IMG/VR virus record: IMGVR_UViG_3300029044_000314
Coordinates: 88,108-152,107 of that record
Length of the DNA: 64,000 bases
Origin: a virus
Reading direction: 5' to 3' (one strand)
Positions 1 to 64,000 of this stretch are shown here, one piece after another (within the stretch, counting starts at the first letter, position 1; each line of letters starts with the position of its first letter). Made by a program: the position numbers and the translations under genes. The notes beneath the pieces were generated by a model. It was not told the origin of the DNA. It did no database searches and was given only the letters and a program-made list of their open reading frames with translations.

Positions 1-215
1 ACATTTTCAGCAGCCCAATTCTTTGAGCGTCCTCCGCGATGAAGTCCGTATCCCAATCCTCCCATTCGGGAAGATTATCGAAATCGGTTGCGTCTAGGAT
101 TGTCCGGGCATCGATGATAATGGTTTCGACTTCCATGTAGTTGTCATGTATCCACTGTTCAAGACGGATGGGAATGTTAATGGGAGTGTTCGCGTCCATT
201 TGTACGACCCCTATC

Positions 216-479
216 TCAATTGAAGAATGCCAATGCCCGATGTTCGACATGCATTGACATGTCGTATCTGTCTTCCAGTTCTTCGATGTTTTCCTCGTCG
301 GAAAGTACCGGGTCGTACATGTTACAAGCGCCATCGCCGGATACAACGACCTTGGCGACTGAAATCGCGCGGAGGTCGGCCAACCAGTATTCATTGTTCG
401 GATTGCCGTCCACGATGGGGCGTTCGCGTACTTCCTTGGGTAGGTTCTTTAATTGTTCGATGAGTTCGTTGACGGTCAT
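216..479 (-). CDS. hypothetical small protein
   Basis: 87-aa ORF; reverse-orientation copy of the conserved 23-bp motif lies about 25 nt upstream of its start. Confidence 0.45.
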   Translation of the reverse strand: MTVNELIEQLKNLPKEVRERPIVDGNPNNEYWLADLRAISVAKVVVSGDGACNMYDPVLSDEENIEELEDRYDMSMHVEHRALAFFN

Positions 480-501
480 TTGGTTTTCTCCTTTGGGTCT
501 A

Positions 502-524
502 TATGTGTGAACAGTTCCACTGTA
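502..524 (-). promoter_or_regulatory. conserved 23-bp promoter-like motif (reverse-strand copy)
   Basis: tatgtgtgaacagttccactgta is the reverse complement of the TATACTGGAATTGTTCACACAAA family; immediately upstream of the 216..479 start. Confidence 0.5.
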
Positions 525-543
525 ACTCAGTTTGTTGAATATG

Positions 544-801
544 TCAATCAGGCCGAACCATTTGGAAAGAAACCGGATACACGTTCACGCGGGCGCAGTC
601 CTCAAAAAGCCCTTTTTCGATAGCGCGACCAATGAGAGTGGATGCAAGCGTCCTCAACAGTTCCCAACGTTCCCCTGTTCCCGGCAACGCGTCGGCGTGC
701 AGGTAGAGCCGGAGCAGGTCGGCCAGCTCGTGGCAGAGGTCGTCACGGTATACGATACGTTTCGCTCCGTTGTTGAGAGTGATGAGGACTTTTTGGTTCA
801 T
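544..801 (-). CDS. hypothetical small protein
   Basis: 85-aa ORF; motif copy at 821-843 about 20 nt upstream of the start. Confidence 0.45.
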   Translation of the reverse strand: MNQKVLITLNNGAKRIVYRDDLCHELADLLRLYLHADALPGTGERWELLRTLASTLIGRAIEKGLFEDCARVNVYPVSFQMVRPD

Positions 802-820
802 GGTCTTCCTTCGAATCTGT

Positions 821-843
821 TTTATGTGAACAGTTCCACTATA
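821..843 (-). promoter_or_regulatory. conserved 23-bp promoter-like motif (reverse-strand copy)
   Basis: tttatgtgaacagttccactata is the reverse complement of the motif family, 3 mismatches. Confidence 0.5.
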
Positions 844-873
844 ACATAGACAGACGCAAAGAAAACCAAATAC

Positions 874-1158
874 TCAGCGGGCCGCGCTCCAAGCCCTCTC
901 CCGCTCATCCTCCAAACGGTCATACTTCCGATTCTCCTCATCGCACACCTTCCGATGCGTGTCGGCGGCAATAACATCTATAGAACGGTTGAAGGAGTGC
1001 AACAGCGCGCTCAAATACTCCAGATGCCGTGCGGGGCCGTACTTGTATCCGTTGCCCACATCATGTAGTTTCCTATCCACATATGCGAGGGAGCCGAGCA
1101 TGGTGATGATGGACGCCAGCCCGGTCAAAGCCAATAGGTTCTTTAGGAAGCCTTTCAC
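874..1158 (-). CDS. hypothetical protein, C-terminal hydrophobic segment
   Basis: 94-aa ORF; TM-like stretch LLALTGLASIITMLGSLAYV. Confidence 0.35.
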   Translation of the reverse strand: MKGFLKNLLALTGLASIITMLGSLAYVDRKLHDVGNGYKYGPARHLEYLSALLHSFNRSIDVIAADTHRKVCDEENRKYDRLEDERERAWSAAR

Positions 1159-1273
1159 GTTTCCACCTTTCGAGTCTTTCCTTTCCTAGATTAGTCGGCT
1201 GGAACACTGTCCCATACTTGATGCGGGAAACAAAAAAGGGACGGCATCAAGCCGTCCCCGTCAAGGGAAAAAG

Positions 1274-1477
1274 TCAGATGACCACTACCGTGAGAACCGC
1301 TACGATGGTCAGGATGACCACAGCCCATCTCATGTTCGGCCTTTCGCAGAATTCTCCCAACGGAGTATACGTGCCGACCAGTTCCTCGACGGCGGGGATG
1401 AGGAACATGAGCAGTAGGATGATGGCTCCAATAGCAATCGCCACAAGCACGTTCTGTTGAGTCAGCCAGCCCAGCAT
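1274..1477 (-). CDS. small membrane protein (2 TM)
   Basis: Internal ATG at 1475-1477 lies 1 nt after the stop of the upstream gene (1479-1481); product MLGWLTQQNVLVAIAIGAIILLLMFLIP... is hydrophobic. Confidence 0.4.
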   Translation of the reverse strand: MLGWLTQQNVLVAIAIGAIILLLMFLIPAVEELVGTYTPLGEFCERPNMRWAVVILTIVAVLTVVVI

Positions 1478-1478
1478 G

Positions 1479-1922
1479 TCAAGCCGCCTTGTCGAGCTTG
1501 GACAGGAGTTCCGTTCCCGCAGGAAGCAGGGTGAGGGTTCCGGAGGCGATGTCAAGTCGGACAAGCCGGTCGGTCAACAGTTCGACGGCGGCGTTTTCGA
1601 AACCGGTCTTGTATGCGTTGGCCGTTCCCTGTCCGGCTTGGCGGAGCAGCGTTTCGCTGTTGCGCTCGTATAGTCGGATTGGACGGTCTGCCTCGCCTTG
1701 GGCGAGCGTGGATACGAGGCGCATGCCATCCTTGGTGAGGGACGGGGCTGATTGCCCGTTACGTCGGATGAGTCCGGCATCCAGCAGTCGTCTGCCGATG
1801 TTGCTTTTGAGAATGTCGGCGGTCAACCTTCCATTTTCGATGTTGTAGAGGATTCTGGTCTCACCTTCGCTGATACCGGCCATGAGGACACGGAAACGTT
1901 GGGTGGAGGATTCTTCGTCCAA
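1479..1922 (-). CDS. hypothetical protein
   Basis: 147-aa ORF, translationally coupled to the downstream small membrane gene. Confidence 0.45.
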   Translation of the reverse strand: MDEESSTQRFRVLMAGISEGETRILYNIENGRLTADILKSNIGRRLLDAGLIRRNGQSAPSLTKDGMRLVSTLAQGEADRPIRLYERNSETLLRQAGQGTANAYKTGFENAAVELLTDRLVRLDIASGTLTLLPAGTELLSKLDKAA

Positions 1923-1959
1923 TGCTGCTCCTTTCAGAGGTTTTGGGGTTTTTCTAAGC

Positions 1960-2277
1960 TCAGAGGATGTTGACGGGAGTGTCGTTCAGACAGTCCCAGT
2001 ATTCGAGTAGCGCCACCGGCGATAGTTCTTTGAAGGTTCTGACCACGCCGTCATGCATGGTTTTCGCTTGCCAGTATTCCTCGCTGGACGATTCGGGATT
2101 GTCCATCATTTTGGTGGAGTATTTTTCCATTTCCAACAGGTCGAGTCTGCGTATGAGTGCTACACCGTTCTCTTCCAGCCCGATGTTTTTCGCCACCCAG
2201 TCCCGGAGCATCCAGCAATTGTCGGAGAACATGTGGATTCGTCCACTACGAGCGTCCCGTAGCATCTGATAGTTCAC
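1960..2277 (-). CDS. hypothetical protein
   Basis: 105-aa ORF; start overlaps the stop of 2274..3113 (ATGA). Confidence 0.4.
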   Translation of the reverse strand: MNYQMLRDARSGRIHMFSDNCWMLRDWVAKNIGLEENGVALIRRLDLLEMEKYSTKMMDNPESSSEEYWQAKTMHDGVVRTFKELSPVALLEYWDCLNDTPVNIL

Positions 2278-3113
2278 AGTACACCGCCGTCCTCATAGCC
2301 GACGGTGTACTTTCCTGCGGTACCGTGCAGTCCGCAGTTAATCTGCAATCCGTCCAAGATGACCATGCGGTGTGGGGAGAGTTGCACGTCTTCGCGTAGG
2401 TTTTCCAAACGCATGCCTGACGTCAGTTTTATTAACGTTTGACGGTAGGCTCCGTCCAGTTGGCTCCAATATTTGAGATGCGAGTCTTTCAACTGTCGGA
2501 ATAGAAGGAGAGCATGAACGTATTGGCCTGTCCAATCCACTTCGTGCATGAGCCGTTCCAACCGGTTCAGTTGGATGGTCACGTCTTCGGGATTGTTCGC
2601 TTGGAACAGTGGCCCGTACTCATCCAATGCCTCACGTAGTTCCTGCTGTCGCATATCCCGGATTGGGGTTCCTCCGAATTGCGGACTGTTGGCGAGCCAT
2701 ACTGCCAAATCCCATGTTTCAGCCGCGTTCGCGTCGATGTTCGGATACGCGCAGTCACGGAGCGTTGTCCAGCTGGCGCTTACCTTGACGAGTCCTCGGA
2801 TTCCGGACACGAAGTTCAGGATGGACAGGAACAGGAAGATGATTTTCCATCCTCCCGTCAGGGAGTTCGAATATGCGAGAAGCCATACCACCACCAGTAG
2901 TCCGAGCGCGTACACCACGACCTGTGGGAGGACTCCCCTACGGAAGATGGTCTGCAAGACTGCTTCCCGGTCTCCGTTGGAGTATAGGCAGTTTTTGTTC
3001 ACGGTGTTGTTCTGATATTCCAAGTATTCAGGCTTTCGACGCTTTGACGTATTTCTTTTTCTTGAATCGTTCATCGACCCGGATGACCCAGCCGGTGTCG
3101 CTGGTTCCGGCAA
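2274..3113 (-). CDS. membrane-anchored hypothetical protein
   Basis: 279 aa; basic N-terminus, two TM helices (residues ~65-115), soluble C-terminal domain. Confidence 0.45.
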   Translation of the reverse strand: MPEPATPAGSSGSMNDSRKRNTSKRRKPEYLEYQNNTVNKNCLYSNGDREAVLQTIFRRGVLPQVVVYALGLLVVVWLLAYSNSLTGGWKIIFLFLSILNFVSGIRGLVKVSASWTTLRDCAYPNIDANAAETWDLAVWLANSPQFGGTPIRDMRQQELREALDEYGPLFQANNPEDVTIQLNRLERLMHEVDWTGQYVHALLLFRQLKDSHLKYWSQLDGAYRQTLIKLTSGMRLENLREDVQLSPHRMVILDGLQINCGLHGTAGKYTVGYEDGGVL

Positions 3114-3360
3114 TCTGGTAGCGGACTCTTCGTTGGATTTTCAGTGGCCGCAGATATTTGTTGAGTCGGAGTTGTCCGACGGTGGGCGGGTCTCCTAGGA
3201 TGTGGGGGATTCTTTGTGTTCCGTCGTTTGTGTTGAAGTAAAGCAGGATTGGCGTCTCGTCCTTGCAGGAGTCAAGGAACCCTCCTACGGTGTCAAGGTC
3301 TTTGCGTGGACGGGAACGTTCTTGGGTTTGACTGTCCGTGATGTCCGTTTCGGTGTTCAA
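3028..3360 (-). CDS. hypothetical small protein (probable TTG start)
   Basis: The ATG-extended ORF would swallow the upstream motif copy (3376-3397); an in-frame TTG at 3358-3360 preceded by AAGGAAGG fits the motif/RBS spacing seen elsewhere. Confidence 0.3.
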   Translation of the reverse strand: MNTETDITDSQTQERSRPRKDLDTVGGFLDSCKDETPILLYFNTNDGTQRIPHILGDPPTVGQLRLNKYLRPLKIQRRVRYQIAGTSDTGWVIRVDERFKKKKYVKASKA

Positions 3361-3375
3361 AAAGGAACCTTCCTT

Positions 3376-3397
3376 GTTTGTGACTGGTTCCACTATA
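3376..3397 (-). promoter_or_regulatory. degenerate copy of the 23-bp motif (reverse)
   Basis: tttgtgactggttccactataa. Confidence 0.35.
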
Positions 3398-3442
3398 ACG
3401 TAGTTTTTCGCAAACAAGGAAGGTTGCAGGAAAAATTCTTTC

Positions 3443-3814
3443 TCAGGCGAGCTTCGAATCGTAATCGTCGATGGGCTGGGTGAGCGTTTTGCCTTCCCTG
3501 ACCATTTTTTCTATGTCCTCGTAGTCGTCACAAGCCGCCCACAGTCCGAGGTCAGGGTTGAGATGATACATGGTTCCAGATTTCACACCTTCGTCAACAT
3601 AGAGTCCGTGACTGCAAGTGTTGTTGACGTTGGTGGGCTGTGGGTCTTGCTCGTAGTCATCGATGTTCCACGGGTCGCCTTCGGGCAACAGCACGTAGTC
3701 TCCGATGCCGTCGTGAATATCCCGTAGGCGCTGTTCCTGTTCGTCTTGGAGGTCTTGTTCCCTGTCGAGCATGAGGTTGATTTGATGTTCGATGCTGTTG
3801 AAGTAGTTGCTCAT
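3443..3814 (-). CDS. acidic hypothetical protein
   Basis: 123 aa, D/E-rich; motif copy at 3844-3866 about 30 nt upstream. Confidence 0.45.
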   Translation of the reverse strand: MSNYFNSIEHQINLMLDREQDLQDEQEQRLRDIHDGIGDYVLLPEGDPWNIDDYEQDPQPTNVNNTCSHGLYVDEGVKSGTMYHLNPDLGLWAACDDYEDIEKMVREGKTLTQPIDDYDSKLA

Positions 3815-3843
3815 GTTTTTCTCCTTGGCTGGCTTTTTCTGTT

Positions 3844-3866
3844 ATTGTGTGAACGCTTCTAGTATA
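3844..3866 (-). promoter_or_regulatory. conserved 23-bp promoter-like motif (reverse-strand copy)
   Basis: attgtgtgaacgcttctagtata. Confidence 0.5.
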
Positions 3867-4246
3867 ACATCATTCTCTTCTCAAATCGCCACAATGTCGA
3901 TTAGAAAAGAAAATGGTTCCGCCACCCAAAAAAAGAATCCACACACGGGTGGCGGAACCCGAAACACACTCCCCGTGAGGAGCGTTCCACAGAGACCGGG
4001 AAAGAAACCAGATGGTGGAAGATATACCACGAAAACCCGGTCTCAACTGTTACAGTAAACGACCTCGAACATTCATCTGGTGAAAAACCGGAAAAACAGG
4101 AAAAATTTTCCCAACAAGGGGTTTAACGGGTGTTTTCTCTTCTAGATGAACCCTTATCTCTCGCGCAAAAAGACGACCCGCCGCCCTCATATGGAATCTC
4201 TATAACCATAGATTACAGGCGACGGGTCTCATGGAGAAACCGGCTA

Positions 4247-5272
4247 TCAGTTCCCGTCGGCCACGCATTGCGTGAGGAACGACTTCGTTTCGGCTTTTTC
4301 CCAACTGCTCATGGACAGTTTGTACTTGTCTTTGATGTACACGCGTTTAGCCATATACGAGCATTGGTACGTCTTGTTGGACGGGAGCCAAATGCTGGGC
4401 GTTGCGTCCTTCCACTTGGTCGAGGAACCGTTCAACGCCTCGTCCTTAACAAGGTTCACGCCCTGCTGTTTGATGTTGTTCGCTTCTCCTTCGGACGCGA
4501 CGAGCACTTCCGGGTCGTTCGCATAGGTGATGCGGTCGCCCTTGCGCGAGTCCTTCCACAGTCCGCTGGCCCAAGCGTCGTTGACAGCCACCACATGGTC
4601 GATTTGGACGGCCATGCTGTCTCCGCCTGTTTTCTTCTGTTTGCCGTTGACGGTCTCGTAGGTGTCGCGCTGGAATTTGATGGCATTGCCTGTATATGGG
4701 TCTTGGAGGGTGCCGGTGAGCACCTTGCAGTTCTTGTCCATGGTCACGTCGGTCATGTCGCGTTTGAGGATGTAGTCGCGGGTGGTGCCGTATCCGCAGA
4801 GCTGGTTGCTGTTCTGCCATGTGCCGAAGTCGGTTTTGCGATTGTATCCTTTGGTGTGCGGGGTTGCGGTTTCGATGTCAGCGAGTTTGTCAAGCGCCTG
4901 TTTCGTGCTGATAGGGCTTAAAGCACCTTCAGGAACGCTTGTGGAGGCTTTTTGTGCTTGACTTGAGGAATTGTCCCCATTTTGTGTCTGCGTCGTTTCT
5001 GAGGGCGTTTCTGCGGCTTCTGGAGTATTGGTTTGCGAATTGGAGCCGGACGACTTCAAGGAAGGCTCCTTCAACCCTAATTTCACATCCGGCTTCACCT
5101 TGGAATCCTCACCCGGCATCAACTGGGATAGACTGTTGATTTCCGGCAATCCGAAAATCTTCGACATGGGAGTCCACAATCCAAGATTCACGATGAGCAC
5201 CATGGCCGTCAACACGACCAGAATGCCGCCAAGCAGGGAACCGGCGGACATTCCGCCTTTCTTCTTAGCCAT
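4247..5272 (-). CDS. membrane-anchored secreted HNH/His-Me-finger nuclease (DUF1524-like)
   Basis: N-terminal TM anchor, S/T/Q-rich linker, C-terminal domain with VQIDHVVAVNDAWASG...WLPSN...YMAKRVYIKDKY typical of the actinobacterial DUF1524 (GmrSD C-terminal-like) family. Confidence 0.55.
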   Translation of the reverse strand: MAKKKGGMSAGSLLGGILVVLTAMVLIVNLGLWTPMSKIFGLPEINSLSQLMPGEDSKVKPDVKLGLKEPSLKSSGSNSQTNTPEAAETPSETTQTQNGDNSSSQAQKASTSVPEGALSPISTKQALDKLADIETATPHTKGYNRKTDFGTWQNSNQLCGYGTTRDYILKRDMTDVTMDKNCKVLTGTLQDPYTGNAIKFQRDTYETVNGKQKKTGGDSMAVQIDHVVAVNDAWASGLWKDSRKGDRITYANDPEVLVASEGEANNIKQQGVNLVKDEALNGSSTKWKDATPSIWLPSNKTYQCSYMAKRVYIKDKYKLSMSSWEKAETKSFLTQCVADGN

Positions 5273-5447
5273 AGGAAACCTCCAAAAAATCTCATCACAG
5301 GTTCAAGATGATGCTGATGACGAGACACACGATGAACGCGATGGCGATAATCGCACCGGTCAACGGGCCATTGCTGTTGATGAACTCAGCGAACTTGTCA
5401 CCCTCACTGGGCTTGTTATGTCCTGTCAATTTAGTTTTCCTTTCGGA

Positions 5448-6728
5448 TTAGTCGTTCGGCCCCTCATTGGGGTCGCCGGTTACGGAACCGTCATCGGAAT
5501 TCTGGGATGAACTACTGCCGTTGTTGTCGGACGAATCCGAATCGGAGGAGTCGGAATCGTCATTGTCGGAACCGTCATCACCGGAACCGCTATCGGAATC
5601 CGATGAACTGGAATCGGAAGAATCATCATCGTCATCACTGCTGGAAGAGCCAATCAGCGAACGGTCGATGGCATTGCTGAACGCCTTCAACGTGGTCAGA
5701 CTGCCTTCGGCACCCCAGTCAACGATTTTCGCGCTACCACGGGTCGGATTATGGATGAGGACGGTGACGCTCGTCTCCACGTCGCTCGTTGAACCAGTGT
5801 CCGCGTTCGGGTCGTTGGCCGTGCTTGCATCAACCTTCTTCTCGTAGGGTTTGAACGAGATGCTGACGCTCGCCGCCGCCCATTCGGGATTGTCGGACTT
5901 GTTCTGCTTGTCAACGGTCTTGCCGTCCTTGGTGCATTGCACAAGCCAGTCGAGGGACGAGTTCAGATAAGAACCCAAGCTTGCGGGTTGATACATGTGG
6001 TCGCTGTTCGGGTCTCCGACAAGAACCGTCAAAGCGTTGGAGTCTTTGCCGATGTATGCTTTAGACCAAGCGCTGACCACGTTTGTCAGGCTCGTGTTCT
6101 GGTCAAGCTGAATGTAATCGTCGGGACGGTACGTGTCCGTATTGCTGTTCGAAGTGACGGTCTTTGGAAGCACGGTCGGCGTTCCCACCGCAGTAGCCAC
6201 ACCATCGGTGACGGCGACAAGCTGGGTGATATCCCTCGTACTTCCATCCGACTTATCGGTGAGGGACATCTGATGACTCCAATACTGGGTGGTGGAACCG
6301 TTGGAATCGTCCGAAGTGGATGTGCTGACCTCGGTGGCACCATTCCACCATAGGTTCGCATACCCGTATTGGAAAGCGCCCTTGTCATCATCCAGCCAAC
6401 TGTACACGGCTTGCAATGCGACCTGCTTGCCGGGCTTGTCGCCGCTGATTTCCTTGTACTTCTCCGTCAGGTAGGAACCCATTTCGTTCAACGTGTTGAT
6501 TGCGCGGACGGAAATCATCGGGGCGACCAGACCGGTGCAGATGAACAGGATGATGAGAACCTTCCACTTCTGGGTGTTCTTCAACGCCTTCTTCCACGCG
6601 GTGAGTTCTATCTCGTCCTTGCGTTCTTTTTCGTCGGCGAACAGGTCGGTCTCATTGTTCGGGTTCTGCTTCGCCTTCTGCTGTCCCATCGGCTGTTTGC
6701 CGTTCTTGTCTTTCTTGCTTCCGAACAC
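5448..6728 (-). CDS. membrane-anchored protein with Ser/Asp-rich C-terminal tail (possible VirB8/TcpC-like transfer protein)
   Basis: 426 aa; one N-terminal TM; two soluble domains; ~70-aa S/D low-complexity C-terminus; function inferred from context only. Confidence 0.4.
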   Translation of the reverse strand: MFGSKKDKNGKQPMGQQKAKQNPNNETDLFADEKERKDEIELTAWKKALKNTQKWKVLIILFICTGLVAPMISVRAINTLNEMGSYLTEKYKEISGDKPGKQVALQAVYSWLDDDKGAFQYGYANLWWNGATEVSTSTSDDSNGSTTQYWSHQMSLTDKSDGSTRDITQLVAVTDGVATAVGTPTVLPKTVTSNSNTDTYRPDDYIQLDQNTSLTNVVSAWSKAYIGKDSNALTVLVGDPNSDHMYQPASLGSYLNSSLDWLVQCTKDGKTVDKQNKSDNPEWAAASVSISFKPYEKKVDASTANDPNADTGSTSDVETSVTVLIHNPTRGSAKIVDWGAEGSLTTLKAFSNAIDRSLIGSSSSDDDDDSSDSSSSDSDSGSGDDGSDNDDSDSSDSDSSDNNGSSSSQNSDDGSVTGDPNEGPND

Positions 6729-6989
6729 AGTCCCGCTCCGAATCCGTTTTTCGTCTGACTTGCATCCTCCAGTCTACCGTTCATCGGAGGTTGATTTCAC
6801 CGTCTTCGAGGTTTTCAGAAAAGTGTCCGCCGCCGGTGTCGGCTTCTCTGTTTTTCTTTTTCCGGAACTTTTCTTTTTCTCTCTTCCTTCGAAAGCATTC
6901 GGACATGCCTAAACGTTCACGTTGACCTGATTTTTCTAAAAGCATTGAGGATACCCCTAAGCGGGTTTAGACCTGCCCAAACATGGAAT

Positions 6990-7080
6990 CCGAAAAATGG
7001 TTTTATTCTGATTTTTGATTTTTTTGCTTCTTTTTGAAAAAACCTGTTTTTTGAAAAAGAAGGGAATATAAGGGTTATTA
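6990..7080. repeat. AT-rich tract (candidate DNA-unwinding element)
   Basis: Local AT content far above the window background (ttttattctgatttttgatttttttgcttctttttgaaaaaa...), directly next to the direct repeats and the rep gene. Confidence 0.45.
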
Positions 7081-7081
7081 A

Positions 7082-7110
7082 TACCTTTTGTAACCTTTTG
7101 TAACCTTTTG
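7082..7110. repeat. 3x 10-bp direct repeat (taaccttttg)
   Basis: taccttttg taaccttttg taaccttttg; spacing is one helical turn. Confidence 0.6.
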
Positions 7111-7151
7111 CGGCGCTGAAACCCCTTGTGGCAGTAGGACTGAGGGCACTT

Positions 7152-7214
7152 TTTGGTGGGAAAAGTCCACACTTTGGTGGGAAAAGTCCACACTTTGGTG
7201 GGAAAAGTCCACAC
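7152..7214. repeat. 3x 21-bp perfect direct repeats (iterons)
   Basis: tttggtgggaaaagtccacac repeated three times in tandem, about 150 bp from the 3' end of the putative rep gene. Confidence 0.7.
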
Positions 7215-7365
7215 TAGAAAATATGCAAAAATACATGCCGTGAATAAAAAATCAAAATATTTGAAGCCTTTTTTAAATGGCATTTTCTCGAATTGGAACT
7301 TTCGACACAGAAAGTCGGAAGAAGTGGAACCATTTCTTCCATTCCTACTATCGCCCACGCTTCCG

Positions 7366-8355
7366 TCAAAAAGGATTAGCGGCATTCCTTATATCATCTG
7401 TCGATGAATCATTTTGTCCCGAATTGCATGAGACATCCGCTTTGATTACATGTCCGTCGCAGGAACCCGATTCTTCTTTCACAACAACAGCGTCCACAAT
7501 CTTGCCGTTGGAATGAATGGACGAAATGCTCGGATAGACGGTTATGCCATATTCATCAAGACTTGCCTTCAATTCAGGCCATGATTCCTTGACTTTGTTC
7601 AAGGCTGTCGTGAATCGTCTTTTGAATTCTTTGACCGGATAGTCGCCGTCCTCGAACTGAACGGTTAGGTCTTTCCACGGGACTTTCATTCCGCACGAGC
7701 GTAACTTATTTGTTCGGAAAGCCAACCACATGTAAATATCCAAAGCGAGTGCAGAATTAGATATGTTCCTGATAATGGACATTTGAGCAGGAACGGCTTC
7801 CTCTATTAGCAGAGACCACATTTGAGAGGAGAACGTAATATAGGATTCCTTATCCTCGCCGCCAAAATCAATGCATACTTTCTGCGCTACCGGGAAACTC
7901 TCATACATGCCGCTATCATCCGAAACCCAATGTTCCAATGTTATATGGGTGCAAGCAAGATTCTTGATTGACTCAAGGAGAAGACGTTTGCTTTTCCCAC
8001 CAGTGGAAGCACCCATCGCTTCACACATGGCACGATAGCTTCCTCCAAGGTTCACAGTCATGCTTTCGAAATCGACCCGAGAGTCTTTGTTTTTAATCAA
8101 AGTACGAATGTAAAGAAGAAACAATCGGGGCACAGAACCATACGACCACTTACCTTCAGTCGGAGTGATGATGATTGCGGAACGCCCGTTGGTCTTCTTG
8201 ATGTAATTCACGTCAGGTTTGCGTGCGGGAAAGAAACTGAGCTGGGACATCACGGAGGGAGCATACCGATAACTGTCACTGTCGATAGGTCTGATAGAAT
8301 TACCCATGTAACCACTTTCCTTAAGCCTCTGGTTGCCCTGCCCCGGCTGTTCCAC
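7366..8355 (-). CDS. rep: plasmid replication initiator protein (iteron-type Rep, winged-helix)
   Basis: 329 aa; adjacent iterons and AT-rich tract; sequence has the general character of RepA/Rep_3-type initiators; a partition pair lies directly upstream. Confidence 0.5.
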   Translation of the reverse strand: MEQPGQGNQRLKESGYMGNSIRPIDSDSYRYAPSVMSQLSFFPARKPDVNYIKKTNGRSAIIITPTEGKWSYGSVPRLFLLYIRTLIKNKDSRVDFESMTVNLGGSYRAMCEAMGASTGGKSKRLLLESIKNLACTHITLEHWVSDDSGMYESFPVAQKVCIDFGGEDKESYITFSSQMWSLLIEEAVPAQMSIIRNISNSALALDIYMWLAFRTNKLRSCGMKVPWKDLTVQFEDGDYPVKEFKRRFTTALNKVKESWPELKASLDEYGITVYPSISSIHSNGKIVDAVVVKEESGSCDGHVIKADVSCNSGQNDSSTDDIRNAANPF

Positions 8356-8558
8356 CAGCGCGGGGCTTTTGCTTTTCTATCGGCAAGCCTACACCATAAC
8401 CACCTCAGCATATATGTAAAGAACCTTTTTACTGCGGAAACAAAAAAAATCTTCCCGCGTTAGAAAAACCAATGGGGCGTACGCTCTAATATGAGCGCCG
8501 CCCCATCTGGAAGACTCTGGGAGTCTTTTTGTTCATCCGAATATCAGTATACCGGAGC

Positions 8559-9014
8559 CTAATCCTTCTGCTCGTACTTGTCGATGAGCGTCTGGTCGAA
8601 GTGCCCCTGCTGGAAGCAGTAATCCATCGCGGCATTCAACAATACAGCCTGCTTCGTCCCGTATTCGATGCTTCTCATCTTCCACGCACGCCAGTTTTCG
8701 ACGGTGACGTTGCTGCCGATTCTTTTCTCTTTCGGCGGCTGATGCGTTTCGGATGGTGCCGATGTTTCAGGATGGGTTATGTCGGTGATGAGCCGTGCCC
8801 GACGGTCGGCTTCTTCCTCCGTGAGCGTTTGGGCATGCATGTCGGCGGACGTTTGGACTGACTGGTCTGACGGTTCCCGCGTTTCAGGAACGGCCTGTGT
8901 CGGTTCCTGCTCCGTGTTCGGTTCGCTAATGTTTTCCGGTGATTCCAATGGGCGCATGTCACGCTTGTCCTGCATTCCGGTTGCGAAAGCGTTGCGTTTG
9001 ATGTTCTTGACCAT
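8559..9014 (-). CDS. small partition partner / centromere-binding protein (ParB/ParG-like)
   Basis: 151 aa, acidic N-terminal region, C-terminal helix-rich domain; immediately downstream of parA in the same operon. Confidence 0.35.
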   Translation of the reverse strand: MVKNIKRNAFATGMQDKRDMRPLESPENISEPNTEQEPTQAVPETREPSDQSVQTSADMHAQTLTEEEADRRARLITDITHPETSAPSETHQPPKEKRIGSNVTVENWRAWKMRSIEYGTKQAVLLNAAMDYCFQQGHFDQTLIDKYEQKD

Positions 9015-9044
9015 GATTGCCTACTTACTCCCCTGCTCCTGTTT

Positions 9045-9749
9045 TTATTCTTCCACCAGATTGATTTCAGACAGATAGTCGATGAGTTCCTGCACGACGC
9101 TGGAATATTCCTTGTTGTCGATTTCGGTTGTGCCGTACATGTTCTTGACGGCTTCACGTTCCGTGATGACGGTTTCGAACCGTGCGATGCCTTCCTCATC
9201 CAGTTCGCTGATGCTGTTCCGGGCGAGTTTCGTTCTCGGCTTCACGCGTGTCAACAGGACGATGCCGTTGCGTGCCGCCGCGTATGTGCGTCCCGCGTGG
9301 GTCAAATCGGATACGGATGGCTGGCATGGGATTATCACCACGTCGCCCGCGTTTATCGCCGCCTGTACCACTCCCGCGTCGGACGGTGGGGTGTCGATGA
9401 TGACCCAGCCTGAATATTTTTCGCGGATGAGTTCCGGATTGTTCAATACGGCTTCGTTGGTTTGCACGACGGGGAAGCCGAGCGTGTATGGTTTCGCGTC
9501 CGGATTGTCCTGTCTGCGTCTGCGGTTTTCCTGTTCGACGTACATTTCCCACATGGTCGCGCCGCCCGTGTTGTCGGAGTCCAAGACTGTGACTTGTTCC
9601 CCGCGTTTGTGCAATAGTTCGGCCAATGCCATTGATGTGGTTGTTTTTCCTGAACCGCCTTTGATGATTGCGACGGTGATGATGACCGTATGGTTTTTGA
9701 CTCTCATGTTCTGGTTTCCTTTTTCTGCTTCCGGTGTGGACGGAATCAT
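9045..9749 (-). CDS. parA: ParA-family partition ATPase
   Basis: Deviant Walker A KGGSGKTT; ParA/MinD-like length and layout; true start may be the internal MRVKNHTV. Confidence 0.75.
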   Translation of the reverse strand: MIPSTPEAEKGNQNMRVKNHTVIITVAIIKGGSGKTTTSMALAELLHKRGEQVTVLDSDNTGGATMWEMYVEQENRRRRQDNPDAKPYTLGFPVVQTNEAVLNNPELIREKYSGWVIIDTPPSDAGVVQAAINAGDVVIIPCQPSVSDLTHAGRTYAAARNGIVLLTRVKPRTKLARNSISELDEEGIARFETVITEREAVKNMYGTTEIDNKEYSSVVQELIDYLSEINLVEE

Positions 9750-9867
9750 GGTGGGGGTATGTTTTTTTGTTTCGATGATAACAACGGCGAAAAGTCGGCA
9801 CGCCGAACTGGAAAACCGTTCGGAGAAACATTCCAGTAAAACAATGGAACGGCGTACAGGTTTACAG

Positions 9868-9905
9868 GCGGAACAGAAAAACAGAAAGCCGCGTCCGCGA
9901 TGAAA
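9868..9905 (-). terminator. putative intrinsic terminator for the leftward operon ending at 9928
   Basis: GC hairpin (gaaagccg...cggctttc) followed by a T-run on the minus strand. Confidence 0.4.
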
Positions 9906-9927
9906 CGGATACGGCTTTCTTTCGTTT

Positions 9928-10281
9928 TTACTCGGTAGCAGTGAACACCAGTTTGCGAAGGAACTCCATGAACAGTGAACCGATATCAGGCATCTGGGCC
10001 GCGATATCCTTCATCCATTCACGCACGGGCAAACCCATGACCTCCAAGACACCGGTGATAATCCACACGAACAACAGGAACGCGCAGATGGTCAACGCGG
10101 TCATCAACGCGCGGGTGCTTTTCTGCAAGATGGCGAACACGACACTACCGGCGCAAATAATAATCATCAACAAAGTGAGGATTGCGCCCGTCGGCGTGAA
10201 CACCCAAGAGAAGAACACAGTGAGCACGTCACCCAACGTTCGTCCCGCAGTGTCAGCGGCTTGGTTTCCTACCTCTTCCAT
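9928..10281 (-). CDS. small polytopic membrane protein (transfer-system component)
   Basis: 117 aa, 3 hydrophobic helices. Confidence 0.4.
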   Translation of the reverse strand: MEEVGNQAADTAGRTLGDVLTVFFSWVFTPTGAILTLLMIIICAGSVVFAILQKSTRALMTALTICAFLLFVWIITGVLEVMGLPVREWMKDIAAQMPDIGSLFMEFLRKLVFTATE

Positions 10282-10384
10282 TTTTCTAATCTCCTTGACG
10301 TTGGAAGGTTTTTCGAAAGGGAAACCGGCGTCGAATGCTGTGGAAGATGATTAAAACATTCGACGCCGGATGGTCAAACCGACG

Positions 10385-13300
10385 TCACTTCATGAACGGC
10401 GGTTTGGGTGTCGGCTGTCCTCCGGTCGGCGGTTTCTTCATACGAAGATTGCCTACGGAGGGGAAACCTGTCAGGTTTGACGGGTTGGCGTCCACCGGCT
10501 GTTTGACGGTCGGGGAAGGTGTGGTTGGCGGTTGCATTCGAACCGACGGCTGTTGTCTTACCTGAGCTTGTGGCTGCGGTTGAGACTGCTGTCGCGGAGC
10601 TTGCGCCTGTACCGAACCCTGCTGTTGCGTCTGCCCGGAATCCACCGTGAATTTTCTACTCGGCTGAATTCCATTCGGGTTCATAGCCCGTTCGGCACCC
10701 GACGGCATCGTAGACCCCGGCAGTCCGGTCGTCGCGGTCCATTCCTCCTGAGCCATCCGCAAATGCTCCTCCGGAGACTGTTGCACCGGATTCTCGCGCA
10801 TGTACGCCTGTTGCAGTGAATTGTTCACCGATTCAGGCATCGGAGTCGCATTGTCGGTTGCCTTCTGCCAAGTGGAGGCGGAGGACACGGCGGCGTCCAT
10901 CGTTCCGGAGGGTAGGGTCTCACCAACAATCTCACCTGTCTCAGTGTTGTACACCGGCTGGTTGGCGTTCGTTTCGGGTTGAGCTGTCGCATTCTCATTA
11001 GGAGATTGATTGTTCTGGCGCATGTACGCTTGGACGGAATTATCGACTTCACCGGAGGAGACGGCCTCTTGGAACGCTTGTTCCGCTTCTTCTTGGGACA
11101 TGTGCTGGTTATCCACGAAGTCGGCCATCATTCCCTCACGAACCTGATTGAACGCGGACTGTTCGGTCAACACCGGAGCCTGTCCTTGAGCGTCGGCTGG
11201 AACCGATTCAGTTGGAGTGTCCACCGGAATCGTTTCCGTCTGACCGTCAGTCGGAATCGTCTCGGTCTGACCGTCAGTCGGAATAGGCGACGCGCCACCG
11301 GCACCACCGGTTTGGGTCGGGGCATTCGGAGTCGGAGCCGTCGGGGAAGGCATAGGACTGTCACCATCGGCGGAACCACCGTTACCGGTGCCGGAGAACG
11401 GAGACGACAACGGAGCGTCACCATTAGCCATGCCCAACACGTCGCGACGCCACTGGTCGCGTTTCCTCATACTGCCGGGAGCAGCGTTCCTGATGTCGCG
11501 GATTTTGTCCATCGCGGCTCCCGCACCCACCGCTAGGCCATGATGGAGGTTACGGTCGGTAGCTAGCTTTCCTGCGGCAATCAATCCCAACGGTGCGGTA
11601 ATCGGATTGGAGAACAAAGCTCCTGCGACAGCGGCTTTCGCGGCGACCTTCGCTCCGCGTGCGGCTACGTTACGCAAAGGAGCGCTCTTCGCGGCTCGTG
11701 CGGCGAAAGCGAGACCGGCACCGGCCATTGCGGCTCCGGCTCCGGCGACTCTTGCCGCGCCTTGAAGTTTGCGTCCGGCATTGTTCAGATGGTTCATCCT
11801 TTGTGCTTTGCGTTGCACATCGTTGAGGGACATGCCCGGGTGACGTTGAGCGATACTATGGGCGAACGCCTCCGTATTGTCCTCTCCATGGAACTTGGAA
11901 ACGGCTTCGTTCAACCGTCCCTTGAACTTGCCCGTGGAATCCTCAAAATGGAGTTTCGTACCGGCAAGACTTCCTCTCACCGTGCTCTTGTCCATTCGTG
12001 CCCAGTTCTTGCTTCCGCGTCCACGCGTCTGAATCGCCTCGAACTCCTTGGCGTTACGATTCATCAGATTCCTATCGCCCTGACTCAACGAATCCTGTTG
12101 CGCGCGGCTCATCTTGCTCAGGACGGTCGCGCTTTGACGTGCTCCGTTATGGGCCATGCCAGCGCCGGTACCGTTCGTGGACAAACGTCCGACACCATTG
12201 CCGCCACGACGGAATCCGCCACGCATGGCGCGAATCATACGGTACTGTCCAATCATGTGCATTCCCTTGCGAAGACCGGACGCCATTGCGGTTCCACCCG
12301 CCATTCCCATGAGAGCGTTGACGCTGAACGGATTACCACACTTCAACACTTTCGAACAGAACATGCCGATTGCGGCGAGAGCCAACACCGGACTCAATCC
12401 CGCAATCAACTGGTAGGTGAACGAACCACTGCTGGCAGAGGTGAACTTCAACGTCAGGCCACAAATGAATGTTGCGAGAGCGCCGAGCGCACCGTACAAC
12501 GCTCCTACCATACTCAACTGGCAGGTGTACGTCGCCCAGTTCTTCAACGCCGTCTTCGGCTTCTCGCCAATCGGGAACGCTTGGACAAGGAACGTGACCA
12601 CGAGGAACAACGCCATCATTATCAGCATGAGCTTCGTCAGTATTAGAACAAGGCTCAACAATCCCCAGACCACGAGATTGACGATGCCTCCGATAAGTGT
12701 TCCGCAAGCACCCAACGTATCGACGTTGTTGTTGCCATACATGTAGTCGATGGTTTTCTTCGCACCGCCCGTGACCGTGGAATCATCCTGAGCGTCACGA
12801 AGATTCGCCTCACTCCAAGTTCCGGAAACGTTCGGCACGTCGAAACGCCATCCGACCGTGGCGGAGTCGCCCCAGTTGGTGTCGTTCTGCTGGTCTTTAT
12901 ATGTTCCGTCATCCTCCTTGTTGATATCGGTGGAACGGGAGAAGATTACGGAACCCTGTTTGAGAATCGTCTGGCAGACCGAAGTGGCCTGTTGGATGGT
13001 TTCGTCTTCGCTGCCGTTCTGTTTCGCGTCCATCACGCCTTTGCCACCGTTGGTCGGTTTCACATTGTCCAAGTCGTCAATTTTGACGCGTACTTTCGTA
13101 CTGCCGTTCTTGATGTTCTTGGTTCCTGTGTCACCGAGATTGTTGATGAGTGTCGCCCATCCGGCTCGCGCGTAGATTTCCTGATTGCGTTTCGTGCCAC
13201 AGGTTTCCCAGAACACGCCCGCACGGCTGAGATATGTCGCGTTCTCCCTTTCCAACGGCTTGTCGGTGAAGTAAGGATTACGCGGGTCTACCCAACCGTC

Positions 13301-14416
13301 CACGGAGAACAGCCATTTGGCTCGCTGGTCGCTGATGTGCAACGCCATGGCCTTGTTGGTCAAATCCTTCTGGATGGTCGTGTTCGTGTTGGCTTTCATC
13401 TCCAACACGTGGCAGTAACCTTGCCGGGCGTTTTCCGCGATACGGAACGAGGATGTTCCGGTGGTCTGCGGGTTTCCGTACTGCATGGTCACGAACGAGC
13501 GAAGGGAGGTCTCCTCCCAAATACGGTTGATGGCCTTGGTGACGTTGCTTGTATCCTGATTGCCGTTGGACTTCGCCTGTTCGTCATATGCCTGATGCAT
13601 GAAGTACAGGTAATCCTGACAATTGGTTTTCGCACCGTTCGCCGCATGATGGTAGGACATCATGTTTTTATCACTGTCGGCCATACCGTCAAGGTCGAGG
13701 TTGACCGAAAGCTTGTTGATGGTGTTGTTGATTGTCTGCACGACCCACCATGGGCTTCCGGTCGCCGGTTCTGTGGCGTTCTTCCCGGTCTTGGCCGCTC
13801 CAGCTCCAAGCATCGTGATTGAAGCGAAGCAGAGAACCATGATGACGATTCGTTTGCTCGCCTCTTTGACGGTGCCGATTTGGAATCCAGCCGCGCCAAC
13901 CCAAGCCACGATGCCGAGCACTGCGATGGTGGCGGGGATGCCGCCGTCCATCAGACTTGTCACCATGGTGGACACTGCGGAGTCGATGTTCGCACCAGCC
14001 TGTTTCATTGGCTCGAACGAAGCGGCGAACTGGCTGATGGACAATGCGGAAGACCAGCAGACCTGAGTCAACTGCATCAGAATGTTGGGAAGGACGATAT
14101 GGGTCTGCGAGCTGATGGTCTGCTTGACGTTCGAGAACCAACCGGCGACATCGCTGCCACTGTACGGTTCCGTACGCGAAGTGATTTCCCCAACGTAGTT
14201 TCCCCAACGTCCGGAAGGAAGACAACTAGAGATGTCTGATGTAGCACTGTCAGTTCCACCGTTGGCGCATGTTATCGTCGTGGTCGAATCGTTGACCTGT
14301 GCGGCGAACACGCTGGACGGCAAGACGAACAATGTCATGACCACGCACAACATCAGAATGACGAGCAGGTTCCTTCTACCCGCCCGTTTCACTGGGTCTC
14401 GATATTTTGTATTCAA
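10385..14416 (-). CDS. VirB6/TrbL-like polytopic conjugal transfer membrane protein with long low-complexity C-terminal extension
   Basis: 1343 aa; signal/TM, at least 8 predicted TM helices in the N-terminal 700 aa, then a G/A-rich and Q/P/T-rich tail with a tandem PTDGQTETI repeat; architecture resembles Gram-positive VirB6-like proteins (TcpH/ConG type). Confidence 0.45.
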   Translation of the reverse strand: MNTKYRDPVKRAGRRNLLVILMLCVVMTLFVLPSSVFAAQVNDSTTTITCANGGTDSATSDISSCLPSGRWGNYVGEITSRTEPYSGSDVAGWFSNVKQTISSQTHIVLPNILMQLTQVCWSSALSISQFAASFEPMKQAGANIDSAVSTMVTSLMDGGIPATIAVLGIVAWVGAAGFQIGTVKEASKRIVIMVLCFASITMLGAGAAKTGKNATEPATGSPWWVVQTINNTINKLSVNLDLDGMADSDKNMMSYHHAANGAKTNCQDYLYFMHQAYDEQAKSNGNQDTSNVTKAINRIWEETSLRSFVTMQYGNPQTTGTSSFRIAENARQGYCHVLEMKANTNTTIQKDLTNKAMALHISDQRAKWLFSVDGWVDPRNPYFTDKPLERENATYLSRAGVFWETCGTKRNQEIYARAGWATLINNLGDTGTKNIKNGSTKVRVKIDDLDNVKPTNGGKGVMDAKQNGSEDETIQQATSVCQTILKQGSVIFSRSTDINKEDDGTYKDQQNDTNWGDSATVGWRFDVPNVSGTWSEANLRDAQDDSTVTGGAKKTIDYMYGNNNVDTLGACGTLIGGIVNLVVWGLLSLVLILTKLMLIMMALFLVVTFLVQAFPIGEKPKTALKNWATYTCQLSMVGALYGALGALATFICGLTLKFTSASSGSFTYQLIAGLSPVLALAAIGMFCSKVLKCGNPFSVNALMGMAGGTAMASGLRKGMHMIGQYRMIRAMRGGFRRGGNGVGRLSTNGTGAGMAHNGARQSATVLSKMSRAQQDSLSQGDRNLMNRNAKEFEAIQTRGRGSKNWARMDKSTVRGSLAGTKLHFEDSTGKFKGRLNEAVSKFHGEDNTEAFAHSIAQRHPGMSLNDVQRKAQRMNHLNNAGRKLQGAARVAGAGAAMAGAGLAFAARAAKSAPLRNVAARGAKVAAKAAVAGALFSNPITAPLGLIAAGKLATDRNLHHGLAVGAGAAMDKIRDIRNAAPGSMRKRDQWRRDVLGMANGDAPLSSPFSGTGNGGSADGDSPMPSPTAPTPNAPTQTGGAGGASPIPTDGQTETIPTDGQTETIPVDTPTESVPADAQGQAPVLTEQSAFNQVREGMMADFVDNQHMSQEEAEQAFQEAVSSGEVDNSVQAYMRQNNQSPNENATAQPETNANQPVYNTETGEIVGETLPSGTMDAAVSSASTWQKATDNATPMPESVNNSLQQAYMRENPVQQSPEEHLRMAQEEWTATTGLPGSTMPSGAERAMNPNGIQPSRKFTVDSGQTQQQGSVQAQAPRQQSQPQPQAQVRQQPSVRMQPPTTPSPTVKQPVDANPSNLTGFPSVGNLRMKKPPTGGQPTPKPPFMK

Positions 14417-14835
14417 CGGATTTCCATTTCTTGAAGGTCGATAATGTTTTCCGGCTGAGTGGAATTCGGGTAGAAGACCTGCCCTTCAATCTTGCGGCTC
14501 TTCATATCCTGCAAGGTTCTCTTCCACCGTGTCTGTTGGGTGCGGTCTCTAATGGTGCCGACTGCGAAGAACGGAGCCAGTATTCCGCCCAACAGTACGA
14601 AGAACGAGCTGAACATGTATCCGAGCAACGGAGCGAATATGAGGCAAAGAGCCAAGCCCGCCAATGCGCCGACGATAACGGAGAACACGGTTTTGGAACG
14701 GGCCTCAGTGTTCTTGGTTATCTGGAACGTGTTCTTCCGTTCGATTTCCTCCGGGCCGGACACTTCCGTGATGTCGTCCATCGTCAACCTCGGATGCAAG
14801 GGACCTTTGTATCCTTCGTCTTCCTCATCGCTCAT
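14413..14835 (-). CDS. small membrane protein (VirB3-like?)
   Basis: 140 aa, two central TM helices, overlaps the neighbouring gene by 4 nt. Confidence 0.35.
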   Translation of the reverse strand: MSDEEDEGYKGPLHPRLTMDDITEVSGPEEIERKNTFQITKNTEARSKTVFSVIVGALAGLALCLIFAPLLGYMFSSFFVLLGGILAPFFAVGTIRDRTQQTRWKRTLQDMKSRKIEGQVFYPNSTQPENIIDLQEMEIR

Positions 14836-14940
14836 GATTCAACTCTTTTCGTACGTAAGGTTCTTAAAAGAAAACCGGAGTGGGAACAGAACCGGAAAGG
14901 TCCTCTTCGCATATCCACTCCGGTTTTCCTTCTGCGGATG

Positions 14941-15285
14941 TCAGATTCCCAGATAGGTCTTTCCACTGCTGCCCAACGCGTCAACGAACCAGTCAATCAA
15001 CTTAAGAATTGCCGGAATGGTGATGGTCGGGCCAGCGAGAATGAATCCGACTGCGAGGACGACGAGAACACGACCGATGGTCGGGCAGAACATCTGCACG
15101 ACTTTGTTCTGACGTCCCAACGCCTTGCAAATGCCACCGACGGTCAGGCCGAGTGCGAGAAGCACTGCGGCGGCAAGACCGATGTTGGTCAACACGGTTC
15201 CCGCGCTACTGCTCAAAATGGTGTCGAACATCTTATGATAGGTGCTCTCAAGGCTGCTTCCAGCCAAGGTAATGGTTCCACCCAT
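14941..15285 (-). CDS. small hydrophobic pilin-like protein (VirB2/TrbC-like?)
   Basis: 114 aa, two long hydrophobic helices. Confidence 0.35.
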   Translation of the reverse strand: MGGTITLAGSSLESTYHKMFDTILSSSAGTVLTNIGLAAAVLLALGLTVGGICKALGRQNKVVQMFCPTIGRVLVVLAVGFILAGPTITIPAILKLIDWFVDALGSSGKTYLGI

Positions 15286-15451
15286 TTTTTGAGTTCCCTT
15301 TCGTTTTCCAAACGGAACTCTCCTGCATTTTTCATCCTATCAACCTACGCGGTTGTTTCCAGTCATAGCGAGGTTTTTAGGTTAAAAAAATCCGTCCGGA
15401 AGTTGAAAGTTCCGAACGGATTCTGAAAAGCGATATGATGAACGCTAAAAA

Positions 15452-18112
15452 CTAGTCATCATCATCCATGTCACCATTGCGATAACCGTTATCGAAATCG
15501 TTCACATGAACAAGGAACGTCGGTTGCAACTGTTCTTGGGTTCGAGTGCGAACAGCCGCCGCATAACGTGGAAGATTCATCACCGCGCCCGAACGCCAAC
15601 CATCCTCACCATCATTGTTCGTCAAACGTTTCGCCGTCATATCGGCAATACGCGGAATCGTCGTATTGTATGTGATGAACGTCGAATAGCCGATGAACGA
15701 ATCCAACATCGCGTCGGACAACTGGGTCGGATACTGGGTGGCGAACACGAGAAGAAGACCGAACGAACGACCCTGCTCACGCAACGCGGGCATGATACCG
15801 TCATTGCCGTTAGCCAACAGGCTCAACTCGTCGCATACGAGCATCGTCCACTTGCCAGCCTTGTCCCAATCCTTGCAATGCGCGAACACCGTATTCCAGA
15901 AACGGTACATGAGCCAGCCGCCGAGAATCTTATCCATACGTTCCGGCAACGAATAACCATTATGCGGTGCGAGCACAATGTGATAATCGCCAGCATGGTC
16001 GAGAATGTTCGTCCAAGTCACCTTGCCGCGACGTGCCGTGAACATGTGTTCGATGGGAAGGAACTGGTTCACCTTGTTCAACGAGGCGTTCGTCTTGGCG
16101 AGAATGTCACGGTCGGAACGAACCGTATGACCAGCCGCGTCCGGACGGCCATATAATTGCTCGGCGGCACGGGCGGCATACGTCATCTCCTCGAACATGT
16201 AGCCACTCTTCAATTCCATGCTCAACGCGCGGCACACATGACCCAACGCTTTCGCGGAACCGGCCTGACCGTCGGAACCGCATAATGCGACGACGGCCCA
16301 TCCGATTGGACTCAACTGCATTCGCAACTGTTCCGCACCCGGATACGATTGTTCGAGCTGATGGCAACGTTTCACAATCTCGCTTTCCCAATCCTTGTTC
16401 GCGGATTCGGGATTATGCTTACGCTCCTCCTGCACGTAACGGTCAACCGCCACGCCGATGGTCAACGCTTGGGTGATGATGTTCTGCGAGTCGTTCAGAA
16501 TATCACCGTCATCGAACGAGTAACGCATGGTCTTCGCCACGCTCGCCGCAGTCTCCATCGCATTGTTCCCGTCCTTCATGCCAAGCATGTCCAAGCACAC
16601 ACTGTTCGGGTCTGCCAAATAGACGACGCGTTGCGGACTGGTGAAACCGTGACGTTTGCGATAACGTTCCAACACGTTAACACCGGTATCATCCTTCATC
16701 CAAAAATGGATGATACGGGAGTCGCGTCCCCAGATTTTCGGACTGGTGGTCTCGCGTGCGCTGATGGCCCACTGGCTGATGCCATGGGTGAGCACGGTCT
16801 TACCGGAACCGGCCTCGCCGTTGATGGCGATACCGCCGAACAATTGCGACGGGTCGAGATAACAGTTACGTCCCGTATCATCCTTCCCAAGGAAGATGCC
16901 ATCATGCGACAATACTTCCGGAACCGGATGCAACTCCTGTTTCATCGCCACTCCCTGAGTGACCGGAGTGAACACGGAACTTACGATAATCGGGGAAAGA
17001 ATCAACGTGGTACGTTGCGCACCATAAGCCGACACGCGCTCCTTATGAGTGCGCACGCCAAGACGGGTCTGATTATCGGACTCGTTCGCGCCACGGTCGT
17101 TCGCAATCGCATAATATCTGCGTGGCGTTTGGAAAATGTCATCCCACAACGTCCAATTCTTCCAACGGATGAACGCGAAGACAAGAAGCGGAACGAAAAG
17201 AATCGGAATGAATGTCGGAAGCGGAAGCAATCCCAACAGTAGGTAAAGCATGAGCGCCACCGCTCCACCGGCAATCTGAGGTCGCGGAATGTAAACGAAC
17301 GGAATGCACGACAACAGCATGAGGAACAGGAACACGACCAACGTCACCGCAAGCAACGGAAGCGCGATTCCGAAACCCCAAGCGGAATGGAACAATGGGA
17401 AAACCCCATCCATCACGTATCCTCTTGCAAGACTGCACACACTCCAAATCACGGACAACACTTCCAACAGCATGCTGACGAACAGCAAACCGAATTTCGG
17501 ACGGCTCGCATGACTGGACATGTTGGATATGAGCGGGCAGATGATTTGACCAATCTTCTGCGCAAGCTGTCGGTTACGGGAAGCCTGACGGCAACCGAAA
17601 CTCACACGGGCGCACATCGTGTTGGTTGAAGCGAGTTCGCTTGAATCCTCGACCGCATTGTATTCGTCGCTAATCCAATTGCGAATACGAATCTGCTCGA
17701 AGTATCCCTGATTGCGAAGGGTGATGCTCACGTAACTGTCCGGCGGCATGACCTTCTCGATGCTTGTACGAACGCCGGAATAGTTCGTTCGCATTTTCTC
17801 CATGTTGCTTTTCGAGTTCAACCGGGCACGGAACGGGATGAGAGGATGTGCCGCACTGTTCACACCGTCCGGCAACACCGGCCCGTCGTCGTCTTCGACC
17901 AATTTCGCGTCGAATCCAGCCAACTGTCCGGCGTTGATGATTCCCTCGCCGTCGCCGTAAATGTATTCCTTGACCGGCTCCTCGCCCTTCTTGATGAGGA
18001 GAAGGGTGCAACCATCCAGTTCGGCTGGAATGCTTTCCATTTTCGAACGTTGCTCGTCCGCGTCAAGCTGTTGCAATGTTCTGGTTATCTGATACCAGTT
18101 CGGATTACCCAT
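15452..18112 (-). CDS. membrane-anchored P-loop translocase ATPase (FtsK/VirD4/VirB4 superfamily)
   Basis: 886 aa; 4 TM helices around residues 190-330; Walker A GEAGSGKT, Walker B MLVCDELSLL, then FATQYPTQL. Confidence 0.65.
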   Translation of the reverse strand: MGNPNWYQITRTLQQLDADEQRSKMESIPAELDGCTLLLIKKGEEPVKEYIYGDGEGIINAGQLAGFDAKLVEDDDGPVLPDGVNSAAHPLIPFRARLNSKSNMEKMRTNYSGVRTSIEKVMPPDSYVSITLRNQGYFEQIRIRNWISDEYNAVEDSSELASTNTMCARVSFGCRQASRNRQLAQKIGQIICPLISNMSSHASRPKFGLLFVSMLLEVLSVIWSVCSLARGYVMDGVFPLFHSAWGFGIALPLLAVTLVVFLFLMLLSCIPFVYIPRPQIAGGAVALMLYLLLGLLPLPTFIPILFVPLLVFAFIRWKNWTLWDDIFQTPRRYYAIANDRGANESDNQTRLGVRTHKERVSAYGAQRTTLILSPIIVSSVFTPVTQGVAMKQELHPVPEVLSHDGIFLGKDDTGRNCYLDPSQLFGGIAINGEAGSGKTVLTHGISQWAISARETTSPKIWGRDSRIIHFWMKDDTGVNVLERYRKRHGFTSPQRVVYLADPNSVCLDMLGMKDGNNAMETAASVAKTMRYSFDDGDILNDSQNIITQALTIGVAVDRYVQEERKHNPESANKDWESEIVKRCHQLEQSYPGAEQLRMQLSPIGWAVVALCGSDGQAGSAKALGHVCRALSMELKSGYMFEEMTYAARAAEQLYGRPDAAGHTVRSDRDILAKTNASLNKVNQFLPIEHMFTARRGKVTWTNILDHAGDYHIVLAPHNGYSLPERMDKILGGWLMYRFWNTVFAHCKDWDKAGKWTMLVCDELSLLANGNDGIMPALREQGRSFGLLLVFATQYPTQLSDAMLDSFIGYSTFITYNTTIPRIADMTAKRLTNNDGEDGWRSGAVMNLPRYAAAVRTRTQEQLQPTFLVHVNDFDNGYRNGDMDDDD

Positions 18113-18137
18113 GTTTTACCTTCCTTTCCTTTTTTGT

Positions 18138-18647
18138 TTAATCATTCGTGCTCTGCTGATACAACTGCGCGTATGGGAAACCTTCCGGCTTCTGGAAAGT
18201 GGAAAGCTTCTCACGTAACGACAATTGGAGAAGCCATGTAGTCATACGGACGGTTTTCTCCTTCGACTCCAAAGCCCAACCCAATGTCACGTAACCGTCG
18301 TTCACGCTCGAATCATCGTTGATGGTTTCACGCATGACGCGGATTGTTTTGTTCGCAATCCGCCGGGAAGTGTTGAACATTATCGAATCCAATTGCCAGA
18401 GTCGTATCTTCCGTAATGCGGGAACACGTTGCATGTTCGCCATCAGAAACGGAATGACCAAATGTCTACGTCCCGTCTCACATAATGTCTGAACCTGTTG
18501 CAAAGCCCGCGCACGTTCCAATCTTGCTACATCCAACGCGTCCTGCGTCTGTTGGAATGATTCCTCAGTGGAGACCATCGCAATCCTTTCCAATGAAACC
18601 GTAGAAACCGCCACGGTACGCTTCCGGCATTGTCCAACCGGAAACAT
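18138..18647 (-). CDS. hypothetical protein
   Basis: 169-aa ORF; overlaps the upstream gene, so the true start may be internal. Confidence 0.3.
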   Translation of the reverse strand: MFPVGQCRKRTVAVSTVSLERIAMVSTEESFQQTQDALDVARLERARALQQVQTLCETGRRHLVIPFLMANMQRVPALRKIRLWQLDSIMFNTSRRIANKTIRVMRETINDDSSVNDGYVTLGWALESKEKTVRMTTWLLQLSLREKLSTFQKPEGFPYAQLYQQSTND

Positions 18648-19761
18648 CCCAACCCCAATCCTTCTTTATGATGTCTCGCGTCACGTCCCAACCCCATTCG
18701 CTGACTTTGCGAACGTCACGAACCTGCGGAGTATATTGCGCCCACTCGTCGGAGAAAATGTTGCGTCGTGTTCCACTCATATCCGTATAGTCACCGAACC
18801 TGTCGGTCGGCATCCCATGCTCGAACCATTCGTCCCAGACCGCGATTCCCATTCGTTGCGACACGGTAGGATTGCCCACGACCATTTCCGTCATGCCTTG
18901 CGTGCGTTGTACCACCGCGTTGAACGATTCGTAACCTTCGTTTGCCTTCGGTATCTGCAACCATACGCAGATGAGTCCGCGACGCTTCATCGGAGAATAG
19001 GCGAGCATCTTAGCCCAGTTCTGCATCTTCTTATCCAATTCGCTGTTGGACGTTTGGATTTCGATACCCGCCAACACATTGTTCCGGCACAACGTCACCA
19101 CGTCGGTCGCGCAAGCCTTGCCGACCTTCGACTCGGCAACAGCCTGTGGGTCAACGCTACGGAATTTTCCCCAACCATCACCGGATGAGAATTTCACACG
19201 TGAATCGCGTGCCAACATCAATCCCGCGTGCGCCGCATAAGTGTTATGCCGAACATGGAAACGATTCCCCGCGTAATAGGAAACCGCCATCGTCTCACGC
19301 ATCCACTTTTCCATCCCGTACAATTTCATCGCACGGTTGATAAGACGTGGACTGTTCGACGGTGAAAGCCAAACATGATTCACGGTCTGACCGTACAATC
19401 GTTCCGCCTGACTGAAACCGACGTTGATGATTCCCAAACGGTTCATCGCACCATACAGGTTCGGTTCGTCACGTTCGAAAGCGGGAGCGCCTTTGATGGA
19501 AAGTCCCGCACGTAGTTGGTCAACCGTGCATGTCTTCCAAGTGAACAATGCGCCGAGGATACTCGAAACGAGTTCGCTGTTCGCTTTCACCATTGTCTCC
19601 GCGAACAGTTTGTTCGCAACGAACCACGGGTGGGTCTGCGCGAACAATCCGGGATGCTCCATCTCGAACATGTCGTTGCCTTTATACCAGTCGGCAATGC
19701 TTCCGGTCTTCCAAAGATTCTCGTCGTTCGGGTCGAAAAGAAAACGGTCATCGAATGTCAC
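18565..19761 (-). CDS. hypothetical protein
   Basis: 398-aa ORF with ordinary composition, within the transfer operon. Confidence 0.45.
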   Translation of the reverse strand: MTFDDRFLFDPNDENLWKTGSIADWYKGNDMFEMEHPGLFAQTHPWFVANKLFAETMVKANSELVSSILGALFTWKTCTVDQLRAGLSIKGAPAFERDEPNLYGAMNRLGIINVGFSQAERLYGQTVNHVWLSPSNSPRLINRAMKLYGMEKWMRETMAVSYYAGNRFHVRHNTYAAHAGLMLARDSRVKFSSGDGWGKFRSVDPQAVAESKVGKACATDVVTLCRNNVLAGIEIQTSNSELDKKMQNWAKMLAYSPMKRRGLICVWLQIPKANEGYESFNAVVQRTQGMTEMVVGNPTVSQRMGIAVWDEWFEHGMPTDRFGDYTDMSGTRRNIFSDEWAQYTPQVRDVRKVSEWGWDVTRDIIKKDWGWDVSGWTMPEAYRGGFYGFIGKDCDGLH

Positions 19762-20972
19762 TTACGCCCACGACCTTTCTTTCCTTCACTGTTCTTAGCG
19801 TTCGGATTGAATCTTTCCGGATTGAAACCACGGTCGGGCAAAGCCCAGTTAAGAATGTTCTCCCTAGCAAAAGCAAGACCGGGGTCATCCCATCTGACAT
19901 CACCGTTGGCGATATGGTTGCTTGCCTCGACCGTCTGATATTCGGTTCCGAGAAACGTTCCGTATCTCGTATAGTCGAGTCGTCTGTAACCTTGCAGTCC
20001 GACCGGAACGGTGTCCTTGATTCCGATGAGTTCCTTCGGAAGATGATGCTCAGCCAAGGCCGTCAGCAGATTCAACGCGTCTATCTGCGTCTGCCTTCCA
20101 GCCTTGACGATAACCAGACAAGGGTCTCCCGATTGAATGTATGGAAGCAGTAAACCGTTGGCGATATTCTCCCTATCATCCAAATCGTCCGCGCTGATTC
20201 GGTCAAGGTCGAGCACGACGAAATCCCACAGTCGGCGTGCCGCTTGGATGTACTGACGGTATATCTGCCAGTCCACTCCGACGCCTGCTGGAGGTGCGAA
20301 ACAGATGTCGTATGGAACCCCAAGGTCACGTCCTCGATTGGCTCCGACCTGCACCTGCATGCCCGGTCGCCAGTCGGCTATCGTATGCAATGGCTTGTCC
20401 TGTCTCGGGTCGAAAAAACTACGTTGACTGGACTGTCTGATGTTGCCGTCGATGAGCAGAACACGCAATCCGGCTTGCGACGCACGGTCTGCCAACTGTC
20501 GGCTGGACGTGGTCTTCCCCACTCCTCCGGTGTTGGATGTGATGGGTAGGAGAACCGCAGTCTCCTTCACTTTGTTTTGGAGGATATCGACTACGAGACG
20601 CTTGTCCGCAAGCTGGATTCCCCAATAAGTCCGTGCGAAATCAGCCACGCTCATGCGTAACATCTGTTCGCTCATGCCCATGGCTCCGACCGGTATCTGA
20701 CCGGTGTTGCACCAGTAGACCATGTATCCGGCGTTGGCTATCGGAAGCCAGTTTCCAGCCCTGTCAGTGAAGATGATTCCCTTGAACCCGGAGGGCACCG
20801 GATGTCTTACCAGATAGTCGGCCTGTGCTTGAATATTGTCTGCGGCGGGCACCTGCCAACGCATGTTTCCAGCTCTCGTAAGGGCCTTTTTGATGGTTGT
20901 GAGAAGCCCTCCGGAGCCGATTATCAGGGAAATCGTTCGTTTTTCCAATAAGACCGCCTCCTGATGGGTCAT
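19758..20972 (-). CDS. CpaE/TadZ-like ParA/MinD-family ATPase with N-terminal receiver-like domain
   Basis: 404 aa; deviant Walker A SNTGGVGKTT at about residue 150, preceded by a ~140-aa pseudo-receiver-like region; first gene of the leftward operon. Confidence 0.55.
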   Translation of the reverse strand: MTHQEAVLLEKRTISLIIGSGGLLTTIKKALTRAGNMRWQVPAADNIQAQADYLVRHPVPSGFKGIIFTDRAGNWLPIANAGYMVYWCNTGQIPVGAMGMSEQMLRMSVADFARTYWGIQLADKRLVVDILQNKVKETAVLLPITSNTGGVGKTTSSRQLADRASQAGLRVLLIDGNIRQSSQRSFFDPRQDKPLHTIADWRPGMQVQVGANRGRDLGVPYDICFAPPAGVGVDWQIYRQYIQAARRLWDFVVLDLDRISADDLDDRENIANGLLLPYIQSGDPCLVIVKAGRQTQIDALNLLTALAEHHLPKELIGIKDTVPVGLQGYRRLDYTRYGTFLGTEYQTVEASNHIANGDVRWDDPGLAFARENILNWALPDRGFNPERFNPNAKNSEGKKGRGRK

Positions 20973-21039
20973 GTTCCGTTGTTTTCATCGGAACGTTTAC
21001 GGTTTTGTCCGAGTTCTGGCATTTATAGTTTTTTGATAT

Positions 21040-21760
21040 TTAGTTTTTTGTTGGTTTTGCTGTTGCTTTTTTCATTGCATTGGCTGTTCCTGTATTGATG
21101 TTACCTTGTTTTGATTGTCGTTGACCTTGTTAGTGAGACTATTGACCTTTTTGTTGTTTTTGTTGTTGTAGTGGCTGTTGGTTGTTGTTTGTGCTGGTGC
21201 TGGTGCTGGTGCTTGACCTGTTGCCTTGTGGTGCTGTTGCTTGGCTTTTCTTGTTTCTTGGGGTGTTTGGTGCTGTTGTTCTTCTGTTTTGTATGCCATA
21301 TGGGTTGATGTGCTGTTCCTTTGTGGATGGTTGCGTTGCTTCTGTTGTTTTCATACGTTGTATTCCCGATTTAGGGGTAGGTGTTTCTTCTTTTATTGTC
21401 CTGTTCTTCTGTTGCTTCTATTTGATTAAGATTGCTGCTCTTATATTCTCCTTTTCTTCCTTTTGGTTTTTCTTTTCTTTCTGATTTTCTTGGTTATTCT
21501 TTTTTGATGTGATGGTGTTTGGTTTCTTTTTCTGATTTTTTGGTGGGTAGTGCTTCCTTTCTTTTAGTCTTTTTGATTTTTGGTTTTTCTCTTTTTTTTT
21601 GAGTCTGCTATTCATGTTGACCTACCGGCGTGGACTGGATGGTTTTCATGTTTTTTTTCTGATAATGGTCGGGTGTTGTTCCTTTTTTCATATTTGTTGG
21701 GGACTCTTTTTGGTTCCGCTTTTCTGTTGGAACTACCGGCGCGGGCGGCGCGGGGAATTG
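21040..21760. other. strand-skewed low-complexity region (T/G-rich, A-poor on the plus strand) in a divergent intergenic region
   Basis: About 700 bp with very few A on the plus strand; (tggtgc)x4 microsatellite at 21191-21214; minus-strand ORFs here encode K/N/Q-rich peptides. Confidence 0.6.
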
Positions 21761-21875
21761 TTTTTCCCGTTTTCCCCGTTTAGGGATGCTGTCGGGCGTT
21801 ACACTCGTGAATTGAAAATACAGAACACCTCGTTCCGACTGTTAACAGCCTGTACGACCGGAGTGTTCGCTGGAT

Positions 21876-22598
21876 ATGACGAAAGAAGGTATGATGCCAG
21901 ACTTCACCAATTGGGGATTCAACAACAACCAGCAGTCGGAGCAGGACAATGGTTACGGTTCCGACAATTATGCTGAACCGGAGCAGTCTTCTGTCGAGGA
22001 GTCGCAGACGGAATCCGATTCTCTTAATCAGGAGAGTTCGGAGCCTGTCTCTGACGTGTCCGCACCGGCTGATGGTGAGGATGTGAACGTGGACGCTGAG
22101 TCCACTGAAACCGAAGACAAGCCGAGGGGGAAGGGTAAGGGCCGTTCTAATCGCAAACCGCGTGAGAAGACCATGCCGCACATCGAGGAACAGTTCGGCA
22201 AGAAGCTGATTCCTCTTGTCAAATCGTTGGATGACGAGCGTGTGGTTTCTCTCGCCAAGGCGTTGACTGATACGAAGAAGAGCACTCCGGAAGCAGTGCT
22301 GGACGCATTGACTGAGCCGAAGAACCAACGTCGAATCTCTGAGTTCGCGTCCGCGTTGGAAGGGTTGGCTACAGCCGAGCCGGGCATGATTGCCGCAGAG
22401 GTGACGTTGGTGTTCGCGCAGGGCAAGGATATGACCAACCTGCTGTTCTCCGTGCTGAACGCGGTCGCGCCGGAGAAGAATTTCGGACGTCCGGTTGACG
22501 ACCAGTCTCCTGCCGGAATGCGTAAGAACCTGAGCAAGATTGTCGATAATTGGGGTGACGGTGTTGACCTTTCCGTTATCGATGAGCTGAAAATCTGA
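21876..22598 (+). CDS. acidic hypothetical protein
   Basis: 240 aa; D/E/S-rich N-terminal half, basic patch KPRGKGKGRSNRKPREK. Confidence 0.5.
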   Translation: MTKEGMMPDFTNWGFNNNQQSEQDNGYGSDNYAEPEQSSVEESQTESDSLNQESSEPVSDVSAPADGEDVNVDAESTETEDKPRGKGKGRSNRKPREKTMPHIEEQFGKKLIPLVKSLDDERVVSLAKALTDTKKSTPEAVLDALTEPKNQRRISEFASALEGLATAEPGMIAAEVTLVFAQGKDMTNLLFSVLNAVAPEKNFGRPVDDQSPAGMRKNLSKIVDNWGDGVDLSVIDELKI

Positions 22599-22618
22599 GT
22601 TTCCAACCCGACATCATT

Positions 22619-22654
22619 GAGGGGAGTCGGCCTTACGGTCGGCTCCCCTCTTTT
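22619..22654 (+). terminator. intrinsic terminator
   Basis: gaggggagtcggcc-ttac-ggtcggctcccctc hairpin followed by tttt. Confidence 0.7.
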
Positions 22655-22664
22655 CATGCTTGGA

Positions 22665-23429
22665 CTATTGTCTGCGACGTAATCTCAAAGCGTCTTCGGA
22701 TGAGTACACTCCGAACGGGCTGATGGTCACACTGTATTTCGTTATACGATACGTCCACTCGTTCTGACTGTCGTTTAACTCCTTGAATCTATTTAGAAGA
22801 TTCTGCTTGGAGAGGCTTTGCCTGCTTGCTGGAAGCAGTGATGGAAGGTCTGCCCGTTCGATGATGAGCCTATGGTCGTTCGGACAATACAATGCCGCCA
22901 ATGCGAGCAGGTCTATCGCTATGGCGCTACCCGCGTTGGGGTACAGACACTTCAACGGCATCTGCCGGACGTTCCTTGTCATCATTTTTACGAACGGTTC
23001 CGTGAACGTGATTTTCCGATGCTCGATAGTGAGACTGTCGGCGGTGATTTCGGTGTGTTCGACCGGCGTGACTTTGACTCCGTCTGCTCCGGTGAACTGG
23101 ATTGACGAGAGCATGAGAAGCTGGTTCCGGACGGTAGTGCGTCCGTCTCCTCCACTGTTCAACCCGCATTTGTTGGCGAGGAAGAAGAAGTCGTCACCGA
23201 TGGTGAGCGTGCGGGTTTCCGCATCCCATTCGCGGCTTGGCGTGTTGATGAGAGTGGTGATGATTATGCTTAACAGTCTCGGTACTCTACCGGAGAAACT
23301 GTTCTTGGTTTTCGCACGATAGGGTGCGAACAGCGGATAGGATTCCGCGGTGAGATAGCCGATATCGTAGCCGAGTATCGTATGATAGTCGGCTTTCAGG
23401 GTCTCCAGCCCATAGGTTCCTTCGTTCAT
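22665..23429 (-). CDS. hypothetical protein
   Basis: 254-aa ORF. Confidence 0.45.
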   Translation of the reverse strand: MNEGTYGLETLKADYHTILGYDIGYLTAESYPLFAPYRAKTKNSFSGRVPRLLSIIITTLINTPSREWDAETRTLTIGDDFFFLANKCGLNSGGDGRTTVRNQLLMLSSIQFTGADGVKVTPVEHTEITADSLTIEHRKITFTEPFVKMMTRNVRQMPLKCLYPNAGSAIAIDLLALAALYCPNDHRLIIERADLPSLLPASRQSLSKQNLLNRFKELNDSQNEWTYRITKYSVTISPFGVYSSEDALRLRRRQ

Positions 23430-23553
23430 TGTGTCTCCTTATAAAAATGACGGGCGTGTGGTTCCGTCGATAACACAATGATACCCCCAGTATTGTGAGG
23501 TCGGATACCAAAAGGTGCCGGTTGACAGCATCGTCAACCGGCACCCTTATAGG

Positions 23554-23862
23554 TTATAAGTCTTTCCTATCCGGCTTTGAACCGTTCCCATCCGTATCGG
23601 GTTTTTTATCCCTACCCACAGGTCTACGAAGTCCAGAGCCGGATTGTCCGGCCACACGACGTTCCAATCGAAGCTGGTATCGAATCTTCTCCAAGGTCTT
23701 CGACGTGTCAGTGATGTTCCCTTTACGGGCTTCACGAATCCACAGTTGACAACCCCGGTCGAGCATGACGACGTCGGATAGTTTCGGTTGCCTTCCGGAA
23801 CGTTTCAGTGACTTCGCCGGTGTCTGGTTTTGGTGTTGCTCATCGTCGTACATTCCGCCCAC
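23554..23862 (-). CDS. basic hypothetical protein
   Basis: 102-aa ORF; overlaps 23805..24071, so the start is uncertain. Confidence 0.3.
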   Translation of the reverse strand: MGGMYDDEQHQNQTPAKSLKRSGRQPKLSDVVMLDRGCQLWIREARKGNITDTSKTLEKIRYQLRLERRVAGQSGSGLRRPVGRDKKPDTDGNGSKPDRKDL

Positions 23863-24071
23863 CTTTCCTTTTCACTGGGGTGGGCGAGCTGGTGTTGCGC
23901 CCACTTTCTCGCTTGTTTCATAGCGGCTTTCTTGCCGCCGTTGAGAGTGTGGGCAGTACCGTTCGCAATGGGAGTGAAGAATCCTTCATCTTCCACTTCA
24001 GCACTCCACAGATATGACATGAAACCGTTTCTGCGGACATTGATATCGAACTTGTATCCGTCACGGTTCAC
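23805..24071 (-). CDS. hypothetical protein
   Basis: 88 aa; ATGA overlap with the AAA ATPase gene. Confidence 0.4.
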   Translation of the reverse strand: MNRDGYKFDINVRRNGFMSYLWSAEVEDEGFFTPIANGTAHTLNGGKKAAMKQARKWAQHQLAHPSEKERWAECTTMSNTKTRHRRSH

Positions 24072-25060
24072 TGGTTGGAAACCTCCATCTTCAGAGAGTT
24101 GAAAGCATTGACGAACAGGTCGGCCGGAATGGTTTCCGAACCGGAAATCAAAGTCTTACGGGCAAGATTGTCCACTGTTTGGACGATAAGGGCTGGACTT
24201 ATGTTCTCTACATTGATGTCGCATGGTCGAACGTCGGCTTGGATATTCAACTCCTTAAGCCGGTGCATGATAATAAGCCTTGTCGTAGTCTTGTCGGGAA
24301 GTGTCATGCGAACTCGAACGTCGAACCGACGCCATGCGGCACGGTCGATGAGACCGTCCATGTTGGTCGCGCAGATGAGAATGCAATCCTCCGGAAGCAG
24401 GTCTATTTTCTGTAACATGAGATTGGTTGCCCGACGCATTTCGGCAACGTCATGGGAGTTGTCGCGTCGTGCCAGAAGCATGTCGCATTCGTCTATGAAC
24501 AGGAGCTTGCGTTCCATGTGGAGCCGGTCGAACACCAAGGCGATATTGGTTAACGTCTTACCGAGCTGACTGCTGATAACACGGTCTGCACGAAGGATGA
24601 CCCCGTCCAGTCCAAGCCTCTCCGACAGGATGGAAGCGAAGGTGGTCTTGCCTGTGCCGGGCGCTCCCGTGAGCATGATTCGATTACGGGGAGCGAGATT
24701 ATGCGCGGTCAGGACATCCAGTTTCCCATATTCGGCAACCAGTCCGTCCAACAATCCCCGCATGGTCTTATCCTGCACAGGCTTATGAGTACCGTCCGGT
24801 GGGAGCAACGGTTCGGTCAACCCGTCAACCGGTGCCAGATTCGTGTTGACGGACAGTCCCTTCTCTCGTTCCGACTCTGCCAGCCGACGCAGATTCGTAG
24901 TGTAGGCGGTCGGCTTGGCTTTCTCCACCGAGTCGGCCAGCAAGTCGATTTGCTGGGACAGTTTCAAATGGTCTCCGTTGCATGCGGCTCTGACCAGTCG
25001 AAGCATTTCCGTGCTGTTTAACAACTGACCTTCCTGCTTTCTGAAAATGATTTTTGTCAA
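24068..25060 (-). CDS. AAA+ ATPase (classic AAA clade)
   Basis: Walker A GAPGTGKTT, Walker B LLFIDECD, sensor/arginine region ATN...RRFD; unique ~120-aa N-terminal domain. Confidence 0.7.
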   Translation of the reverse strand: MTKIIFRKQEGQLLNSTEMLRLVRAACNGDHLKLSQQIDLLADSVEKAKPTAYTTNLRRLAESEREKGLSVNTNLAPVDGLTEPLLPPDGTHKPVQDKTMRGLLDGLVAEYGKLDVLTAHNLAPRNRIMLTGAPGTGKTTFASILSERLGLDGVILRADRVISSQLGKTLTNIALVFDRLHMERKLLFIDECDMLLARRDNSHDVAEMRRATNLMLQKIDLLPEDCILICATNMDGLIDRAAWRRFDVRVRMTLPDKTTTRLIIMHRLKELNIQADVRPCDINVENISPALIVQTVDNLARKTLISGSETIPADLFVNAFNSLKMEVSNQ

Positions 25061-25120
25061 TAAACGTTATGGTCAATGTTTGAGAAGTAGAAGGAATTAG
25101 TAATATGGCAGTCTTCCAAT

Positions 25121-25351
25121 CTATTTGAGAGAGGAACCGTAGACGATGATGGAACCCACCGAAACCGACAACACCAGCAGTGACACGACGGTCATCAGCC
25201 GATAGTTGAACAGGTCTGAACGGGATTTCTCGTCAGGCATCCGACTCATTCTCCCTATCGACAGTCGAGCGTAATGCACCAGCGCGGCCAAGCTCAACGC
25301 CGACAATATTATGAGAGAAACCATGCAACATATCTGCTCTTTGGAATACAT
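25121..25351 (-). CDS. small membrane protein (2 TM)
   Basis: 76 aa with two hydrophobic helices. Confidence 0.4.
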   Translation of the reverse strand: MYSKEQICCMVSLIILSALSLAALVHYARLSIGRMSRMPDEKSRSDLFNYRLMTVVSLLVLSVSVGSIIVYGSSLK

Positions 25352-25692
25352 CAGACGCCTTTACGAAGCCACAAATCTGGATGGTCGAGATACGGGTACA
25401 GTTCGGGAATCTTTCGCACAGCTTCCCGAATCCAACTGTTCTCGCAGATACGTTCTAAATAATCTAATGGCTTGCGTTGCAGGGACTTCGACTTGGTGTT
25501 CCGTGCCTTGTGGATTGCTTCCACAGCCTTCTTGTTCGCCTGTTGGAATGTGATTTTCCCTTTGGCCTTATCGTCCGAAATGGTTTGCAACCTTGCTATC
25601 AGACGGTTGATGGTAGCCATATCCTTGGCGTATGGGCGTGCCGGAATGGCTGTTCTGCTTATGTCTTCCTTGCCGAATCCGTTGCCGCTCAA
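25351..25692 (-). CDS. hypothetical protein, paralog B of a tandem pair
   Basis: 113 aa; shares ...ANKKAVEAI...ICENSWIREA...YPYLDHPDLW with the upstream gene. Confidence 0.5.
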   Translation of the reverse strand: MSGNGFGKEDISRTAIPARPYAKDMATINRLIARLQTISDDKAKGKITFQQANKKAVEAIHKARNTKSKSLQRKPLDYLERICENSWIREAVRKIPELYPYLDHPDLWLRKGV

Positions 25693-26030
25693 ACCGTTGC
25701 CTTCCTTTCCTTTTTACGGCTATGGTCTCGATGTTTGCCCCACCGTTCCGGGCAGTCCAAGTCCGGGTAAACCAAGCCCATCTCGTTTGCCGCTTCACGA
25801 ATCCAACCGTTGGTGCAAAGCTTGCAGAGTCGTACCATGGGGCCGCTCGTGGCGCGTGGCATTCCTCCGTTGGCGGTCGCCACCGCGTCCACGGCGAGAT
25901 GGTTCGCCTCCTCATATGAGATTGTTCCGTCGCTTTTACCGTCGGCTATCTCCCACAATCTTTTACGCAGGTTGAAGAGCTTCTTGGCCTTCTCGAACGT
26001 TGGATGGTATGTCTGTATGGTTTCCGGCAT
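25689..26030 (-). CDS. hypothetical protein, paralog A of a tandem pair
   Basis: 113 aa; ...ANHLAVDAV...LCTNGWIREA...YPDLDCPERW; ATGA overlap with paralog B. Confidence 0.5.
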   Translation of the reverse strand: MPETIQTYHPTFEKAKKLFNLRKRLWEIADGKSDGTISYEEANHLAVDAVATANGGMPRATSGPMVRLCKLCTNGWIREAANEMGLVYPDLDCPERWGKHRDHSRKKERKATV

Positions 26031-26089
26031 TGTCCTGTCCGAATACTCCTTTCAGTGTTGTCCACTGTGCTCGGATTGCGTTTTTCAGG

Positions 26090-26470
26090 TCAGAGTCCGG
26101 CCTGTTGGAAACGGCCAATCCAATATTTGTAGTCGGCGTCCGCATACGCTTTGTTGCATGTGGTGAGAATTTCCTGATATCGGACTTGAAGGTCGGGTTG
26201 GTATCGTTCAGTGGACTTCGGGAGCACTGTGGTCATGGCCCCATGGTTGAACAGCAACACCTCACGGTCAGCGGCCTCGTGTTCGAGTTTGCGGTCGATT
26301 CCCTCAAACCATTGGTGTACCTCGTCGTCGTTTGGCAGTCGGCCTTCGCCAATCATTCTGCTCATGGTGTCCTTGAGGCTGAGTAACGCGTCCTGCATGC
26401 GTTCGTTTTTGAACAGGAGTCGTTCCACTTCGGTTCTCGGCTCTCGTTCGGTGTTGTTTTTATCGTCCAT
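26090..26470 (-). CDS. hypothetical protein
   Basis: 126-aa ORF; first gene of the leftward operon. Confidence 0.45.
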   Translation of the reverse strand: MDDKNNTEREPRTEVERLLFKNERMQDALLSLKDTMSRMIGEGRLPNDDEVHQWFEGIDRKLEHEAADREVLLFNHGAMTTVLPKSTERYQPDLQVRYQEILTTCNKAYADADYKYWIGRFQQAGL

Positions 26471-26540
26471 TGGTTTCCTTCGTTCTTGCGAACATGCCTA
26501 TGCCCCAGTCCGTTCGGGCTGGGGCATTCCTTTTTGTTTT

Positions 26541-26717
26541 TTAGGCGTCGAGTTTCTTGATGAAGTGAGCGAACAGTGCGGTGGAGCTGAGTAGAAATGT
26601 GATGCTGGTGATTGCCATTACCACGTGGCCGTAATCCTGTCTCCACATGAGGAGTGCGCTGACGATTGTGATGAGTGTCAATGTCAGGTTGATGTTGTTT
26701 TCCGTCTGTTTGCTCAT
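26541..26717 (-). CDS. small membrane protein (2 TM)
   Basis: Internal start MSKQTENNINLTLTLITIVSALLMW... within a longer ORF whose extension has aberrant composition. Confidence 0.3.
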   Translation of the reverse strand: MSKQTENNINLTLTLITIVSALLMWRQDYGHVVMAITSITFLLSSTALFAHFIKKLDA

Positions 26718-26917
26718 GGTTTCTTCTTTTTTTTCTGGCGTGGTTGGGAGTGTGTGGCTCCCTTTTTTTGTGGACGATTCCAATATAACAAAGGGTATGG
26801 TCGAACGCAAATCATCCGACCGCGAATCCCCGAACGGTTGCACACCCCCACCTAATGTGTTAAGCTGACCTCGCCCACACAAAACATTCCACAAGAACGG
26901 GAAAGACCACAGAAACA

Positions 26918-27142
26918 ATGAGCGCAACCAAATACGACAACGGCAACACATCCACACTCCAAGTCATCGACAACGAGGGAACAAACAAGCTCACCATCCT
27001 CCAATCCCCCAGCTTCGGCAAGGAACTCATGTTCACCATCACCGACAGCGACACCGCGACCAGCGTCGTCGTCAACGACATAGAAACCCTCCGCAAAATC
27101 AGAGACTTCCTCAACGAAAGCATCCACTGGATGGAAGCGTGA
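26918..27142 (+). CDS. hypothetical protein
   Basis: 74-aa ORF; first gene of the rightward operon. Confidence 0.4.
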   Translation: MSATKYDNGNTSTLQVIDNEGTNKLTILQSPSFGKELMFTITDSDTATSVVVNDIETLRKIRDFLNESIHWMEA

Positions 27143-27145
27143 ACC

Positions 27146-27730
27146 ATGGTCGAAGACACCGTTTGCACCATCGGCGTATATGGTGGCCGACAACCGTCCA
27201 TACTCGTCAATAACCATCTCGTCTACGGTCGGATGCCCGACTCCGAAACCCAGCCGGACATCATCGCGGACGTTCCGAAGAACAGGCTCGTTGCCAACCT
27301 CAACCCAGCCTCCGACGGCATGACGGACAGTCCCAGACTTCCGTTGGAACTGTTCGCCGCATGGCTCGCCAACGGTGACGTGGGCCTCAGCTCGCTCGCC
27401 ATCGTCCAACGGCTCACCGGAATCACAATGACCGTGAACGTCACGCGCGAACATGGTTGCGAGGATACTCCGAAAGACCCCGGAGACCTACGTCGGATAC
27501 TCGGAATGTTCGACATGGTGCCATCCGCACGCGCCTATCTGAGTCTCATGCGCGACGTGTCGGAAGACTGGAAGAACATCATCGACCATTGGGATGAACT
27601 TGAAAAACAGTATCGGCAAGAGGAACACAATCCATCCGGTTGCGCTCCAAAAAACCTACCGGATGCTGAAACGATTGAAGGAAGGAAACCGTGCCTAATA
27701 AAGACATCAAAACCGAACCACGGTTCATGA
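27146..27730 (+). CDS. hypothetical protein
   Basis: 194-aa ORF. Confidence 0.45.
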   Translation: MVEDTVCTIGVYGGRQPSILVNNHLVYGRMPDSETQPDIIADVPKNRLVANLNPASDGMTDSPRLPLELFAAWLANGDVGLSSLAIVQRLTGITMTVNVTREHGCEDTPKDPGDLRRILGMFDMVPSARAYLSLMRDVSEDWKNIIDHWDELEKQYRQEEHNPSGCAPKNLPDAETIEGRKPCLIKTSKPNHGS

Positions 27731-29454
27731 CCATGATTCAAAAAGACCTCCAGCCAGTATGCAAGGCGTTGAATCTCGACGTTGACCCGTTCGCCAACGC
27801 GCGAACCGTGTTCATCGACCGTGACAGCGTAGGACGGATTCTCTCCTACATGAGCGACCATGAAATCAACCCCGAATGGTACAGCCTACTGCCTGATAAT
27901 CTGTTCGTCGGAACCGGACTGCCAGTCCTCACCGGCGTCGAAGGAGAATACTTCGCCCGTATGACCGGACGGAACCTCACCAAGAAAGTCGCGGCGAAAA
28001 CATTCATCGCGGATATGGAAGCCTACTGGCTGAGCAAAGACAATCTGAAACGGACTGACGGTACGAAAAGCAGCGGAACCACGCTCGGTTTCGGACGTTG
28101 CCCCGGACTACGCGAAGTCAGCCGATACAACGAACGCATCTTCAAAAACAACGAATACGAGTACACGAACCCCGTGGACGAGTATGGCATCGACACGGTT
28201 TCACGCTACCGTCAGGTCGGTGAAATCTACAATGAGGTCGGCCAATGCTTCAAGGGAATGGCACAGGCGCGTACTCCCCTCGCACCATTCGTCTTCCTTA
28301 CCCATAAGGAATACGAGGGCGGACTGGACACGGTTGTGAACCACTGCCCATACATCACCCATTCGGACGCCACCCGCATCATCGACGGAATGAAACAGTT
28401 CCCTCCGAAACGAAGCGTGGACAGGTTCATGCTCGCGTTCACCATGACCGCGTTCGCGTTCGCCATGAATCAGGTCGAGGAATCCGAACAGTACGAGACG
28501 GTCGAAGTGAAACCACCGAAAACCGAAATCAGACGGCATTCCGGCGCTCCGAAAACCACGTTGCTCATCCATTTGAAACTGGAAGAGCCAGCACCCAAGG
28601 CCACGCCATCCTACGCCGGTGAAACCGACGAATACGATTGGGACAGCATCACCGGACGGGTCGAAACCATCACCCCGGACGTTGCCAAGGAAATGCTCGG
28701 CGTGAACACCAACAACCGCAACGTGAGCCGCACACAGGTCGAACTGTTCGCCCGAACCATGGCGCAGAAGGCTTGGAAAATGAACGGCGAAGCCATCAAA
28801 TTCAGCAACACGGGACGCTTGTTGGACGGACAGCACAGGCTCCTCGCATGCGTCGAATCCGGTGTTCCGTTCCGCACTCTGGTCATTCGCGGACTGCCCG
28901 AAGACACGCAGGAGACCATGGATGCAGGCAAGAGCCGCACCATGGCTAACGTGCTCGAACTGAAAGGCCGTAACAACGCCAAACAGCTTTCCACCGTGGC
29001 CCGTTCCATCTATCTGAGCGAACAGTTGGGTGTGGAAGCCGCATGCGTCAACAACATGTCACCGACCCGAAATGAACTGCTGACGTTCATCGAAAGCACT
29101 CCGCAATTGGAGGATACGCTACGACAGGCCAGCACGTTCTACACGAAAAGCAATCATCTCATGTCCACCAGCATGGCCGCGCTCCTCTACTGGACGTTCA
29201 ACGAAATCGACGGTGAGGCGTGCGAACGGTTCTTCGACATGCTCGCCTCCGGCGCTAACCTTGACGAGGGAAGCCCCATTCTCGTACTCCGCAACACGCT
29301 GTTCGACATCAACAAGCGTGGAGCGCACAGCGACCGTCCAACCCGCCGACGCATCGTCGGAATCACCATCAAAGCGTGGAACAAATGGCGTGAGGGAGCG
29401 ACTGTGAAACTCCTCAAATTCTCTCCGAACGAACAGTTCCCGGACGCAATCTGA
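27691..29454 (+). CDS. ParB/Srx-fold (DGQHR-type) domain protein
   Basis: 587 aa; C-terminal half contains KFSNTGRLLDGQHRLLACVESGVPFRTLVIRGL, matching the ParB-like nuclease / DGQHR motif family; N-terminal ~270 aa unknown. Confidence 0.5.
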   Translation: MPNKDIKTEPRFMTMIQKDLQPVCKALNLDVDPFANARTVFIDRDSVGRILSYMSDHEINPEWYSLLPDNLFVGTGLPVLTGVEGEYFARMTGRNLTKKVAAKTFIADMEAYWLSKDNLKRTDGTKSSGTTLGFGRCPGLREVSRYNERIFKNNEYEYTNPVDEYGIDTVSRYRQVGEIYNEVGQCFKGMAQARTPLAPFVFLTHKEYEGGLDTVVNHCPYITHSDATRIIDGMKQFPPKRSVDRFMLAFTMTAFAFAMNQVEESEQYETVEVKPPKTEIRRHSGAPKTTLLIHLKLEEPAPKATPSYAGETDEYDWDSITGRVETITPDVAKEMLGVNTNNRNVSRTQVELFARTMAQKAWKMNGEAIKFSNTGRLLDGQHRLLACVESGVPFRTLVIRGLPEDTQETMDAGKSRTMANVLELKGRNNAKQLSTVARSIYLSEQLGVEAACVNNMSPTRNELLTFIESTPQLEDTLRQASTFYTKSNHLMSTSMAALLYWTFNEIDGEACERFFDMLASGANLDEGSPILVLRNTLFDINKRGAHSDRPTRRRIVGITIKAWNKWREGATVKLLKFSPNEQFPDAI

Positions 29455-29456
29455 CC

Positions 29457-29855
29457 TTGGAAAGGACGAACAAAAGCATGGTCGAAAAACCGAAAAAACC
29501 GAACACATCCCCGGCGAAGCTTCTGACCGCAGACGAGGCTTTGGCCTTGGGAAGACGACCGGAAGTCGTCAACGTCTTGAAAAACAAGCACGGATGGTGG
29601 GTAATCTTCACCACCCAATTCCAAGACGAAGTGACCCTCCGATATCTGCAAGGGGAACGTCCCTCGGAGATATTCCGCAGTCACAATCTCGGACCGGAAG
29701 TCCTCGGATACAAGCGCATAGAACGTTGCGTATACCGGTGGGTCAACCATCCCAGCAAATCCCGTGTCAAACGTTGGCAAACGGAACACCGCCTGTATGA
29801 GACGTTGAACAAGAATCAGACCAACACCGGCAAGAAGGAGAACAACGACAAGTGA
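29457..29855 (+). CDS. basic hypothetical protein
   Basis: 132-aa ORF coupled to dnaB (stop/start overlap). Confidence 0.4.
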   Translation: MERTNKSMVEKPKKPNTSPAKLLTADEALALGRRPEVVNVLKNKHGWWVIFTTQFQDEVTLRYLQGERPSEIFRSHNLGPEVLGYKRIERCVYRWVNHPSKSRVKRWQTEHRLYETLNKNQTNTGKKENNDK

Positions 29856-31192
29856 GCGTCCCCACACCAATCCACAAGGACATGGCCGAACAAGTGTTGT
29901 TGGGGGCCATGCTTCAAGACGCGGAAACGTTGGACAAGGTCATCAGCCAACTTTCCGAAGAGGACTTCTACCAGCCGACCAACCAGACCATCTTCCATAA
30001 TATAAAGGAACTGGCCGCAGACAATAACCGTGTGGACGCGCAAATGCTGTCCTCGCACATGATGGACAACGGACAGTTGGAACAGGTCGGCGGCATCGAC
30101 TACATCGCCCAGCTTGTCGGCTCCGCGCCCACGTCGAACAACAGTGACTATTTCATCAAGCAGATTCGTGACGCGGCCATCCTCCGCCACATCAACGTGG
30201 TCGGACAGCAGTTGCAACAGATGAGCAACGTGTCCGACGCGTCAGCCGAAGATGTGCTCAGCAAATCGTTGGAGGCCGCGTTCTCGTTGGAGGATTCAAG
30301 CCGTTCCGAAGACGACGAGTTGAAGACCGCATACCGCCTGTCCGACGAAATGCTCCAACAGTTGGATGAAATGTCACAGAATCCGAACGAGTTCGGAACA
30401 CCCACCGGCTTCCGTGACATCGACGCGTTGACGCACGGATTGCAAGCCGGACAAATGGTCATAGTCGCGGGCCGTCCGGGCATGGGCAAGAGTACTCTCG
30501 GCATGGATTTCGCGCGTAACGCCGCACTGCACAAGGGTCTGCCGACTGTGATTTTCAGTCTGGAAATGGGCGGTCACGAACTCATGCAACGCATGTTCGC
30601 AGCCGAAACAGGCATCCGTCTCGCATCGTTCCAACATCCCGAGAATCTGAACTCGAATGATTGGAACAAACTCAACGCGCTCTGCCATCAGGTCGAGAAG
30701 GCACCATTGTGGGTTGATGATTCCGCCATCATCAACATGAGCACCATCCGTGCGAAATGCCGTGCTCTCAGCCGCAAGGTCAACGGGTTGAAGCTTATCG
30801 TCATCGACTACCTGCAACTCATGTCCTCCGGTAAAACCGTCGAGAACCGTCAGCAGGAAGTGTCGAACTTCTCCCGCCAATGCAAAATGCTCGCCAAGGA
30901 ACTGCAATGCCCCGTGGTCGTGCTCTCCCAGTTGAACCGTAATGCGGAACAGCGTGCCGACAAGAAGCCGGAACTGTCCGACCTGAGAGAGTCCGGTTCC
31001 ATCGAACAGGACGCCGACATGGTGTTTCTCGTGCATCGTCCCGAATATTACGACCGTGAGGAACGTCCGGGCGAAGCCGACGTGATTCTCGCCAAGCACC
31101 GTAACGGGCCTACCGAAACGTTCAATCTCGCGTTCATGGGCGAATGCTCCAAATTCGCGGACATGGCCGCAGGTTTCGAAAACGAGTTCTGA
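29852..31192 (+). CDS. dnaB: replicative DNA helicase DnaB
   Basis: 446 aa; N-terminal domain LLGAMLQD, Walker A AGRPGMGKST, LIVIDYLQLM, SQLNRNAEQRADKKPELSDLRESGSIEQDADMV. Confidence 0.9.
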   Translation: MSVPTPIHKDMAEQVLLGAMLQDAETLDKVISQLSEEDFYQPTNQTIFHNIKELAADNNRVDAQMLSSHMMDNGQLEQVGGIDYIAQLVGSAPTSNNSDYFIKQIRDAAILRHINVVGQQLQQMSNVSDASAEDVLSKSLEAAFSLEDSSRSEDDELKTAYRLSDEMLQQLDEMSQNPNEFGTPTGFRDIDALTHGLQAGQMVIVAGRPGMGKSTLGMDFARNAALHKGLPTVIFSLEMGGHELMQRMFAAETGIRLASFQHPENLNSNDWNKLNALCHQVEKAPLWVDDSAIINMSTIRAKCRALSRKVNGLKLIVIDYLQLMSSGKTVENRQQEVSNFSRQCKMLAKELQCPVVVLSQLNRNAEQRADKKPELSDLRESGSIEQDADMVFLVHRPEYYDREERPGEADVILAKHRNGPTETFNLAFMGECSKFADMAAGFENEF

Positions 31193-31243
31193 AACAAGTT
31201 CTGTCATAGTGGGTATGCCCACAAAAAAAGAAAGGAAAAGTCA

Positions 31244-32641
31244 ATGCCAACAACATTGATAATCGTCGCGGCAGTGGCGATACTCATCATCCTGCTCGCA
31301 ACCGCAAGCTACAAGGTCTGCCCCGCCGACCGGGTAATGGTCATCACCGGGCCGGGTGGATGACGCTTCGTCTCCGGCGGAAGCGCGTTCATCATACCCT
31401 TCATCATGCGCGTGGACTGGCTCTCCCTCGGAGCGGTGCAGTCGCTCCTGAGAACCGACACGCCGATTCCGACGAAGGACGCAATCCTCATCGACGTGAA
31501 CGCCGTCGCGAACTTCCAGATAGCGTCCGAGACCATGACCGTGGACGAGAACGGTAAACAGGTGAAGGCGTTGGAGAACGCCGCCAAGAACTATCTGAAC
31601 CAGTCCAAGGAGCGAATGGAGAAGGACGTGACGCAGGTGCTCTTGGGCAAGCTGCGCGAGGTCATCGGCAAGACCGAGTTGAAGGAGCTCATGGAGAACA
31701 GGGACACGTTCGCCGCGACCGTGGCCGAATCCGCCCGCGTGGATATGGAACGGCTTGGCCTTCAATTGACCACGTTCAACATTCAAGACTTCACCGACCG
31801 TCAGAACGTCATCGCCAACATGGGCGCTGAAATGGCCGCCGAAATCAGCCGGAATGCGAAGCTCGCGTCCATCAACGCGGAACAGGATGTGGCCGTCCGT
31901 CAGAACCAGCTCGACCTGAAACGAGCCGAACTCCAATCCATCTCCGACAAGGCGCAGGCCGAGGCCGACGCGGTGAAGGGCATCACCGCCGCCGAACAGT
32001 CCAAAACTCTCAAAGTCAAGGAGCAAGAGGCTGAAATCGCCGCCGCCGAAAAGAAGGCAGTCCTCGAACAGAAGAACGCCGAAATCGAAGAGCAAAAACT
32101 GAACGCGACCATCCGCAAGAAGGCCGACGCCGACCGTTACGCCGCCGAACAGCAGGCCGACGCGCAAATGTACACAACCCAAAAACACGCCGACGCGGAA
32201 CTGTACCTACGCCAGCAGGAGGCTCAGGCCATCCAATCCACAGCCGACGCGGACGCACACGCGACCGAAGTCAAAGGCAAGGCTGAAGGCTCCGCCGCAC
32301 AGGCCAAGGGCGTGGGCGAGGCGGAGGCAATCCGCGCCCAAGGCCGAGCCTACAATGCGATGAACAACACGTACATCCTCGCCCAACAGTACATTCAGAT
32401 TCTCCCCGACATGGTTCGAGCCGCCGCCGAACCGCTCACCAAGGTTGACCACATCACCATGTACGGCGACGGAAACAGCACGAAGCTCGTGGGCGACACG
32501 GTGAACAGTGTGAGCCAGTTGAGTGAGGGATTGTCGCAATCCTTGGGCATCGATTTGAAAGCCTTGCTGAACAGTATGGTGGCCGGTCATGCCGCCGGTT
32601 CCGCATTGAGTGAGAAAGGTTCCGAACAGTCCGGAAACTAG
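31244..32641 (+). pseudogene. flotillin/SPFH (band-7) protein gene interrupted by an in-frame TGA at 31361-31363
   Basis: N-terminal piece MPTTLIIVAAVAILIILLATASYKVCPADRVMVITGPGG, then TGA, then RFVSGGSAFIIPFIMRVDWLSLGAV... in the same frame. This matches the flotillin/YuaG N-terminal TM plus SPFH core; the C-terminal EA-rich coiled-coil and conserved tail are present. Confidence 0.65.
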
Positions 32642-32820
32642 CCTGTTCAGGGGCATGTTGGAGGGGTATGGGAAGCCATGCCCTCCTTATTTTAAGGGCT
32701 GAAAGCATTCTTTCAAGGTTTTTAATGAGGGTGCGTGCGGTATATTAGGAATGTAATCCGATATTGACCCCGTTCGATGAATGAACGTGCGCCGGGTCTA
32801 GTAAGGAAAGGAAAACAAAG

Positions 32821-34515
32821 GTGAAAACCAAAAACCTGTTGAAGGCAACGGTCGCCACGCTTGTGGCCGGTGCCATGGGTTTGGCTGGAGTCGGCTCCGC
32901 CATGGCGGCTGATACTCGTGTTGACGCATCCAAGTTTGATGCGGCTGCTCGTCAGACGTTGACCGTCGCTGCTAATGGTGATATTAGCAATCGCACGTTG
33001 AAGGCTGTGCCGCTCGCCTACTATTCGTATGCGCAGACTGATGGTACTAATATTACCGGCTTTGACCTGATTGACGCGGGCAAGGCTTCTGCTATTGCTG
33101 ACGCATTGACTAAAGCCAGTATTGACACTAAGTCCAAGAAAGACCAGACTGCCGGATACGACTATAATGCGTCCAATCCGATGGTGTGGGTCGTGCAGAA
33201 TCTCCTTGATTCCGAGAACAGTCCGTGGGCTGGCAAGCTTCGTGACTTCATCGACCAGTTGAAGAACGAGGCCGCTGTCATCGGCGACAAGGGCACCGCG
33301 TTCGCCAAGGGCGCCGACGCCAAGCATATGACCGCTTCTGTCCGTCCGGGCGTGTACGCGGTCGTGGACACCACCAAGACCGGTCAGGCGTCCATCGTCA
33401 TGTTCAACGGCACCGGCATCGATGGCAAGACCACGTTGAAGAACGGCGCCAAGACCTACACGCTGGGCACCGTGGACTATAAGGTACACGGCACCACCGT
33501 CACGAAGAAGATTACCGCCGCCGAAAACGGCACCGTCGAAAACAGTGGCGCGACCGCCGAAACCGCTATCGGCAAGAAGGTCAGCTTCGAAATGACCAGC
33601 AAAGTGCCGAACTGGACTGGCTACGACAAGTACTATTACGCCATCAACGATACGTATTCCAAGGGCCTGACTTATGACGCGGCCAAGGACAACATGGTCG
33701 TGACCGTGGACGGTAAGACCCTCATCCGCGACACCGATTACAAGGTCACTACTGAGGATGGCAAGTTCCACATCATCTTCGCTCCGACCACCGGTGACTC
33801 CACCACCACATCCGACATTGTGGCGATGAAAGCCAAGTTCCCGGTCGATGCCGCCGTTGACGTCAAGTACGGCATGTACGTGAACAAGAACGCCGTCTCC
33901 GGAACCGCCGACGCCAACACCAACGAGGTCGAATACTCGCATAATCCGAACACCGTCACCGACCATGAGACCACCCCGGGCCAGACCGACAAGGTGTACG
34001 TCGGCAAGTTCACCCTCACCAAGCACGACACGAACAACGCTCCGCTCGCCGGAGCCGAGTTCAAGGTGTACGAGGGCGACCAGACCACCACCCCGGTCAG
34101 GTTCGTCAAGTCCTCCGACGGCCTGACCTACCGCAAGGCCGACCTGACCGAGAGCACCGGCACCACCGACACCGTCACCAGCGTCGCTACTAGCAATGGC
34201 GTGCTCACGCTGACCGGCCTCGACGGCAAGTACACGGTCAAGGAGACAAAGAGTCCGTTCAACGGCTCCATCCTGCCGCAGTTCACCCTGACCATCAAGG
34301 TGAACCAGTCGAACGGCTCCTACATGCTCAGCCAGTTCGATAAGGACGCCAACAATCTGGCTTCCGAGAACGTTGACAAGATGGGTGTGACCGTCATCAA
34401 CGCCCGCAACATCGCTGACATGCCGAAGACCGGTGCGGTCTGGCTGTCCATCTTCGGCGTGATGACCGTCCTGTTGGCTGGCGCTTCCGCCCTGCTGCTT
34501 CGTCGCAAGGCGTGA
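32821..34515 (+). CDS. LPXTG-anchored fimbrial subunit (pilin)
   Basis: GTG start; signal peptide; E-box YTVKETKSPFNG; C-terminal LPKTG + hydrophobic segment + RRKA. Confidence 0.8.
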   Translation: MKTKNLLKATVATLVAGAMGLAGVGSAMAADTRVDASKFDAAARQTLTVAANGDISNRTLKAVPLAYYSYAQTDGTNITGFDLIDAGKASAIADALTKASIDTKSKKDQTAGYDYNASNPMVWVVQNLLDSENSPWAGKLRDFIDQLKNEAAVIGDKGTAFAKGADAKHMTASVRPGVYAVVDTTKTGQASIVMFNGTGIDGKTTLKNGAKTYTLGTVDYKVHGTTVTKKITAAENGTVENSGATAETAIGKKVSFEMTSKVPNWTGYDKYYYAINDTYSKGLTYDAAKDNMVVTVDGKTLIRDTDYKVTTEDGKFHIIFAPTTGDSTTTSDIVAMKAKFPVDAAVDVKYGMYVNKNAVSGTADANTNEVEYSHNPNTVTDHETTPGQTDKVYVGKFTLTKHDTNNAPLAGAEFKVYEGDQTTTPVRFVKSSDGLTYRKADLTESTGTTDTVTSVATSNGVLTLTGLDGKYTVKETKSPFNGSILPQFTLTIKVNQSNGSYMLSQFDKDANNLASENVDKMGVTVINARNIADMPKTGAVWLSIFGVMTVLLAGASALLLRRKA

Positions 34516-34544
34516 GATTGGAAGATTGGAATACTGCCGTATGA
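34516..34544 (+). repeat. copy 1 of a conserved ~35-bp motif (GATTGGAA-TTGGAA-ACTGCCGTAT...)
   Basis: gattggaagattggaatactgccgtatgag; near-identical copies at 50039, 57058 and 62092. Confidence 0.5.
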
Positions 34545-34650
34545 GAAAACTTTTCTGACCGTTTGACGGTTGGAAAAGCATGAAATGTTCCGCTTGGCGT
34601 GTCGGGAACCCAAATATCGACACGCCACCTTTTAGATTCTTTATAACCGC

Positions 34651-35712
34651 ATGGGAGGGGTTTTGGGAAAACATACGGCGAAACCGAAAGGCTTGGGAAA
34701 TCGAGCCATAGCGGGACTTCTCTGCCTAATCCTATCCGCCCTGTCCGGAACCATCCCATTCATTCTCATGATTTCGAACAGCAGCCAATCCAACCGGTTG
34801 ACCGACTCCCACGCGCAAGCCGTGGAAAACACTGACGTGAAACGAATCGCCCAAGAGTATGCGGACGCGCAAGCCTACAATCAACGCCTATACGAGGAAG
34901 GCCAGCCCATTCTTGGTGAGGCGGAAGACCCTTGGACAGGCGTCAACAAGTCCGAAACGGACAACACGTATCGGAAGCAACTATCCACCCCCAAGGATGG
35001 GGTCATGGCCACCATCAAATATCCACGCTTGGGCATCAACCTGCCCATCCGGCATGGCACGTCGCAAAACGTGTTGGCCGCTGGAGCCGGACACTTATAT
35101 GGTTCCAGTCTCCCCGTCGGCGGCAAGAACACGCATACTGTCATATCCGCGCACACGGGTTTGGCAGACCAGCTCATGTTCGACAAGCTACGAGGCTTCG
35201 GCAGTGAAGCCAAAAAAAGTGACGTCTTCTATCTGATAACCGCCGGACATACGCTCGCCTACAAGGTCACAAGCATTGATGTGGTAGACCCATCCGATTT
35301 CACCAAACTGAAAATCGTCGCCGGAAAAGACCTCGCCACACTCCTAACCTGCACGCCATACGGCATCAACAACAAGCGACTCCTAGTGACCGGCACGCGC
35401 ACCAGCATGCCGCACCCCGCACCCAGACCCGAAAACGCGCCGAAAGACCACACGAACCAATGGCTCATACTGTACGTCGGCGGCTTCTGGCTTGCGGTAA
35501 TCATCATCACCATTCTCATCATCCGTAGAAAAACCACGCAAAGAAGGAACACTAATGGGTATTCTCAAAAAGCATGTGGCACATCCGGTAGCATTATTGG
35601 CCGCAATCGCCACACTGTCATCCGGCCTGATATGCATGACCAATCCGGTAGCCTCTCCGAAAGCGCATGCGGACGAGTTGAAACCCGCATATGCTACTGC
35701 GAAAATCGTTAA
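34651..35712 (+). CDS. class C (pilus-associated) sortase
   Basis: N-terminal TM, catalytic TLLTCTPYG (TLXTC), C-terminal TM WLILYVGGFWLAVIIITILIIRRK; the ORF tail overlaps the adhesin start by 158 nt. Confidence 0.85.
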   Translation: MGGVLGKHTAKPKGLGNRAIAGLLCLILSALSGTIPFILMISNSSQSNRLTDSHAQAVENTDVKRIAQEYADAQAYNQRLYEEGQPILGEAEDPWTGVNKSETDNTYRKQLSTPKDGVMATIKYPRLGINLPIRHGTSQNVLAAGAGHLYGSSLPVGGKNTHTVISAHTGLADQLMFDKLRGFGSEAKKSDVFYLITAGHTLAYKVTSIDVVDPSDFTKLKIVAGKDLATLLTCTPYGINNKRLLVTGTRTSMPHPAPRPENAPKDHTNQWLILYVGGFWLAVIIITILIIRRKTTQRRNTNGYSQKACGTSGSIIGRNRHTVIRPDMHDQSGSLSESACGRVETRICYCENR

Positions 35713-38700
35713 GAAAGCCGACGGTACGGGGCATGGCACGAGTTCGCAAACGTTCGTGAATTCGAAGAACGGGTTCGCCACGGGCGATGATTCCCCTACC
35801 GATGGCGTGGTCGCATCCGGTGATACGGTCGAATATTCTCTCACGTTGAACTTCAACGCGGCGGGCAAGCGTACCATCAACGTGAAGTTCGACTTGGATG
35901 ACGCGCCGTATTTGCAGACTGCTGACGGTGGTGGCTTCTGCCAGCCGGGACAACTCGTCACCGCGAAGAAAAACAGTGACGGCTCCTGCTCCTACACGGT
36001 TCCAGCCGGTGGCGTGGAAACCATGACCCAAACCTTCTATCTGAAAGCAAAAGACACGGGAGGCTTGGTCAAGCCGGGTCAGATTCCGAAAATCGTCGTC
36101 GCCCGCGAAGGTGGAACGTCAACCACGTATCGTACGGATGAGCTGACTGTAGTATCCGCTCCGGCGGCTGACTTGGTCATTGACAATGGCGGCAATCCGG
36201 TGAAAGGCCAATACTCGTATGAGCATCGTACTTATTGGAGTCAGAACACCGATGCGACCGGTGATTTCACTATTCGTACCGACGCGTTGACCTATCCGGG
36301 TTATTCGTCCACGAAGGGCGCGTCCACCAGCATCGATTGGACTACCAAAGTGGATATTTCCGACTTCCCGCAGGGCACCGTGTGGACTGTAGGCGGTCAG
36401 CGGATTACCCGTAACAGTGATAAAGAACAGTATTTGACCGTATCCAGTGGCAAAAACGGTACGGCGGCGACAATCAGCTACAGGATTCCCGCCGGAACCG
36501 ACGCGCTCAAAAACATGAAAGAAGGAGACGTCAAATATTACGATGTCCACCTTGTTCCCGACGAAACCGTGTTCAGCGTCAAAGACGATAACGGCAACGC
36601 ACTGTTGAACATGGGCAAGGGCGGCGAACCCGGCTGGAACATTGGACGGGACAAGAGCACCTACAACAAGGATACGGGTGCCCGCGTCGGCTACCCGTAC
36701 GCGAACAATGACTGGTCACGAGCCATCATCCAACGGCTCAAGCCGACTCCAGCTGGCAAGATTCCACTGTTCGGCAAAGGACTGCAACGTCCTAACACTG
36801 CGTCCAAGACCATGTTCGACAAGGAGAATCTGACGTTCGACGCCGCCGAAGGCAAAGCCGACATCTACCATTACTATTCCGACGGTTCCGGCGACACCGT
36901 GTCCCGTGGAACGCAAGTCAAAACCATTTTGGAAATGTATGCGGCGAACGTTACTGCGGACAAGCTTAAAAACACTACGCCGACCATGCAGGATGAGTGG
37001 GATAATACGCGCATGCGGTGGGATGGAAGCTTGGAAGTCACCCAGAACGGTGCTCCGGTTTCCGACTACAAAGTTCAATGGGCTGATAGCAAAGACAATT
37101 GGCATGACGGGGAACCATCCGACACGGACGCTCCGAACGTCAAGAAGATTCGGGTGACGTTCAACCCCGACACGTTGACTTTAGGAAAGGGTGCGCCGAA
37201 CGTTCAGGTCACGTTCAACACGCTCGCCATAGCCGACGTGTCCAAAGGCAATGTGGAAGCTTTGGATACGCTGACCGCATGGCTTACCGAAGACGATAAG
37301 GCGAGCGTCACCAATTGGGTGTGGATTGCCAAGCCGGTAGACCCGACCACCAGTATCGACATCAGTCTGAAAGCCTACGATGGTGAAGGCAATCAAGTGT
37401 ATGCGAACAACAGTTCCAATCACCCGTCCGGAAGCGCAGTCGATTTGACTCCCGGCATGCGAGTGGATTATACGGTCACGGAACAGTTGCGCACCATTCT
37501 CCTGTCCAATACAAGCATGACGCCGACCATCACGGTGCCGAAACCGAAAGGCTTGTACAATCCGACCTGTGATGATTCGTTCTGGCAGATGAAAGTGGAC
37601 GGGAATAATCTCGTGTTCACGCCACGTTCTGGCAAAGTCACGCCGGAAGTAGACCGTATGGGGTCGGCCACTTTGCCTGACCTGCATTTCAGTGGCATCG
37701 TATCCAATCTCGCCACCGGGACTGTGACCGCCAGTGCGAATATGAGCGTGGACGTTGACGAGAACGGCGCATTGCAAGCCCAAACCATCAAAAGCAATAC
37801 GCCCAGCGTCCCATTCCCCGTCTCCAATGCGGAAACCAACAGTGGCATCATGCGTGTGAAGACCACGAAGGCTGAAATCGGTGACCCGCTTACTTGGGAG
37901 TTCAACGTGTACGGCAAGGGCGGCGGTCACACCGGCACCATGGATAGCATGCTACTGCTTCCTGCGAATGGTGATGAGAAGTACGTGCAGGACAAGCTGG
38001 TCGAATATGAGCGTGGATACAGCAACTATCATGGCTCCTACGAACTGACCCAGCCCGTCACGGTCAATATGGACAATTCGACCAGTACGACCGTCTACTA
38101 TTCAACCACCACCGGAAAGAAGTCGGATAATCCAGCTGACTACGAGTGGAAGACATGGGATGAATTGTCCGCCATCGAGAAGAAGAACATCACCGCCATC
38201 CGACTGACCAGCACTGTCGTCGCGTCTGACGATAAACTGTCCTATTCGGCGGTGAACGGCACCATCACGCTCATCCCATCCGACAATGTGAAAGACGACA
38301 AGTACACGCTGTGGCTTGGCCGCAACTATTATTCCGACGCTTCCGACAAACCGGCGGGCAACCAGCCGTGGCCTGACGTGGCGAAGATAGTGTCCGGTAG
38401 TATCAGCGGTACCGTCTGGTGGGATAAGGATGAGAACACGCTCATCGGAGACGGTGAGGAACGTATCGAAGGAGTGGAAGTCACCCTCGGCAAGCAGGAT
38501 TCAAGCGGCGGCTGGCAGACCGTCAAAACGGTGAAGACCGACAAGGACGGCCATTACGAGTTCGACCTGCTCCACTCCGGCACCTACCGCACTTCGGTGA
38601 AACGCAACACTGGCACCAGTACGGGTGATGGCGTGCAGACGCAGGTCAAAACCTACTACAACAAGCTTGAAAACGTGACGAACACGCGCAGCTGGTCGAA

Positions 38701-40942
38701 CAAAATCAAATCCAACGCGAAAGACACGTCCGACGACATCCACCTAGGCATCGGCGCAGACCAGAAGAACGTGGACTACGGTTACGCCAAGCCAGACCCG
38801 AAAGCCACCGTGGACAAAACCGTCACCGGCACCAGTTGCACTGATACGAAATGCGTCATCAACTGGGATGTCAAAGTACAGAATTCTGGCACTAGTCGTT
38901 TTGACACGTCCAGTGTCGTTTCTGACCGTATGAGCGCTGATGTGCATGATGTTTCCGCTACCGCCGGTACGGTTTCCATCGAGTCTGGTGGCGCGAAACA
39001 GGTTGCTACGAGTGGCGACCATAAGTTCGTGCTCACCAATGAGGGCTTGTTGTATGCGTGGGGGAACAACCAGTATGGTCAGCTTGGTTTCAAGCCTGAC
39101 ACGACGAATTCTGCCACTCCAATGAACGTAAACAAGCCGACCATCATCAACGGTAGTTGGCTGAAAGTCGCCGCCGGAGGCAAACACTCCGCCGCCATCA
39201 GCACGGACGGCCACCTGTACACGACCGGTTGGAATGGTAGCGGCCAATTGGGTACGGGTGATACGGACAATCGTGACCAGTGGACGGAAGTCGCTTCAGA
39301 TAAGACATTCATTGACGTGGCATGCGGCAACCAGTTCACCGTCGCCATCGCAAGCGACGGCACTTTGTGGGGTGTTGGAAACGCTGTAAGCTATCAGAAC
39401 TATGCGACTTGGACGCAAATCGGTTCTGATGTCAAGTTCACTCAACTCAGTGCAAGCATGGACGGTTTCATCGCATTGAACACATCCGGCAGATACCTGT
39501 ACTACGGTACAGATGTTCGGGGGCAGGGCGCTGGCGGTTATACGCAAGTCGCCGCCGCGTTCGGTCGAATGTATGCGTTGAAAAATGATGGGACGGTGAT
39601 TCAGGTTGCCACAACCTATGATGACTCTTATTCGCCTAACTTGTCCGGTTTGAAGGACATTGTGAAAATCAGCGGCGGATACAATACCTTGTACGCCATC
39701 GACAAGAACCAGCACTTGTGGTCTATGGGTTGGAATGGTGACGGCCAGTTGGCTAACGGTCAGACCGGTAGTGGCACGTATTGGACGGACGGTTGGACGA
39801 GTGACAATAAGGATATTGTCAACACTCCGTTCGATACGAACATTATTGCATCCGACGTGGCGGGTGGCGACCGTGACGTGCTCATTCTTAGCAAGCAGGT
39901 CATGATTGCGGGCTCCGACCCGTATGGTGACGGTAAGACGGGTGGCGCGCGTTCCACCGGTTTGAAAGGCATGGCCGTATCGTCCGACCCAACCGCCGTA
40001 CCTGTCGAACCATCGAGCGAAACCACTGAGAACGAGTTGACTACCCGCACATACAATCTGCCATACAGCATTAAGCCGGGCGGCTATGTCATCTACCATT
40101 TCACCGGCACCGTTGACCGTGATATTACGGATACGACAAAGTGGGAACTGTCCGATATTGACAAGTGGGTGAAAGAGCATACGAAGACCATTCTCAACCA
40201 AGCATGGTTCGACTCCGAACACACACCATACTCGGGCACGCCACACGCAAGCGGCAAAACCAAGCCGAACACTCCGGACGCTACGAAACTGGATGCCAAC
40301 ACGAATGATGTGACCGGCAATCCGACCTGCCGCACCGACACGGACTATACGGAGGAAGGACGTCAACACTGGTTCAGCACGTCCGATGAGGACTCCTGCG
40401 ACCAAGTCGGCACCATCATCACCCCAACCACAACCGCGAAGAACCTCGGTTCCATCAGCGGCCTATATTGGGACGACACGAACAAGAACGGCATCCAAGA
40501 TGAAGGTGAGAACACGCATTTCGCCGGTCAGACGGTCATTCTGACTGACGAGAACGGCAAACAGTTGGCAACCACCAAGACCGACGAGGATGGCAAGTAC
40601 ATTTTCGAACGTCTGGACGCGAACGGCAACAAATACCGTATCCAATTCACCAAAGTGAACCACCGGGACTTCACCACGCCGGATGCGGGAGACAAGACCC
40701 CTGCGACGGATGGAAGCTCCACTGATTCGGACGCTTACACGGACGAAGACAACAAGCTGACCATCACCCTCACCCAAGATGCTCCAACCAAGGAGCATGT
40801 GGATGCGGGTGTCCTGCCTGAAACATGGTTGGCGACCATGCCGCACACAGGCATGGGATTGCTGTTGCCGCTCCTCATGCTCGTCAGCATCAGCGGACTC
40901 GTCACGGCAATCATCCTCCTACGAAAGAAGGAAGAACAGTGA
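35555..40942 (+). CDS. giant sortase-substrate surface adhesin (RCC1-like beta-propeller + CnaB/SdrD-B repeats)
   Basis: 1795 aa; strong RBS aagaaggaac; signal peptide; RCC1 repeats (YAWGNNQYGQLG, TTGWNGSGQLGTGD, SMGWNGDGQLANG); two CnaB/SdrD-B-type domains (GTVWWDKDEN..., GLYWDDTNKNGIQDEGE...); C-terminal LPETW...MPHTG + TM + RKKEEQ sorting-signal-like end. Confidence 0.8.
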   Translation: MGILKKHVAHPVALLAAIATLSSGLICMTNPVASPKAHADELKPAYATAKIVKKADGTGHGTSSQTFVNSKNGFATGDDSPTDGVVASGDTVEYSLTLNFNAAGKRTINVKFDLDDAPYLQTADGGGFCQPGQLVTAKKNSDGSCSYTVPAGGVETMTQTFYLKAKDTGGLVKPGQIPKIVVAREGGTSTTYRTDELTVVSAPAADLVIDNGGNPVKGQYSYEHRTYWSQNTDATGDFTIRTDALTYPGYSSTKGASTSIDWTTKVDISDFPQGTVWTVGGQRITRNSDKEQYLTVSSGKNGTAATISYRIPAGTDALKNMKEGDVKYYDVHLVPDETVFSVKDDNGNALLNMGKGGEPGWNIGRDKSTYNKDTGARVGYPYANNDWSRAIIQRLKPTPAGKIPLFGKGLQRPNTASKTMFDKENLTFDAAEGKADIYHYYSDGSGDTVSRGTQVKTILEMYAANVTADKLKNTTPTMQDEWDNTRMRWDGSLEVTQNGAPVSDYKVQWADSKDNWHDGEPSDTDAPNVKKIRVTFNPDTLTLGKGAPNVQVTFNTLAIADVSKGNVEALDTLTAWLTEDDKASVTNWVWIAKPVDPTTSIDISLKAYDGEGNQVYANNSSNHPSGSAVDLTPGMRVDYTVTEQLRTILLSNTSMTPTITVPKPKGLYNPTCDDSFWQMKVDGNNLVFTPRSGKVTPEVDRMGSATLPDLHFSGIVSNLATGTVTASANMSVDVDENGALQAQTIKSNTPSVPFPVSNAETNSGIMRVKTTKAEIGDPLTWEFNVYGKGGGHTGTMDSMLLLPANGDEKYVQDKLVEYERGYSNYHGSYELTQPVTVNMDNSTSTTVYYSTTTGKKSDNPADYEWKTWDELSAIEKKNITAIRLTSTVVASDDKLSYSAVNGTITLIPSDNVKDDKYTLWLGRNYYSDASDKPAGNQPWPDVAKIVSGSISGTVWWDKDENTLIGDGEERIEGVEVTLGKQDSSGGWQTVKTVKTDKDGHYEFDLLHSGTYRTSVKRNTGTSTGDGVQTQVKTYYNKLENVTNTRSWSNKIKSNAKDTSDDIHLGIGADQKNVDYGYAKPDPKATVDKTVTGTSCTDTKCVINWDVKVQNSGTSRFDTSSVVSDRMSADVHDVSATAGTVSIESGGAKQVATSGDHKFVLTNEGLLYAWGNNQYGQLGFKPDTTNSATPMNVNKPTIINGSWLKVAAGGKHSAAISTDGHLYTTGWNGSGQLGTGDTDNRDQWTEVASDKTFIDVACGNQFTVAIASDGTLWGVGNAVSYQNYATWTQIGSDVKFTQLSASMDGFIALNTSGRYLYYGTDVRGQGAGGYTQVAAAFGRMYALKNDGTVIQVATTYDDSYSPNLSGLKDIVKISGGYNTLYAIDKNQHLWSMGWNGDGQLANGQTGSGTYWTDGWTSDNKDIVNTPFDTNIIASDVAGGDRDVLILSKQVMIAGSDPYGDGKTGGARSTGLKGMAVSSDPTAVPVEPSSETTENELTTRTYNLPYSIKPGGYVIYHFTGTVDRDITDTTKWELSDIDKWVKEHTKTILNQAWFDSEHTPYSGTPHASGKTKPNTPDATKLDANTNDVTGNPTCRTDTDYTEEGRQHWFSTSDEDSCDQVGTIITPTTTAKNLGSISGLYWDDTNKNGIQDEGENTHFAGQTVILTDENGKQLATTKTDEDGKYIFERLDANGNKYRIQFTKVNHRDFTTPDAGDKTPATDGSSTDSDAYTDEDNKLTITLTQDAPTKEHVDAGVLPETWLATMPHTGMGLLLPLLMLVSISGLVTAIILLRKKEEQ

Positions 40943-40953
40943 AAGGAACAAGA

Positions 40954-41886
40954 ATGGGCAAACACGCCACCCAATCACACGGGAGCCGTCACATGGTTCG
41001 GCGGCTCCTCGCCACCCTCGCCATCATGAGCGCGGTCTGCGGCGGCTTCCTCACCGGTAGTGCAATAGCCGCCGAACCAGCCAAATGCAATACTGGCGTG
41101 GACAAGGTTTGCTACGCGGGCTATAACGCGGCGGGATTGAAACAGATTGCCGACGATTTAAGCGAGAAAGGCAAAGGAAGCACATACTATGCCGCAATGG
41201 AAAAGAACCTGACCGACGGGGTCAAAGGCACGCTCACCCTATCGGACGGCTCGAACCTCCCATTCCGACTCATCGGCATCCTCCACGACGACAAAGCCGA
41301 CGGAAGTGGACGAAAAGCAGGATTGACGTTCATGGCTTGGAACGCGTTACCGAAAGCGTATGCCATGAACAATAGTCACACCAATAATGGCGGCTGGCGT
41401 GACAGTCTTCTCCGCAATCAGATGAACAATGGTGAAATCTGGAACCAATTCCCAACCGACTTCCAAAACAACGTCACAACCGTGCTGAAACAAACCAACA
41501 ACATGGCCTACGGAAGCACAGTCGGTTCAAGCGCGTCAGCCACGGCAGACAAAGTATGGCTCGTCTCCTACCGTGAACTCGTACCAACCTTATACGATGG
41601 TTGGAAGACCTCTGGTGGTTTCCAAGCGTTGAATCAGGAGGGAAGCCAATACGAGTATTTCCACGGTAAGGTGACAAATAACTGGTCGGGTAATAGCATT
41701 CTCTCCGGCATCTACAAGACCGTTTCCGGTTCCACTCCTCTTGGTGCTTACGTCAACTATTGGTGGGAGCGTTCGCCCGACCCGAACAGCGGCAGCTTTT
41801 TCCTCCAAGTGTACTCGGACGGCGGCCCCAGCTACTACTACGGTGCCAGCTATCGCTACTCCGTTGTCCCCGCTTTCTCCTTCTAA
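40954..41886 (+). CDS. secreted DGR target (variable) protein
   Basis: 310 aa from the ATG after RBS gaaaggaaca; Sec signal peptide MVRRLLATLAIMSAVCGGFLTGSAIA; the last ~50 codons are the VR (…YVNYWWERSPDPNSGSFFLQVYSDGGPSYYYGASYRYSVVP). Confidence 0.75.
   Translation: MGKHATQSHGSRHMVRRLLATLAIMSAVCGGFLTGSAIAAEPAKCNTGVDKVCYAGYNAAGLKQIADDLSEKGKGSTYYAAMEKNLTDGVKGTLTLSDGSNLPFRLIGILHDDKADGSGRKAGLTFMAWNALPKAYAMNNSHTNNGGWRDSLLRNQMNNGEIWNQFPTDFQNNVTTVLKQTNNMAYGSTVGSSASATADKVWLVSYRELVPTLYDGWKTSGGFQALNQEGSQYEYFHGKVTNNWSGNSILSGIYKTVSGSTPLGAYVNYWWERSPDPNSGSFFLQVYSDGGPSYYYGASYRYSVVPAFSF
41719..41872 (+). repeat. DGR variable repeat (VR)
   Basis: 154 bp matching the TR at 42517-42670; about 24 mismatches, all at positions where the TR has A. 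Confidence 0.85.
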
Positions 41887-41898
41887 TCCCCAATCCTT

Positions 41899-41925
41899 GG
41901 GTGGTGGGGTTCATCCCCACCACCC
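41899..41925 (+). promoter_or_regulatory. GC-rich hairpin downstream of the VR (candidate DGR target-recognition stem-loop)
   Basis: ggtggtgggg-ttcat-ccccaccacc, 10-bp stem, about 27 nt after the end of VR homology; no counterpart after the TR. Confidence 0.5.
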
Positions 41926-41958
41926 CTCCAAACTCAAATCTCACACAAAAGGAGTCCT

Positions 41959-42474
41959 ATGACGGTTCCCGCAAGCAAACGTACAAAAGCCAAAAGCGAA
42001 TATGCGAATCAGGCCAGAATCGTGCTCTTGGCTACCAGAAATCTGTTCCGCAAATGGCCTAAAAGCCGTAACTGCATTGAAACCGTGCATGTCATGCATA
42101 TCGCCTACGAAATGTACTCCTCCGCCTACAGTGCCGACATCATTTATGCAAGCACTGTAGAAGAGCATGAGATGAAACTGCAACTGTTGTGCAAGGCCCA
42201 AGGCATGCTGAACTCACTCTCCGGTCTTGTGGACGATTGGATGGAGTTTCCTCCACGGGAAAAAGACTTGGAAGCCTACAGGAAATATCCGGAAGGCGAC
42301 CCCAGATACAATCCCGTCGTCAAGGAGAAGAAATTCGTGAACTATGCGGGAACCCTCTACAAGGCGATGGGCGTGTTCACCGGAGCCGTCAAGTATGAGC
42401 GAGACCAGTTGAAGAAAGCTAAAAACGCCGAGTCGAAAACGAACACTATAATGGATACTCGGGCGCAAGCCTAA
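41959..42474 (+). CDS. DGR accessory protein (Avd-like by position)
   Basis: 171-aa helical basic ORF located between the target gene and the TR, which is the canonical avd position. Confidence 0.4.
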   Translation: MTVPASKRTKAKSEYANQARIVLLATRNLFRKWPKSRNCIETVHVMHIAYEMYSSAYSADIIYASTVEEHEMKLQLLCKAQGMLNSLSGLVDDWMEFPPREKDLEAYRKYPEGDPRYNPVVKEKKFVNYAGTLYKAMGVFTGAVKYERDQLKKAKNAESKTNTIMDTRAQA

Positions 42475-42516
42475 AATATAATTGAACAAAATCGGCCATA
42501 TCCAAACTATGGTGAC

Positions 42517-42670
42517 ACCGTTTCCGGTTCCACTCCTCTTGGTGCTAACAACAACAATTGGTGGGAGCGTTCGCCCGACCCGAACAACAACAACAATTTC
42601 CTCCAAGTGAACTCGAACGGCGACCCCAGCTACAACAACAATGCCAACAATCGCTACTCCGTTGTCCCCG
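42517..42670 (+). repeat. DGR template repeat (TR)
   Basis: Non-coding copy of the VR in which 15 codon positions are AAC/AAT and one is GAC; lies about 200 bp upstream of the RT gene. Confidence 0.85.
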
Positions 42671-42864
42671 ATTCCTCTTACCAAAAACTAACATCAGATA
42701 GGCCAGTAGCCCAATGGGTGAAAGCCTCCCGAAGGGGAAGGGGATATGGTCGAATGCGCGGCCCCTCGAAAAATGGGTTGCGTGTGAAATAGGTTGAGGG
42801 AGATATTAAGACTGTCGGAAACGACGGATACTCGCCCCTTAAGCTGGGCGTCCAACATCATTGC

Positions 42865-44094
42865 ATGTCTTGGGTTGTTGCCGACGACCTGCCCTCAACC
42901 ATTCTTTTCTCTTTCCCTAGTGAAGGAAGCATTAAAATCGTGAATGCGAGTCAAAGACGTAGAAGACGCCAACGCAGACTGCAACAACGCTCGGATGATA
43001 AGTACAGGAAGCTCCACCGTTACATCGACTTCCAACAAACATTCGGATTCGACGCGCTCTACCAAGCCGCAAGAAAATGCAAACGCGGCGTCACATGGAA
43101 AAACACAGTGTTGAACTTCGACAATAGGCGTGCCGTCAACTGTTGGAAACTCGCCCAAGAATTAGAGGACGGCACATACAAGAAGAGAGCGCCAATCCGA
43201 TTCGACATTTCCGAACGAGGCAAACTCCGCCACATCAGCGCGGTATCCTTCCGAGACCGGGTGGTGCAACGCGCCTTATGCGACAACAGTCTCGTCCCCA
43301 TCGTGGAAAGCCAACTGATATACGATAATGCGGCAAGCCTACCGAAACGTGGAACATCGTTCGCCCGAAAACGGTTCGAACTACACTATAAGCGGGCTTT
43401 GGGCAAATGGGAGCATCCGTATGCTGTCATCTTCGACTGTGCCAACTATTTCGGAAGTATCAGCTCCCAACGAGCGTTCGATATGATTTCCACCCTGTAC
43501 CGGAGCATCGCCCGCACCGGACGGGAGAAGCAGGATGTGGAACGGATTCTAACCGTATTGAGAATCTTCGTATTGGACGAACCTCACTTGGGTTTAGGCA
43601 ATCAGACAAGCCAAACCATGGCTATCTGGTATTTGAACAAGGTTGACCACTGGTGCATGTCGCAAGGATTCTACGGACGGTATATGGATGATGCCTACTG
43701 TTTCTGCAAGAATCGTGAACAGGCCGAACGTGTGCTGGCCGGTTACGAGCGGCATGTCAATCAATTGGGATTGCGGTTGAACAAGCGCAAGACCCGCATA
43801 GTGGACTGTCGCACCGGTCAACTCACATTCCTGAAACGCGTATACAGCGTACAGGATGACGGCAGTATTCTTATCCGCATGCACCATAAGGCGTTGCGTG
43901 CAAGCCGACGGCATGCGCGTAACCTTATCCGCTCATATGATGGCGTGCATGTGGGATTGCGGACAGTTCAGGATTCTTGGACGAGCCATGAGAGCACACT
44001 GTCGGGTCTAACTCACCGTCGTGGACTGTGCGCTCGGGAGAAAGCGTGGTATCGGAGGCATTGTGAAATGCGGAAGCTGGCTTTTCACCCGTGA
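42865..44094 (+). CDS. DGR reverse transcriptase
   Basis: 409 aa; RT motifs AVIFDCANYFGSI, DGR-diagnostic LGLGNQTSQ ([ILV]GxxxSQ), catalytic YGRYMDDAYCF (YMDD). Confidence 0.85.
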   Translation: MSWVVADDLPSTILFSFPSEGSIKIVNASQRRRRRQRRLQQRSDDKYRKLHRYIDFQQTFGFDALYQAARKCKRGVTWKNTVLNFDNRRAVNCWKLAQELEDGTYKKRAPIRFDISERGKLRHISAVSFRDRVVQRALCDNSLVPIVESQLIYDNAASLPKRGTSFARKRFELHYKRALGKWEHPYAVIFDCANYFGSISSQRAFDMISTLYRSIARTGREKQDVERILTVLRIFVLDEPHLGLGNQTSQTMAIWYLNKVDHWCMSQGFYGRYMDDAYCFCKNREQAERVLAGYERHVNQLGLRLNKRKTRIVDCRTGQLTFLKRVYSVQDDGSILIRMHHKALRASRRHARNLIRSYDGVHVGLRTVQDSWTSHESTLSGLTHRRGLCAREKAWYRRHCEMRKLAFHP

Positions 44095-44363
44095 TTTCCG
44101 GACTTTCCAGATTGGTGGAGGGGTGTAATCTGCTGGAAGCGGTGGCGCAGAATCTTCCGCTTCCTCAATCGTTTGGATGAGATTTCGTGAGGCTTGGATT
44201 GTATCGTATTTCACTCGGCATGCTTGTCGGCTAGTTTTTCTTCCCAGCTTGGTGTTACACTGGGTTTACTTGCATTTCCTTCCTCGGGACTTCGCCCATG
44301 TGGGGCTTTAGAGGTTATCAGCGCATTGGTCAGAGTATGCCGTTTGAGTGAAAGGAAACTGTC

Positions 44364-44975
44364 ATGGCAGGTTTTGATGATATTACGGTCACTCGCAGTG
44401 ATGTCCGTTTGAAGGTTAAGGCTCCGTATAATCCGTTGTTCGCACGTCGCTCCCGCGCGTTGGGTGGAACGTTTGATGACAAGTTGAAGACTTGGACGTT
44501 CGATATGCGTGTGGAAAGGCTGGTGTTCGAAGCTTTAGACAAATATTTCTGGTGGCATAAGGGCGTGGACGCTGAAAAGCGTGTCACAGTCACCATCGAC
44601 CCCTACGACTACTTGTACGCGTACTCCAAGCAGGATAGCGACATTATCTGGTTCGCTGGTCGAATCCTAGTCGAAAAATATCAGCCCGACCGTCCACCGC
44701 GCATGATGCCGAATGTGGCTCTCGTGGATGGCATGTGGCCTAAAACCGGCTTGTATACGGGGTTGAATCTCAGTCCCGACAAACTCCGATTATTGGTATG
44801 GGATGTTCCCACCAGTTTTCTGGAACGACTGTCGTCCGGCAAGTATGAGTTGTCTGAGCCGGATGGTGACACGTTGACTGCGGTTGACGTTCGTATTCAG
44901 GCTGTGGAGGAACGGTTAGGCCGGTTGAGGGAACTCCGAACCCGACTCGCCTCTAATAGTGAGGATGGTGAATGA
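44364..44975 (+). CDS. hypothetical protein
   Basis: 203-aa ORF. Confidence 0.45.
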   Translation: MAGFDDITVTRSDVRLKVKAPYNPLFARRSRALGGTFDDKLKTWTFDMRVERLVFEALDKYFWWHKGVDAEKRVTVTIDPYDYLYAYSKQDSDIIWFAGRILVEKYQPDRPPRMMPNVALVDGMWPKTGLYTGLNLSPDKLRLLVWDVPTSFLERLSSGKYELSEPDGDTLTAVDVRIQAVEERLGRLRELRTRLASNSEDGE

Positions 44976-45979
44976 TGCTCTCCGTGCCGATTAATGGTCA
45001 AGTCCAGTCGCGTCTCATTCCGCCCACGTTCGTGGAAGACAACATCAGCGACATGTTCAAGGCTGTGGACGCCGGACACAATATCGTCGTGACGGCAGTG
45101 GACGAGTACGGTAATCGAACCAGTATTACCACGCCGGATAATGTGAATCATGACATGCTGGGGCGTCCTCTCGAATTCGCGTCCCATCCCGTACTGATGC
45201 GGAATGTGCGCCGTTGGATGGTTTGGCTGTTGCAAGCGCAATACTGCAAGGATTACAAGTGGGATACGAACAGGCTTGGAGGTTGGATGGAAGTGTTGGG
45301 TTTACCAGCCGACCTTGATATTCCCGTAACGGAGGAACATTTACGCGTGTTGAAGCCTGTGTTTAACAAGGATGATGCCGACCCGTATCGGCTTGTCGCA
45401 CGATACGACAAGCAACATTATGCTTCATGCACCCTCAGCACTCTCATACGGTTAGCCGAACAAACCACGCCGAACTATGCCCTGAACAATCCCGCCCGCT
45501 GGTGTCAAACCGACCGATACCGCAAACTCAGCATCCAACCCAATCCGAAAGAAAACTGGGACGGAATGGACAGGGTACGCGACTGTTGGAGCGGATGCGA
45601 ATGGGCATACCCCGCATTGGAACGCTACTATAATCCGATTCGACTATTACGCGACGAATACCGGCGGGGAGGACTACCTGAAACCTTCCACTATCCAATA
45701 CACACGACAAGAGGAGAATACCGGTTGGCGAAAGGACAAATCAGCCCCCACGCAACAATCCTCCTCAACGGCAAGCCGGTAGGACTCATGTTCAGCGACG
45801 ATTGCGAGGAACCATTCACCGACCGGATACCACCCGAATGGTGCGCCACACCCTTACCGGAAAACTATAAGACCACGCCACTCAACCGAAACATTCCCGT
45901 AAACGGCGAATTCAAACCATCATTCCAGCAAGCCATGCTGGGATTCGTGGAATGGTATGAGAAAACGCACAAGGGATAG
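44972..45979 (+). CDS. hypothetical protein
   Basis: 335-aa ORF, ATGA-coupled to the upstream gene. Confidence 0.45.
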   Translation: MMLSVPINGQVQSRLIPPTFVEDNISDMFKAVDAGHNIVVTAVDEYGNRTSITTPDNVNHDMLGRPLEFASHPVLMRNVRRWMVWLLQAQYCKDYKWDTNRLGGWMEVLGLPADLDIPVTEEHLRVLKPVFNKDDADPYRLVARYDKQHYASCTLSTLIRLAEQTTPNYALNNPARWCQTDRYRKLSIQPNPKENWDGMDRVRDCWSGCEWAYPALERYYNPIRLLRDEYRRGGLPETFHYPIHTTRGEYRLAKGQISPHATILLNGKPVGLMFSDDCEEPFTDRIPPEWCATPLPENYKTTPLNRNIPVNGEFKPSFQQAMLGFVEWYEKTHKG

Positions 45980-45988
45980 CAAAAAGAA

Positions 45989-46014
45989 AAGCCCCTCGAC
46001 TGAGGGGCTTTTTC
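45989..46014 (+). terminator. intrinsic (bidirectional) terminator
   Basis: aagcccctc-gact-gaggggctt followed by tttt; an A-run precedes the hairpin. Confidence 0.7.
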
Positions 46015-46085
46015 AGTAAATGTCACATGGTGTCGGGATTGAATTCTTCCAGCTTGTCCATGCAAACCGCCCAGAACAACAAAAC

Positions 46086-47243
46086 CTAGTTCTCCGAGCG
46101 TTCGCTGATATTCTCCCGCATCTGCAAATAAGCCCCATGCTCACGCAAGTAATCCCGCAAATACGGCATTTTGAAAGCGACTTCACCGTAACCGACCGGC
46201 TCAATCAAATCGTTCTCAATCAGCTTGGTTCTATACACGTTGGCGAACTGTGGCGAACGGTTCAACCGACGGGCGATTTCACCTGTATTCGACACCGTAT
46301 CATCCACCGACATGGCAAGTAGATAGTTCACCGCATGGGATGGCAAGCCATGCAATGCTGGGGCGTGAACCATATCCCCTAGTTTGGCTTGGGCTTTTTC
46401 GATACCCTTGACCGCGTCCTCCTCGGTCACTTGATTCACATGACCGTTGGTTTCGGACATCCGCCAAGCCCAATAGCCCACCAGCTGAATCATGAACGGA
46501 TAACCGTGAGTGGCGTTGGTCAACCGTATCAGCGTTTCCATTCCGGCTTTCTTCTCGCCGCTGAAGGATTCCTCGAACGCCTTCAATACCTTTTCCGTGG
46601 GGACAGACCCCAAATGGTATCGTTCCGCCCGTTGCAGGAAAGTGATGGCATTGTCGGACAGCACGTCGTTCACTGCGGACGGCAGTCCGGCGAAAACGAA
46701 CGCGATGTTCCGTCCTTCCCGGATGAGATGCTGCACTGCGGTGGACAGTGCTCTGATTTCGTCCATGGAACCGGACTGCACCTCATCCAATGTGATGAGG
46801 ATTCCTTGTTTGGTCTCGTTCATTTTGTCCAATCGTTTTCCGACCGCTTGGCGGAGTGTCAGGGAACGTTCCTCATTATGTTCGAGTTCGATTCTCCCTA
46901 AGCTCAGTTCAAGATTCCCGACGTCCCCTTTCAATCCTACTTTGGGCATGTCGTATGCGGATATGCGGGTGGTGTCCTTGCCGGTGAGCGCGTCCACGAG
47001 TCTTCGGGTGAAGCCTTTGTCGGCGCTTTCGTTGTAGATTTGCCAACCTTGTTTTTGGGCGTGCTCTCCCAGTGTGTTCAGCATGACTGTTTTGCCGACT
47101 CCTCTGGCTCCTGTGAGGAACATCAGCCGTCCGGGGCTTCCCACACCGTCTTTCAGCGCATAGTCGAAGTCTTCGATGATTTCTTCTCGTCCGACGAGTA
47201 TCGGTGGGATACGTCCGGCGGTTGGTTTGAATGGGTTGGTCAT
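46086..47243 (-). CDS. AAA-type ATPase with C-terminal winged-helix (archaeal-ATPase/DUF234-like orphan ATPase)
   Basis: Start at the internal ATG 47241-47243 with RBS aaggaaac; Walker A GARGVGKT; C-terminal wHTH-like region; AT-rich promoter region at 47250-47300. Confidence 0.55.
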   Translation of the reverse strand: MTNPFKPTAGRIPPILVGREEIIEDFDYALKDGVGSPGRLMFLTGARGVGKTVMLNTLGEHAQKQGWQIYNESADKGFTRRLVDALTGKDTTRISAYDMPKVGLKGDVGNLELSLGRIELEHNEERSLTLRQAVGKRLDKMNETKQGILITLDEVQSGSMDEIRALSTAVQHLIREGRNIAFVFAGLPSAVNDVLSDNAITFLQRAERYHLGSVPTEKVLKAFEESFSGEKKAGMETLIRLTNATHGYPFMIQLVGYWAWRMSETNGHVNQVTEEDAVKGIEKAQAKLGDMVHAPALHGLPSHAVNYLLAMSVDDTVSNTGEIARRLNRSPQFANVYRTKLIENDLIEPVGYGEVAFKMPYLRDYLREHGAYLQMRENISERSEN

Positions 47244-47480
47244 GTCTGTTTCCTTGATTTTATAATAATTATAATAAGTATAATACTTTAAAAAAGCATG
47301 TACCAAGAGGTTAAGTTCGATAATGGGCGAGCTTTGTCGAGAGTAGAGGTTGACGACCTAAACGGAAGTGGTTTAAAATAGATTCTTGTTTGAGATAAGG
47401 TCACTTTTCTAAAAGGCACTGAGGGACGGTTCCCGTTTCGGTTTCCGTTCCTCTTTTTTGTGTTGTTTTCATACTTGAGG

Positions 47481-47503
47481 TATACTGGAATTGTTCACAC
47501 AGG
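47481..47503 (+). promoter_or_regulatory. conserved 23-bp promoter-like motif
   Basis: tatactggaattgttcacacagg, 28 nt upstream of the ATG at 47531. Confidence 0.55.
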
Positions 47504-47530
47504 AAAAGTCGAAAAACCAAGGAGCAAAAA

Positions 47531-48355
47531 ATGAGCAACATCGACAGCATCATCGAACGCATCAACAACCTCATGGCAATAGCCGAAAACGAAGCATCCA
47601 GCGACAATGAGGCGCAAATGGCGTTCGAGCGGGCACAGAAACTCATTAACGAATATCGTATCGAAGACTGGAAACGCGACCGCACCCGCATGAACAAGCC
47701 AATCATCGAACGTGGCGTGAACGTAAGCAAAACCACCATCTACCATCAGCAAGGCTACCTTGCGACCATCATCGCCCAAGCTAACGAATGCCGCGCCTAC
47801 CTTCACGAAAGCCGGTGTGGCGGAAGGATTGAGGAACGTGCCGTCATGTTCGTAGGCGAGGAGGACGATGTGAACGCCGCAGTCCTTCTCTTCCAAAGCA
47901 TCGACCTATACTGCTCAGTCCACGCCCGCACTAGCTACGCGGACATGATTGACCAGCACGCCAAAGCGTACTATGAGGACAACAAGGAATACGTCGAAAC
48001 GCATTACGGACGTGAATCCTATCCGACGCTGACGGAATGCAAACAGTACATGCGTCGTGATTATCCACGCGCCAAGTTCTACTATGGTTATCGCGGTGGA
48101 TTCAACGAACGTTTGAGCGAACGTTTCGAGGAGCTTCGCAAGCAGAGTCTCGCCATTCCTTCCGGTCGTGAGCTGGTGTCATGCAAGAGTCAGCGTCTGA
48201 ACGAGTATTTTGACAAGCTTGAGCTGGTGTCGGGTCGTGCTACCACTGCTCGTGGTAGCAAGGATGGTTTTGCCCGTGGTGTGAGTGACGCGAACAATGT
48301 GGGTTTGGGTTTGTCTGAAATGGGTGTTTCGTCCCACGCTTTGCTGAATGCCTGA
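47531..48355 (+). CDS. DUF2786-like protein
   Basis: N-terminus MSNIDSIIERINNLMAIAENEASSDNEAQMAFERAQKLINEY fits the DUF2786 N-terminal signature common on plasmids and phages. Confidence 0.45.
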   Translation: MSNIDSIIERINNLMAIAENEASSDNEAQMAFERAQKLINEYRIEDWKRDRTRMNKPIIERGVNVSKTTIYHQQGYLATIIAQANECRAYLHESRCGGRIEERAVMFVGEEDDVNAAVLLFQSIDLYCSVHARTSYADMIDQHAKAYYEDNKEYVETHYGRESYPTLTECKQYMRRDYPRAKFYYGYRGGFNERLSERFEELRKQSLAIPSGRELVSCKSQRLNEYFDKLELVSGRATTARGSKDGFARGVSDANNVGLGLSEMGVSSHALLNA

Positions 48356-48360
48356 CTTTT

Positions 48361-48403
48361 CAGCCCGCTTCCTTGTTTTGGGGAGTGGGCTGTTTTTGTT
48401 TTT
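48361..48403 (+). terminator. putative intrinsic terminator
   Basis: cagcccgc...gggctg hairpin followed by tttttgttttt. Confidence 0.45.
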
Positions 48404-48416
48404 CCACCAGATATAG

Positions 48417-48439
48417 TATACTGGGATTGTTCACACAAA
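48417..48439 (+). promoter_or_regulatory. conserved 23-bp promoter-like motif
   Basis: tatactgggattgttcacacaaa. Confidence 0.55.
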
Positions 48440-48465
48440 AACTTGGTCTACAAAAGGAGCAACCC

Positions 48466-48843
48466 ATGAACACCTACTACGCCGCCATAGTCAACCACCC
48501 CAACCAGAAGCTCGACCCCGACAACAACATTCCACTAATCCAGATTTTCCACAGCGCCACCGAACGCAATAACTGGGTGAAAGCTTACGCCGATAATCCC
48601 CACGTGAAGACCATCGACTCGAAACAGGCGATTCGTTGGCTCCGCTTCACCTACCGCCAGTATCGAAACCAGAAGATTCCCTCCCGCATGAGCAGAGACG
48701 GCGTGGTCACGAAGTTCCTCCGCACCTGCTCGTTCCAACCCCTACTCCACACGAAGAGAATCAGCCTTACGCCGGAAGAGGTCATCAAGCATCTCTCCGA
48801 CCCCGAAGACCATGTGCTGAGGAAAATCGGATACACTCGCTGA
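48466..48843 (+). CDS. hypothetical protein
   Basis: 125 aa after RBS aaaaggagc. Confidence 0.45.
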   Translation: MNTYYAAIVNHPNQKLDPDNNIPLIQIFHSATERNNWVKAYADNPHVKTIDSKQAIRWLRFTYRQYRNQKIPSRMSRDGVVTKFLRTCSFQPLLHTKRISLTPEEVIKHLSDPEDHVLRKIGYTR

Positions 48844-48854
48844 AAGGACAAAAA

Positions 48855-49268
48855 ATGAGTGAAACTATCGAAGACGCCAAGACCGAACCCCGTCCGACTT
48901 GGACGAAGCTAAAGGACGGTTGGAAAGTCCGAATCCCGAAAGAGTGGTGGGACAATTGGAGCGAGGCTGGTGAAACCGACGAGTTCCCGGTATTCAAAGC
49001 CAATGGCGAGGTGTCTCACGTGAACATCGTCAAGGTCAGCAAGCCGTTCGTGTTGGACGGTGTGGAATACGTCATAGGCACGCCAAGGAAGGAAACCTAC
49101 CGTCGTGGGTCTGCCCTCTCCCGCACTTCCAATACCGCTCGTAAGCGCAGTGGCATTCGTTGTGAGGAGTGCGGCTCCACCAAGGGCGTGCATCTGACAA
49201 GGGACATTAACGGCATCGGTTGCCTGTTATGCTCTCTTTGCGATGATGGTTCCGCGAGCGTCTGCTGA
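48855..49268 (+). CDS. hypothetical protein with C-terminal Cys-cluster (Zn-ribbon-like)
   Basis: 137 aa; CEECGS...CLLCSLCDDGS. Confidence 0.45.
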   Translation: MSETIEDAKTEPRPTWTKLKDGWKVRIPKEWWDNWSEAGETDEFPVFKANGEVSHVNIVKVSKPFVLDGVEYVIGTPRKETYRRGSALSRTSNTARKRSGIRCEECGSTKGVHLTRDINGIGCLLCSLCDDGSASVC

Positions 49269-49345
49269 TTGGGTTTGCGGGGATATGGTCTTGTTGCTGT
49301 AGTTCCCGCTTTTTGTTTTGTAGCGTGTTTTGTCCAAGCAAATTG

Positions 49346-49368
49346 TATACTGGAATTGTTCACACAAA
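49346..49368 (+). promoter_or_regulatory. conserved 23-bp promoter-like motif
   Basis: tatactggaattgttcacacaaa (consensus copy). Confidence 0.55.
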
Positions 49369-49390
49369 CAGGAAACCAAAAGGAGAAAAA

Positions 49391-49591
49391 ATGCATATCA
49401 AGGATGTTCTGCTCATGACGCTTGCCACCATCGCTTTCGGTGGGATGGCAACCGCAATCGTGTTCGGCATCTACTCGTTCGGCACTTGGCTGTTCACGTT
49501 TGACCGCACGTTCGGCGTCGTGTCGGTCTGCGCCCTCATAGTCGCGTTGCTGGTCGTCGCGGTCAAGATTCGATTGAGCATGAATCGATAG
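49391..49591 (+). CDS. small membrane protein
   Basis: 66 aa, two TM helices, RBS aaaaggagaaaaa. Confidence 0.45.
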   Translation: MHIKDVLLMTLATIAFGGMATAIVFGIYSFGTWLFTFDRTFGVVSVCALIVALLVVAVKIRLSMNR

Positions 49592-49605
49592 TTTTGGTTT
49601 GTGGC

Positions 49606-49640
49606 CCCGTCGTTTTGGCGGGGCTTTTTGTGTGGACGTG
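49606..49640 (+). terminator. intrinsic terminator
   Basis: gccccg-tcgttttgg-cggggc followed by tttttgt. Confidence 0.65.
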
Positions 49641-49669
49641 TCTTGTTTTGTATATTTATCCAAACGTGC

Positions 49670-49692
49670 TATACTGGAAATGTCCACATAAA
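49670..49692 (+). promoter_or_regulatory. conserved 23-bp promoter-like motif (variant)
   Basis: tatactggaaatgtccacataaa. Confidence 0.5.
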
Positions 49693-49719
49693 ACAGGCGG
49701 AGCCAACCAAGGAGAACAA

Positions 49720-50028
49720 ATGAACGACACCAAAACCTACTACCAGCCAATCTTCCACGACAACGGCACCATCAGCGTAGTCGCCGGAGACAACACCTAC
49801 GACCACACCTACGCGGACAAGCCCATGAACGAAGCTATCGTGGAAACCTCCCACCACAAGCCCAATCCAATCAACTGGAAGCACGTCGTATCCAACTGCG
49901 ACGAACGTTGGAACCTCATCAAAGGCAACGTGTGCTTGGCTGTCCTGAGTGGCAATTGGGACGTTTTCGAGAACCGTCACGAAAACAGAATCATGCTCGT
50001 CACCCGCAAGGGAACCCGAATCCTCTGA
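49720..50028 (+). CDS. hypothetical protein
   Basis: 102 aa after RBS ccaaggagaacaa. Confidence 0.45.
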   Translation: MNDTKTYYQPIFHDNGTISVVAGDNTYDHTYADKPMNEAIVETSHHKPNPINWKHVVSNCDERWNLIKGNVCLAVLSGNWDVFENRHENRIMLVTRKGTRIL

Positions 50029-50038
50029 CCCACACCAA

Positions 50039-50073
50039 GATTGGAATTGGAAGACTGCCGTATTACTCCTTCC
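50039..50073 (+). repeat. copy 2 of the conserved ~35-bp motif
   Basis: gattggaattggaagactgccgtattactccttcc. Confidence 0.5.
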
Positions 50074-50116
50074 TTCTACTTCTCTCATATTTGGCAAAAA
50101 AGAAAGGAAGAATTAC

Positions 50117-50848
50117 ATGAAAGAACGGAACATCTCACTGGAAAACGACCTCATGATGTTAGGTCAGGAACCGATGGACGAACCCGACTCGTCCACCACC
50201 ATCGAACTGCAAGAAATCGTGAAGAAGACGGAACGAAAGATGTTGAACCCACCGGCACCACCATTGAAATTCGAACCGAAAACAGCGGACAAGTCCACCG
50301 AAAACACCGACGAAACCGCCAGCAAGACGAGCAAGAAAACCGCCCCGACAGAAAACAAAACCAATCCGAAACCCATTCCGAAAGCCTATAAGCCCGCCAC
50401 ACGCAAAACCAACAAAACCGCACCTCCAACACCAACCCCCACCAACCCATACGCGCCCGTCGAATACGACTGCAACGGCAAATGGCGTCAACTGTTGACG
50501 GGAATCGCCGTCGGCGGAATTCTCGTGGCGGCAATCGCATTGTTGGTGGGAGCCAAAACATGTTGGCGGTTCATCGCCATAGGCGCATTGACCGCATTCG
50601 CCATGCTCCCGCTCTACGGCTGGTTCGACGAACTCGAACGGGACATGGCGGTCAAGGCAGTCGAAAAGGATTACGGGATTCGTGTTCTGCAAACAAACGG
50701 AGGTAATGGACTCGCGGAAGTGCATTACATGTTCCAACAAAATCCAACCGTCGAAGCCGGTATGGTCTCCTATGGTCATGGCTTGGCATGGTTGCGGAGC
50801 GTGGGCGGCAAGAAGATTGTCGGACGAAGGCAGCAGGTGAAAAAATGA
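50117..50848 (+). CDS. membrane protein with P/T/K-rich linker
   Basis: 243 aa; low-complexity KTAPTENKTNPKPIPKAYKPATRKTNKTAPPTPTPTNP, then 2 TM helices. Confidence 0.45.
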   Translation: MKERNISLENDLMMLGQEPMDEPDSSTTIELQEIVKKTERKMLNPPAPPLKFEPKTADKSTENTDETASKTSKKTAPTENKTNPKPIPKAYKPATRKTNKTAPPTPTPTNPYAPVEYDCNGKWRQLLTGIAVGGILVAAIALLVGAKTCWRFIAIGALTAFAMLPLYGWFDELERDMAVKAVEKDYGIRVLQTNGGNGLAEVHYMFQQNPTVEAGMVSYGHGLAWLRSVGGKKIVGRRQQVKK

Positions 50849-51222
50849 TACCCAGCACGGTCAAGGACGCACGTTTTCCCTCGTTCTTTTTCAACGGCGT
50901 TTGGCAAGGGCTTAAAACCGCCCTCATGCCGCACGCTTGCATATTCGACCCGTTGCCTCCCATGCCGACCGTACGCGATTGGCTTCAGGCCCATGGAGGC
51001 ACCGGCATGGATGCTGACGCATTCGACCGGTGCGAGAGCGAATGGTACGAGCTGCTGGAGCTGCGCAAACGGCAGATGAACGTGTTTTTGGCTGGCTTGT
51101 TCGTGGGCACGCTGGTGTATGCGATTGCGGCGCTTGCATTACTGGCGCTTGTTGGCTGGCTGGTGTATTCGCTGGTTCCGTTTGACGGTTTCGGACGTTT
51201 TGTCGATTGGGTTCGTGGTTGA
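50845..51222 (+). CDS. membrane protein
   Basis: 125 aa, ATGA-coupled to the upstream gene; C-terminal TM helices. Confidence 0.4.
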   Translation: MIPSTVKDARFPSFFFNGVWQGLKTALMPHACIFDPLPPMPTVRDWLQAHGGTGMDADAFDRCESEWYELLELRKRQMNVFLAGLFVGTLVYAIAALALLALVGWLVYSLVPFDGFGRFVDWVRG

Positions 51223-51241
51223 GCATTTCTCTATTCTGTAC

Positions 51242-51264
51242 TATACTGGAACTGTTCACGCAAA
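51242..51264 (+). promoter_or_regulatory. conserved 23-bp promoter-like motif (variant)
   Basis: tatactggaactgttcacgcaaa. Confidence 0.5.
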
Positions 51265-51292
51265 AGAGTCGTTCTCGCACACAGGAGAAAAA

Positions 51293-51757
51293 ATGCATAA
51301 CACCTACAAGGAAACCCTCACAGTCTGGCCTGTCAACGACGCAACCGGACTGCACCTCTTCAGCACTCCGGAAGCCGCCGAAACATACGCAGACGAACAT
51401 CAAGGCGACATGTTGGAGCCAATGCCCGTCATGTCAGCCCGAACCGTCTGGCATTGCGTGGGATTGAGGTTCATTGGTCGAACCTTCGACTGGAACACCT
51501 ACACCGTCGAGGAACTCGGATACTCCACAAAGGAACGTCCGGCCACCGCCACTCGTCCTTCCGTTCGGGCCATTCCTCTAAATGGCGAGGACTTCGTGTT
51601 GGAAGTGTGCGCCGAAACCGAAGAAAAAACTCACGAATTGGCCGCGTTTCTTGGTGATTCGGTGGTTCGTTGGGTTGCTAAGGAGGGGAAGCAGAAGCCA
51701 TCCTTAAGCCATCGTCTTGAGCTTGCCTTAAAGAATTACGTTGAGGGTCGTGTCTGA
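51293..51757 (+). CDS. hypothetical protein
   Basis: 154 aa after RBS acaggagaaaaa. Confidence 0.45.
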   Translation: MHNTYKETLTVWPVNDATGLHLFSTPEAAETYADEHQGDMLEPMPVMSARTVWHCVGLRFIGRTFDWNTYTVEELGYSTKERPATATRPSVRAIPLNGEDFVLEVCAETEEKTHELAAFLGDSVVRWVAKEGKQKPSLSHRLELALKNYVEGRV

Positions 51758-51782
51758 TTTCCTTTTCTCCGCATTTTTGTGC

Positions 51783-51805
51783 TATACTGGAATTGTTCAC
51801 ACAAA
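51783..51805 (+). promoter_or_regulatory. conserved 23-bp promoter-like motif
   Basis: tatactggaattgttcacacaaa. Confidence 0.55.
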
Positions 51806-51827
51806 CAGGAAACCAAAAGGAACGAAA

Positions 51828-52757
51828 ATGAGCGACAACATCAACTGGAACGAAACCTCAATCTACGACTTCCTCCGCTTCGAACACAAACCAGAACGCC
51901 AAGCGGCATACGATGACCGGAGCCTCACCAAACTCGCCAACGCCGGACTGATACAACGCAACGAAGAAAAACACACGTGGAAGCTCACCCAAAAAGGCGA
52001 AAAGGAACTAGCCGACATCAGGCAGCATTTCGACTCCGGCAAACTCTCCGAACTCCCGCTCACGCTCCGACACTACTACTTCGACTGGGGCGAATACGAC
52101 ATTCACAACCTGCCGGTCAACGCACTTTCCCAAGTGGCCCTGCGGGACAGGAGCGCGGAGATTCGCCGGAAAGCCGTGGAACTGCTCGACAAGTACGACA
52201 AGCTTGACAAGGAAACATCGAACGCCCTATCCCACGACAAGGATTGGGAGGTTCGTTATATCGCGGCGAAGAAAGCCGACGTCTGCAACTTCTTCAACGA
52301 GGAGGATGAGCGCGTGGTCAAAAACGTCATCAGCAATCATGACGTCGATAAGGAGTGCTTGTCCCACTGGCTGGAAAGCCCTTACGGCGAGATTCGCGTC
52401 CAAGTGGCCCTCTTGTCCGATGACAGCGAGGTGGACGAAGTGTTCGAACGACTCGAACCGCAAGACGTGGCCAGTGTGCTGGGCGCTAAACCTCGGTGGG
52501 CGACCCGTGAAATCGTTATGAAAGCGTGGGAGGCGGCCGACGGGTGGGAGCGTTGCAGGCTGGCTCGGAATATGAGAGACATGCCGGATTCGTTCATCAA
52601 TCAGGCGTTTAAGGGCGAAGCTCGATGGACTCTACGTGAGCGTATGGAGGATTATCGCAAGGCGGTTCGCCAAGTGTTGGAGTTGGGTGCGATGTTCTCT
52701 GAGGACAGTGAAATTCGCCGGAAGATTTGGGAGCGTGCCGAGCGTGAGATTGGCTGA
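51828..52757 (+). CDS. HEAT-like repeat protein, paralog 1
   Basis: 309 aa; repeats of the RDRSAEIRRKAVELL / DWEVRYIAAKKA type; paralogous to 54894..55859. Confidence 0.5.
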   Translation: MSDNINWNETSIYDFLRFEHKPERQAAYDDRSLTKLANAGLIQRNEEKHTWKLTQKGEKELADIRQHFDSGKLSELPLTLRHYYFDWGEYDIHNLPVNALSQVALRDRSAEIRRKAVELLDKYDKLDKETSNALSHDKDWEVRYIAAKKADVCNFFNEEDERVVKNVISNHDVDKECLSHWLESPYGEIRVQVALLSDDSEVDEVFERLEPQDVASVLGAKPRWATREIVMKAWEAADGWERCRLARNMRDMPDSFINQAFKGEARWTLRERMEDYRKAVRQVLELGAMFSEDSEIRRKIWERAEREIG

Positions 52758-52767
52758 AAGGGCAGCA

Positions 52768-53067
52768 ATGCGAAAAGCGACATTCATCAGAAAATACTAC
52801 GGGCACGGATACGACGCCCATATGGTCTATCTCGACTATATGTATCGCGGGCACGAATACACGGTGTATGAGAACCTAGCCCAAGGCAATGAGCCTCTCG
52901 CGTGGCAACACCGTGACGAGCAAAGCCGCATAGACCAGTTAATAGAACAGAAAGAGCGGGAAAAGAACGCGAAGCCGAAGCCAAGCCGGTATGAGGACAC
53001 CGCGCAATACGCCATCGACCAGCTTTATAACTTTCTCGATGGTGAACCGTCGGACTTTGACCAGTAG
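52768..53067 (+). CDS. hypothetical protein
   Basis: 99-aa ORF immediately after the paralog-1 gene. Confidence 0.35.
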   Translation: MRKATFIRKYYGHGYDAHMVYLDYMYRGHEYTVYENLAQGNEPLAWQHRDEQSRIDQLIEQKEREKNAKPKPSRYEDTAQYAIDQLYNFLDGEPSDFDQ

Positions 53068-53154
53068 TGGGGAAAAATTCCCAAGTCGTGTGGATGCTTT
53101 TGCATTTGCGCGGCTTTTTGTTTTTTGCGCTTTTGCGCTTTCTTTCAAATATAA

Positions 53155-53177
53155 TATACTGGAATTGTTCACACAAA
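53155..53177 (+). promoter_or_regulatory. conserved 23-bp promoter-like motif, orphaned by IS insertion
   Basis: tatactggaattgttcacacaaa followed within ~10 nt by the IS end instead of an RBS/ATG. Confidence 0.5.
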
Positions 53178-53184
53178 TATGAGA

Positions 53185-54610
53185 GAAAGAGCCAAATTGA
53201 CATCCTCCCCCGCATTCATGCGGGGGATTCCCGAATCTTACGGTTCGGGTTTCTGTTCGCTACGACAAAACAAGAAAGGAGGGGACGCTAATGCGAGACC
53301 TTGGTTCCGGTTCTGCCGTCCTTGCAGACGCTGACCGCAAGCCCTGCGGCGAGGATGTTTTCGGCTGCGTTCAAATCCCTGTCATGGGTTGTTCCGCAGT
53401 CCGGGCACGTCCATGCCTTGACTTTGAGGCCGGGCATGCCCTTCGGCCCGGTCTTCGCCCCGCAGTGGGAGCAGGTTTGTGTGCTCGGATAATACCTGTC
53501 GATGGTTATGAGCTGTCGCCCGTACCATTCGGCCTTGTATTCGAGCATTCGACGGAACTCCGACCATCCGGCGTCCATGATGCTCCTGTTCAGCCCGTTT
53601 TTCGCGGACTGGCCGTTGGGGAGCCAATGGTTCGGATTATCCGGGTCGGGTTTCGGCGCGCATCTTTTGGCCATGTTCTTCACGTTGAGGTCTTCGATGA
53701 CCACCGTTTGGTTCTCGCGGATTATCCTCGTGCTCAACTTGTGGAGGAAGTCACGGCGCATGTCCGTGATTCTGGCGTAGGTGCGGGCCACCTTGAGGGC
53801 GGCTTTCCGACGATTGTTGCTGCCTTTGGCTTTGCGGGACAACGCCTGTTGCTCCCGTTCGAGCCGTTGGGCGAGTTTCTTGTAGTGGCGTGGATTCGCT
53901 ATGGTCTCCCCGTCGCTGGTGACGGCGTAGCTGTCCACTCCCAAGTCGATTCCGACGGCGTTCCTTCGGGTGGGGAGAAGGCGGATGGTCTCCTCCACGA
54001 GGATGCTGACATGCCATCGTCCGGCGGCGTCCAAGCTTACGGTCACGGTGCTCGGCTCCGTCTTGCGGGGCAGTGTTCTGGACCATCGTATCGGCAATGG
54101 TTCGCGCATCTTGGCGAGCGTGAGTTCGTTGCGCTTGGCATCCCATTTGAACGCGCTTCGAGTGTATTCGGCGCTTCCGCCGTGGGATTTGGCCTTGAAT
54201 CTCGGATAGTCGCCGGTCTGCTTGAAGAAGTTGGAGAACGCCGTCTGCAAGTGTCTCAACGCCTGTTGCAGCGGCACACAGGACACTTCGTTCATGTACG
54301 AGTATTCGGCCGTTTTCTTCCATTGGGTGAGCATGGCGCTGGTCTGGACGTAGGTGATGCTCTTGCGCTCCGCCGTCCATGCGGTGGAGCGGGCTTCCAA
54401 CGCGAGATTGTAGACCTTTCGGCAGCAGCCGACCGTGCGCCTGAGCAGTTGTTCCTGCTCGGGCGTCGGATAGAAGCGGAACCTGTACGCCCGCTTGCAT
54501 GCATGCCTTCTGACCATGTTTCACATTATATCATATCAATCTGTGAAAGGAGGACGGTTTGCTTCCTCCCCGCCCTAAAGGACAGGGTCTCCGCAAACCA
54601 AAAAAAAGAT
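53185..54610 (-). mobile_element. IS200/IS605-family TnpB-only insertion sequence (IS1341-like)
   Basis: tnpB plus structured ends: hairpins ctcccccgcattcatgcggggg and cccgaa...ttcggg 3' of tnpB; ggagga...tcctcc and ccct...aggg 5' of tnpB; no tnpA; exact boundaries uncertain. Confidence 0.55.
53288..54517 (-). CDS. tnpB: TnpB (OrfB_IS605) RNA-guided endonuclease-type transposase accessory protein
   Basis: 409 aa; RuvC-like core (GIDLGVDSYAVT, VVIEDLNVKNM) and C-terminal Zn-finger CSHCG...CPDCG. Confidence 0.85.
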   Translation of the reverse strand: MVRRHACKRAYRFRFYPTPEQEQLLRRTVGCCRKVYNLALEARSTAWTAERKSITYVQTSAMLTQWKKTAEYSYMNEVSCVPLQQALRHLQTAFSNFFKQTGDYPRFKAKSHGGSAEYTRSAFKWDAKRNELTLAKMREPLPIRWSRTLPRKTEPSTVTVSLDAAGRWHVSILVEETIRLLPTRRNAVGIDLGVDSYAVTSDGETIANPRHYKKLAQRLEREQQALSRKAKGSNNRRKAALKVARTYARITDMRRDFLHKLSTRIIRENQTVVIEDLNVKNMAKRCAPKPDPDNPNHWLPNGQSAKNGLNRSIMDAGWSEFRRMLEYKAEWYGRQLITIDRYYPSTQTCSHCGAKTGPKGMPGLKVKAWTCPDCGTTHDRDLNAAENILAAGLAVSVCKDGRTGTKVSH

Positions 54611-54849
54611 GACGCCGTGGACGAGACGTGTTCCGATGAGCAGCTTGCCGACTTCGTTGGACAGCCTGACACCGCTTTCGTCCACAGCATCAATATCCGC
54701 AGGATTCTGTATCGCTCCGGACTTCTGAACTAAAATATGGGAATATGCCCGCAGGAAAATCATGTGGGCGTATTCCTTTTTTTCGTATGAGCAGGGATTG
54801 CGTCTTCGTTTTGGCTTGGTTGCGTGTTGTGTTTTATCTCAACTTAGGC

Positions 54850-54872
54850 TATACTGGAATCGTTCACACAAG
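54850..54872 (+). promoter_or_regulatory. conserved 23-bp promoter-like motif
   Basis: tatactggaatcgttcacacaag. Confidence 0.5.
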
Positions 54873-54893
54873 ATATGCCGAGAAGGAGAAACC

Positions 54894-55859
54894 ATGGACA
54901 ACGACGCAATCAACAGTCTTACCAAAAAGTGGACTGCCAACCTCGTTTACTGCTTCGAGGACTTCGACAACGAAACCCACTCGCAACGACTGAGCGCATA
55001 CATCGACCAGAAGTCCTTAGACAAATTCAAGGAAGCCAACCTAATCGAACTGACCAAGGAACGCGACCGTTGGAAGCTTACCAACAAGGGAATCGACCTG
55101 CTGGAAAGCATTAAGAACATCTACCGGAGTGGAAGAATATTCCCTCTCCCCTTACCGTTCCGTCACTATTACATCAACTGCAAGTTGAAGTACAACATGA
55201 AAATCGAGGACGGAAAGATATACGACGGACTGCGTGAAACCGTGTTGAAAGACCGGAGTCGTGACGTTCGCCGCAAGGTGGCCGAATATTTGGAATACAA
55301 GGGAAAACTCAACTATAAGACCGCGACCAGCCTCGCCAAGGACAAAGACCCCGAACTACGCAAGCTCGCCGCAAAGCATACCGTTGCAAGCCTGTACTGG
55401 GAGGAAACGGATTACGACGTTATCCGCTACATGGTGGAAAACAAGCTGGCCGATAGGCTCTGCTTCGAGCATTGGGTGAAAAGCGAAGACGAAACCATCC
55501 GCGCCCTATCGGCACCGTTGGCGGAGGAAACGGACATAGACCCGTTGTTGGACTCCCTCTCCGACGAATCCGCCATCCAAGTCTTGTTCAATAATCCGGA
55601 ATGGGTCAAAGGTAAGCGTGCCGTGCGCTTGTGGCGTCGCATGGGCGGGGAAAACCGCCGTTGGATTATGTCCTTTATGTGGGATGTTCCCGATTCTCTA
55701 ATTGAGGAGTCGTTAGCGGAACCTCGTAATTGGCAAATCTCTTCTCGATTGGAGGAGTATAAGAAGGCGTTGCAGACCGTGGCCCGTATGGAGCGCTTGT
55801 TTGCCAAGGGTAGTGAGATTAAACGCAAGATGCGTGCCCGTGCCGGTTTGTCCGATTGA
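54894..55859 (+). CDS. HEAT-like repeat protein, paralog 2
   Basis: 321 aa; alignable along its full length with 51828..52757 (RDRWKLTNKG / LPLPFRHYY / KDRSRDVRRKVAEYL / SEIKRKMRARAG). Confidence 0.5.
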   Translation: MDNDAINSLTKKWTANLVYCFEDFDNETHSQRLSAYIDQKSLDKFKEANLIELTKERDRWKLTNKGIDLLESIKNIYRSGRIFPLPLPFRHYYINCKLKYNMKIEDGKIYDGLRETVLKDRSRDVRRKVAEYLEYKGKLNYKTATSLAKDKDPELRKLAAKHTVASLYWEETDYDVIRYMVENKLADRLCFEHWVKSEDETIRALSAPLAEETDIDPLLDSLSDESAIQVLFNNPEWVKGKRAVRLWRRMGGENRRWIMSFMWDVPDSLIEESLAEPRNWQISSRLEEYKKALQTVARMERLFAKGSEIKRKMRARAGLSD

Positions 55860-55882
55860 GGTTTGATGGGGGGGGGAGGCGG

Positions 55883-55915
55883 GATGCTGTTTTGGTGTCC
55901 CGCTTTTGTTTTTTG
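55883..55915 (+). terminator. putative intrinsic terminator
   Basis: gcggga...tcccgc hairpin followed by ttttgtttttt. Confidence 0.5.
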
Positions 55916-55942
55916 AGGTTTTGCGGTTTTTCTCAAGTGTGC

Positions 55943-55965
55943 TATAGTGGAATTGTTCACACAAA
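55943..55965 (+). promoter_or_regulatory. conserved 23-bp promoter-like motif
   Basis: tatagtggaattgttcacacaaa. Confidence 0.5.
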
Positions 55966-55992
55966 GAGCGATAGGCAAAAGGAGCACATAAC

Positions 55993-56253
55993 ATGTACGC
56001 AATCCACTACATCGGCGGCGCAATCAACGTCAAGAAAATGCCCAAAAAACAAGCAGTCGAATACGCCAAACAAATCAACGACAACGCCCTCTCAAGCACC
56101 TTCCCCGAAAGCGTGAAACTCGTTCAAAGTCCCGAAGCCCGCACCATCATGCAAAACAGACTCTTCGCAAAAGACATCTACGCCCGCCACAGCGACGTAT
56201 ACAGCATGAGCATGGCTGAACTCGTCAACGCAGTCAACGAATACTGTTGCTGA
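55993..56253 (+). CDS. hypothetical protein
   Basis: 86 aa after RBS aaaaggagcacat. Confidence 0.4.
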   Translation: MYAIHYIGGAINVKKMPKKQAVEYAKQINDNALSSTFPESVKLVQSPEARTIMQNRLFAKDIYARHSDVYSMSMAELVNAVNEYCC

Positions 56254-56299
56254 AAAACAATCACCACAAACCCCAATTACACGAAAAAGGACAATCAGA

Positions 56300-56662
56300 A
56301 TGTACTCGAAAATCAGCGAAGACACCTATCGGAAACTCATCGACAAACTCGTCAGAATCCCCTACGTGACCGGCGCTCACGCAACCCGAGCCATCTTCGG
56401 AGACGGAATCGAAGTCGCATTCCAACACCGTTACATGGGCAAGCAGGTCGAGTACTATCTGGTGGCCGACTCGCAACGAGACGGCAGACGTTCCTACCGT
56501 TGGCGTGGCGGAGTATACACGGTTCCGTCCGCACACTGGACTTTCGATGACGGGGAATACACGCCCGTCGAACTGGAAGAACATAAGCTGGAATCGTTGG
56601 ATGTTGACGGACTGTATGACGCGATTGTGTCCGATTTAGACAAGGCCATGAGAGAATTGTAG
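56300..56662 (+). CDS. hypothetical protein
   Basis: 120-aa ORF. Confidence 0.4.
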   Translation: MYSKISEDTYRKLIDKLVRIPYVTGAHATRAIFGDGIEVAFQHRYMGKQVEYYLVADSQRDGRRSYRWRGGVYTVPSAHWTFDDGEYTPVELEEHKLESLDVDGLYDAIVSDLDKAMREL

Positions 56663-56672
56663 GAAAACGAAA

Positions 56673-57047
56673 ATGCGATTCACCGACGGCAAGGAAAAGC
56701 TGGAAATCGAAATCCACGAAGGCCAGCATTCTTGGGATACAACGGTAGAATTCTTCGACCATTTGACGACTCCCATTCTGAATGGGACTCGTCAGGCCGG
56801 AAACGTTCGCACTCTACTGACGAACGTGTACAACAGGATTCTAGGCATGTCCGACTATCCCGCACCGGAAGCCGACACTCGGGCAATCTACACCATCACC
56901 GACTTGACTGGAACCATTGTCAGGGAAGGTTCTTTCACTTCGTCCGACAATCCAGCCAACATGTATTGCAGCGGTTGCGGTTGCCTTCTCAGCGAGGAGA
57001 ACGAGAACCTTTGCGGCGATACCGGCTGGTGTGATAACTGCTATTGA
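56673..57047 (+). CDS. hypothetical protein with C-terminal CxxC...CxxC
   Basis: 124 aa; YCSGCGC...CGDTGWCDNC. Confidence 0.4.
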   Translation: MRFTDGKEKLEIEIHEGQHSWDTTVEFFDHLTTPILNGTRQAGNVRTLLTNVYNRILGMSDYPAPEADTRAIYTITDLTGTIVREGSFTSSDNPANMYCSGCGCLLSEENENLCGDTGWCDNCY

Positions 57048-57057
57048 GAAATTGGAT

Positions 57058-57092
57058 TGGAAGACTGCCGTTTCTATGCCTCCTTATTGTTC
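57058..57092 (+). repeat. copy 3 of the conserved ~35-bp motif
   Basis: aaattggattggaagactgccgtttctatgcctcc. Confidence 0.45.
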
Positions 57093-57121
57093 TATCGGAT
57101 TGTGTTTTGCGCTAATATCAT

Positions 57122-57144
57122 ATATACTGGAATTGTTCACACAG
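57122..57144 (+). promoter_or_regulatory. conserved 23-bp promoter-like motif
   Basis: tatactggaattgttcacacagt. Confidence 0.55.
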
Positions 57145-57174
57145 TAAGAAGTTGAATCCCAACAAGGAGAAAAA

Positions 57175-57429
57175 ATGAGCAACACCACCAAAGAAATCGA
57201 CTGGCACAACACCCTCCCCCAAAACTTGGAAGGCCACAAGTGCATCGCAGTCACCAAAACCGGCGAAACCATCGAAGGCATACTGGAATATCGCACGGCA
57301 CAACCCGACATGTACGTGAGAATCGATAGCCTCCACCTCCCCGGCGTCAAACCATGGGTTATTGTCAACCAATGCGAATCCGGCAACGAAATGGGCGAAG
57401 AATTCCAGTCCGTGAAAGTGTTCGCCTGA
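57175..57429 (+). CDS. hypothetical protein
   Basis: 84 aa after RBS acaaggagaaaaa. Confidence 0.45.
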   Translation: MSNTTKEIDWHNTLPQNLEGHKCIAVTKTGETIEGILEYRTAQPDMYVRIDSLHLPGVKPWVIVNQCESGNEMGEEFQSVKVFA

Positions 57430-57440
57430 AAGGTTCACGA

Positions 57441-57605
57441 ATGAGTAACCACGACTGGGTAGCAACCGACAGTCCCAATAAAAACAACACTCACAAGAAC
57501 AACCGTTCCACTCATAACGGATGGGACGCCGGTAGCGCTTGGAACCCGCAATCCAAGGAACGAAACGAATTCGGCATACGCAATACCGACTGGAGCAACG
57601 ACTAG
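57441..57605 (+). CDS. small hypothetical protein
   Basis: 54 aa, N/W-rich; weak support. Confidence 0.25.
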   Translation: MSNHDWVATDSPNKNNTHKNNRSTHNGWDAGSAWNPQSKERNEFGIRNTDWSND

Positions 57606-57642
57606 CCCCCACGTCAAAAAACGTTAGACCAAAAGGAGAAAA

Positions 57643-57972
57643 ATGGACAGCGGCTACTATGAGTATCTGACCAACTCAGCCAAAAACGACCCTGAACTGA
57701 ACGAGCACGACAAAGAGACCGTACTGGCGTTTCTGAAACGACTCGACGCCAACCCCGACAAGTATGCGGTAGCCCCAAGAACAATCGCATACTTGAATGA
57801 AGAATCTTTGGAATACGCTGACATTACAACCGAAACCCTTAAGAAGCTCGACATGAGCGCTACGCAACTGTTGGACGAATGGTGGGAAAACGTTTGGGGT
57901 AGCGCTACTATTGAGGACGATTGCCTTGAGGGACTAAACGAAGTTCTAGAACTTCACGGAGCCAGTGAATGA
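57643..57972 (+). CDS. acidic hypothetical protein
   Basis: 109 aa after RBS aaaaggagaaaa. Confidence 0.45.
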   Translation: MDSGYYEYLTNSAKNDPELNEHDKETVLAFLKRLDANPDKYAVAPRTIAYLNEESLEYADITTETLKKLDMSATQLLDEWWENVWGSATIEDDCLEGLNEVLELHGASE

Positions 57973-58023
57973 TACCAGAATGCCCGTGGAAAACGACTTC
58001 CACGGGTATTCTCGTCTCAATTT

Positions 58024-58254
58024 TTGGAAGGAGCGCGAATGCCCCATTACTTGTTGGACGCGGCTAATGACGCGACTGAACTCCCATCCGCAGACTTGGA
58101 TAACATCCAGTCGGTTCTGCGTACCATGCCTACTCTTGATTCGGAAGCGCCCGTGTTGGCTTGTGAGATTTTGGATGCTTGGGACGAGGATTGTAGGATT
58201 CTTCGCCGCCGTCCGAGGCTGGTGTTGTTGAATGTTGAAGAGCCTGAATTCTGA
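58024..58254 (+). CDS. hypothetical protein
   Basis: 76 aa after RBS ggaaggagcg. Confidence 0.35.
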   Translation: MEGARMPHYLLDAANDATELPSADLDNIQSVLRTMPTLDSEAPVLACEILDAWDEDCRILRRRPRLVLLNVEEPEF

Positions 58255-58299
58255 CTGTAGGGAGGCTGTTTTTCGCCTTCTGCACTACATCTGTTGTGT

Positions 58300-58323
58300 T
58301 AGAGTGAGATAGTTCACACCAAA
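58300..58323 (+). promoter_or_regulatory. degenerate copy of the 23-bp motif
   Basis: ttagagtgagatagttcacaccaa, upstream of 58336. Confidence 0.3.
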
Positions 58324-58335
58324 GAAGGAAAACCG

Positions 58336-58581
58336 ATGACCTTAAAAGAACTCCCCTACCAAGACGGAATTAACTGGAAGGAACTCGAAGGCAAGCCCGC
58401 AATTTTCAACTGGAACGGCAAACCCATGGCCGGAACCCTCTACTTGGACGGTTTCAGCAATCTCGCCGTTCGAGAACTGTCCGGCTATATGCCGGTTTTA
58501 TATGTTTGGCCGGATGATACGACTCATGTCAATGTCAAGTGTGTGACGGATTTTCATGTGTTCGAGTTCGTTGAGGATTAG
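58336..58581 (+). CDS. hypothetical protein
   Basis: 81 aa after RBS aagaaggaaaacc. Confidence 0.4.
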   Translation: MTLKELPYQDGINWKELEGKPAIFNWNGKPMAGTLYLDGFSNLAVRELSGYMPVLYVWPDDTTHVNVKCVTDFHVFEFVED

Positions 58582-59011
58582 TGTAGTTCGGGACGCTGAA
58601 ACTGCGGCTTCTATTCCTATTCCGGAGATAATCCGAACGTATTATCCCGGCTTTGATACGTGGTTCGACCGCACGGTTCTCCCCTCATTAGGGAAAGACC
58701 GTGCGATTCTTTTAGCCCGCACGGATGATGGGTTGGCGGGGTTTTGCGTTCTCAAGAGAACTTCGTCGGAACGGAAGATTTGCACTTTATGCGTTTACGA
58801 GGGCTTTCGGAATCGAGGAGTCGGTTCCGCTCTGGTCGAATATGCGTTGGGTTTGCTGTGCGAGCAGTTTCCTCTGGTGACGGTGCCGGAGGAACTGTTG
58901 CCGGTGTATGAGGGTTTCTTCCGTCGTTTTGGTTTTCGTTTGTCTGGCTCGCGTGTGGGTTTGTATCGGGGTGGGAAGAGGGAGTTCTTTTTTAATCGAA
59001 CGCTGGCTTAG
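58556..59011 (+). CDS. GNAT-family N-acetyltransferase
   Basis: Acetyl-CoA binding motif A region CVYEGFRNRGVGSALVEYAL; start codon uncertain (overlaps the previous gene). Confidence 0.55.
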   Translation: MCSSSLRISVVRDAETAASIPIPEIIRTYYPGFDTWFDRTVLPSLGKDRAILLARTDDGLAGFCVLKRTSSERKICTLCVYEGFRNRGVGSALVEYALGLLCEQFPLVTVPEELLPVYEGFFRRFGFRLSGSRVGLYRGGKREFFFNRTLA

Positions 59012-59044
59012 GTTTTCGTGTTGCGTTTTTCTACCCCCTTGTGT

Positions 59045-59067
59045 TATAGTGGGATTGTTCACAAAGA
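59045..59067 (+). promoter_or_regulatory. conserved 23-bp promoter-like motif (variant)
   Basis: tatagtgggattgttcacaaaga. Confidence 0.45.
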
Positions 59068-59093
59068 CAAAGACAACCAAAAAGGAGAACGCA

Positions 59094-59465
59094 TTGAATC
59101 AATCAACTGGCATCGGCAAACGAATCCTCTTCGATGACCACCCAACTCGCGCAGTATTCGACACCAAGGAACTGCCAACAGACGACTCCTATGCGCTCTA
59201 CCGCGTATACCTGCGTTCTTGGCAACGGCATTCCTGCCGACCGGGAACCGAGGATACTCCCATGTTCGACGTGATATGCCCTGCAAGATGGTGCCGTTGG
59301 ATTGCTCACGTCAGCATTCTGAACTATTTGGACGACATAAGCTGGTTGGCTTGGCCGGTGGAAGGTGGTGTCAGTTGGCAGCATAGGACAATCGACCCTT
59401 ATTCCGTCCACTATTCCACCGATACCCATATTCCGGTAATCGACTTGCGCGAAAGCGAAGAATAG
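59094..59465 (+). CDS. hypothetical protein (TTG start)
   Basis: RBS aaaaaggagaacg then TTG; 123 aa. Confidence 0.3.
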   Translation: MNQSTGIGKRILFDDHPTRAVFDTKELPTDDSYALYRVYLRSWQRHSCRPGTEDTPMFDVICPARWCRWIAHVSILNYLDDISWLAWPVEGGVSWQHRTIDPYSVHYSTDTHIPVIDLRESEE

Positions 59466-59473
59466 GAGAGAAC

Positions 59474-59869
59474 ATGTTCGACACTCAGAACACGCCTCGA
59501 TTCTCGACCATAGGCGTCACCTACACGAAGCATCAGAACAATGCGGCGCTTAGCATGAGTTCCGCCGAAGATTCGACCATGCGCCAACTGGGATTCACCG
59601 ACCACCGTGAGGGGTATTGGTACCTCTGCCGTTCAGTCTCCCCCGACCATGACATGACATTAAATGTCGAGATTGCCAAGGCCGGTAGCGACTGGCAGAT
59701 AGACGTGTTGGACGAGAACTTCTGCCAACCCTACGACTACCAGTATTTACTCAACGTGAACCCGACGTTGGATTATCCCAACAAGGTGGCTGACGAATGC
59801 GAGAAATGGTTCCGGAAACTATCCGAATGGGGTTTGCTGCACGGCTGGCATGAGGGAATGTACGTCTGA
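59474..59869 (+). CDS. hypothetical protein
   Basis: 131-aa ORF. Confidence 0.4.
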   Translation: MFDTQNTPRFSTIGVTYTKHQNNAALSMSSAEDSTMRQLGFTDHREGYWYLCRSVSPDHDMTLNVEIAKAGSDWQIDVLDENFCQPYDYQYLLNVNPTLDYPNKVADECEKWFRKLSEWGLLHGWHEGMYV

Positions 59870-59895
59870 AAAAACAGAAAGGAAAAACAAAAAAA

Positions 59896-60165
59896 ATGAG
59901 CATTCTCAACGAGGAACTGGAAGAACGGTATCCCATCGAGGAAGGCGATTGCATCACGCTCACACGGGAGCAGTTGTCGTTGCAGTTGCGTCGCGCATAC
60001 AAGGCGGGTGCGACCCGCGACTATAAGCGCACTCCGCACGGGCATACGGAACTGTTGAAGATTATCGGAACCCTTCAAGACTCCCACCTATTGCCTGATG
60101 GCACGGACTTCGAGGATGTCGTGAGAACAGTTCTGGACGGTCGCGTCAAGGCCATCACCAAATAG
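59896..60165 (+). CDS. hypothetical protein
   Basis: 89-aa ORF. Confidence 0.4.
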   Translation: MSILNEELEERYPIEEGDCITLTREQLSLQLRRAYKAGATRDYKRTPHGHTELLKIIGTLQDSHLLPDGTDFEDVVRTVLDGRVKAITK

Positions 60166-60169
60166 GCGT

Positions 60170-60192
60170 TATACTAGAAACGTCCACACATT
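60170..60192 (+). promoter_or_regulatory. conserved 23-bp promoter-like motif (variant)
   Basis: tatactagaaacgtccacacatt. Confidence 0.45.
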
Positions 60193-60215
60193 CACTTATC
60201 CAAGGAGACCACACC

Positions 60216-60800
60216 ATGAGCTGGGACAGATACCAAAGTCGAGACCCCAGAAGAATCGACCCAATGAAAACACCACTCTACGATTACGTGGTCTTGGATA
60301 CCGAAACCACCGGCTTCAAACCCGAAAACGGGGCTAAACTCATCGAAATCGGAGCCGTGAAAATCCACGGGGGAAAACTCGTAGACCGATACGAGCAACT
60401 TATTGACCCGCACCAGCATATCCCCGAACACATCACCTCCCTCACCGGAATCAACGACAGTATGGTCATCGGACAACCCGACGTAAGCCAAGCCATCATC
60501 CGATTCGACAAGTGGCTTGGCCCGCGAACCATCATTATGGCGCATAACGCGTCATTCGATTTAAGTTTCTTGGACGCGGCCATGAAAACCGTGAACGGTG
60601 GAATGTTCTTCTTTCCACACCGGTTTGTGGACACGTTGGAAATGAGTCGGAAAATCCATCCCGAAAAGCCAAGCCATAAGGTTGCCGTGCTTATCCGCGA
60701 CTATGGTATCGGTGACGTGGAAGAGCATCGCGCCTTGTCCGACGCGACTCAGGAAAACATGCTGTATGAAGCCATGCGCAGAGAGGAGTTTGGGTGCTAA
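60216..60800 (+). CDS. DnaQ-like (DEDDh) 3'-5' exonuclease
   Basis: Exo I VVLDTETTG, Exo II MAHNASFDLSFL, Exo III HRALSDA. Confidence 0.75.
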   Translation: MSWDRYQSRDPRRIDPMKTPLYDYVVLDTETTGFKPENGAKLIEIGAVKIHGGKLVDRYEQLIDPHQHIPEHITSLTGINDSMVIGQPDVSQAIIRFDKWLGPRTIIMAHNASFDLSFLDAAMKTVNGGMFFFPHRFVDTLEMSRKIHPEKPSHKVAVLIRDYGIGDVEEHRALSDATQENMLYEAMRREEFGC

Positions 60801-61058
60801 ATGGGATATGAGGACATGTTCAATCCCGAATGCAGGGACTATCTGAAATCACGCAAACCGTCGCAACGGGAGCAGGAGATAGCGAAGCTTGAGAAACAGG
60901 CCGACAAGAAGCATGACATGTATGGCAACAAAACCCTCTACGAAGTCTCAGGAGAGGTTGCGGCCATCTACGAAAGCCAGAAGGCGTTGCGCTTGAGGTT
61001 GGAAAGCATCGAGGAAAAACTGGACGAACTCTTAAGGACTCAGAAAGGACTGGGGTGA
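60801..61058 (+). CDS. hypothetical coiled-coil protein
   Basis: 85 aa, immediately follows the exonuclease gene. Confidence 0.4.
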   Translation: MGYEDMFNPECRDYLKSRKPSQREQEIAKLEKQADKKHDMYGNKTLYEVSGEVAAIYESQKALRLRLESIEEKLDELLRTQKGLG

Positions 61059-61624
61059 GAAACCTTCTTACATGCCCATGCTGTAACAGCATTCCCGAAT
61101 TTAAGTATCGGGCTAAATCTGAACTCCACTGCACTTGGGACGACGAGCAATATTTTCTGCCGAAAGGTTGGGGATACTCCCACTTTTGTCCAGTGGATAA
61201 TGGTTTGCAAACATCTGGCGGAGTCGGCTTCCAAACCTTGCACGACGCACAGCGCGACTGGAACTGTAAGGTTGGAAGTTTTCTCCGTAACCCGCTGAAC
61301 AGTTTCCACTCGTCCATCGAGACCGGTGCGGAACTGCTGACCGAATTAGATGATTGTTTCGTTGGGCAGCGAATTCAGCTTGGCGACCGGATATTATTGA
61401 GTCGGCGTTCTCTAACCGTTCGAGGTATCGTGCAGTTCATCCAACGGGACAGTGTTGGCGAAATCAGCGTCATCCTGCGGGATACGGACACCATCAAGTA
61501 TGTGATTTATTCGCCGGTCTGGGAGCGTCGGAAGTACATGTTCTCGTATTATATCGAAAGGCGAATGCATTGGATAAAAAAGCCGAAAGGCTCCTCTGCG
61601 ACGCGTACCATCGTGGACGCTTAG
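61055..61624 (+). CDS. hypothetical protein with N-terminal CPCC...C cluster
   Basis: 189 aa, ATGA-coupled to the previous gene; preferred over the overlapping alternative frame 61354..61713. Confidence 0.35.
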   Translation: MRNLLTCPCCNSIPEFKYRAKSELHCTWDDEQYFLPKGWGYSHFCPVDNGLQTSGGVGFQTLHDAQRDWNCKVGSFLRNPLNSFHSSIETGAELLTELDDCFVGQRIQLGDRILLSRRSLTVRGIVQFIQRDSVGEISVILRDTDTIKYVIYSPVWERRKYMFSYYIERRMHWIKKPKGSSATRTIVDA

Positions 61625-61724
61625 CGGAGATTGACGAAAACAATCAGGAAGCGGCTATGTTCCTTATGTGGAACAGTGGGCACAATATTGTGCTCGCTGT
61701 TTTTCTTTTTTAGGAGGAGCCGGA

Positions 61725-61985
61725 ATGTCCCAGCATAGCGACAAAAGCCACAAGAACAAGAAGGTCGTGGTCATTGAGAAGGTGCGGGACAAGTATGGTT
61801 CCGTCATCGCTTTGAAGGTTGTATTGTATCGTCGGCATGATAGTGAGAATGGGAAGGTTTGGGATATGAAGCGTTCTCATACGTTCAGTGCGGCTTTCAG
61901 TCGTCGTGCTTGTAGGGAACAGGCGAAGACGTTGGCTCGTCAGTGGGCCGATAAGTATGGTGCGAAGGTTGTGAAGAGGGGGTAG
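61725..61985 (+). CDS. basic hypothetical protein
   Basis: 86 aa after RBS taggaggagc. Confidence 0.4.
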   Translation: MSQHSDKSHKNKKVVVIEKVRDKYGSVIALKVVLYRRHDSENGKVWDMKRSHTFSAAFSRRACREQAKTLARQWADKYGAKVVKRG

Positions 61986-62018
61986 TTGCCCTCTTTAATG
62001 GTTTATGTTATACTGGGG

Positions 62019-62041
62019 GTGTTCACATAAAAAACCATTCC
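62019..62041 (+). promoter_or_regulatory. conserved 23-bp promoter-like motif (variant)
   Basis: tatactgggggtgttcacataaa. Confidence 0.45.
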
Positions 62042-62091
62042 AAAAAAGGAGAACACCATGAAAAAACATCGACCCATACGAACTCATGCAC

Positions 62092-62126
62092 GATTGGGAT
62101 TGGAATACTGCCGTATTACTACTTCC
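62092..62126 (+). repeat. copy 4 of the conserved ~35-bp motif
   Basis: gattgggattggaatactgccgtattactacttcc; lies inside a 26-codon mini-ORF (62058-62138) that follows RBS aaaaaggagaacacc. Confidence 0.45.
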
Positions 62127-62157
62127 TTTTGCTGAACAGTAAGAGGAGACGGACATC

Positions 62158-62784
62158 ATGCACAGCTTATACAAGACCGCAGGTAAATGCACTCTGAACC
62201 GAAGCAAAGTCCGCTACCCCAACAAAAGGGAAGCCCAACTCGCATTGGCTGTCATCAAAGGACGAGGAAATCCGAAACACACTGAGAAACGCGCATACCA
62301 TTGCCCTATCTGCAACGGATGGCATCTGACCAGCGCCGAAACCGTGAACGATACAGTCCTGTCCGGGAGCGTGCTCCAACACACCAATCCAGACGCGTTC
62401 GACACAGGAATGAAAGCGTTCCTCTCTGGTTCCAAACGCGGCAAATATTCCGCAAGCAAAGCCAGCCTGACCCGACGTGTCCGACATTTGCTCCACCTGT
62501 TCGCAGCCAACGATATTCCGAATGACTCTTGGGACAATCCATGGTTGTGGGCAACTCTTAGATTCCAAATCATGTGGAGGGGCGGAGACCAGAAGGCCGA
62601 ACAGCTTCTATCCACTTCGAAGAAAACGGTCAAAATGGCGGGCGACATGCTCACCAAAGACAAGGAGCCGTTCCTTCGCGTGGCTGAAACCCGGAAGGAA
62701 GCACAAAAATTACAGAATACACCACTACCGGCATGGTTGGCCGTCGCACTGATGGCCGACAAGGGAAAGGAGCAGAAAGTTTGA
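62158..62784 (+). CDS. hypothetical protein
   Basis: 208 aa; CPICNGWH Cys pair near the N-terminus. Confidence 0.4.
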   Translation: MHSLYKTAGKCTLNRSKVRYPNKREAQLALAVIKGRGNPKHTEKRAYHCPICNGWHLTSAETVNDTVLSGSVLQHTNPDAFDTGMKAFLSGSKRGKYSASKASLTRRVRHLLHLFAANDIPNDSWDNPWLWATLRFQIMWRGGDQKAEQLLSTSKKTVKMAGDMLTKDKEPFLRVAETRKEAQKLQNTPLPAWLAVALMADKGKEQKV

Positions 62785-62956
62785 ACGAAAACGAACTGAA
62801 AGAAAGGGCCGTCCACTCATTGCTCCAATCGAAGCTTGGTAAAGTCGCCCCGGCGGAAGCGTTTGTCATCGGATGGCGGAAAGGCTGGGACGAGGCTATC
62901 GACATGGCTTTGGAAATCGTTCGCAATGAACTCGATAAAGATGGCGAGAACGAATC

Positions 62957-63229
62957 GTGATTTGTTCCAAATACACGTGCATGTTGTGCGGAAGAGTCAC
63001 CGACTTGGACACCGGCTACAAGTACATCATCTCCGTCGTCCAAACAGGCGGTCACGGTCGATGCTCATACGCTCGAACATTGGTCATCTGCCAGCATTGC
63101 ATGCGCACGCATAAAACCGTCATGACCTTGCAACGCAAATCCTTGAATGAGGAAAACGTTCTTGAATTCCACAGGCCACCGAAAACCCGAAAAACGTCCA
63201 CCAAGAAAACCGGCGAGAAGAAAGGCTGA
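62957..63229 (+). CDS. Cys-rich (Zn-finger-like) basic protein
   Basis: 90 aa; CMLCGR...CQHCMRTH. Confidence 0.4.
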   Translation: MICSKYTCMLCGRVTDLDTGYKYIISVVQTGGHGRCSYARTLVICQHCMRTHKTVMTLQRKSLNEENVLEFHRPPKTRKTSTKKTGEKKG

Positions 63230-63237
63230 ACCGTTTT

Positions 63238-64000
63238 ATGGACACCAGTGAAAAGCAGATTATCGGAGAGAACGCCAAATACGTTTCCGACACCATCCCG
63301 CAGGAGACTAAGGATGGGCTTCGCGCCCATTTGAAGCCCGGATACGCCATGCCGGACGGCACCCATTATGCGACCGGCAAGGATTACACGGAGTTGATGC
63401 GCAATCTGCGCAACATCCAATACTGTGGCTGTCCGCTCTGCCACGACACGCAGTCTGGGCTGAAAACCATTCTCGCAACCAGCGGCATGACCGTCCGTGA
63501 GCTTGCCGAGGAAATCGCATGCGACGAATACGATTCGTATTCCGTTGACGAAATCCGCGACCTTGACCCGGAACAGTTGAAGCCGGTGGATGAGATTGTC
63601 GAGGATATCAACCGTTGGAGCCACGACCAGCGTGCGCTCGAACACGCTTCCTTCGGCACCGTCAGGCTTCTGTCCGTCTACTTGAACGTCAGTCTCGACC
63701 AGATGTACGACGAATTGGATTATCAGACGCTCATCTACACACCATGGGAGGAGGACTCCCACATTTACGGCTATGTGACGGTCATCCGTTACAAGGATGG
63801 AAAGTATGAGGTGGATGTTCCGGAATGCCGCTACCAGTGCGACGAAACGTATTGGAACGCGCGTCGCAAGATGGAAGAATCCAACACTCCCATCACGTTG
63901 GATGTTCTGCGTAGCGAACCGTGGAGCAAGGAGCATCGCACTCCCGTGGCATTGCCGGAACAGTATCGTGGCAAACAGTATCATCTGGGAGGTCATTCCA
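63238..64000 (+). CDS. hypothetical protein (3' partial, runs off the window)
   Basis: Open frame from the ATG at 63238 to the window end; no stop codon. Confidence 0.4.
   Translation, partial: MDTSEKQIIGENAKYVSDTIPQETKDGLRAHLKPGYAMPDGTHYATGKDYTELMRNLRNIQYCGCPLCHDTQSGLKTILATSGMTVRELAEEIACDEYDSYSVDEIRDLDPEQLKPVDEIVEDINRWSHDQRALEHASFGTVRLLSVYLNVSLDQMYDELDYQTLIYTPWEEDSHIYGYVTVIRYKDGKYEVDVPECRYQCDETYWNARRKMEESNTPITLDVLRSEPWSKEHRTPVALPEQYRGKQYHLGGHS

Follow-up and report, generated by a model that had tools for sequence, protein, structure and literature searches.

Two 154-bp repeats, one ending a gene for a secreted protein and the other non-coding, lie next to a reverse transcriptase (RT) gene in the 64,000-nucleotide stretch of DNA analyzed here, which we call the window. 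A preliminary description had taken them for parts of a complete diversity-generating retroelement (DGR), that is, a full mutagenic-retrohoming cassette. Is this reading correct, and does the cassette still diversify its target? The pattern of differences between template region (TR) and variable region (VR), the RT family, the Avd fold of the accessory protein, the fold of the target and the hypervariability of VR all agree with it, and each refuting condition named in the preliminary description was decided in favor of a DGR. We consider it almost certain that the locus is a canonical DGR, in the order target(VR)-avd-TR-RT, on what is probably a Bifidobacterium plasmid of ~185–224 kb distantly related to pMP7017. 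The system is of an already known type, of which this is a well-documented new case, and its mechanism is not new. The coordinates of all features are collected in Table 1.

Table 1. Features of the DGR locus and its upstream neighbors (window coordinates)
Feature	Position	Strand	Remarks
Sortase gene	34651..35712	+	Upstream context, probable same transcription unit; Pfam Sortase, E 1.7e-20
1795-aa surface protein, RCC1 and SdrD_B domains	35555..40942	+	Pfam RCC1, RCC1_2, SdrD_B, SpaA; ends 12 nt before target gene
DGR target gene, 310-aa secreted DUF6273 (C-type-lectin-like) protein	40954..41886	+	VR at C-terminus
VR	41719..41872	+	19 TR mismatches, each at a TR adenine
IMH-like 3' end of VR	41873..41886	+	Five fixed differences from TR (three non-adenine), up to stop codon
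GC-rich hairpin	41899..41925	+	11-bp stem, TTCAT loop, no T-run; 12 nt past target stop codon
Avd-like accessory gene, 171 aa	41959..42474	+	Four-helix bundle with beta-hairpin insert
Helix A, 5' strand (cPRT-Stop-like duplex)	42492..42503	+	14 nt upstream of TR; pairs with 42742-42753
TR, non-coding	42517..42670	+	42 adenines; 16 AAY codons in VR frame
Helix B, TR-tail strand (template:primer-like duplex)	42672..42679	+	TTCCTCTT; begins 2 nt 3' of last VR-shared position
Spacer segment with 3' strands of helices B and A	42732..42753	+	Helix B strand 42732-42739, helix A strand 42742-42753, 2-nt gap
DGR RT, 409-aa ORF	42865..44094	+	RVT_1; motifs LGNQTSQ and RYMDD

Differences between VR and TR in the window and among metagenome loci

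Both repeats were found where the preliminary description had placed them, with TR offset from VR by 798 nt. Careful alignment of the 154-bp core bore out the central expectation, since all 19 mismatches (19/19) were confined to the 42 TR adenines (hypergeometric P = 4.7e-13). The earlier count of about 24 differences did not hold for the core and was reached only when the comparison was stretched to the stop codon (168 nt), which added five mismatches, at 41873, 41876, 41880, 41882, and 41884. Because three of these five are non-adenine in TR, the statement that every difference lies at a TR adenine is true of the core only. In the core, A in the downstream copy (TR) was replaced in the coding copy (VR) by G (10 sites) or T (9 sites), as described, while C, which had been listed with them, did not occur in the window. 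The template had been credited with 15 AAC or AAT codons and one GAC; read in the VR frame, it has 16 AAY codons, and the window VR alters 14 of these together with one GAC. All changes in the window VR fell at codon positions 1 or 2. No further VR copies were found in the 64-kb window.

The same pattern was observed at a much larger scale among 24 independent metagenome loci that carry the element, which are known as consensus sequences and may combine several co-existing VR variants into chimeras. These loci carried 21 distinct VRs and nine TR alleles. The locus of P0001 (L011) stops at a contig end, with most of the target gene absent. TR adenines accounted for 455 of the 471 TR-VR mismatches in the 24 loci, and other sites for 16. 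The changes at adenine sites were A>G in 250 cases, A>T in 171, and A>C in 34, so that A>C was under-represented (7%), which may reflect RT bias or selection. Per-site diversity was assessed in 11 loci, where 39 of 42 TR-A sites were variable in VR versus 3 of 112 non-A sites, and VR pi reached 0.47 at TR-A sites versus 0.011 at non-A sites. In the same 11 loci TR showed a single SNP, and the flanks of the cassette were nearly monomorphic. The prediction that VR should be polymorphic at TR-adenine sites beside an invariant TR was thus confirmed, with VR hypervariable almost solely at these sites and TR nearly invariant. These loci give population-level evidence of ongoing mutagenic retrohoming, in which VR changes and TR does not.

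Among the alternatives, the one that survives best is that the DGR was once active and this copy is now silent, the VR differences being old alleles spread by plasmid transfer. Loss of the DGR does occur in this plasmid lineage: in Bifidobacterium pseudocatenulatum isolates, with GCA_020526265.1 and GCA_001686045.1 as natural deletion strains, window positions 42117-46134 have been lost, which leaves them RT-less with an orphan target, and the VR of this target departs from the window TR at 21 adenines and at 7 other bases. Some loci also share identical VRs (the window and L003; L002 and L004). Against a silent copy, however, every component is intact in the window, an identical RT protein is present on at least 21 contigs, and at non-adenine sites each VR still matches the TR allele of its own locus. 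Moreover, the window, L006, and L010 had 0 differences over 5,648 flank columns, yet 20–23 differences in VR, which is not expected of old alleles on diverged backbones. We therefore consider a silent copy improbable and retain an active DGR as the explanation.

An ordinary duplication or gene-conversion pair, with VR varying by recombination or diversifying selection, has next to no probability left: a 154-nt direct repeat alone could arise in this way, but the confinement to adenines and the invariant TR effectively refute it, since selection or recombination can neither limit 455 of 471 differences to A in the non-coding copy nor keep that copy invariant, and the adjacent RT is of DGR type and is accompanied by an Avd-fold protein and by RNA helices like those of DGRs.

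Reverse transcriptase, accessory protein, and target

The 409-aa ORF had been noted for its LGxxxSQ and YMDD motifs, and its LGNQTSQ and RYMDD indeed align with the motifs of the Bordetella DGR RT, the best PDB match (8ub7_A, E 8e-13). Among PDB structures, RTs of group II introns or retrons did not reach E 1e-3. The RT also matched the phrog_1423 RT (E 5e-56), and its best plasmid matches adjoin annotated avd genes. It belongs to a cluster of 930 member sequences and co-occurs with TR, VR, and an avd-like gene in relatives down to 50–67% RT identity. By motif and structure matches, then, the protein has the marks of a DGR-clade RT, namely [LIV]GxxxSQ in motif 4, YxDD, and known DGR RTs as its nearest relatives. 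The true start may be a GTG at 42940, which would give 384 aa, because the N-terminus of the relatives is basic and AAGGA lies 12 nt upstream of this GTG.

Could the RT instead belong to another retroelement (a group II intron, a retron, or a defense-associated RT) that lies beside the repeats by chance? We regard this as extremely unlikely: although an NCBIfam group II intron RT model gave the best library E-value (1.3e-24), with weak matches to DRT and retron models, these scores, including those of the group II and retron NCBIfam models, were far under the family cutoffs (87 versus 300 bits for one), no maturase/X or endonuclease domain was detected, an Rfam search of 40500-44500 with permissive thresholds gave no match, including no group II intron or retron ncRNA, and both the best solved relative and the co-occurrence described above point to a DGR RT.

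The small ORF in the avd position is helical, as had been proposed, and adopts the Avd fold, a four-helix bundle encoded between target and TR. Every sequence-level test for Avd failed, including the comparison with Avd profiles that had been suggested as a check. Neither the 171-aa protein nor 21 family members nor their profile matched the Avd sequence family (PF05635 and four-helix-bundle models) in Pfam, NCBIfam, or PDB sequences, and a tblastn search of phages and plasmids with this protein also gave no match. It represents a divergent Avd family, and current profile-based DGR finders would miss such proteins.

The target protein is a DUF6273 protein with a C-type lectin fold, which matches TvpA and carries its own signal peptide. 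VR thus lies at the C-terminus of a ligand-binding protein, one of the folds (C-type lectin or Ig) that DGRs diversify. Gut phages are already known to diversify DUF6273 proteins by DGR (PMC10743442). Beyond the core, the segment 41873-41886 was the same in all VRs examined, including those of relatives at 67–80% RT identity. It has an IMH/IMH*-like asymmetry with respect to TR and, by analogy with the Bordetella model, probably acts as an IMH. The hairpin downstream of VR was unusually stable as DNA (z = -3.89; 0 of 200 shuffles as stable) and was not called in a screen for intrinsic terminators. It is conserved in L011, L013, and L015, where stem changes are compensatory and the loop is invariant. 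Following the same model, we propose it as a candidate target-recognition hairpin or cruciform.

RNA helices around TR and a proposed route of retrohoming

Two short helices connect the flanks of TR with the spacer that precedes the RT gene. In helix A, the sequence directly upstream of TR pairs with the spacer, with compensatory changes in L015, L016, and L068. In helix B, the TR tail TTCCTCTT (42672-42679) pairs with AAGGGGAA (42732-42739), and the two strands co-vary in L015, L016, L068, and L069. Together, the helices showed compensatory pairs in five lineages, and their joint score was attained by 0–7 of 200 shuffles in a heuristic adjacency-constrained contiguous-helix test, which replaced RNAduplex on long flanks because the latter was too permissive. 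A TR:spacer duplex adjoining an upstream:spacer (cPRT Stop) duplex was present in close lineages, with statistical support down to about 50% RT identity, and the same test was not above shuffles in more distant loci, including RT relatives under about 45% identity. Whole-region RNA MFE folding was no better than shuffles (z -0.46). The geometry of 42732-42753 is the same as that of the Bordetella arrangement Sp47-56 / Sp57-58 / Sp59-70 (bioRxiv 10.1101/2023.10.23.563531), and by analogy we infer a cis-priming site near A42739. VR/TR identity ends at 42670, 2 nt before helix B (42672), which is expected if cDNA synthesis starts there.

A possible route of retrohoming can be outlined with Bordetella as the model for cis-priming, for where exactly the cDNA begins and ends, for what the IMH-like segment and the hairpin do, and for the formation of an Avd-RT complex. 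An RNA covering the end of the avd-like gene, TR, and a spacer of ~200–270 nt would fold so that the 3' tail of TR forms helix B with a purine-rich strand of the spacer, and the sequence directly upstream of TR forms helix A with the adjoining spacer strand. A pentamer-type Avd-like protein would hold the RT, which would cis-prime from the spacer near A42739 and copy TR from ~42670 towards helix A, misincorporating opposite adenines. The cDNA would then replace VR in the target gene, with the fixed IMH-like end of VR and the downstream GC hairpin guiding the targeting. The expected outcome would be near-random recoding of the 16 AAY codons and a few others, on the ligand-binding face of the secreted DUF6273 protein.

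Host plasmid, related systems, and biological meaning

The preliminary description had called the host of the cassette a plasmid-like element, and this is supported by its gene content, with RepA_C, two ParA-like genes, DnaB, and no tRNA. Homologs of the target bear the species names B. pseudocatenulatum and B. moukalabense and lie on isolate contigs of 184.8 kb, and metagenome contigs of the element, from many human-gut cohorts, reach 207–224 kb. The samples with the element include ERZ1741906, SRR31886067, and ERR14040433. The best plasmid match was the dnaB region of pMP7017, at about 67% nucleotide identity. These sequence data support a Bifidobacterium plasmid of roughly 185–224 kb that is a distant relative of pMP7017. 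The cassette itself had no megablast match in PLSDB plasmids or INPHARED phages. Neither this RT nor the target or the Avd-like gene was present on any deposited plasmid searched, and a search with the target gave only a weak Collinsella DUF6273 match. An exact search with the adenine-masked TR returned 0 matches in GTDB representative genomes, and the element is thus absent from species-representative assemblies.

Upstream of the target lie a sortase gene, in the same order in B. pseudocatenulatum isolates, and the gene for the 1795-aa surface protein, whose C-terminus (...MPHTGMGLLLPLLMLV...RKKEEQ) is a sorting-signal-like tail. The sortase, 1795-aa protein, and target genes are contiguous (12-nt gap; overlap in L015) and syntenic in all relatives, and the 1795-aa protein is highly polymorphic among samples. 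No phage structural genes were found near the target.

The closest mechanistic parallel is the DGR of Bordetella phage BPP-1 (mtd-avd-TR-brt). Both systems share the gene order target(VR at C-terminus)-avd-TR-RT, adenine-specific transfer from TR to VR, RT motifs [LIV]GxxxSQ and YMDD, an Avd fold, and a C-type-lectin-fold target. They also share a fixed asymmetric 3' end of VR versus TR, a GC hairpin after VR, and TR-tail:spacer and upstream:spacer duplexes 2 nt apart. In contrast to BPP-1, where the DGR resides on a phage and the target is a tail-fiber tip, the window DGR is on a plasmid of a Gram-positive host and its target is a free secreted DUF6273 protein. Its 171-aa Avd-like protein has a beta-hairpin insert and a C-terminal extension and shows no detectable Avd sequence similarity, its RT is longer (384–409 aa versus 328 aa) with an Arg-rich N-terminus, and its hairpin, with an 11-bp stem and a 5-nt loop, begins 12 nt past the stop codon.

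The DUF6273 DGRs of gut phages (tentaclins, Mtd-like) have the same target family, in which VR likewise occupies the C-terminal end of the DUF6273 domain, and also come from the human gut; there, the targets are receptor-binding or decoration proteins of Clostridia phages (PMC10743442, bioRxiv 10.1101/2024.10.15.618418). In the window, by contrast, the target has its own signal peptide, is on a Bifidobacterium plasmid away from phage structural genes, and is encoded directly after a sortase gene and the gene for a giant surface protein that sortase probably anchors. With regard to the plasmid, the pMP7017-family conjugative megaplasmids (NZ_KM406416.1 and relatives) share the genus and the size class (185–224 kb here versus 184–198 kb), and RepA_C and ParA genes are present, but identity over dnaB is low, as given above. 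The pMP7017 paper makes no mention of an RT or DGR.

Among cellular DGRs, that of Legionella pneumophila (LdtA) resembles the window DGR in lying on a mobile genomic island and in diversifying a C-type-lectin-fold protein that the bacterium itself secretes or exposes on its surface. It differs in host phylum, in its Tat-exported lipoprotein target, and in its canonical Avd.

The locus leaves the understanding of how DGRs work unchanged. A compact DGR from a Gram-positive (Actinomycetota) host, its RNA elements already mapped, becomes available for engineering or for mechanistic comparison with Bordetella, and cultured B. pseudocatenulatum strains in which a deletion has removed the RT provide a ready negative control. 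As a natural marker, VR can report on DGR activity in the gut strain by strain. Bifidobacteria are key commensals of the human gut and are used as probiotics, and little is known about the effects of megaplasmids on their surface biology. Here, the secreted lectin-like protein is the target of a working hypermutation cassette in a plasmid lineage that is widespread, and almost every sample has a different VR. We speculate, although we hold it to be rather unlikely, that the target is the variable recognition subunit of a plasmid surface module composed of the sortase, the 1795-aa RCC1/SdrD_B protein, and the hypervariable lectin-like protein. The megaplasmid might use such a module to change the adhesion of its host cell, for example to recipient cells in conjugation, much as the R64 shufflon does but by means of a DGR, or to host glycans. 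If this is true, the plasmid would be broadening the range of its own transfer or colonization by targeted hypermutation.

Repeat pair and variation of VR among related loci

Alignment of 41700-41890 with 42498-42688 revealed a single ungapped direct repeat, offset by 798 nt, between the variable region (VR) in the secreted, C-type-lectin-like target gene and the template region (TR) of the diversity-generating retroelement (DGR). At each of the 19 mismatches in the 154-nt core the downstream copy had A, where the coding copy upstream had G (10) or T (9); with 42 adenines in 154 TR bases, the probability of such confinement to adenines by chance is 4.7e-13. Every VR change lay at codon position 1 or 2. 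Read in the VR frame, TR (...GANNNNWWERSPDPNNNNNFLQVNSNGDPSYNNNANNRYSVVPD...) holds 16 AAY codons, 14 of which, together with one GAC, were altered in the window VR; by the genetic code and arithmetic, the 16 AAY codons alone give a theoretical repertoire of 15^16, or ~6.6e18. The preliminary description had counted about 24 mismatches, all at TR adenines. That number is reached only if the alignment is extended to the stop codon, and the adenine rule holds for the core but not beyond it, where three of the five extra mismatches oppose non-adenine TR bases. No further VR-like copy was found on either strand of the window.

Among 11 loci aligned over 9.2 kb, 39 of 42 VR sites opposite TR adenines were variable (pi 0.47), as were 3 of 112 opposite other TR bases (pi 0.011); TR showed a single SNP, and the cassette (~40200-46000) was nearly monomorphic. 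A metagenome scan added 14 more loci, and both repeats were present in 24 loci, with 21 distinct VRs. In these, 455 of 471 TR-VR mismatches fell on TR adenines (A>G 250, A>T 171, A>C 34), so that the expectation of a VR polymorphic only at TR adenines was very nearly borne out. Nine TR alleles occurred in the 24 loci, with up to ten non-adenine differences, and each VR matched its own allele, the hallmark of information passing from TR to VR. The window and two related loci (L006, L010) had no differences in 5,648 flanking columns and 20-23 in the 154-nt VR. This population evidence of DGR activity is unusually clean.

In one locus (L009 2858-3008), VR had one codon fewer than its own TR in an AAC-AAC-AAC-AAC-AAT run, a difference that resembles in-frame slippage on the AAC repeat. 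The TR of another (L030 2654-2806) was apparently one base short in a AACAACAACAAT run, perhaps through misassembly or as a frameshift allele of TR.

Features of the cassette and its surroundings in the window
Feature	Position	Remarks
GmrSD_C-like nuclease	4247-5272	
RepA_C	7366-8355	
ParA-like ATPases (two)	9045-9749, 19758-20972	
DnaB	29852-31192	
Giant RCC1/SdrD_B surface protein	35555-40942	1795 aa
Target (DUF6273)	40954-41886	310 aa; start from gene callers on ten independent contigs
VR core	41719-41872	154 nt
Mismatches beyond core	41873, 41876, 41880, 41882, 41884	up to stop codon
GC-rich hairpin	41899-41925	12 nt past target stop codon; 11-bp stem, TTCAT loop, no T-run, z -3.9
Avd-like ORF	41959-42474	171 aa
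TR core	42517-42670	154 nt
Helix B	42672-42679 x 42732-42739	TR tail (TTCCTCTT) x spacer (AAGGGGAA); co-variation
Helix A	42742-42753 x 42492-42503	spacer, 2 nt after helix B, x just upstream of TR; co-variation
RT	42865-44094	RVT_1 domain
Overlapping ORFs just 3' of RT	44364-44975, 44972-45979	203 aa, 335 aa
RNase_T-family exonuclease	60216-60800	

Reverse transcriptase, accessory protein and RNA elements

The best solved relative of the window reverse transcriptase (RT) was the Bordetella DGR RT (8ub7_A), whose IGSLTSQ and RYMDD align with LGNQTSQ and RYMDD, in agreement with the DGR-type motifs noted earlier. Model scores for a group II intron, retron or DRT identity lay far under the cutoffs. 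At least 21 contigs encoded the identical RT protein, 930 sequences belong to its 90% cluster, and relatives of 34-51% identity came from Ruthenibacterium, Gordonibacter, Adlercreutzia and other Coriobacteriia; annotated avd genes adjoin its nearest plasmid-borne relatives. An Arg-rich N-terminal stretch (QRRRRRQRR; 42865-42990) was kept in relatives, whereas the Bordetella RT (328 aa) lacks it. The basic N-terminus of relatives, and AAGGA 12 nt before GTG 42940, suggest that this GTG is a likelier start than the annotated ATG, which is possibly too far upstream.

Neither the single sequence of the 171-aa ORF nor a 21-member profile matched Pfam, NCBIfam or PDB sequences. The ORF belongs to a small family, with 6 clusters in a word-indexed search and 30 representatives in a set of 1.84 billion proteins. 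Its members lie upstream of related RTs in every case, as far as RTs of 50% identity, and share the invariant signature MTVPxSKR...RKWPKSR. The confident structural model (pLDDT 89.8) is a four-helix bundle in which an inserted beta-hairpin separates helices 3 and 4. The PF05635 relatives of Avd are 2gsc and 2rld. Judged by its model, the protein is a structurally bona fide, sequence-divergent Avd; the small helical ORF proposed for the avd position is upheld at the level of fold but not of sequence family.

The hairpin behind the target gene was not called by terminator prediction; it was conserved in relatives, where its stem showed compensatory changes and its loop was invariant. The last 14 nt of VR carry five fixed differences from TR, invariant across all VRs examined, and by analogy this segment relates to TR like IMH to IMH*. 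Helices A and B, two long-range RNA helices around TR, kept their geometry with different sequences in L012, L015, L016 and L068, and their joint score was matched by 0-7 of 200 spacer shuffles. The heuristic was not significant in more distant RT relatives, and no Rfam family matched the region. Cryo-EM of the Bordetella RNP showed a TR:Sp template:primer duplex, 2 nt, and then an avd:Sp 'cPRT Stop' duplex (bioRxiv 10.1101/2023.10.23.563531), an order shared by helices B and A. Synthesis of cDNA would begin at the 5' edge of the helix B duplex, which fits the end of VR/TR identity at 42670 and the start of helix B at 42672.

Nucleotide conservation of the TR core (…AACAACAATTGGTGGGAGCGTTCGCC…) extended to DGRs from Coriobacteriia, Ruthenibacterium and Lachnospiraceae (L040-L082), and some of these loci have two VR-like copies per TR (e.g. 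L045 1407-1611, 1827-1935, 2642-2764).

Neighbouring genes, replicon and host

The giant surface protein gene, especially 38864-40063, had a pi of 0.13-0.22 per 150-nt bin versus ~0 for the DGR cassette, and the protein was called at 1728-2066 aa among samples. No TR-like template was found for it, which points to another process, for example exchange of alleles or recombination of repeat domains. Downstream of the cassette, an AAA_16 ATPase gene (minus) and a DUF2786/DUF7168 gene (46086-47306, 47400-48100) make up a second zone of moderate polymorphism (pi 0.03-0.11), with a TnpB/IS605-OrfB gene nearby in L012 and L020. The two ORFs 3' of RT had no Pfam match, the first matching phrog_18108 weakly; every near-identical locus has them together with RT, the isolates have lost both along with it, and they do not stand beside RTs of 50-80% identity.

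Two B. pseudocatenulatum isolates (L020, L021; GCA_020526265.1, GCA_001686045.1), with assemblies identical over 12.9 kb, kept the sortase, giant surface protein and target on 184.8-kb contigs and had lost the equivalent of 42117-46134, with most of the avd-like gene, TR, RT and the two ORFs. Their orphan VR showed 21 adenine and 7 non-adenine differences from the window TR.

The plasmid-like character proposed earlier was confirmed by RepA_C, two ParA-like proteins and DnaB, and by the absence of any detected tRNA; AAA ATPases were also present. The GmrSD_C-like, RepA_C, ParA-like, DnaB and RNase_T genes are plasmid housekeeping and defence-type genes. Several very large ORFs, including those of 1343 aa (10385-14416, minus) and 886 aa (15452-18112, minus), had no Pfam match. 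Named hosts of target homologs were B. pseudocatenulatum, B. moukalabense and Bifidobacteriaceae, and human gut metagenome contigs with the element reached 207-224 kb. The best plasmid match was pMP7017 of B. breve, with an identity of only ~67%, over dnaB. The cassette was found on no deposited plasmid or phage searched, nor in GTDB representative genomes.

In summary, the TR/VR pattern, RT, Avd fold, RNA elements and population variation of VR bear out the initial reading of a complete DGR; all defining features tested were found, except that the accessory protein belongs with Avd by fold and not by sequence. Architecture, RNA elements and target type were already known. New are the setting, a widespread Bifidobacterium megaplasmid lineage in which the secreted target immediately follows a sortase and a giant, sortase-anchored surface protein; a divergent clade of Avd; and the clean population evidence of activity. 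The DGR described here is a solid and useful example, of moderate significance.

Follow-up and report, generated by a model that had tools for sequence, protein, structure and literature searches.

The DNA analysed here is a 64-kb window of a viral genome, in which a perfect inverted repeat (41899-41925) stands between the target gene of a diversity-generating retroelement (DGR) and the next open reading frame. The question raised by this locus is whether the inverted repeat is the signal that marks the target DNA for the DGR, or owes its presence to another cause, such as a structure acting in RNA, a protein-binding site, or chance. On the evidence described below, we assign a probability of about 0.8 to the reading that it is the cis-acting target-recognition hairpin (or cruciform) of a DGR in a large (~200 kb) uncultivated phage, and we infer that the hairpin forms in vivo and raises the efficiency of retrohoming.

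An active DGR around the inverted repeat

The locus around the inverted repeat is a canonical, active DGR, in which adenine-directed diversification is ongoing. The target gene (40954-41886, + strand), delimited from the ORF list, Pfam, and the start context, ends with the TAA stop codon at 41884-41886; its mechanical ORF spans 40825-41886, and the likely start is the ATG at 40954, preceded by an AAAGGAA ribosome-binding site and located just 3′ of the TGA (40940-40942) of the upstream gene, which encodes a 1795-aa RCC1/SdrD-B-repeat protein. The C-terminal domain of the target protein (residues 172-352) belongs to Pfam DUF6273 (E = 2.3e-13); DUF6273-like domains of phage DGR targets have been described as resembling the C-type lectin fold (PMC10743442). 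The same target gene order is found in two related contigs, L018 and L118.

The 3′ end of the target gene is formed by the 168-nt variable repeat (VR; 41719-41886, + strand), a direct repeat 86% identical to the template repeat (TR; 42517-42684, + strand), which is rich in AAC codons and includes the IMH* (42657-42684). The 19 mismatches between VR and TR within 41749-41851 are all opposite TR adenines and all at codon positions 1 or 2, and the adenine-templated variable positions of the VR extend from 41734 to 41858, the last mutagenised A. When the VRs of nine near-identical phages (RTs 98-100% identical) were compared in the same register, 35 of the 42 variable columns fell at TR adenines, with the TRs themselves nearly invariant. 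Three of the remaining variable columns are VR positions matching the TR polymorphisms at 42645, 42648, and 42660, which recur there; such mirroring of TR polymorphisms in the VR is direct evidence for TR-to-VR transfer. No second VR was found in the window.

Downstream of the TR lies the gene for a 409-aa reverse transcriptase (RT; 42865-44094, + strand), identified by its RVT_1 domain and by the PHROG reverse transcriptase family (E = 5e-56). Its best match in the PDB is 8ub7, a 328-residue RT chain (E = 8e-13), and it shares 29% identity with Brt of Bordetella phage BPP-1 (E = 4e-17), its LGNQTSQ and YMDD motifs matching IGSLTSQ and YMDD of Brt. The SQ motif is, as far as is known, specific to DGRs. 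In the spacer between TR and RT, a conserved purine-rich motif, GAAGGGGAAGGGGATATGGTCGA (42731-42753, + strand), pairs with the 3′ end of the TR (IMH*) in the RNA fold and is kept in L016 and L018 despite differing surroundings. By analogy to the BPP-1 spacer, as summarised in PMC12875486, this motif probably belongs to the spacer segment of the DGR RNA by which the RT is recruited and primed. A scan of 40000-45000 against Rfam (E ≤ 1) matched 0 families, thus neither an intron nor a ribozyme.

The position corresponding to avd is occupied by an ORF of 171 aa (41959-42474, + strand), drawn from the ORF list and conserved in relatives. This accessory ORF has 0 matches in Pfam even at E = 10 and no informative match in PHROGs or the PDB by sequence and profile searches, and shows no similarity to BPP-1 Bbp7/Avd by BLASTP or hhalign. 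A single-sequence AlphaFold model is all-helical and of low confidence (pLDDT 63), and a Foldseek search with this model returned generic helical bundles only. These sequence, profile, and fold searches, all negative or uninformative, provide no link between this ORF and Avd.

A search of IMG/VR with the RT retrieved 14 contigs of 13-217 kb carrying RTs 98-100% identical, from which the window can be assigned to a large uncultivated phage; the RT identities found in IMG/VR then show a gap from 98% to 36%. Among the 14, IMGVR_UViG_3300045988_187575 has a fused repeat and seems to be devoid of both hairpin and accessory gene. No RT relatives were found in GTDB genomes, and there was no match in GenBank phages.

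The 3′ limit of TR-to-VR transfer can be placed from comparative data alone. The proximal block of the IMH, CTCCGTTGTCCCCG (41859-41872, + strand), comprises 14 nt that are identical in VR and TR, contain no A, and are 71% GC; the A at 41858, still mutagenised in relatives, lies outside it. The distal block, CTTTCTCCTTCTAA (41873-41886, + strand), which includes the stop codon, differs from its TR version, ATTCCTCTTACCAA, at 5 of 14 positions, and the nine closest phages share the same five differences. The VR-side distal block is near-invariant, with one substitution in L116, among relatives down to 67% RT identity, and the TR-side block, itself undergoing small changes, stays different from it; the diverged IMH/IMH* pair is likewise kept in L016 and L018. 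A C/T polymorphism at TR position 42660 is mirrored at VR position 41862 in L011 and L013, showing that transfer reaches at least 41862. Together with the fixed differences that begin at 41873, this co-conversion confines the 3′ end of transfer to the interval from 41862 to 41873. The original prediction had expected an IMH/IMH* pair where the last ~14 nt of repeat homology give way to divergence, and precisely this was found, as an identical A-free block of 14 nt, after which five fixed differences distinguish VR from TR within the next 14 nt; the string that it quoted for those last nucleotides, cgctactccgttgtccccg, is 19 nt long, however, and its last 14 nt, CTCCGTTGTCCCCG, are the A-free block.

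The hairpin and the flanks of the two repeats

The inverted repeat, which is assigned to neither strand, consists of the arms GGGTGGTGGGG (41899-41909) and CCCCACCACCC (41915-41925), enclosing a 5-nt loop, TTCAT (41910-41914; ATGAA in antisense). The arms form 11 Watson-Crick pairs, nine G-C and two T-A, with 0 mismatches. The hairpin starts 12 nt 3′ of the end of the target gene and VR (41886) and 26 nt beyond the end of perfect VR/TR identity (41872), and the start codon of the accessory ORF follows 33 nt 3′ of it. The stem-loop originally predicted from the letters is thus real, but its stem is 11 bp rather than 10 bp long, the predicted interval already spanning the eleventh pair. The accompanying spacing of about 27 nt from the end of homology agrees with the 26 nt counted from 41872, yet the distance is 12 nt if the weaker VR/TR alignment is followed to its end at 41886. 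A G-quadruplex in the G-rich arm was considered and dropped on inspection, neither strand having four runs of at least three G.

When the 81-nt context of the inverted repeat was folded as single-stranded DNA, the predicted structure was exactly the hairpin 41899-41925 (-14.7 kcal/mol), and 0 of 200 dinucleotide shuffles folded as well. The complementary strand folds into the mirror hairpin (z = -4.2), so that a cruciform is geometrically possible. Folding of both flanks, the check proposed with the original prediction, gave z = -5.2 for the VR flank and z = +0.9 for the TR flank (42658-42738), where the structure is not significant. No perfect stem of at least 5 bp occurs within 80 nt 3′ of the TR; the nearest stem, at about 42756-42783, has a 10-nt loop and needs three G-T wobbles, and its regions fold no differently from shuffles. 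The predicted absence of a hairpin after the TR is thereby borne out, and an equivalent TR-flank hairpin is lacking both in the window and in 35 of 35 related DGR classes described below. The suggestion that this asymmetry fits directional retrohoming accordingly gains support from the identity of the locus as a DGR, from the conservation of the hairpin, and from the asymmetry itself, and may well be correct.

Conservation of the hairpin among related DGRs

Sequences for comparison were taken from IMG/VR contigs and from ENA/Logan contigs whose RTs are 80% and 67% identical. The loop TTCAT and the inner 7 bp of the stem (GGTGGGG/CCCCACC) are invariant at 67-100% RT identity, whereas the intergenic flanks, from the stop codon to the start of the accessory ORF, diverge substantially over the same range. 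The window stem, GGGTGGTGGGG/CCCCACCACCC, is replaced by GGTGGGTGGGG/CCCCACCCACC in L007 and L011, by GGGGGTGGGG/CCCCACCCCC in L006, L016, and L116, by GGGGGGTGGGG/CCCCACCCCCC in L018, and by the 8-bp GGGGTGGG/CCCACCCC in L012, stem lengths in close relatives ranging from 8 to 12 bp. In an alignment of nine sequences, three outer pairs change on both sides (five cells) and 0 pairs change on one side only; all changes keep Watson-Crick pairs, none passing through G-U. Paired cells amount to 93.9% of this alignment, vs 60-72% when the 3′ partners are slid by one to three columns, and the covariation score of the stem was reached by 0 of 500 shuffles. The covariation is supportive but not conclusive because the sequences are few (nine) and closely related, and it is limited to the three outer pairs, the invariant inner stem saying nothing for or against pairing. 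Loss or disruption of the stem in homologous loci had been named in advance as an outcome adverse to the hairpin; instead, the stem is kept, with compensatory changes, at 67-100% RT identity.

Farther away, the window hairpin itself is not kept. In L120 (RT 47% identical), a long G/C hairpin with imperfect pairing lies some 50 nt 3′ of the stop codon. The syntenic 203-kb contig L118 (RT 41% identical) carries a 10-bp stem that is richer in AT, encloses a loop of 13 nt, and resembles a terminator in having a T-run. No VR was found within the DNA examined for L098-L101 (RT 45-50% identical), and the RTs of L124-L127 are decayed or rearranged and lack a target.

The asymmetry between the two repeats was surveyed in fetched loci with RT identities of 30-100%, in which TR/VR pairs were detected automatically and the highest-scoring perfect hairpin within 80 nt 3′ of each VR or TR was compared with all other 80-nt windows of the same locus; loci were grouped into 35 classes distinct by hairpin sequence. 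A hairpin within the top 5% of its own locus background was found in the VR flank of 27 of the 35 classes and in the TR flank of 0 of 35, counts that are descriptive because the classes are not phylogenetically independent. The median hairpin score was 16 for VR flanks vs 7 for TR flanks. As a positive control, the same script was applied to BPP-1, where it recovered the published hairpin, GCGGGGCC-GAAA-GGCCCCGC, at a distance of 4 nt from the VR but detected none in the TR flank.

Among 26 distinct VR-flank hairpins with stems of at least 7 bp, a GAAA loop was present in one, and the loops of the other 25 can be described as pyrimidine-rich and 5-6 nt long. CTTGT and CTGTGT each occur in four distinct hairpins with unrelated stems, TTCAT in four that are variants of the stem of the window clade, and TTGTAT in two, and the loops GTTCAT, TTATAT, TTTAT, CTCGT, CTTTGT, CCTTGT, CCGTGT, CTTTGC, CTGTGC, TTCTT, and TTTTT were found in one hairpin each. 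TTCAT fits a loose 5-nt pattern, YTYRT. The recurrence of one loop on different stems follows the principle known from BPP-1, in which the stem is kept as a structure and the loop as a sequence, but with another loop. We propose tentatively, at somewhat less than even odds, that the DGR clade with RTs 30-100% identical uses conserved, pyrimidine-rich loops of 5-6 nt (TTCAT, CTTGT, TTTAT, and CTCGT, approximating YTYRT, together with CTGTGT and TTGTAT) on unrelated stems, in place of the GRNA tetraloop. In the part of the literature covered, no publication on such DGR loops was found. If the loop is a point of contact, its recognition partner, be it the RT, the accessory protein, or the DGR RNA, would have co-diverged. 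As a separate observation, the accessory protein of the window is not recognisable as Avd. If the proposal is true, annotation rules requiring GRNA (MyDGR) would miss most hairpins in this clade, which may help to explain why hairpins have been reported in only a minority of DGRs. Since 25 of the 26 strong hairpins of related phage DGRs, as well as the window hairpin, fail the rule of a 7-10-bp stem with a GRNA loop, a loop-agnostic definition would be more sensitive.

Readings of the hairpin and comparison with known systems

An alternative that we regard as unlikely is that the hairpin acts in RNA, as a 3′ stabiliser or processing site of the mRNA, or as a terminator or attenuator devoid of a U-tract between the target gene and the accessory-TR-RT operon; the VR/TR asymmetry would then simply follow from the location of the VR, unlike that of the TR, at the end of a gene. 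The hairpin is indeed strong when folded as RNA (z = -3.6) and lies in the transcribed region between target and accessory genes, with a stop codon 12 nt 5′ and a start codon 33 nt 3′ of it, but there is no T-run 3′ of it on either strand (the + strand tail is CTCCAAACTC) and a consensus terminator scan made no call at 41899-41925, on which grounds a terminator was rejected as the main explanation. In L118, the equivalent position is indeed occupied by a stem that has a T-run and resembles a terminator, and Wu et al. mention terminators 3′ of the IMH in a minority of DGRs (PMC5758913), whereas a T-rich tail follows the VR-flank hairpin in just one of the 35 classes surveyed. Hairpins are frequent where genes end, as the target gene does with the VR, and the 80 nt 3′ of all 44 gene ends predicted in the window were therefore scored as well. 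A strong hairpin lies within 80 nt of the stop codon at only two of them, that of the DGR target gene being the strongest, so that a position at a gene end is insufficient as an explanation and a gene-end artefact was likewise rejected. The other one, at 45987-46012 after the ORF 44972-45979, is flanked by A and T runs in the manner of a bidirectional terminator, showing that at least one classical terminator is present in the window; a scan of the 64 kb for perfect stems of at least 9 bp with loops of 3-8 nt yielded just three stems of at least 11 bp, at 23514, 41899, and 45987. In addition, the invariance of the loop would be unexpected for a simple terminator, and the stem changes, in a small sample, are all of the Watson-Crick type without G-U, as a structure formed by both strands of DNA requires.

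Less probable still is a role of the palindrome as the duplex binding site of a dimeric protein, such as one that regulates the accessory-TR-RT operon. Its location upstream of the accessory ORF and the sequence invariance of the inner 7 bp and loop at 67-100% RT identity would suit an operator, but the outer stem changes in a compensatory manner that does not preserve its sequence, a search for sigma-70-like promoters made no call beside the hairpin, and related DGRs carry unrelated stems with similar loops in the same place, which points to structure plus loop as the conserved feature and not to an operator. That the inverted repeat is a functionless product of chance is the least credible of these readings and is practically excluded. 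An exact 19-mer scan of viral contigs did find the 19-nt core of the hairpin, besides the relatives, in one unrelated phage of 40% GC (L106/L107), near which no DGR was detected; this occurrence was judged coincidental and indicates that such sequences can arise independently. However, no shuffle among 200 folds as well as the hairpin, the number of matches to the core expected by chance in the 64-kb window, where no second copy was found, is 0, the hairpin is kept while its flanks drift, and hairpins are systematically enriched after VRs and not after TRs.

Under the favoured reading as a target-recognition hairpin, retrohoming would proceed as follows. The RT (42865-44094), probably assisted by the accessory protein (41959-42474), would reverse-transcribe the TR-spacer RNA (42517 to about 42864) into cDNA, misincorporating nucleotides opposite template adenines. 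The cDNA would then replace the VR (41719-41872) in the target gene, with the 3′ limit inside the IMH at 41862-41873. The presence of a hairpin 12 nt past the VR and the difference between IMH and IMH* would make the VR the recipient and leave the TR untouched. Following the BPP-1 model, the hairpin may extrude on single-stranded or supercoiled DNA and keep the end of the VR open to the cDNA, and its loop may contact a component of the DGR.

The existence of the hairpin and the VR/TR asymmetry are textbook features of DGRs and add little in general; for the present locus, the hairpin supplies the last element in the annotation of an active DGR from a large uncultivated phage. Efficient homing in BPP-1 depends on an 8-bp G/C inverted repeat immediately 3′ of the VR; disruption of its stem abolishes function and compensatory changes restore it, whereas its GAAA loop is under constraint with regard to sequence as well as size, a swap to CTTT or an enlargement by 2 nt having abolished activity (Guo et al. 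2011, PMC3240598). In a 2026 reconstitution in E. coli, deletion of the stem-loop impaired retrohoming and editing severely, though not completely, and it was proposed that the cDNA anneals to a transiently single-stranded target, preferably the lagging-strand template, with the stem-loop prolonging the open state (PMC12875486). The present locus resembles BPP-1 in the gene order of target, accessory gene, TR, and RT, in the G/C-rich inverted repeat after the stop codon, 3′ of VR and IMH (12 nt here vs 4 nt in BPP-1), in the absence of a hairpin after TR and IMH*, and in the conservation of the stem as a structure and of the loop as a sequence. The layout of the IMH is also alike, a 14-nt G/C-rich block shared by VR and TR, the counterpart of the (GC)14 element of BPP-1, preceding a block with five VR/TR differences; the BPP-1 IMH consists of GGGGCGCGCGGCGT and a subsequent stretch of 20 nt in which VR and TR differ five times in this alignment (PMC5758913). 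Unlike BPP-1, the accessory protein has no detectable similarity to Avd, and the RT is only 29% identical to Brt. The stem differs as well, being 11 bp here vs 8 bp in BPP-1 and 7-10 bp in the consensus, which is a minor deviation because BPP-1 tolerates the insertion of 2 bp into its stem with little effect (PMC3240598). The loop departs further, as a 5-nt TTCAT stands in the place of the 4-nt GAAA (GRNA) that is functionally required in BPP-1.

Eight phage DGRs compared by Guo et al. have 7-10-bp stems and GRNA tetraloops, 4-34 bp from the VR (PMC3240598), and MyDGR applies exactly these figures as its rule (PMC6602519). Loops other than GRNA are already documented in nanoarchaeal DGRs, whose hairpins have trinucleotide GRA loops (Paul et al. 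2015, PMC4372165); the loop described here is, by comparison, pyrimidine-rich and 5 nt long. As a G/C-rich stem-loop just after a gene end, the hairpin also resembles Rho-independent terminators and the targets of group IIC introns, a parallel drawn by Guo et al. for introns that recognise terminator stems in single-stranded DNA (PMC3240598), but no T/U tract follows it, unlike in Rho-independent terminators. In this respect, it matches the G/C-rich repeats after the IMH that Wu et al. (2018) found in 34% of 372 DGRs, which are thus no universal feature and mostly not terminators (PMC5758913); the corresponding proportion among the RT-related phage classes surveyed here is 27 of 35, the criteria and samples of the two surveys being different. 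Altogether, position, G/C content, asymmetry, absence of a T-run, and conservation agree with the known hairpins while stem length and loop depart from the published rules, placing the inverted repeat in the broad kind of G/C-rich post-IMH repeats and not in the strict GRNA-tetraloop class. It is thus most likely a further example of the well-known target-site hairpin of DGRs, with a stem length and a loop outside the published consensus.

Template repeat, spacer and accessory reading frame

The spacer between the template repeat (TR, 42517-42684) and the reverse transcriptase gene (RT, 42865-44094) carries a purine-rich motif, GAAGGGGAAGGGGAYATGGTCGA, at 42731-42753, which is conserved in the window and in two loci from other contigs, L016 and L018, despite the differing neighboring sequence. 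In the predicted RNA fold, the motif pairs with the 3' end of the TR (IMH*), and it is followed by a stem, the sequence of which differs in L018. GAAGGGGAAGGGGAYATGGTCGA is probably part of the spacer structure within the DGR RNA. Within the TR itself, position 42577 is G in the window versus A in the TRs of eight close relatives, and the counterpart of this position in the variable repeat (VR), 41779, is also G; therefore, one diversifiable position has seemingly been lost from the window copy.

The avd position is occupied by an accessory ORF (41959-42474), and neither Avd nor anything in Pfam or the PDB is detectably similar to it. Its product is predicted to be all-helical, and a counterpart is kept in the relatives, with identity down to 37%. 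This ORF may represent an uncharacterized family of DGR accessory proteins.

Upstream gene and other inverted repeats

Immediately upstream of the DGR target gene lies the gene for a 1795-aa protein (35555-40942) with RCC1, SdrD-B-like, and SpaA/prealbumin-like repeats, and this synteny is kept in L018 and in L118 (ENA scaffold_23, 203 kb). The C-terminal end of the protein, consisting of TMPHTG, a hydrophobic stretch, and RKKEEQ in succession, resembles in sequence an LPXTG-type sortase sorting signal, and the putative signal hints at a Gram-positive host.

The longest perfect inverted repeat in the window is one of 13 bp at 23514-23545 (GGTGCCGGTTGAC-AGCATC-GTCAACCGGCACC). Directly past the ORF at 44972-45979, an 11-bp perfect hairpin, AAAAGCCCCTC-GACT-GAGGGGCTTTT (45987-46012), is flanked on both sides by A and T runs and looks like a bidirectional intrinsic terminator.

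Relatives with an altered hairpin or DGR

L118 belongs to a large-phage relative that is syntenic with the window and has an RT of 41% identity. At the site past its VR (2300-2380), TTTCTTATTT comes after an AT-richer stem of 10 bp whose loop measures 13 nt, an arrangement with the shape of a classical terminator and not of the G/C short-loop hairpin. In L005/L022 (IMGVR_UViG_3300045988_187575, 204 kb), there is one hybrid repeat (locus coordinates about 3653-3813), in which the TR directly continues the target gene, with 798 bp absent that comprise the distal part of the IMH, the hairpin, and the accessory ORF. Such a repeat would be the expected product of either VR × TR recombination or assembly collapse, and the DGR should be dead if the hybrid is real. 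The DGR is decayed in L124-L126 (ENA contigs of up to 104 kb), where the RT is broken into ORFs of 243 and 89 aa, an Mrr-type nuclease gene stands upstream at the expected target position, and a TR-like fragment of 75 nt is found downstream of the RT.

Hairpin core and loops beyond the window

An identical copy of the 19-nt central part of the window hairpin, GGTGGGGTTCATCCCCACC, is located 9 nt past a stop codon in L106/L107 (IMGVR_UViG_3300044723_009897 and 3300044674_003590), from an unrelated phage of 40% GC. Neither an RT nor a TR/VR pair was found in the L106/L107 DNA at hand, and the match is probably a coincidence.

Among the related phage DGR loci L032-L097, the hairpins located 5-32 nt past each VR have pyrimidine-rich loops of 5-6 nt, and CTTGT, CTGTGT, TTGTAT, and other loops sit on unrelated stems. 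The canonical GAAA tetraloop occurs only in L088; the rule of the annotation software MyDGR, a 7-10 bp stem with a GRNA tetraloop as in BPP-1, would therefore overlook nearly all hairpins of this RT clade.

What the first reader, a model, noticed from the sequence alone, without database searches (positions are those of the whole stretch)
47481..62041. At least 18 copies of a 23-bp motif TATACTGGAATTGTTCACACAAA placed 20-30 nt upstream of small genes, always in the direction of transcription
Plus-orientation copies are at 47481, 48417, 49346, 49670, 51242, 51783, 53155, 54850, 55943, 57122, 59045, 60170 and 62019, with a degenerate one at 58300. Reverse-orientation copies at 502, 821, 3376 and 3844 precede the minus-strand small genes at the left edge. 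Each is followed by an A-rich leader (…caggaaaccaaaaggagaaaaaATG). The motif begins with a -10-like TATACT, but conservation extends about 17 nt further (GGAATTGTTCACACA). That is more than a sigma-70 promoter needs, which suggests a shared operator, an alternative-sigma/phage-type promoter, or a conserved 5' leader RNA. This implies coordinated control of dozens of small accessory genes on the element.
Basis: seen in the sequence. Interest (0 to 1): 0.7.

Follow-up and report, generated by a model that had tools for sequence, protein, structure and literature searches.

The report
Shared promoter box of Bifidobacterium megaplasmids
The repeated 23-bp motif is real: it is a divergent version of a promoter box already published for the Bifidobacterium megaplasmid pMP7017 family, it heads about twenty small-gene cassettes in this window, and what reads its conserved part beyond the -10 hexamer is still unknown.

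Summary
There are 19 clear copies of TATAsTGGAAyTGTTCACAyAAA, against 0 expected by chance, plus one degenerate copy before parA. All are intergenic, all point toward a gene, and each sits 36-52 nt (one 70) before an RBS-led start codon.

The window is a deep-branching, metagenome-only relative of the conjugative Bifidobacterium megaplasmids (pMP7017 family; core proteins 35-60% identical, syntenic).

Dineen et al. 2024 (PMC10832533) already described the same element in pMP7017. It is a 34-bp motif overlapping the -10 (TATACTGAATATGTCCACATAAAA), with 19 copies driving about 24% of the coding capacity. They called it a presumed plasmid regulon and a "likely transcription factor binding site". 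The window's version keeps the same register and matches 18 of 23 positions.

What I add:
- Each plasmid lineage has its own consensus, and this holds at positionally orthologous copies.
- The motif is the only conserved block in otherwise diverged orthologous intergenic regions.
- Cassette gains, losses and rearrangements among relatives have their junctions at the motif, as with T4 PeSL cassettes.
- The leaders are A-rich and unstructured, so a structured RNA is unlikely.
- No sigma factor or RNA polymerase gene was found.

The reading as a host sigma-A extended -10 promoter is solid. The function of the -6..+11 box is not resolved; an operator is my best guess.

The parts
47481..47503 (+). 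Motif copy TATACTGGAATTGTTCACACAGG. Heads the DUF2786/DUF7168 gene 47531-48355. Positional orthologue of pMP7017 copy 28290(-).
48417..48439 (+). Motif copy heading genes 48466-48843 and 48855-49268. A strong terminator hairpin (48361-48392) lies just upstream.
49346..49368 (+). Motif copy heading the 66-aa gene 49391-49591. Its motif plus leader (49346-49393) is nearly identical to 51783-51830. This pair is the junction of a 2.4-kb block that is absent or moved in relatives.
49670..49692 (+). Motif copy TATACTGGAAATGTCCACATAAA heading 49720-50028. It looks chimeric: the 5' half is window-type and the 3' half is pMP7017-type. Terminator 49603-49625 lies upstream.
51242..51264 (+). Motif copy heading gene 51293-51757.
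51783..51805 (+). Motif copy heading the HEAT-repeat gene 51828-52757. Orthologue of pMP7017 copy 79185(+). It is the most frequent homology breakpoint (n=14).
53155..53177 (+). Motif copy whose 102-aa gene (intact in relative L131) is disrupted here by an IS200/605-type TnpB element. Terminator 53083-53116 lies upstream.
54850..54872 (+). Motif copy heading the HEAT-repeat gene 54894-55859.
55943..55965 (+). Motif copy (TATAGT -10) heading genes 55993-57047. Terminator 55875-55907 lies upstream.
57123..57145 (+). Motif copy heading genes 57175-58254.
58300..58322 (+). Degenerate copy TAGAGTGAGATAGTTCACACCAA heading 58336-58581.
59045..59067 (+). Motif copy TATAGTGGGATTGTTCACAAAGA heading genes 59094-60165.
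60170..60192 (+). Motif copy TATACTAGAAACGTCCACACATT heading the RNase T-type 3'-5' exonuclease gene 60216-60800. Orthologue of pMP7017 copy 81979 and CP084013 copy 107159.
62009..62031 (+). Motif copy TATACTGGGGGTGTTCACATAAA. It is followed by an RBS and a 25-codon ORF (62058-62135), then gene 62158-62784. Terminator-like hairpin 61972-61997 lies upstream.
502..524 (-). Motif copy (TACAGT -10) heading gene 216-479(-).
821..843 (-). Motif copy heading gene 544-801(-).
3375..3397 (-). Degenerate copy TATAGTGGAACCAGTCACAAACA heading gene 3028-3360(-). Orthologue of pMP7017 copy 36118(-).
3844..3866 (-). Motif copy heading gene 3443-3814(-). Orthologue of pMP7017 copy 35196(-) and CP084013 copy 5251(+).
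26765..26787 (-). It heads genes 26541-26717(-) and 26090-26470(-). Orthologue of pMP7017 copy 56070(-).
9731..9753 (-). Degenerate copy CACCATGATTCCGTCCACACCGG before parA (9045-9707(-)). The parA promoters of pMP7017 and CP084013 carry recognisable copies at the same place.

Best explanation
The motif is this plasmid lineage's version of the pMP7017-family promoter box.

Positions 1-6 (TATAsT), usually preceded by TGn, form an extended -10 promoter read by the host sigma-A RNA polymerase. The -35 contributes only a weak TTG. Transcription should start at the conserved G at motif position 13. That gives a 25-40 nt, A-rich, unstructured leader that ends in an AGGAG ribosome-binding site.

Each copy, often just after the terminator of the previous unit, makes the following one to four small genes an insulated expression cassette.

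The extra conserved segment (positions 7-23, about -6 to +11: GGAAyTGTTCACAyAAA) most likely acts as an asymmetric operator for a plasmid-encoded DNA-binding protein. By sitting over the start site, that protein would gate all of these promoters together. This would be one plasmid-wide regulon of accessory, establishment and anti-restriction-type genes, and the operator sequence has drifted together with its reader in each plasmid lineage.

As a by-product, the 23-48 bp of identity shared by all cassette heads serves as the crossover point where cassettes are lost, gained and reshuffled between related plasmids.

Status of each step:
- Shown here: copy number, placement, orientation, orthology, lineage-specific consensus, junction association.
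- Shown by others in pMP7017: transcripts start at these sites.
- Inferred: the exact +1, the operator function, and the existence and identity of the regulator.
For: Motif statistics and placement.

Published homologue: the motif overlaps the mapped -10 of highly transcribed pMP7017 genes and has 19 copies driving 56 genes (PMC10832533).

Same element in relatives: a scan with the same regex finds 23 copies in pMP7017 and 14 in B. longum plasmid CP084013, all upstream of an RBS. A PWM scan finds more copies with off-consensus -10 hexamers.

Window belongs to this family: it is syntenic with pMP7017 over roughly 35-60 kb, with proteins 35-60% identical. The VirB4-like ATPase is 59% identical to those of all six sequenced Bifidobacterium megaplasmids.

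Promoter anatomy:
- TGn occurs before the -10 in 27 of 33 lineage-A copies and 57-62 of 92 lineage-B copies.
- The -35 shows only a TTG bias.
- G at position 13 occurs in 86/92, 32/33 and 6/6 copies of lineages B, A and C.

Terminator hairpins lie within 60 nt upstream of about half of the plus-strand copies.

Selection on the box: in orthologous intergenic regions of plasmids this diverged, the motif is the only contiguous conserved block.

Lineage-specific states:
- Position 15/20 is C/T in 32 of 33 lineage-A copies.
- It is T/C in 59 of 92 distinct lineage-B cassettes (position 15 is T in 76 of 92).
- It is C/C in 6 of 6 lineage-C copies.
- Position 8 is A in lineage A and G in 90 of 92 lineage-B copies.
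The same differences are seen at positionally orthologous copies.

Junctions: homology breakpoints between the window and its metagenome relatives cluster at the motif (18 of 64 clusters against 6.9% expected, p = 2e-7, and the most frequent clusters are among them). A 5-gene block is deleted or relocated in 8 relatives, with the junction inside the shared motif plus leader.
Against: - No regulator was identified.
- The box is not palindromic, and its weak TGT..ACA symmetry shifts register between lineages.
- At least six motif promoters are highly transcribed in pMP7017 during ordinary growth, so any repressor is not silencing them fully.
- A lineage-specific consensus can also arise by recombination or gene conversion among copies, without any co-evolving protein. 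Recombination at the motif demonstrably happens.
- Relative to intergenic DNA only, the breakpoint enrichment is modest (15 of 34 against 28% expected).
- The transcription start has not been mapped at nucleotide resolution in any lineage. The published data are RNA-seq coverage, not 5'-end mapping.
Confidence: 0.45

Rival explanations
1. It is a constitutive expression cassette with no dedicated regulator. The conserved -6..+11 segment works in cis, either as discriminator plus initial transcribed sequence (open-complex stability, promoter escape) or as the unstructured 5' end of the mRNA (stability, ribosome recruitment).
For: - Motif genes are among the most highly transcribed in pMP7017 under ordinary growth.
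- The parts invariant across all three lineages are TATACTG and the predicted +1..+10 GTyCACAyAA. The discriminator (positions 8-12) is the variable part.
- Leaders are A-rich and unstructured, with a tightly constrained distance to the start codon.
- The box is asymmetric, as expected for something read by RNA polymerase or as RNA.
Against: - The published paper states that the motif is absent from bifidobacterial chromosomes. That is odd if it were simply the best host promoter or leader.
- This model gives no direct reason for coordinated lineage-specific changes at positions 15 and 20.
Confidence: 0.3
2. Only the -10 is functional. The rest of the motif persists because cassettes spread and are homogenised by recombination at the shared sequence (concerted evolution, as with T4 PeSLs), or because it is the site of a cassette-specific recombinase.
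For: - Cassette indels and rearrangements have junctions at the motif.
- Some copies share identical motif plus leader over 48 nt.
- Copy 49670 looks chimeric.
- 92 distinct cassettes carry the box in lineage B.
Against: - The same blocks (TATACTG, GT, CACA, AA) stay invariant between lineages whose core proteins are only 35-60% identical, and at positionally orthologous copies. That points to purifying selection rather than recent copying.
- No recombinase is associated with the cassettes.
- The motif has no hairpin or inverted-repeat architecture of the kind seen at attC-type sites.
Confidence: 0.15
3. The box is bound by a plasmid maintenance protein that doubles as a global regulator. Candidates are the replication initiator (the box resembles the window's iterons) or the small ParG/omega-like partner of ParA, by analogy with KorB of RK2 or omega of pSM19035.
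For: - The three perfect 21-bp repeats at 7152-7215, next to the rep gene and close to parA and the ParG-like gene, read TTTGGTGGGAAAAGTCCACAC. They match motif positions 7-20 at 11 of 14 and rank 2nd, 7th and 8th among all non-promoter PWM hits of the window.
- parA itself is headed by a motif copy in all three lineages.
- The ParA partner has the sequence pattern of a ribbon-helix-helix protein. The only database support is a weak Antitox_RHH hit in the CP084013 orthologue (E = 0.12).
- RepA of pMP7017 is dispensable for replication, yet it binds DNA repeats cooperatively and is highly conserved (PMC8313286).
Against: - In pMP7017, neither the RepA repeats (yTTAGAATTyTGACACC) nor the RepB iterons (ACACCGATAGGCCACTA) score well with the lineage-A motif matrix.
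- RepB's critical bases GGnCnAnnR are not in the motif.
- The iteron hit in the window scores no better than other, presumably chance, hits (15.0, 13.1, 13.0).
- The window's promoters mostly have GTTCAC, while the repeats have GTCCAC.
- No tandem repeats were found near par in pMP7017.
- No solved-structure relative was found for the ParA partner.
Confidence: 0.07
4. The motif is the promoter of a plasmid-encoded alternative sigma factor or phage-type RNA polymerase, or it encodes a structured leader RNA or riboswitch.
For: - The length (23 bp) and strict orientation resemble T7-class promoters.
- The elements carry phage-like genes, and both lineages are listed in IMG/VR as viral contigs.
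Against: - No sigma factor or RNA polymerase gene appears in the Pfam scans of the window or in the annotations of pMP7017 and CP084013.
- TGn + TATACT placed 7 nt before a conserved purine is a standard sigma-70-family architecture.
- The leaders have no structure above shuffled controls (mean z = -0.15).
- No Rfam family matches.
Confidence: 0.03

Closest known systems
The conserved 34-bp promoter motif of megaplasmid pMP7017 (Dineen et al. 2024, Microb Biotechnol, PMC10832533)
   Same: - Same plasmid family: syntenic, with core proteins 35-60% identical.
- Same register and 18 of 23 identical consensus positions (TATACTGAATATGTCCACATAAA against TATACTGGAATTGTTCACACAAA).
- Same placement less than 60 nt before start codons, and a similar copy number.
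- At least 6 positionally orthologous copies (DUF2786 gene, exonuclease, parA and others).
   Different: - The window's lineage has its own consensus: G8, A10, T11, T15, C20.
- It is a deeper branch, known only from human-gut metagenome and IMG/VR contigs of 100-224 kb.
- It has lower G+C (52.8% against 57.4%).
- The upstream AWAYATGY part is reduced to TGn.
PeSL (promoter-early stem-loop) cassettes of T4-type phages (Arbiol et al. 2010, PMC2839356; Comeau et al. 2014, PMC4122927)
   Same: - Composite terminator plus conserved promoter placed between many small genes of unknown function.
- The repeated motif is the point of exchange between otherwise unrelated sequences, generating indels and replacements.
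   Different: - Different sequence, different host (Actinomycetota) and a conjugative plasmid rather than a lytic phage.
- Here the conservation extends past the start site.
- Only about half of the copies have a recognisable upstream terminator.
Operators and stoperators of cluster A mycobacteriophages (L5 gp71 type; Mavrich & Hatfull 2019, PMC6550527; PMC9283540)
   Same: - 20-30 asymmetric sites per genome, in an actinobacterial mobile element.
- All sites are oriented with transcription.
- The consensus differs between related genomes. In the phages this tracks repressor divergence.
   Different: - Most stoperators are not in promoters and act by blocking elongation. Every copy here includes a -10 and sits at a gene head.
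- No cognate repressor is known here.
Global plasmid regulons with repeated operators in promoters (RK2 KorA/KorB, pSM19035 omega, R388 ArdK/StbA); stated from general knowledge
   Same: One plasmid-encoded protein binds a short sequence repeated in many promoters and so coordinates maintenance, establishment and transfer genes. parA is a member of the set here.
   Different: - Those operators are palindromes or arrays of short repeats. This is a single asymmetric box fused to the -10.
- The regulator has not been identified.
Leading-region anti-defence islands of conjugative plasmids (Samuel et al. 2024, PMC11541004)
   Same: - Runs of co-oriented small genes.
- In the pMP7017 family the motif-headed genes include ssb, orphan methyltransferases, a Lar-type protein and DUF2786 proteins.
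   Different: - Those islands use long hairpin-forming single-strand promoters (Frpo/ssi). This motif has no hairpin.
- Neither the origin of transfer nor the leading end is known for this plasmid family.

Membership tests
pMP7017-family 34-bp promoter motif (Dineen et al. 2024) | The motif contains a TATACT -10 hexamer followed by a conserved ~18-nt stretch in a fixed register. | tested here: met
   The consensus matches at 18 of 23 positions in the same register. TATACTG, G13-T14, CACA and AA are invariant in both.
pMP7017-family 34-bp promoter motif (Dineen et al. 2024) | The motif lies within about 60 bp upstream of translation starts, co-oriented, in many copies per plasmid. | tested here: met
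   19 of 19 copies are co-oriented. 18 lie 36-52 nt before a start codon and one lies 70 nt before.
pMP7017-family 34-bp promoter motif (Dineen et al. 2024) | The motif is carried by a pMP7017-related megaplasmid and precedes comparable genes. | tested here: met
   There is synteny and 35-60% protein identity to pMP7017 and CP084013. Orthologous copies precede the DUF2786 gene, the exonuclease gene, parA and at least three small genes.
pMP7017-family 34-bp promoter motif (Dineen et al. 2024) | Transcripts start just downstream of the motif. | not testable with these tools
   This is known only from RNA-seq of pMP7017 in B. breve. No expression data exist for the window's lineage.
Sigma-70-family extended -10 promoter | A -10 hexamer close to TATAAT, with A2 and T6, preceded by TGn. 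| tested here: met
   TATAcT matches at 5 of 6. TG occurs at -3/-2 in 57-62 of 92 lineage-B copies and 27-28 of 33 lineage-A copies.
Sigma-70-family extended -10 promoter | A -35 hexamer TTGACA at a 16-18 bp spacing. | tested here: inconclusive
   There is only a TTG bias. The mean best match is 2.8-3.1 of 6, against 2.3-2.4 at random positions. This is compatible with an extended -10 promoter that needs little from the -35.
T4-type PeSL mobile regulatory cassettes | A composite terminator stem-loop plus conserved promoter between small variable genes. | tested here: inconclusive
   Terminator-like hairpins lie within 60 nt upstream of about 7 of the 14 plus-strand copies. The others have none detectable.
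T4-type PeSL mobile regulatory cassettes | The motif is the junction of indels and replacements between related genomes. | tested here: met
   18 of 64 breakpoint clusters fall at the motif against 6.9% expected. Explicit junctions are seen in L142 and L166. This is an analogy only: the sequence and the host differ, so the element is not a member of this family.
Cluster A mycobacteriophage stoperators | Asymmetric sites, oriented with transcription, with a genome-specific consensus. | tested here: met
Cluster A mycobacteriophage stoperators | [quoted passage not shown] | tested here: not met
   Every copy carries the -10 and sits at a gene head. Neither half of the motif occurs on its own above expectation. 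Binding could not be tested.
T7-class single-subunit RNA polymerase promoter, or promoter of an element-encoded sigma factor | The element encodes the cognate polymerase or sigma factor. | tested here: not met
   None was found in the window ORFs scanned or in the annotated pMP7017 and CP084013 records. The rest of this plasmid, outside the 64-kb window, was not seen.
Structured cis-regulatory RNA (Rfam families) | A match to a curated covariance model, or a stable conserved fold. | tested here: not met
   There were 0 Rfam matches at gathering threshold over the whole window. Leader minimum free energies are no lower than those of shuffled sequences (mean z = -0.15).

The most novel reading that the evidence does not exclude
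The start-site box is the operator of a plasmid-encoded, lineage-specific regulator, an immunity-like specificity system for megaplasmids. All cassette promoters would fire together when the plasmid enters a cell that lacks the regulator (an establishment regulon containing ssb, anti-restriction and similar genes). The same box would double as the recombination scaffold through which related plasmids trade accessory cassettes. In effect this would be a plasmid counterpart of phage stoperators and PeSLs combined.
Probability: 0.25. Interest if true: 0.55.

Novelty: new member of a known kind. Interest (0 to 1): 0.32.

Why it matters
These megaplasmids are reported in about 10% of the gut microbiome samples surveyed in the published study, mostly from infants and mothers (PMC10832533), and they are the only known conjugative plasmids of Bifidobacterium.

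A single short box that controls roughly a quarter of their genes is useful in two ways. It is a handle for finding their master regulator, and it is a ready-made, portable promoter and leader for bifidobacterial genetics.

The lineage-specific variants and the motif-bounded cassette shuffling shown here suggest how the accessory gene load of these plasmids is assembled, and they give clear experiments to run. The element itself is already in the literature, so this is consolidation rather than discovery.

Tried and rejected
1. Phage origin. Megablast of 47-62.5 kb against 50,697 phage records gave no match.

2. Degenerate motif scan of genome contigs. With only 15 specified bases the pattern was too loose. 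Only the Bifidobacterium callitrichidarum and B. stellenboschense loci carried RBS-linked copies.

3. Large ORFs as a hidden RNA polymerase. The 886-aa ORF is the VirB4-like conjugation ATPase, and the 1343-aa ORF is a conserved conjugation-region protein.

4. Palindromic operator. pMP7017's TATGTCCACATA has 5-bp inverted arms, but in the window only TGT..ACA survives in the same register, and the best symmetry shifts by one base. I rejected this as a conserved feature after inspecting the consensus sequences.

5. Rep or iteron binding. This is suggestive in the window but is not reproduced in pMP7017 or CP084013.

6. Half-sites acting independently. Neither half occurs outside full copies above expectation. 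The exceptions are explained by codon usage, plus the iterons and the parA site.

7. Candidate regulators searched for next to motif copies in 1.18 Mb of lineage-B loci. The Xre-type gene that lies divergent from pMP7017 copy 106704 has no orthologue there. An ImmR-like/ImmA pair is conserved (locus L183) but is not linked to a copy.

8. Structure of the ParG-like protein. The profile search against solved structures was uninformative.

9. Per-gene expression values for pMP7017 motif genes are not in the supplement that is held.

Full report
**1. Observation**

The 23-mer occurs 11 times with up to 3 mismatches, against 0.00 expected. Its core, TATANTGGNANNGTNCAC, occurs 19 times with up to 2 mismatches, against 0.65 expected, and none of 100 shuffles reached that number.

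One copy was missed, at 26765-26787(-). A degenerate twentieth copy precedes parA at 9731-9753(-).

I made a simple codon-usage gene call for the window, which gave 78 genes. Against it, every copy is intergenic and co-oriented with the next gene. The first motif base lies 36-52 nt before the start codon, except for 70 nt at copy 26787. An AGGAG-type ribosome-binding site lies in between.

**2. What the window is**

No phage record matches. Against plasmids, only an IS element is nearly identical, at 97%, to Bifidobacterium longum megaplasmids.

At the protein level the window is syntenic with roughly 35-60 kb of pMP7017 (B. breve) and with B. longum plasmid CP084013. Identities are 35-60%. 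The conserved genes include parA, a RepA_C-family rep gene, a dnaB helicase, a class C sortase and pilin genes, and the conjugation ATPase. That ATPase is 59% identical to those of all six sequenced Bifidobacterium megaplasmids, and nothing closer exists in PLSDB.

The exact window-type motif occurs on human-gut metagenome contigs of up to 224 kb and on IMG/VR contigs of up to 217 kb. The window therefore comes from a sister lineage of the pMP7017 family that is so far known only from metagenomes. Its G+C content is 52.8%, against 57.4% for the sequenced plasmids.

**3. The motif is already described**

Dineen et al. 2024 (PMC10832533) mapped pMP7017 transcription by RNA-seq. [quoted passage not shown]

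They first saw it at six highly expressed genes, then at 13 more sites. Together these are predicted to drive 56 genes, about 24% of the coding capacity. [quoted passage not shown] They also reported that it is present before comparable genes in pMP7017 homologues and absent from bifidobacterial chromosomes. No regulator was named.

My own scan finds 23 copies in pMP7017 and 14 in CP084013 with a strict pattern. A PWM scan adds several more with off-consensus -10 hexamers, including the copies before ssb and parA.

The window consensus aligns to the pMP7017 consensus in the same register, with 18 of 23 positions identical.

**4. Anatomy**

Information content is confined to about -3 to +24 relative to the first T of the motif.

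| Element | Finding |
|---|---|
| -10 hexamer | TATAcT |
| TGn before the -10 | 27-28 of 33 lineage-A copies; 57-62 of 92 distinct lineage-B cassettes |
| -35 | Only a TTG bias |
| Position 13 (7 nt after the hexamer) | Conserved G in 86/92, 32/33 and 6/6 copies; the expected +1 for a sigma-70-family promoter (inference from general promoter geometry) |
| Predicted 5' untranslated region | 25-40 nt, about 47% A, no structure beyond shuffled controls (mean z = -0.15) |
| Rfam families | None in the window |
| Upstream terminators | Strong hairpins immediately before about half of the plus-strand copies |

The genes that follow are mostly small and of unknown function. The exceptions are a DUF2786/DUF7168 protein, two HEAT-repeat proteins and an RNase T-type exonuclease.

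**5. New comparative points**

*(a) Positional orthology.* Copies precede orthologous genes in the window, pMP7017 and CP084013: the DUF2786 gene, the exonuclease gene, parA, a HEAT-repeat gene and three small genes. In alignments of these intergenic regions the motif is the only contiguous conserved block. This argues for purifying selection on the whole box, not only on the -10.

*(b) Lineage-specific consensus*.

| Lineage | Source | Consensus after TATACT |
|---|---|---|
| A | pMP7017 and B. longum plasmids | GAATATGTCCACAT |
| B | Window and its metagenome relatives; 92 distinct cassettes | GGAATTGTTCACAC |
| C | B. callitrichidarum and B. stellenboschense loci | GTAAnnGTCCACAC |

Invariant everywhere are TATACTG, G13-T14, CACA and AA. 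The variable positions are 8-12, 15 and 20.

*(c) Mosaic junctions.* Endpoints of homology between the window and 44 related metagenome loci pile up at the motif.
- 18 of 64 endpoint clusters fall there, against 6.9% expected (p = 2e-7).
- The most frequent clusters fall exactly at the first motif base or at about +23 to +47.
- Within intergenic DNA alone the enrichment is modest (15 of 34 against 28% expected).
- In eight relatives the 2.4-kb, five-gene block 49394-51782 is missing or placed elsewhere. The junction lies inside the 48 nt that copies 49346 and 51783 share.
- Other relatives join the upstream flank of one copy to the gene of another, for example L166.
- Copy 49670 has a B-type 5' half and an A-type 3' half.

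**6. Mechanism**

The promoter function is well supported by the architecture, the placement and the published RNA-seq of the homologue.

The role of the -6..+11 box is not settled. I rank the possibilities as follows.

| Reading | Probability |
|---|---|
| Operator for a plasmid-encoded regulator | about 0.4-0.45 |
| Cis-acting start-site or leader element | about 0.3 |
| Recombination-maintained relic | about 0.15 |
| Operator read by a Rep or ParG-like maintenance protein | about 0.07 |
| Alternative sigma factor, phage-type polymerase or structured RNA | about 0.03 |

The operator reading rests on three points: the box is plasmid-restricted (as published), it is conserved across deep divergence, and it differs between lineages. 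The third point can also be produced by recombination among copies, which clearly occurs.

Against a strong repressor, several motif genes are highly expressed in steady state in pMP7017.

I looked for candidate readers.
- The three 21-bp repeats next to the rep gene (7152-7215) match box positions 7-20 at 11 of 14 and rank near the top of non-promoter PWM hits. However, pMP7017's experimentally defined RepA repeats and RepB iterons (PMC8313286) do not resemble the lineage-A box. I treat the resemblance in the window as unexplained and possibly due to chance.
- parA is headed by a motif copy in all lineages, and its small partner looks like a ribbon-helix-helix protein. That makes a KorB/omega-type scheme conceivable, but it is untested.
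- An ImmR-like/ImmA pair is conserved in lineages A and B, but it is not linked to any motif copy.

**7. Comparison with known systems and verdict**

The element is a member of the published pMP7017 motif family, as a new lineage variant.

It works like three other known systems without belonging to any of them:
- It works like T4 PeSL cassettes in providing insulated promoters that double as exchange points (PMC2839356, PMC4122927).
- It resembles cluster A mycobacteriophage stoperators in number, asymmetry, orientation and genome-specific consensus (PMC6550527). It fails their defining feature of being mostly outside promoters.
- It resembles plasmid global regulons such as KorA/KorB.

The finding is real and biologically meaningful but already known in kind. 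Interest is moderate to low (0.32). The open question, namely what reads the box, is directly testable.

Noticed in passing
window 7152-7215 (with 7000-7110 and the rep gene 7366-8307(-)): Three perfect tandem 21-mers, TTTGGTGGGAAAAGTCCACAC, lie beside an AT-rich stretch that contains ACCTTTTGTA three times. They are 3' of a RepA_C-family rep gene and near parA and a ParG-like gene. This is probably the replication origin (iterons) or a centromere. The repeat matches promoter-motif positions 7-20 at 11 of 14.
   Followed up: partly
window about 53201-54607 (tnpB 53288-54517, minus strand): An IS200/605-type TnpB element, 96-97% identical to copies on B. longum megaplasmids, has replaced the 5' part of the 102-aa gene driven by motif copy 53155. 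The gene is intact in metagenome relative L131. This is the only part of the window with a near-identical match in sequenced plasmids, which suggests recent IS exchange with B. longum plasmids.
   Followed up: yes
window 9731-9753(-) and about 9815-9840(-): The region upstream of parA holds a degenerate motif copy (CACCATGATTCCGTCCACAC). About 90 nt further upstream lies a second partial copy, TTTTACTGGAATGTTTCTCC. The parA promoters of pMP7017 and CP084013 also carry the motif.
   Followed up: partly
loci L209-L369 (IMG/VR): Both the window-type and the pMP7017-type motif occur many times on IMG/VR contigs of 100-217 kb. These conjugative megaplasmids are therefore catalogued there as viral genomes.
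   Followed up: no
window 32821-34515, 34651-35712 and 35555-40942: A Gram-positive pilus and adhesin cluster. It comprises a SpaA/Cna-B pilin, a class C sortase orthologue, and a 1795-aa surface protein with RCC1 repeats and SdrD B-like domains. This surface protein differs from the corresponding proteins annotated in pMP7017 (InlB B-repeat proteins).
   Followed up: no
window 49670-49692: This motif copy looks like a recombinant between lineage types. TATACTGGAA is window-type, and it is followed by ATGTCCACATAAAA, which is pMP7017-type.
   Followed up: partly
L016, L083, L092, L118 (B. callitrichidarum TRI 5 contigs) and L122 (B. stellenboschense): A third motif variant, TATACTGTAAnnGTCCACACAAA, precedes RBS-led genes in primate-derived Bifidobacterium species. 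The plasmid family and its promoter box therefore extend beyond human-associated species.
   Followed up: partly
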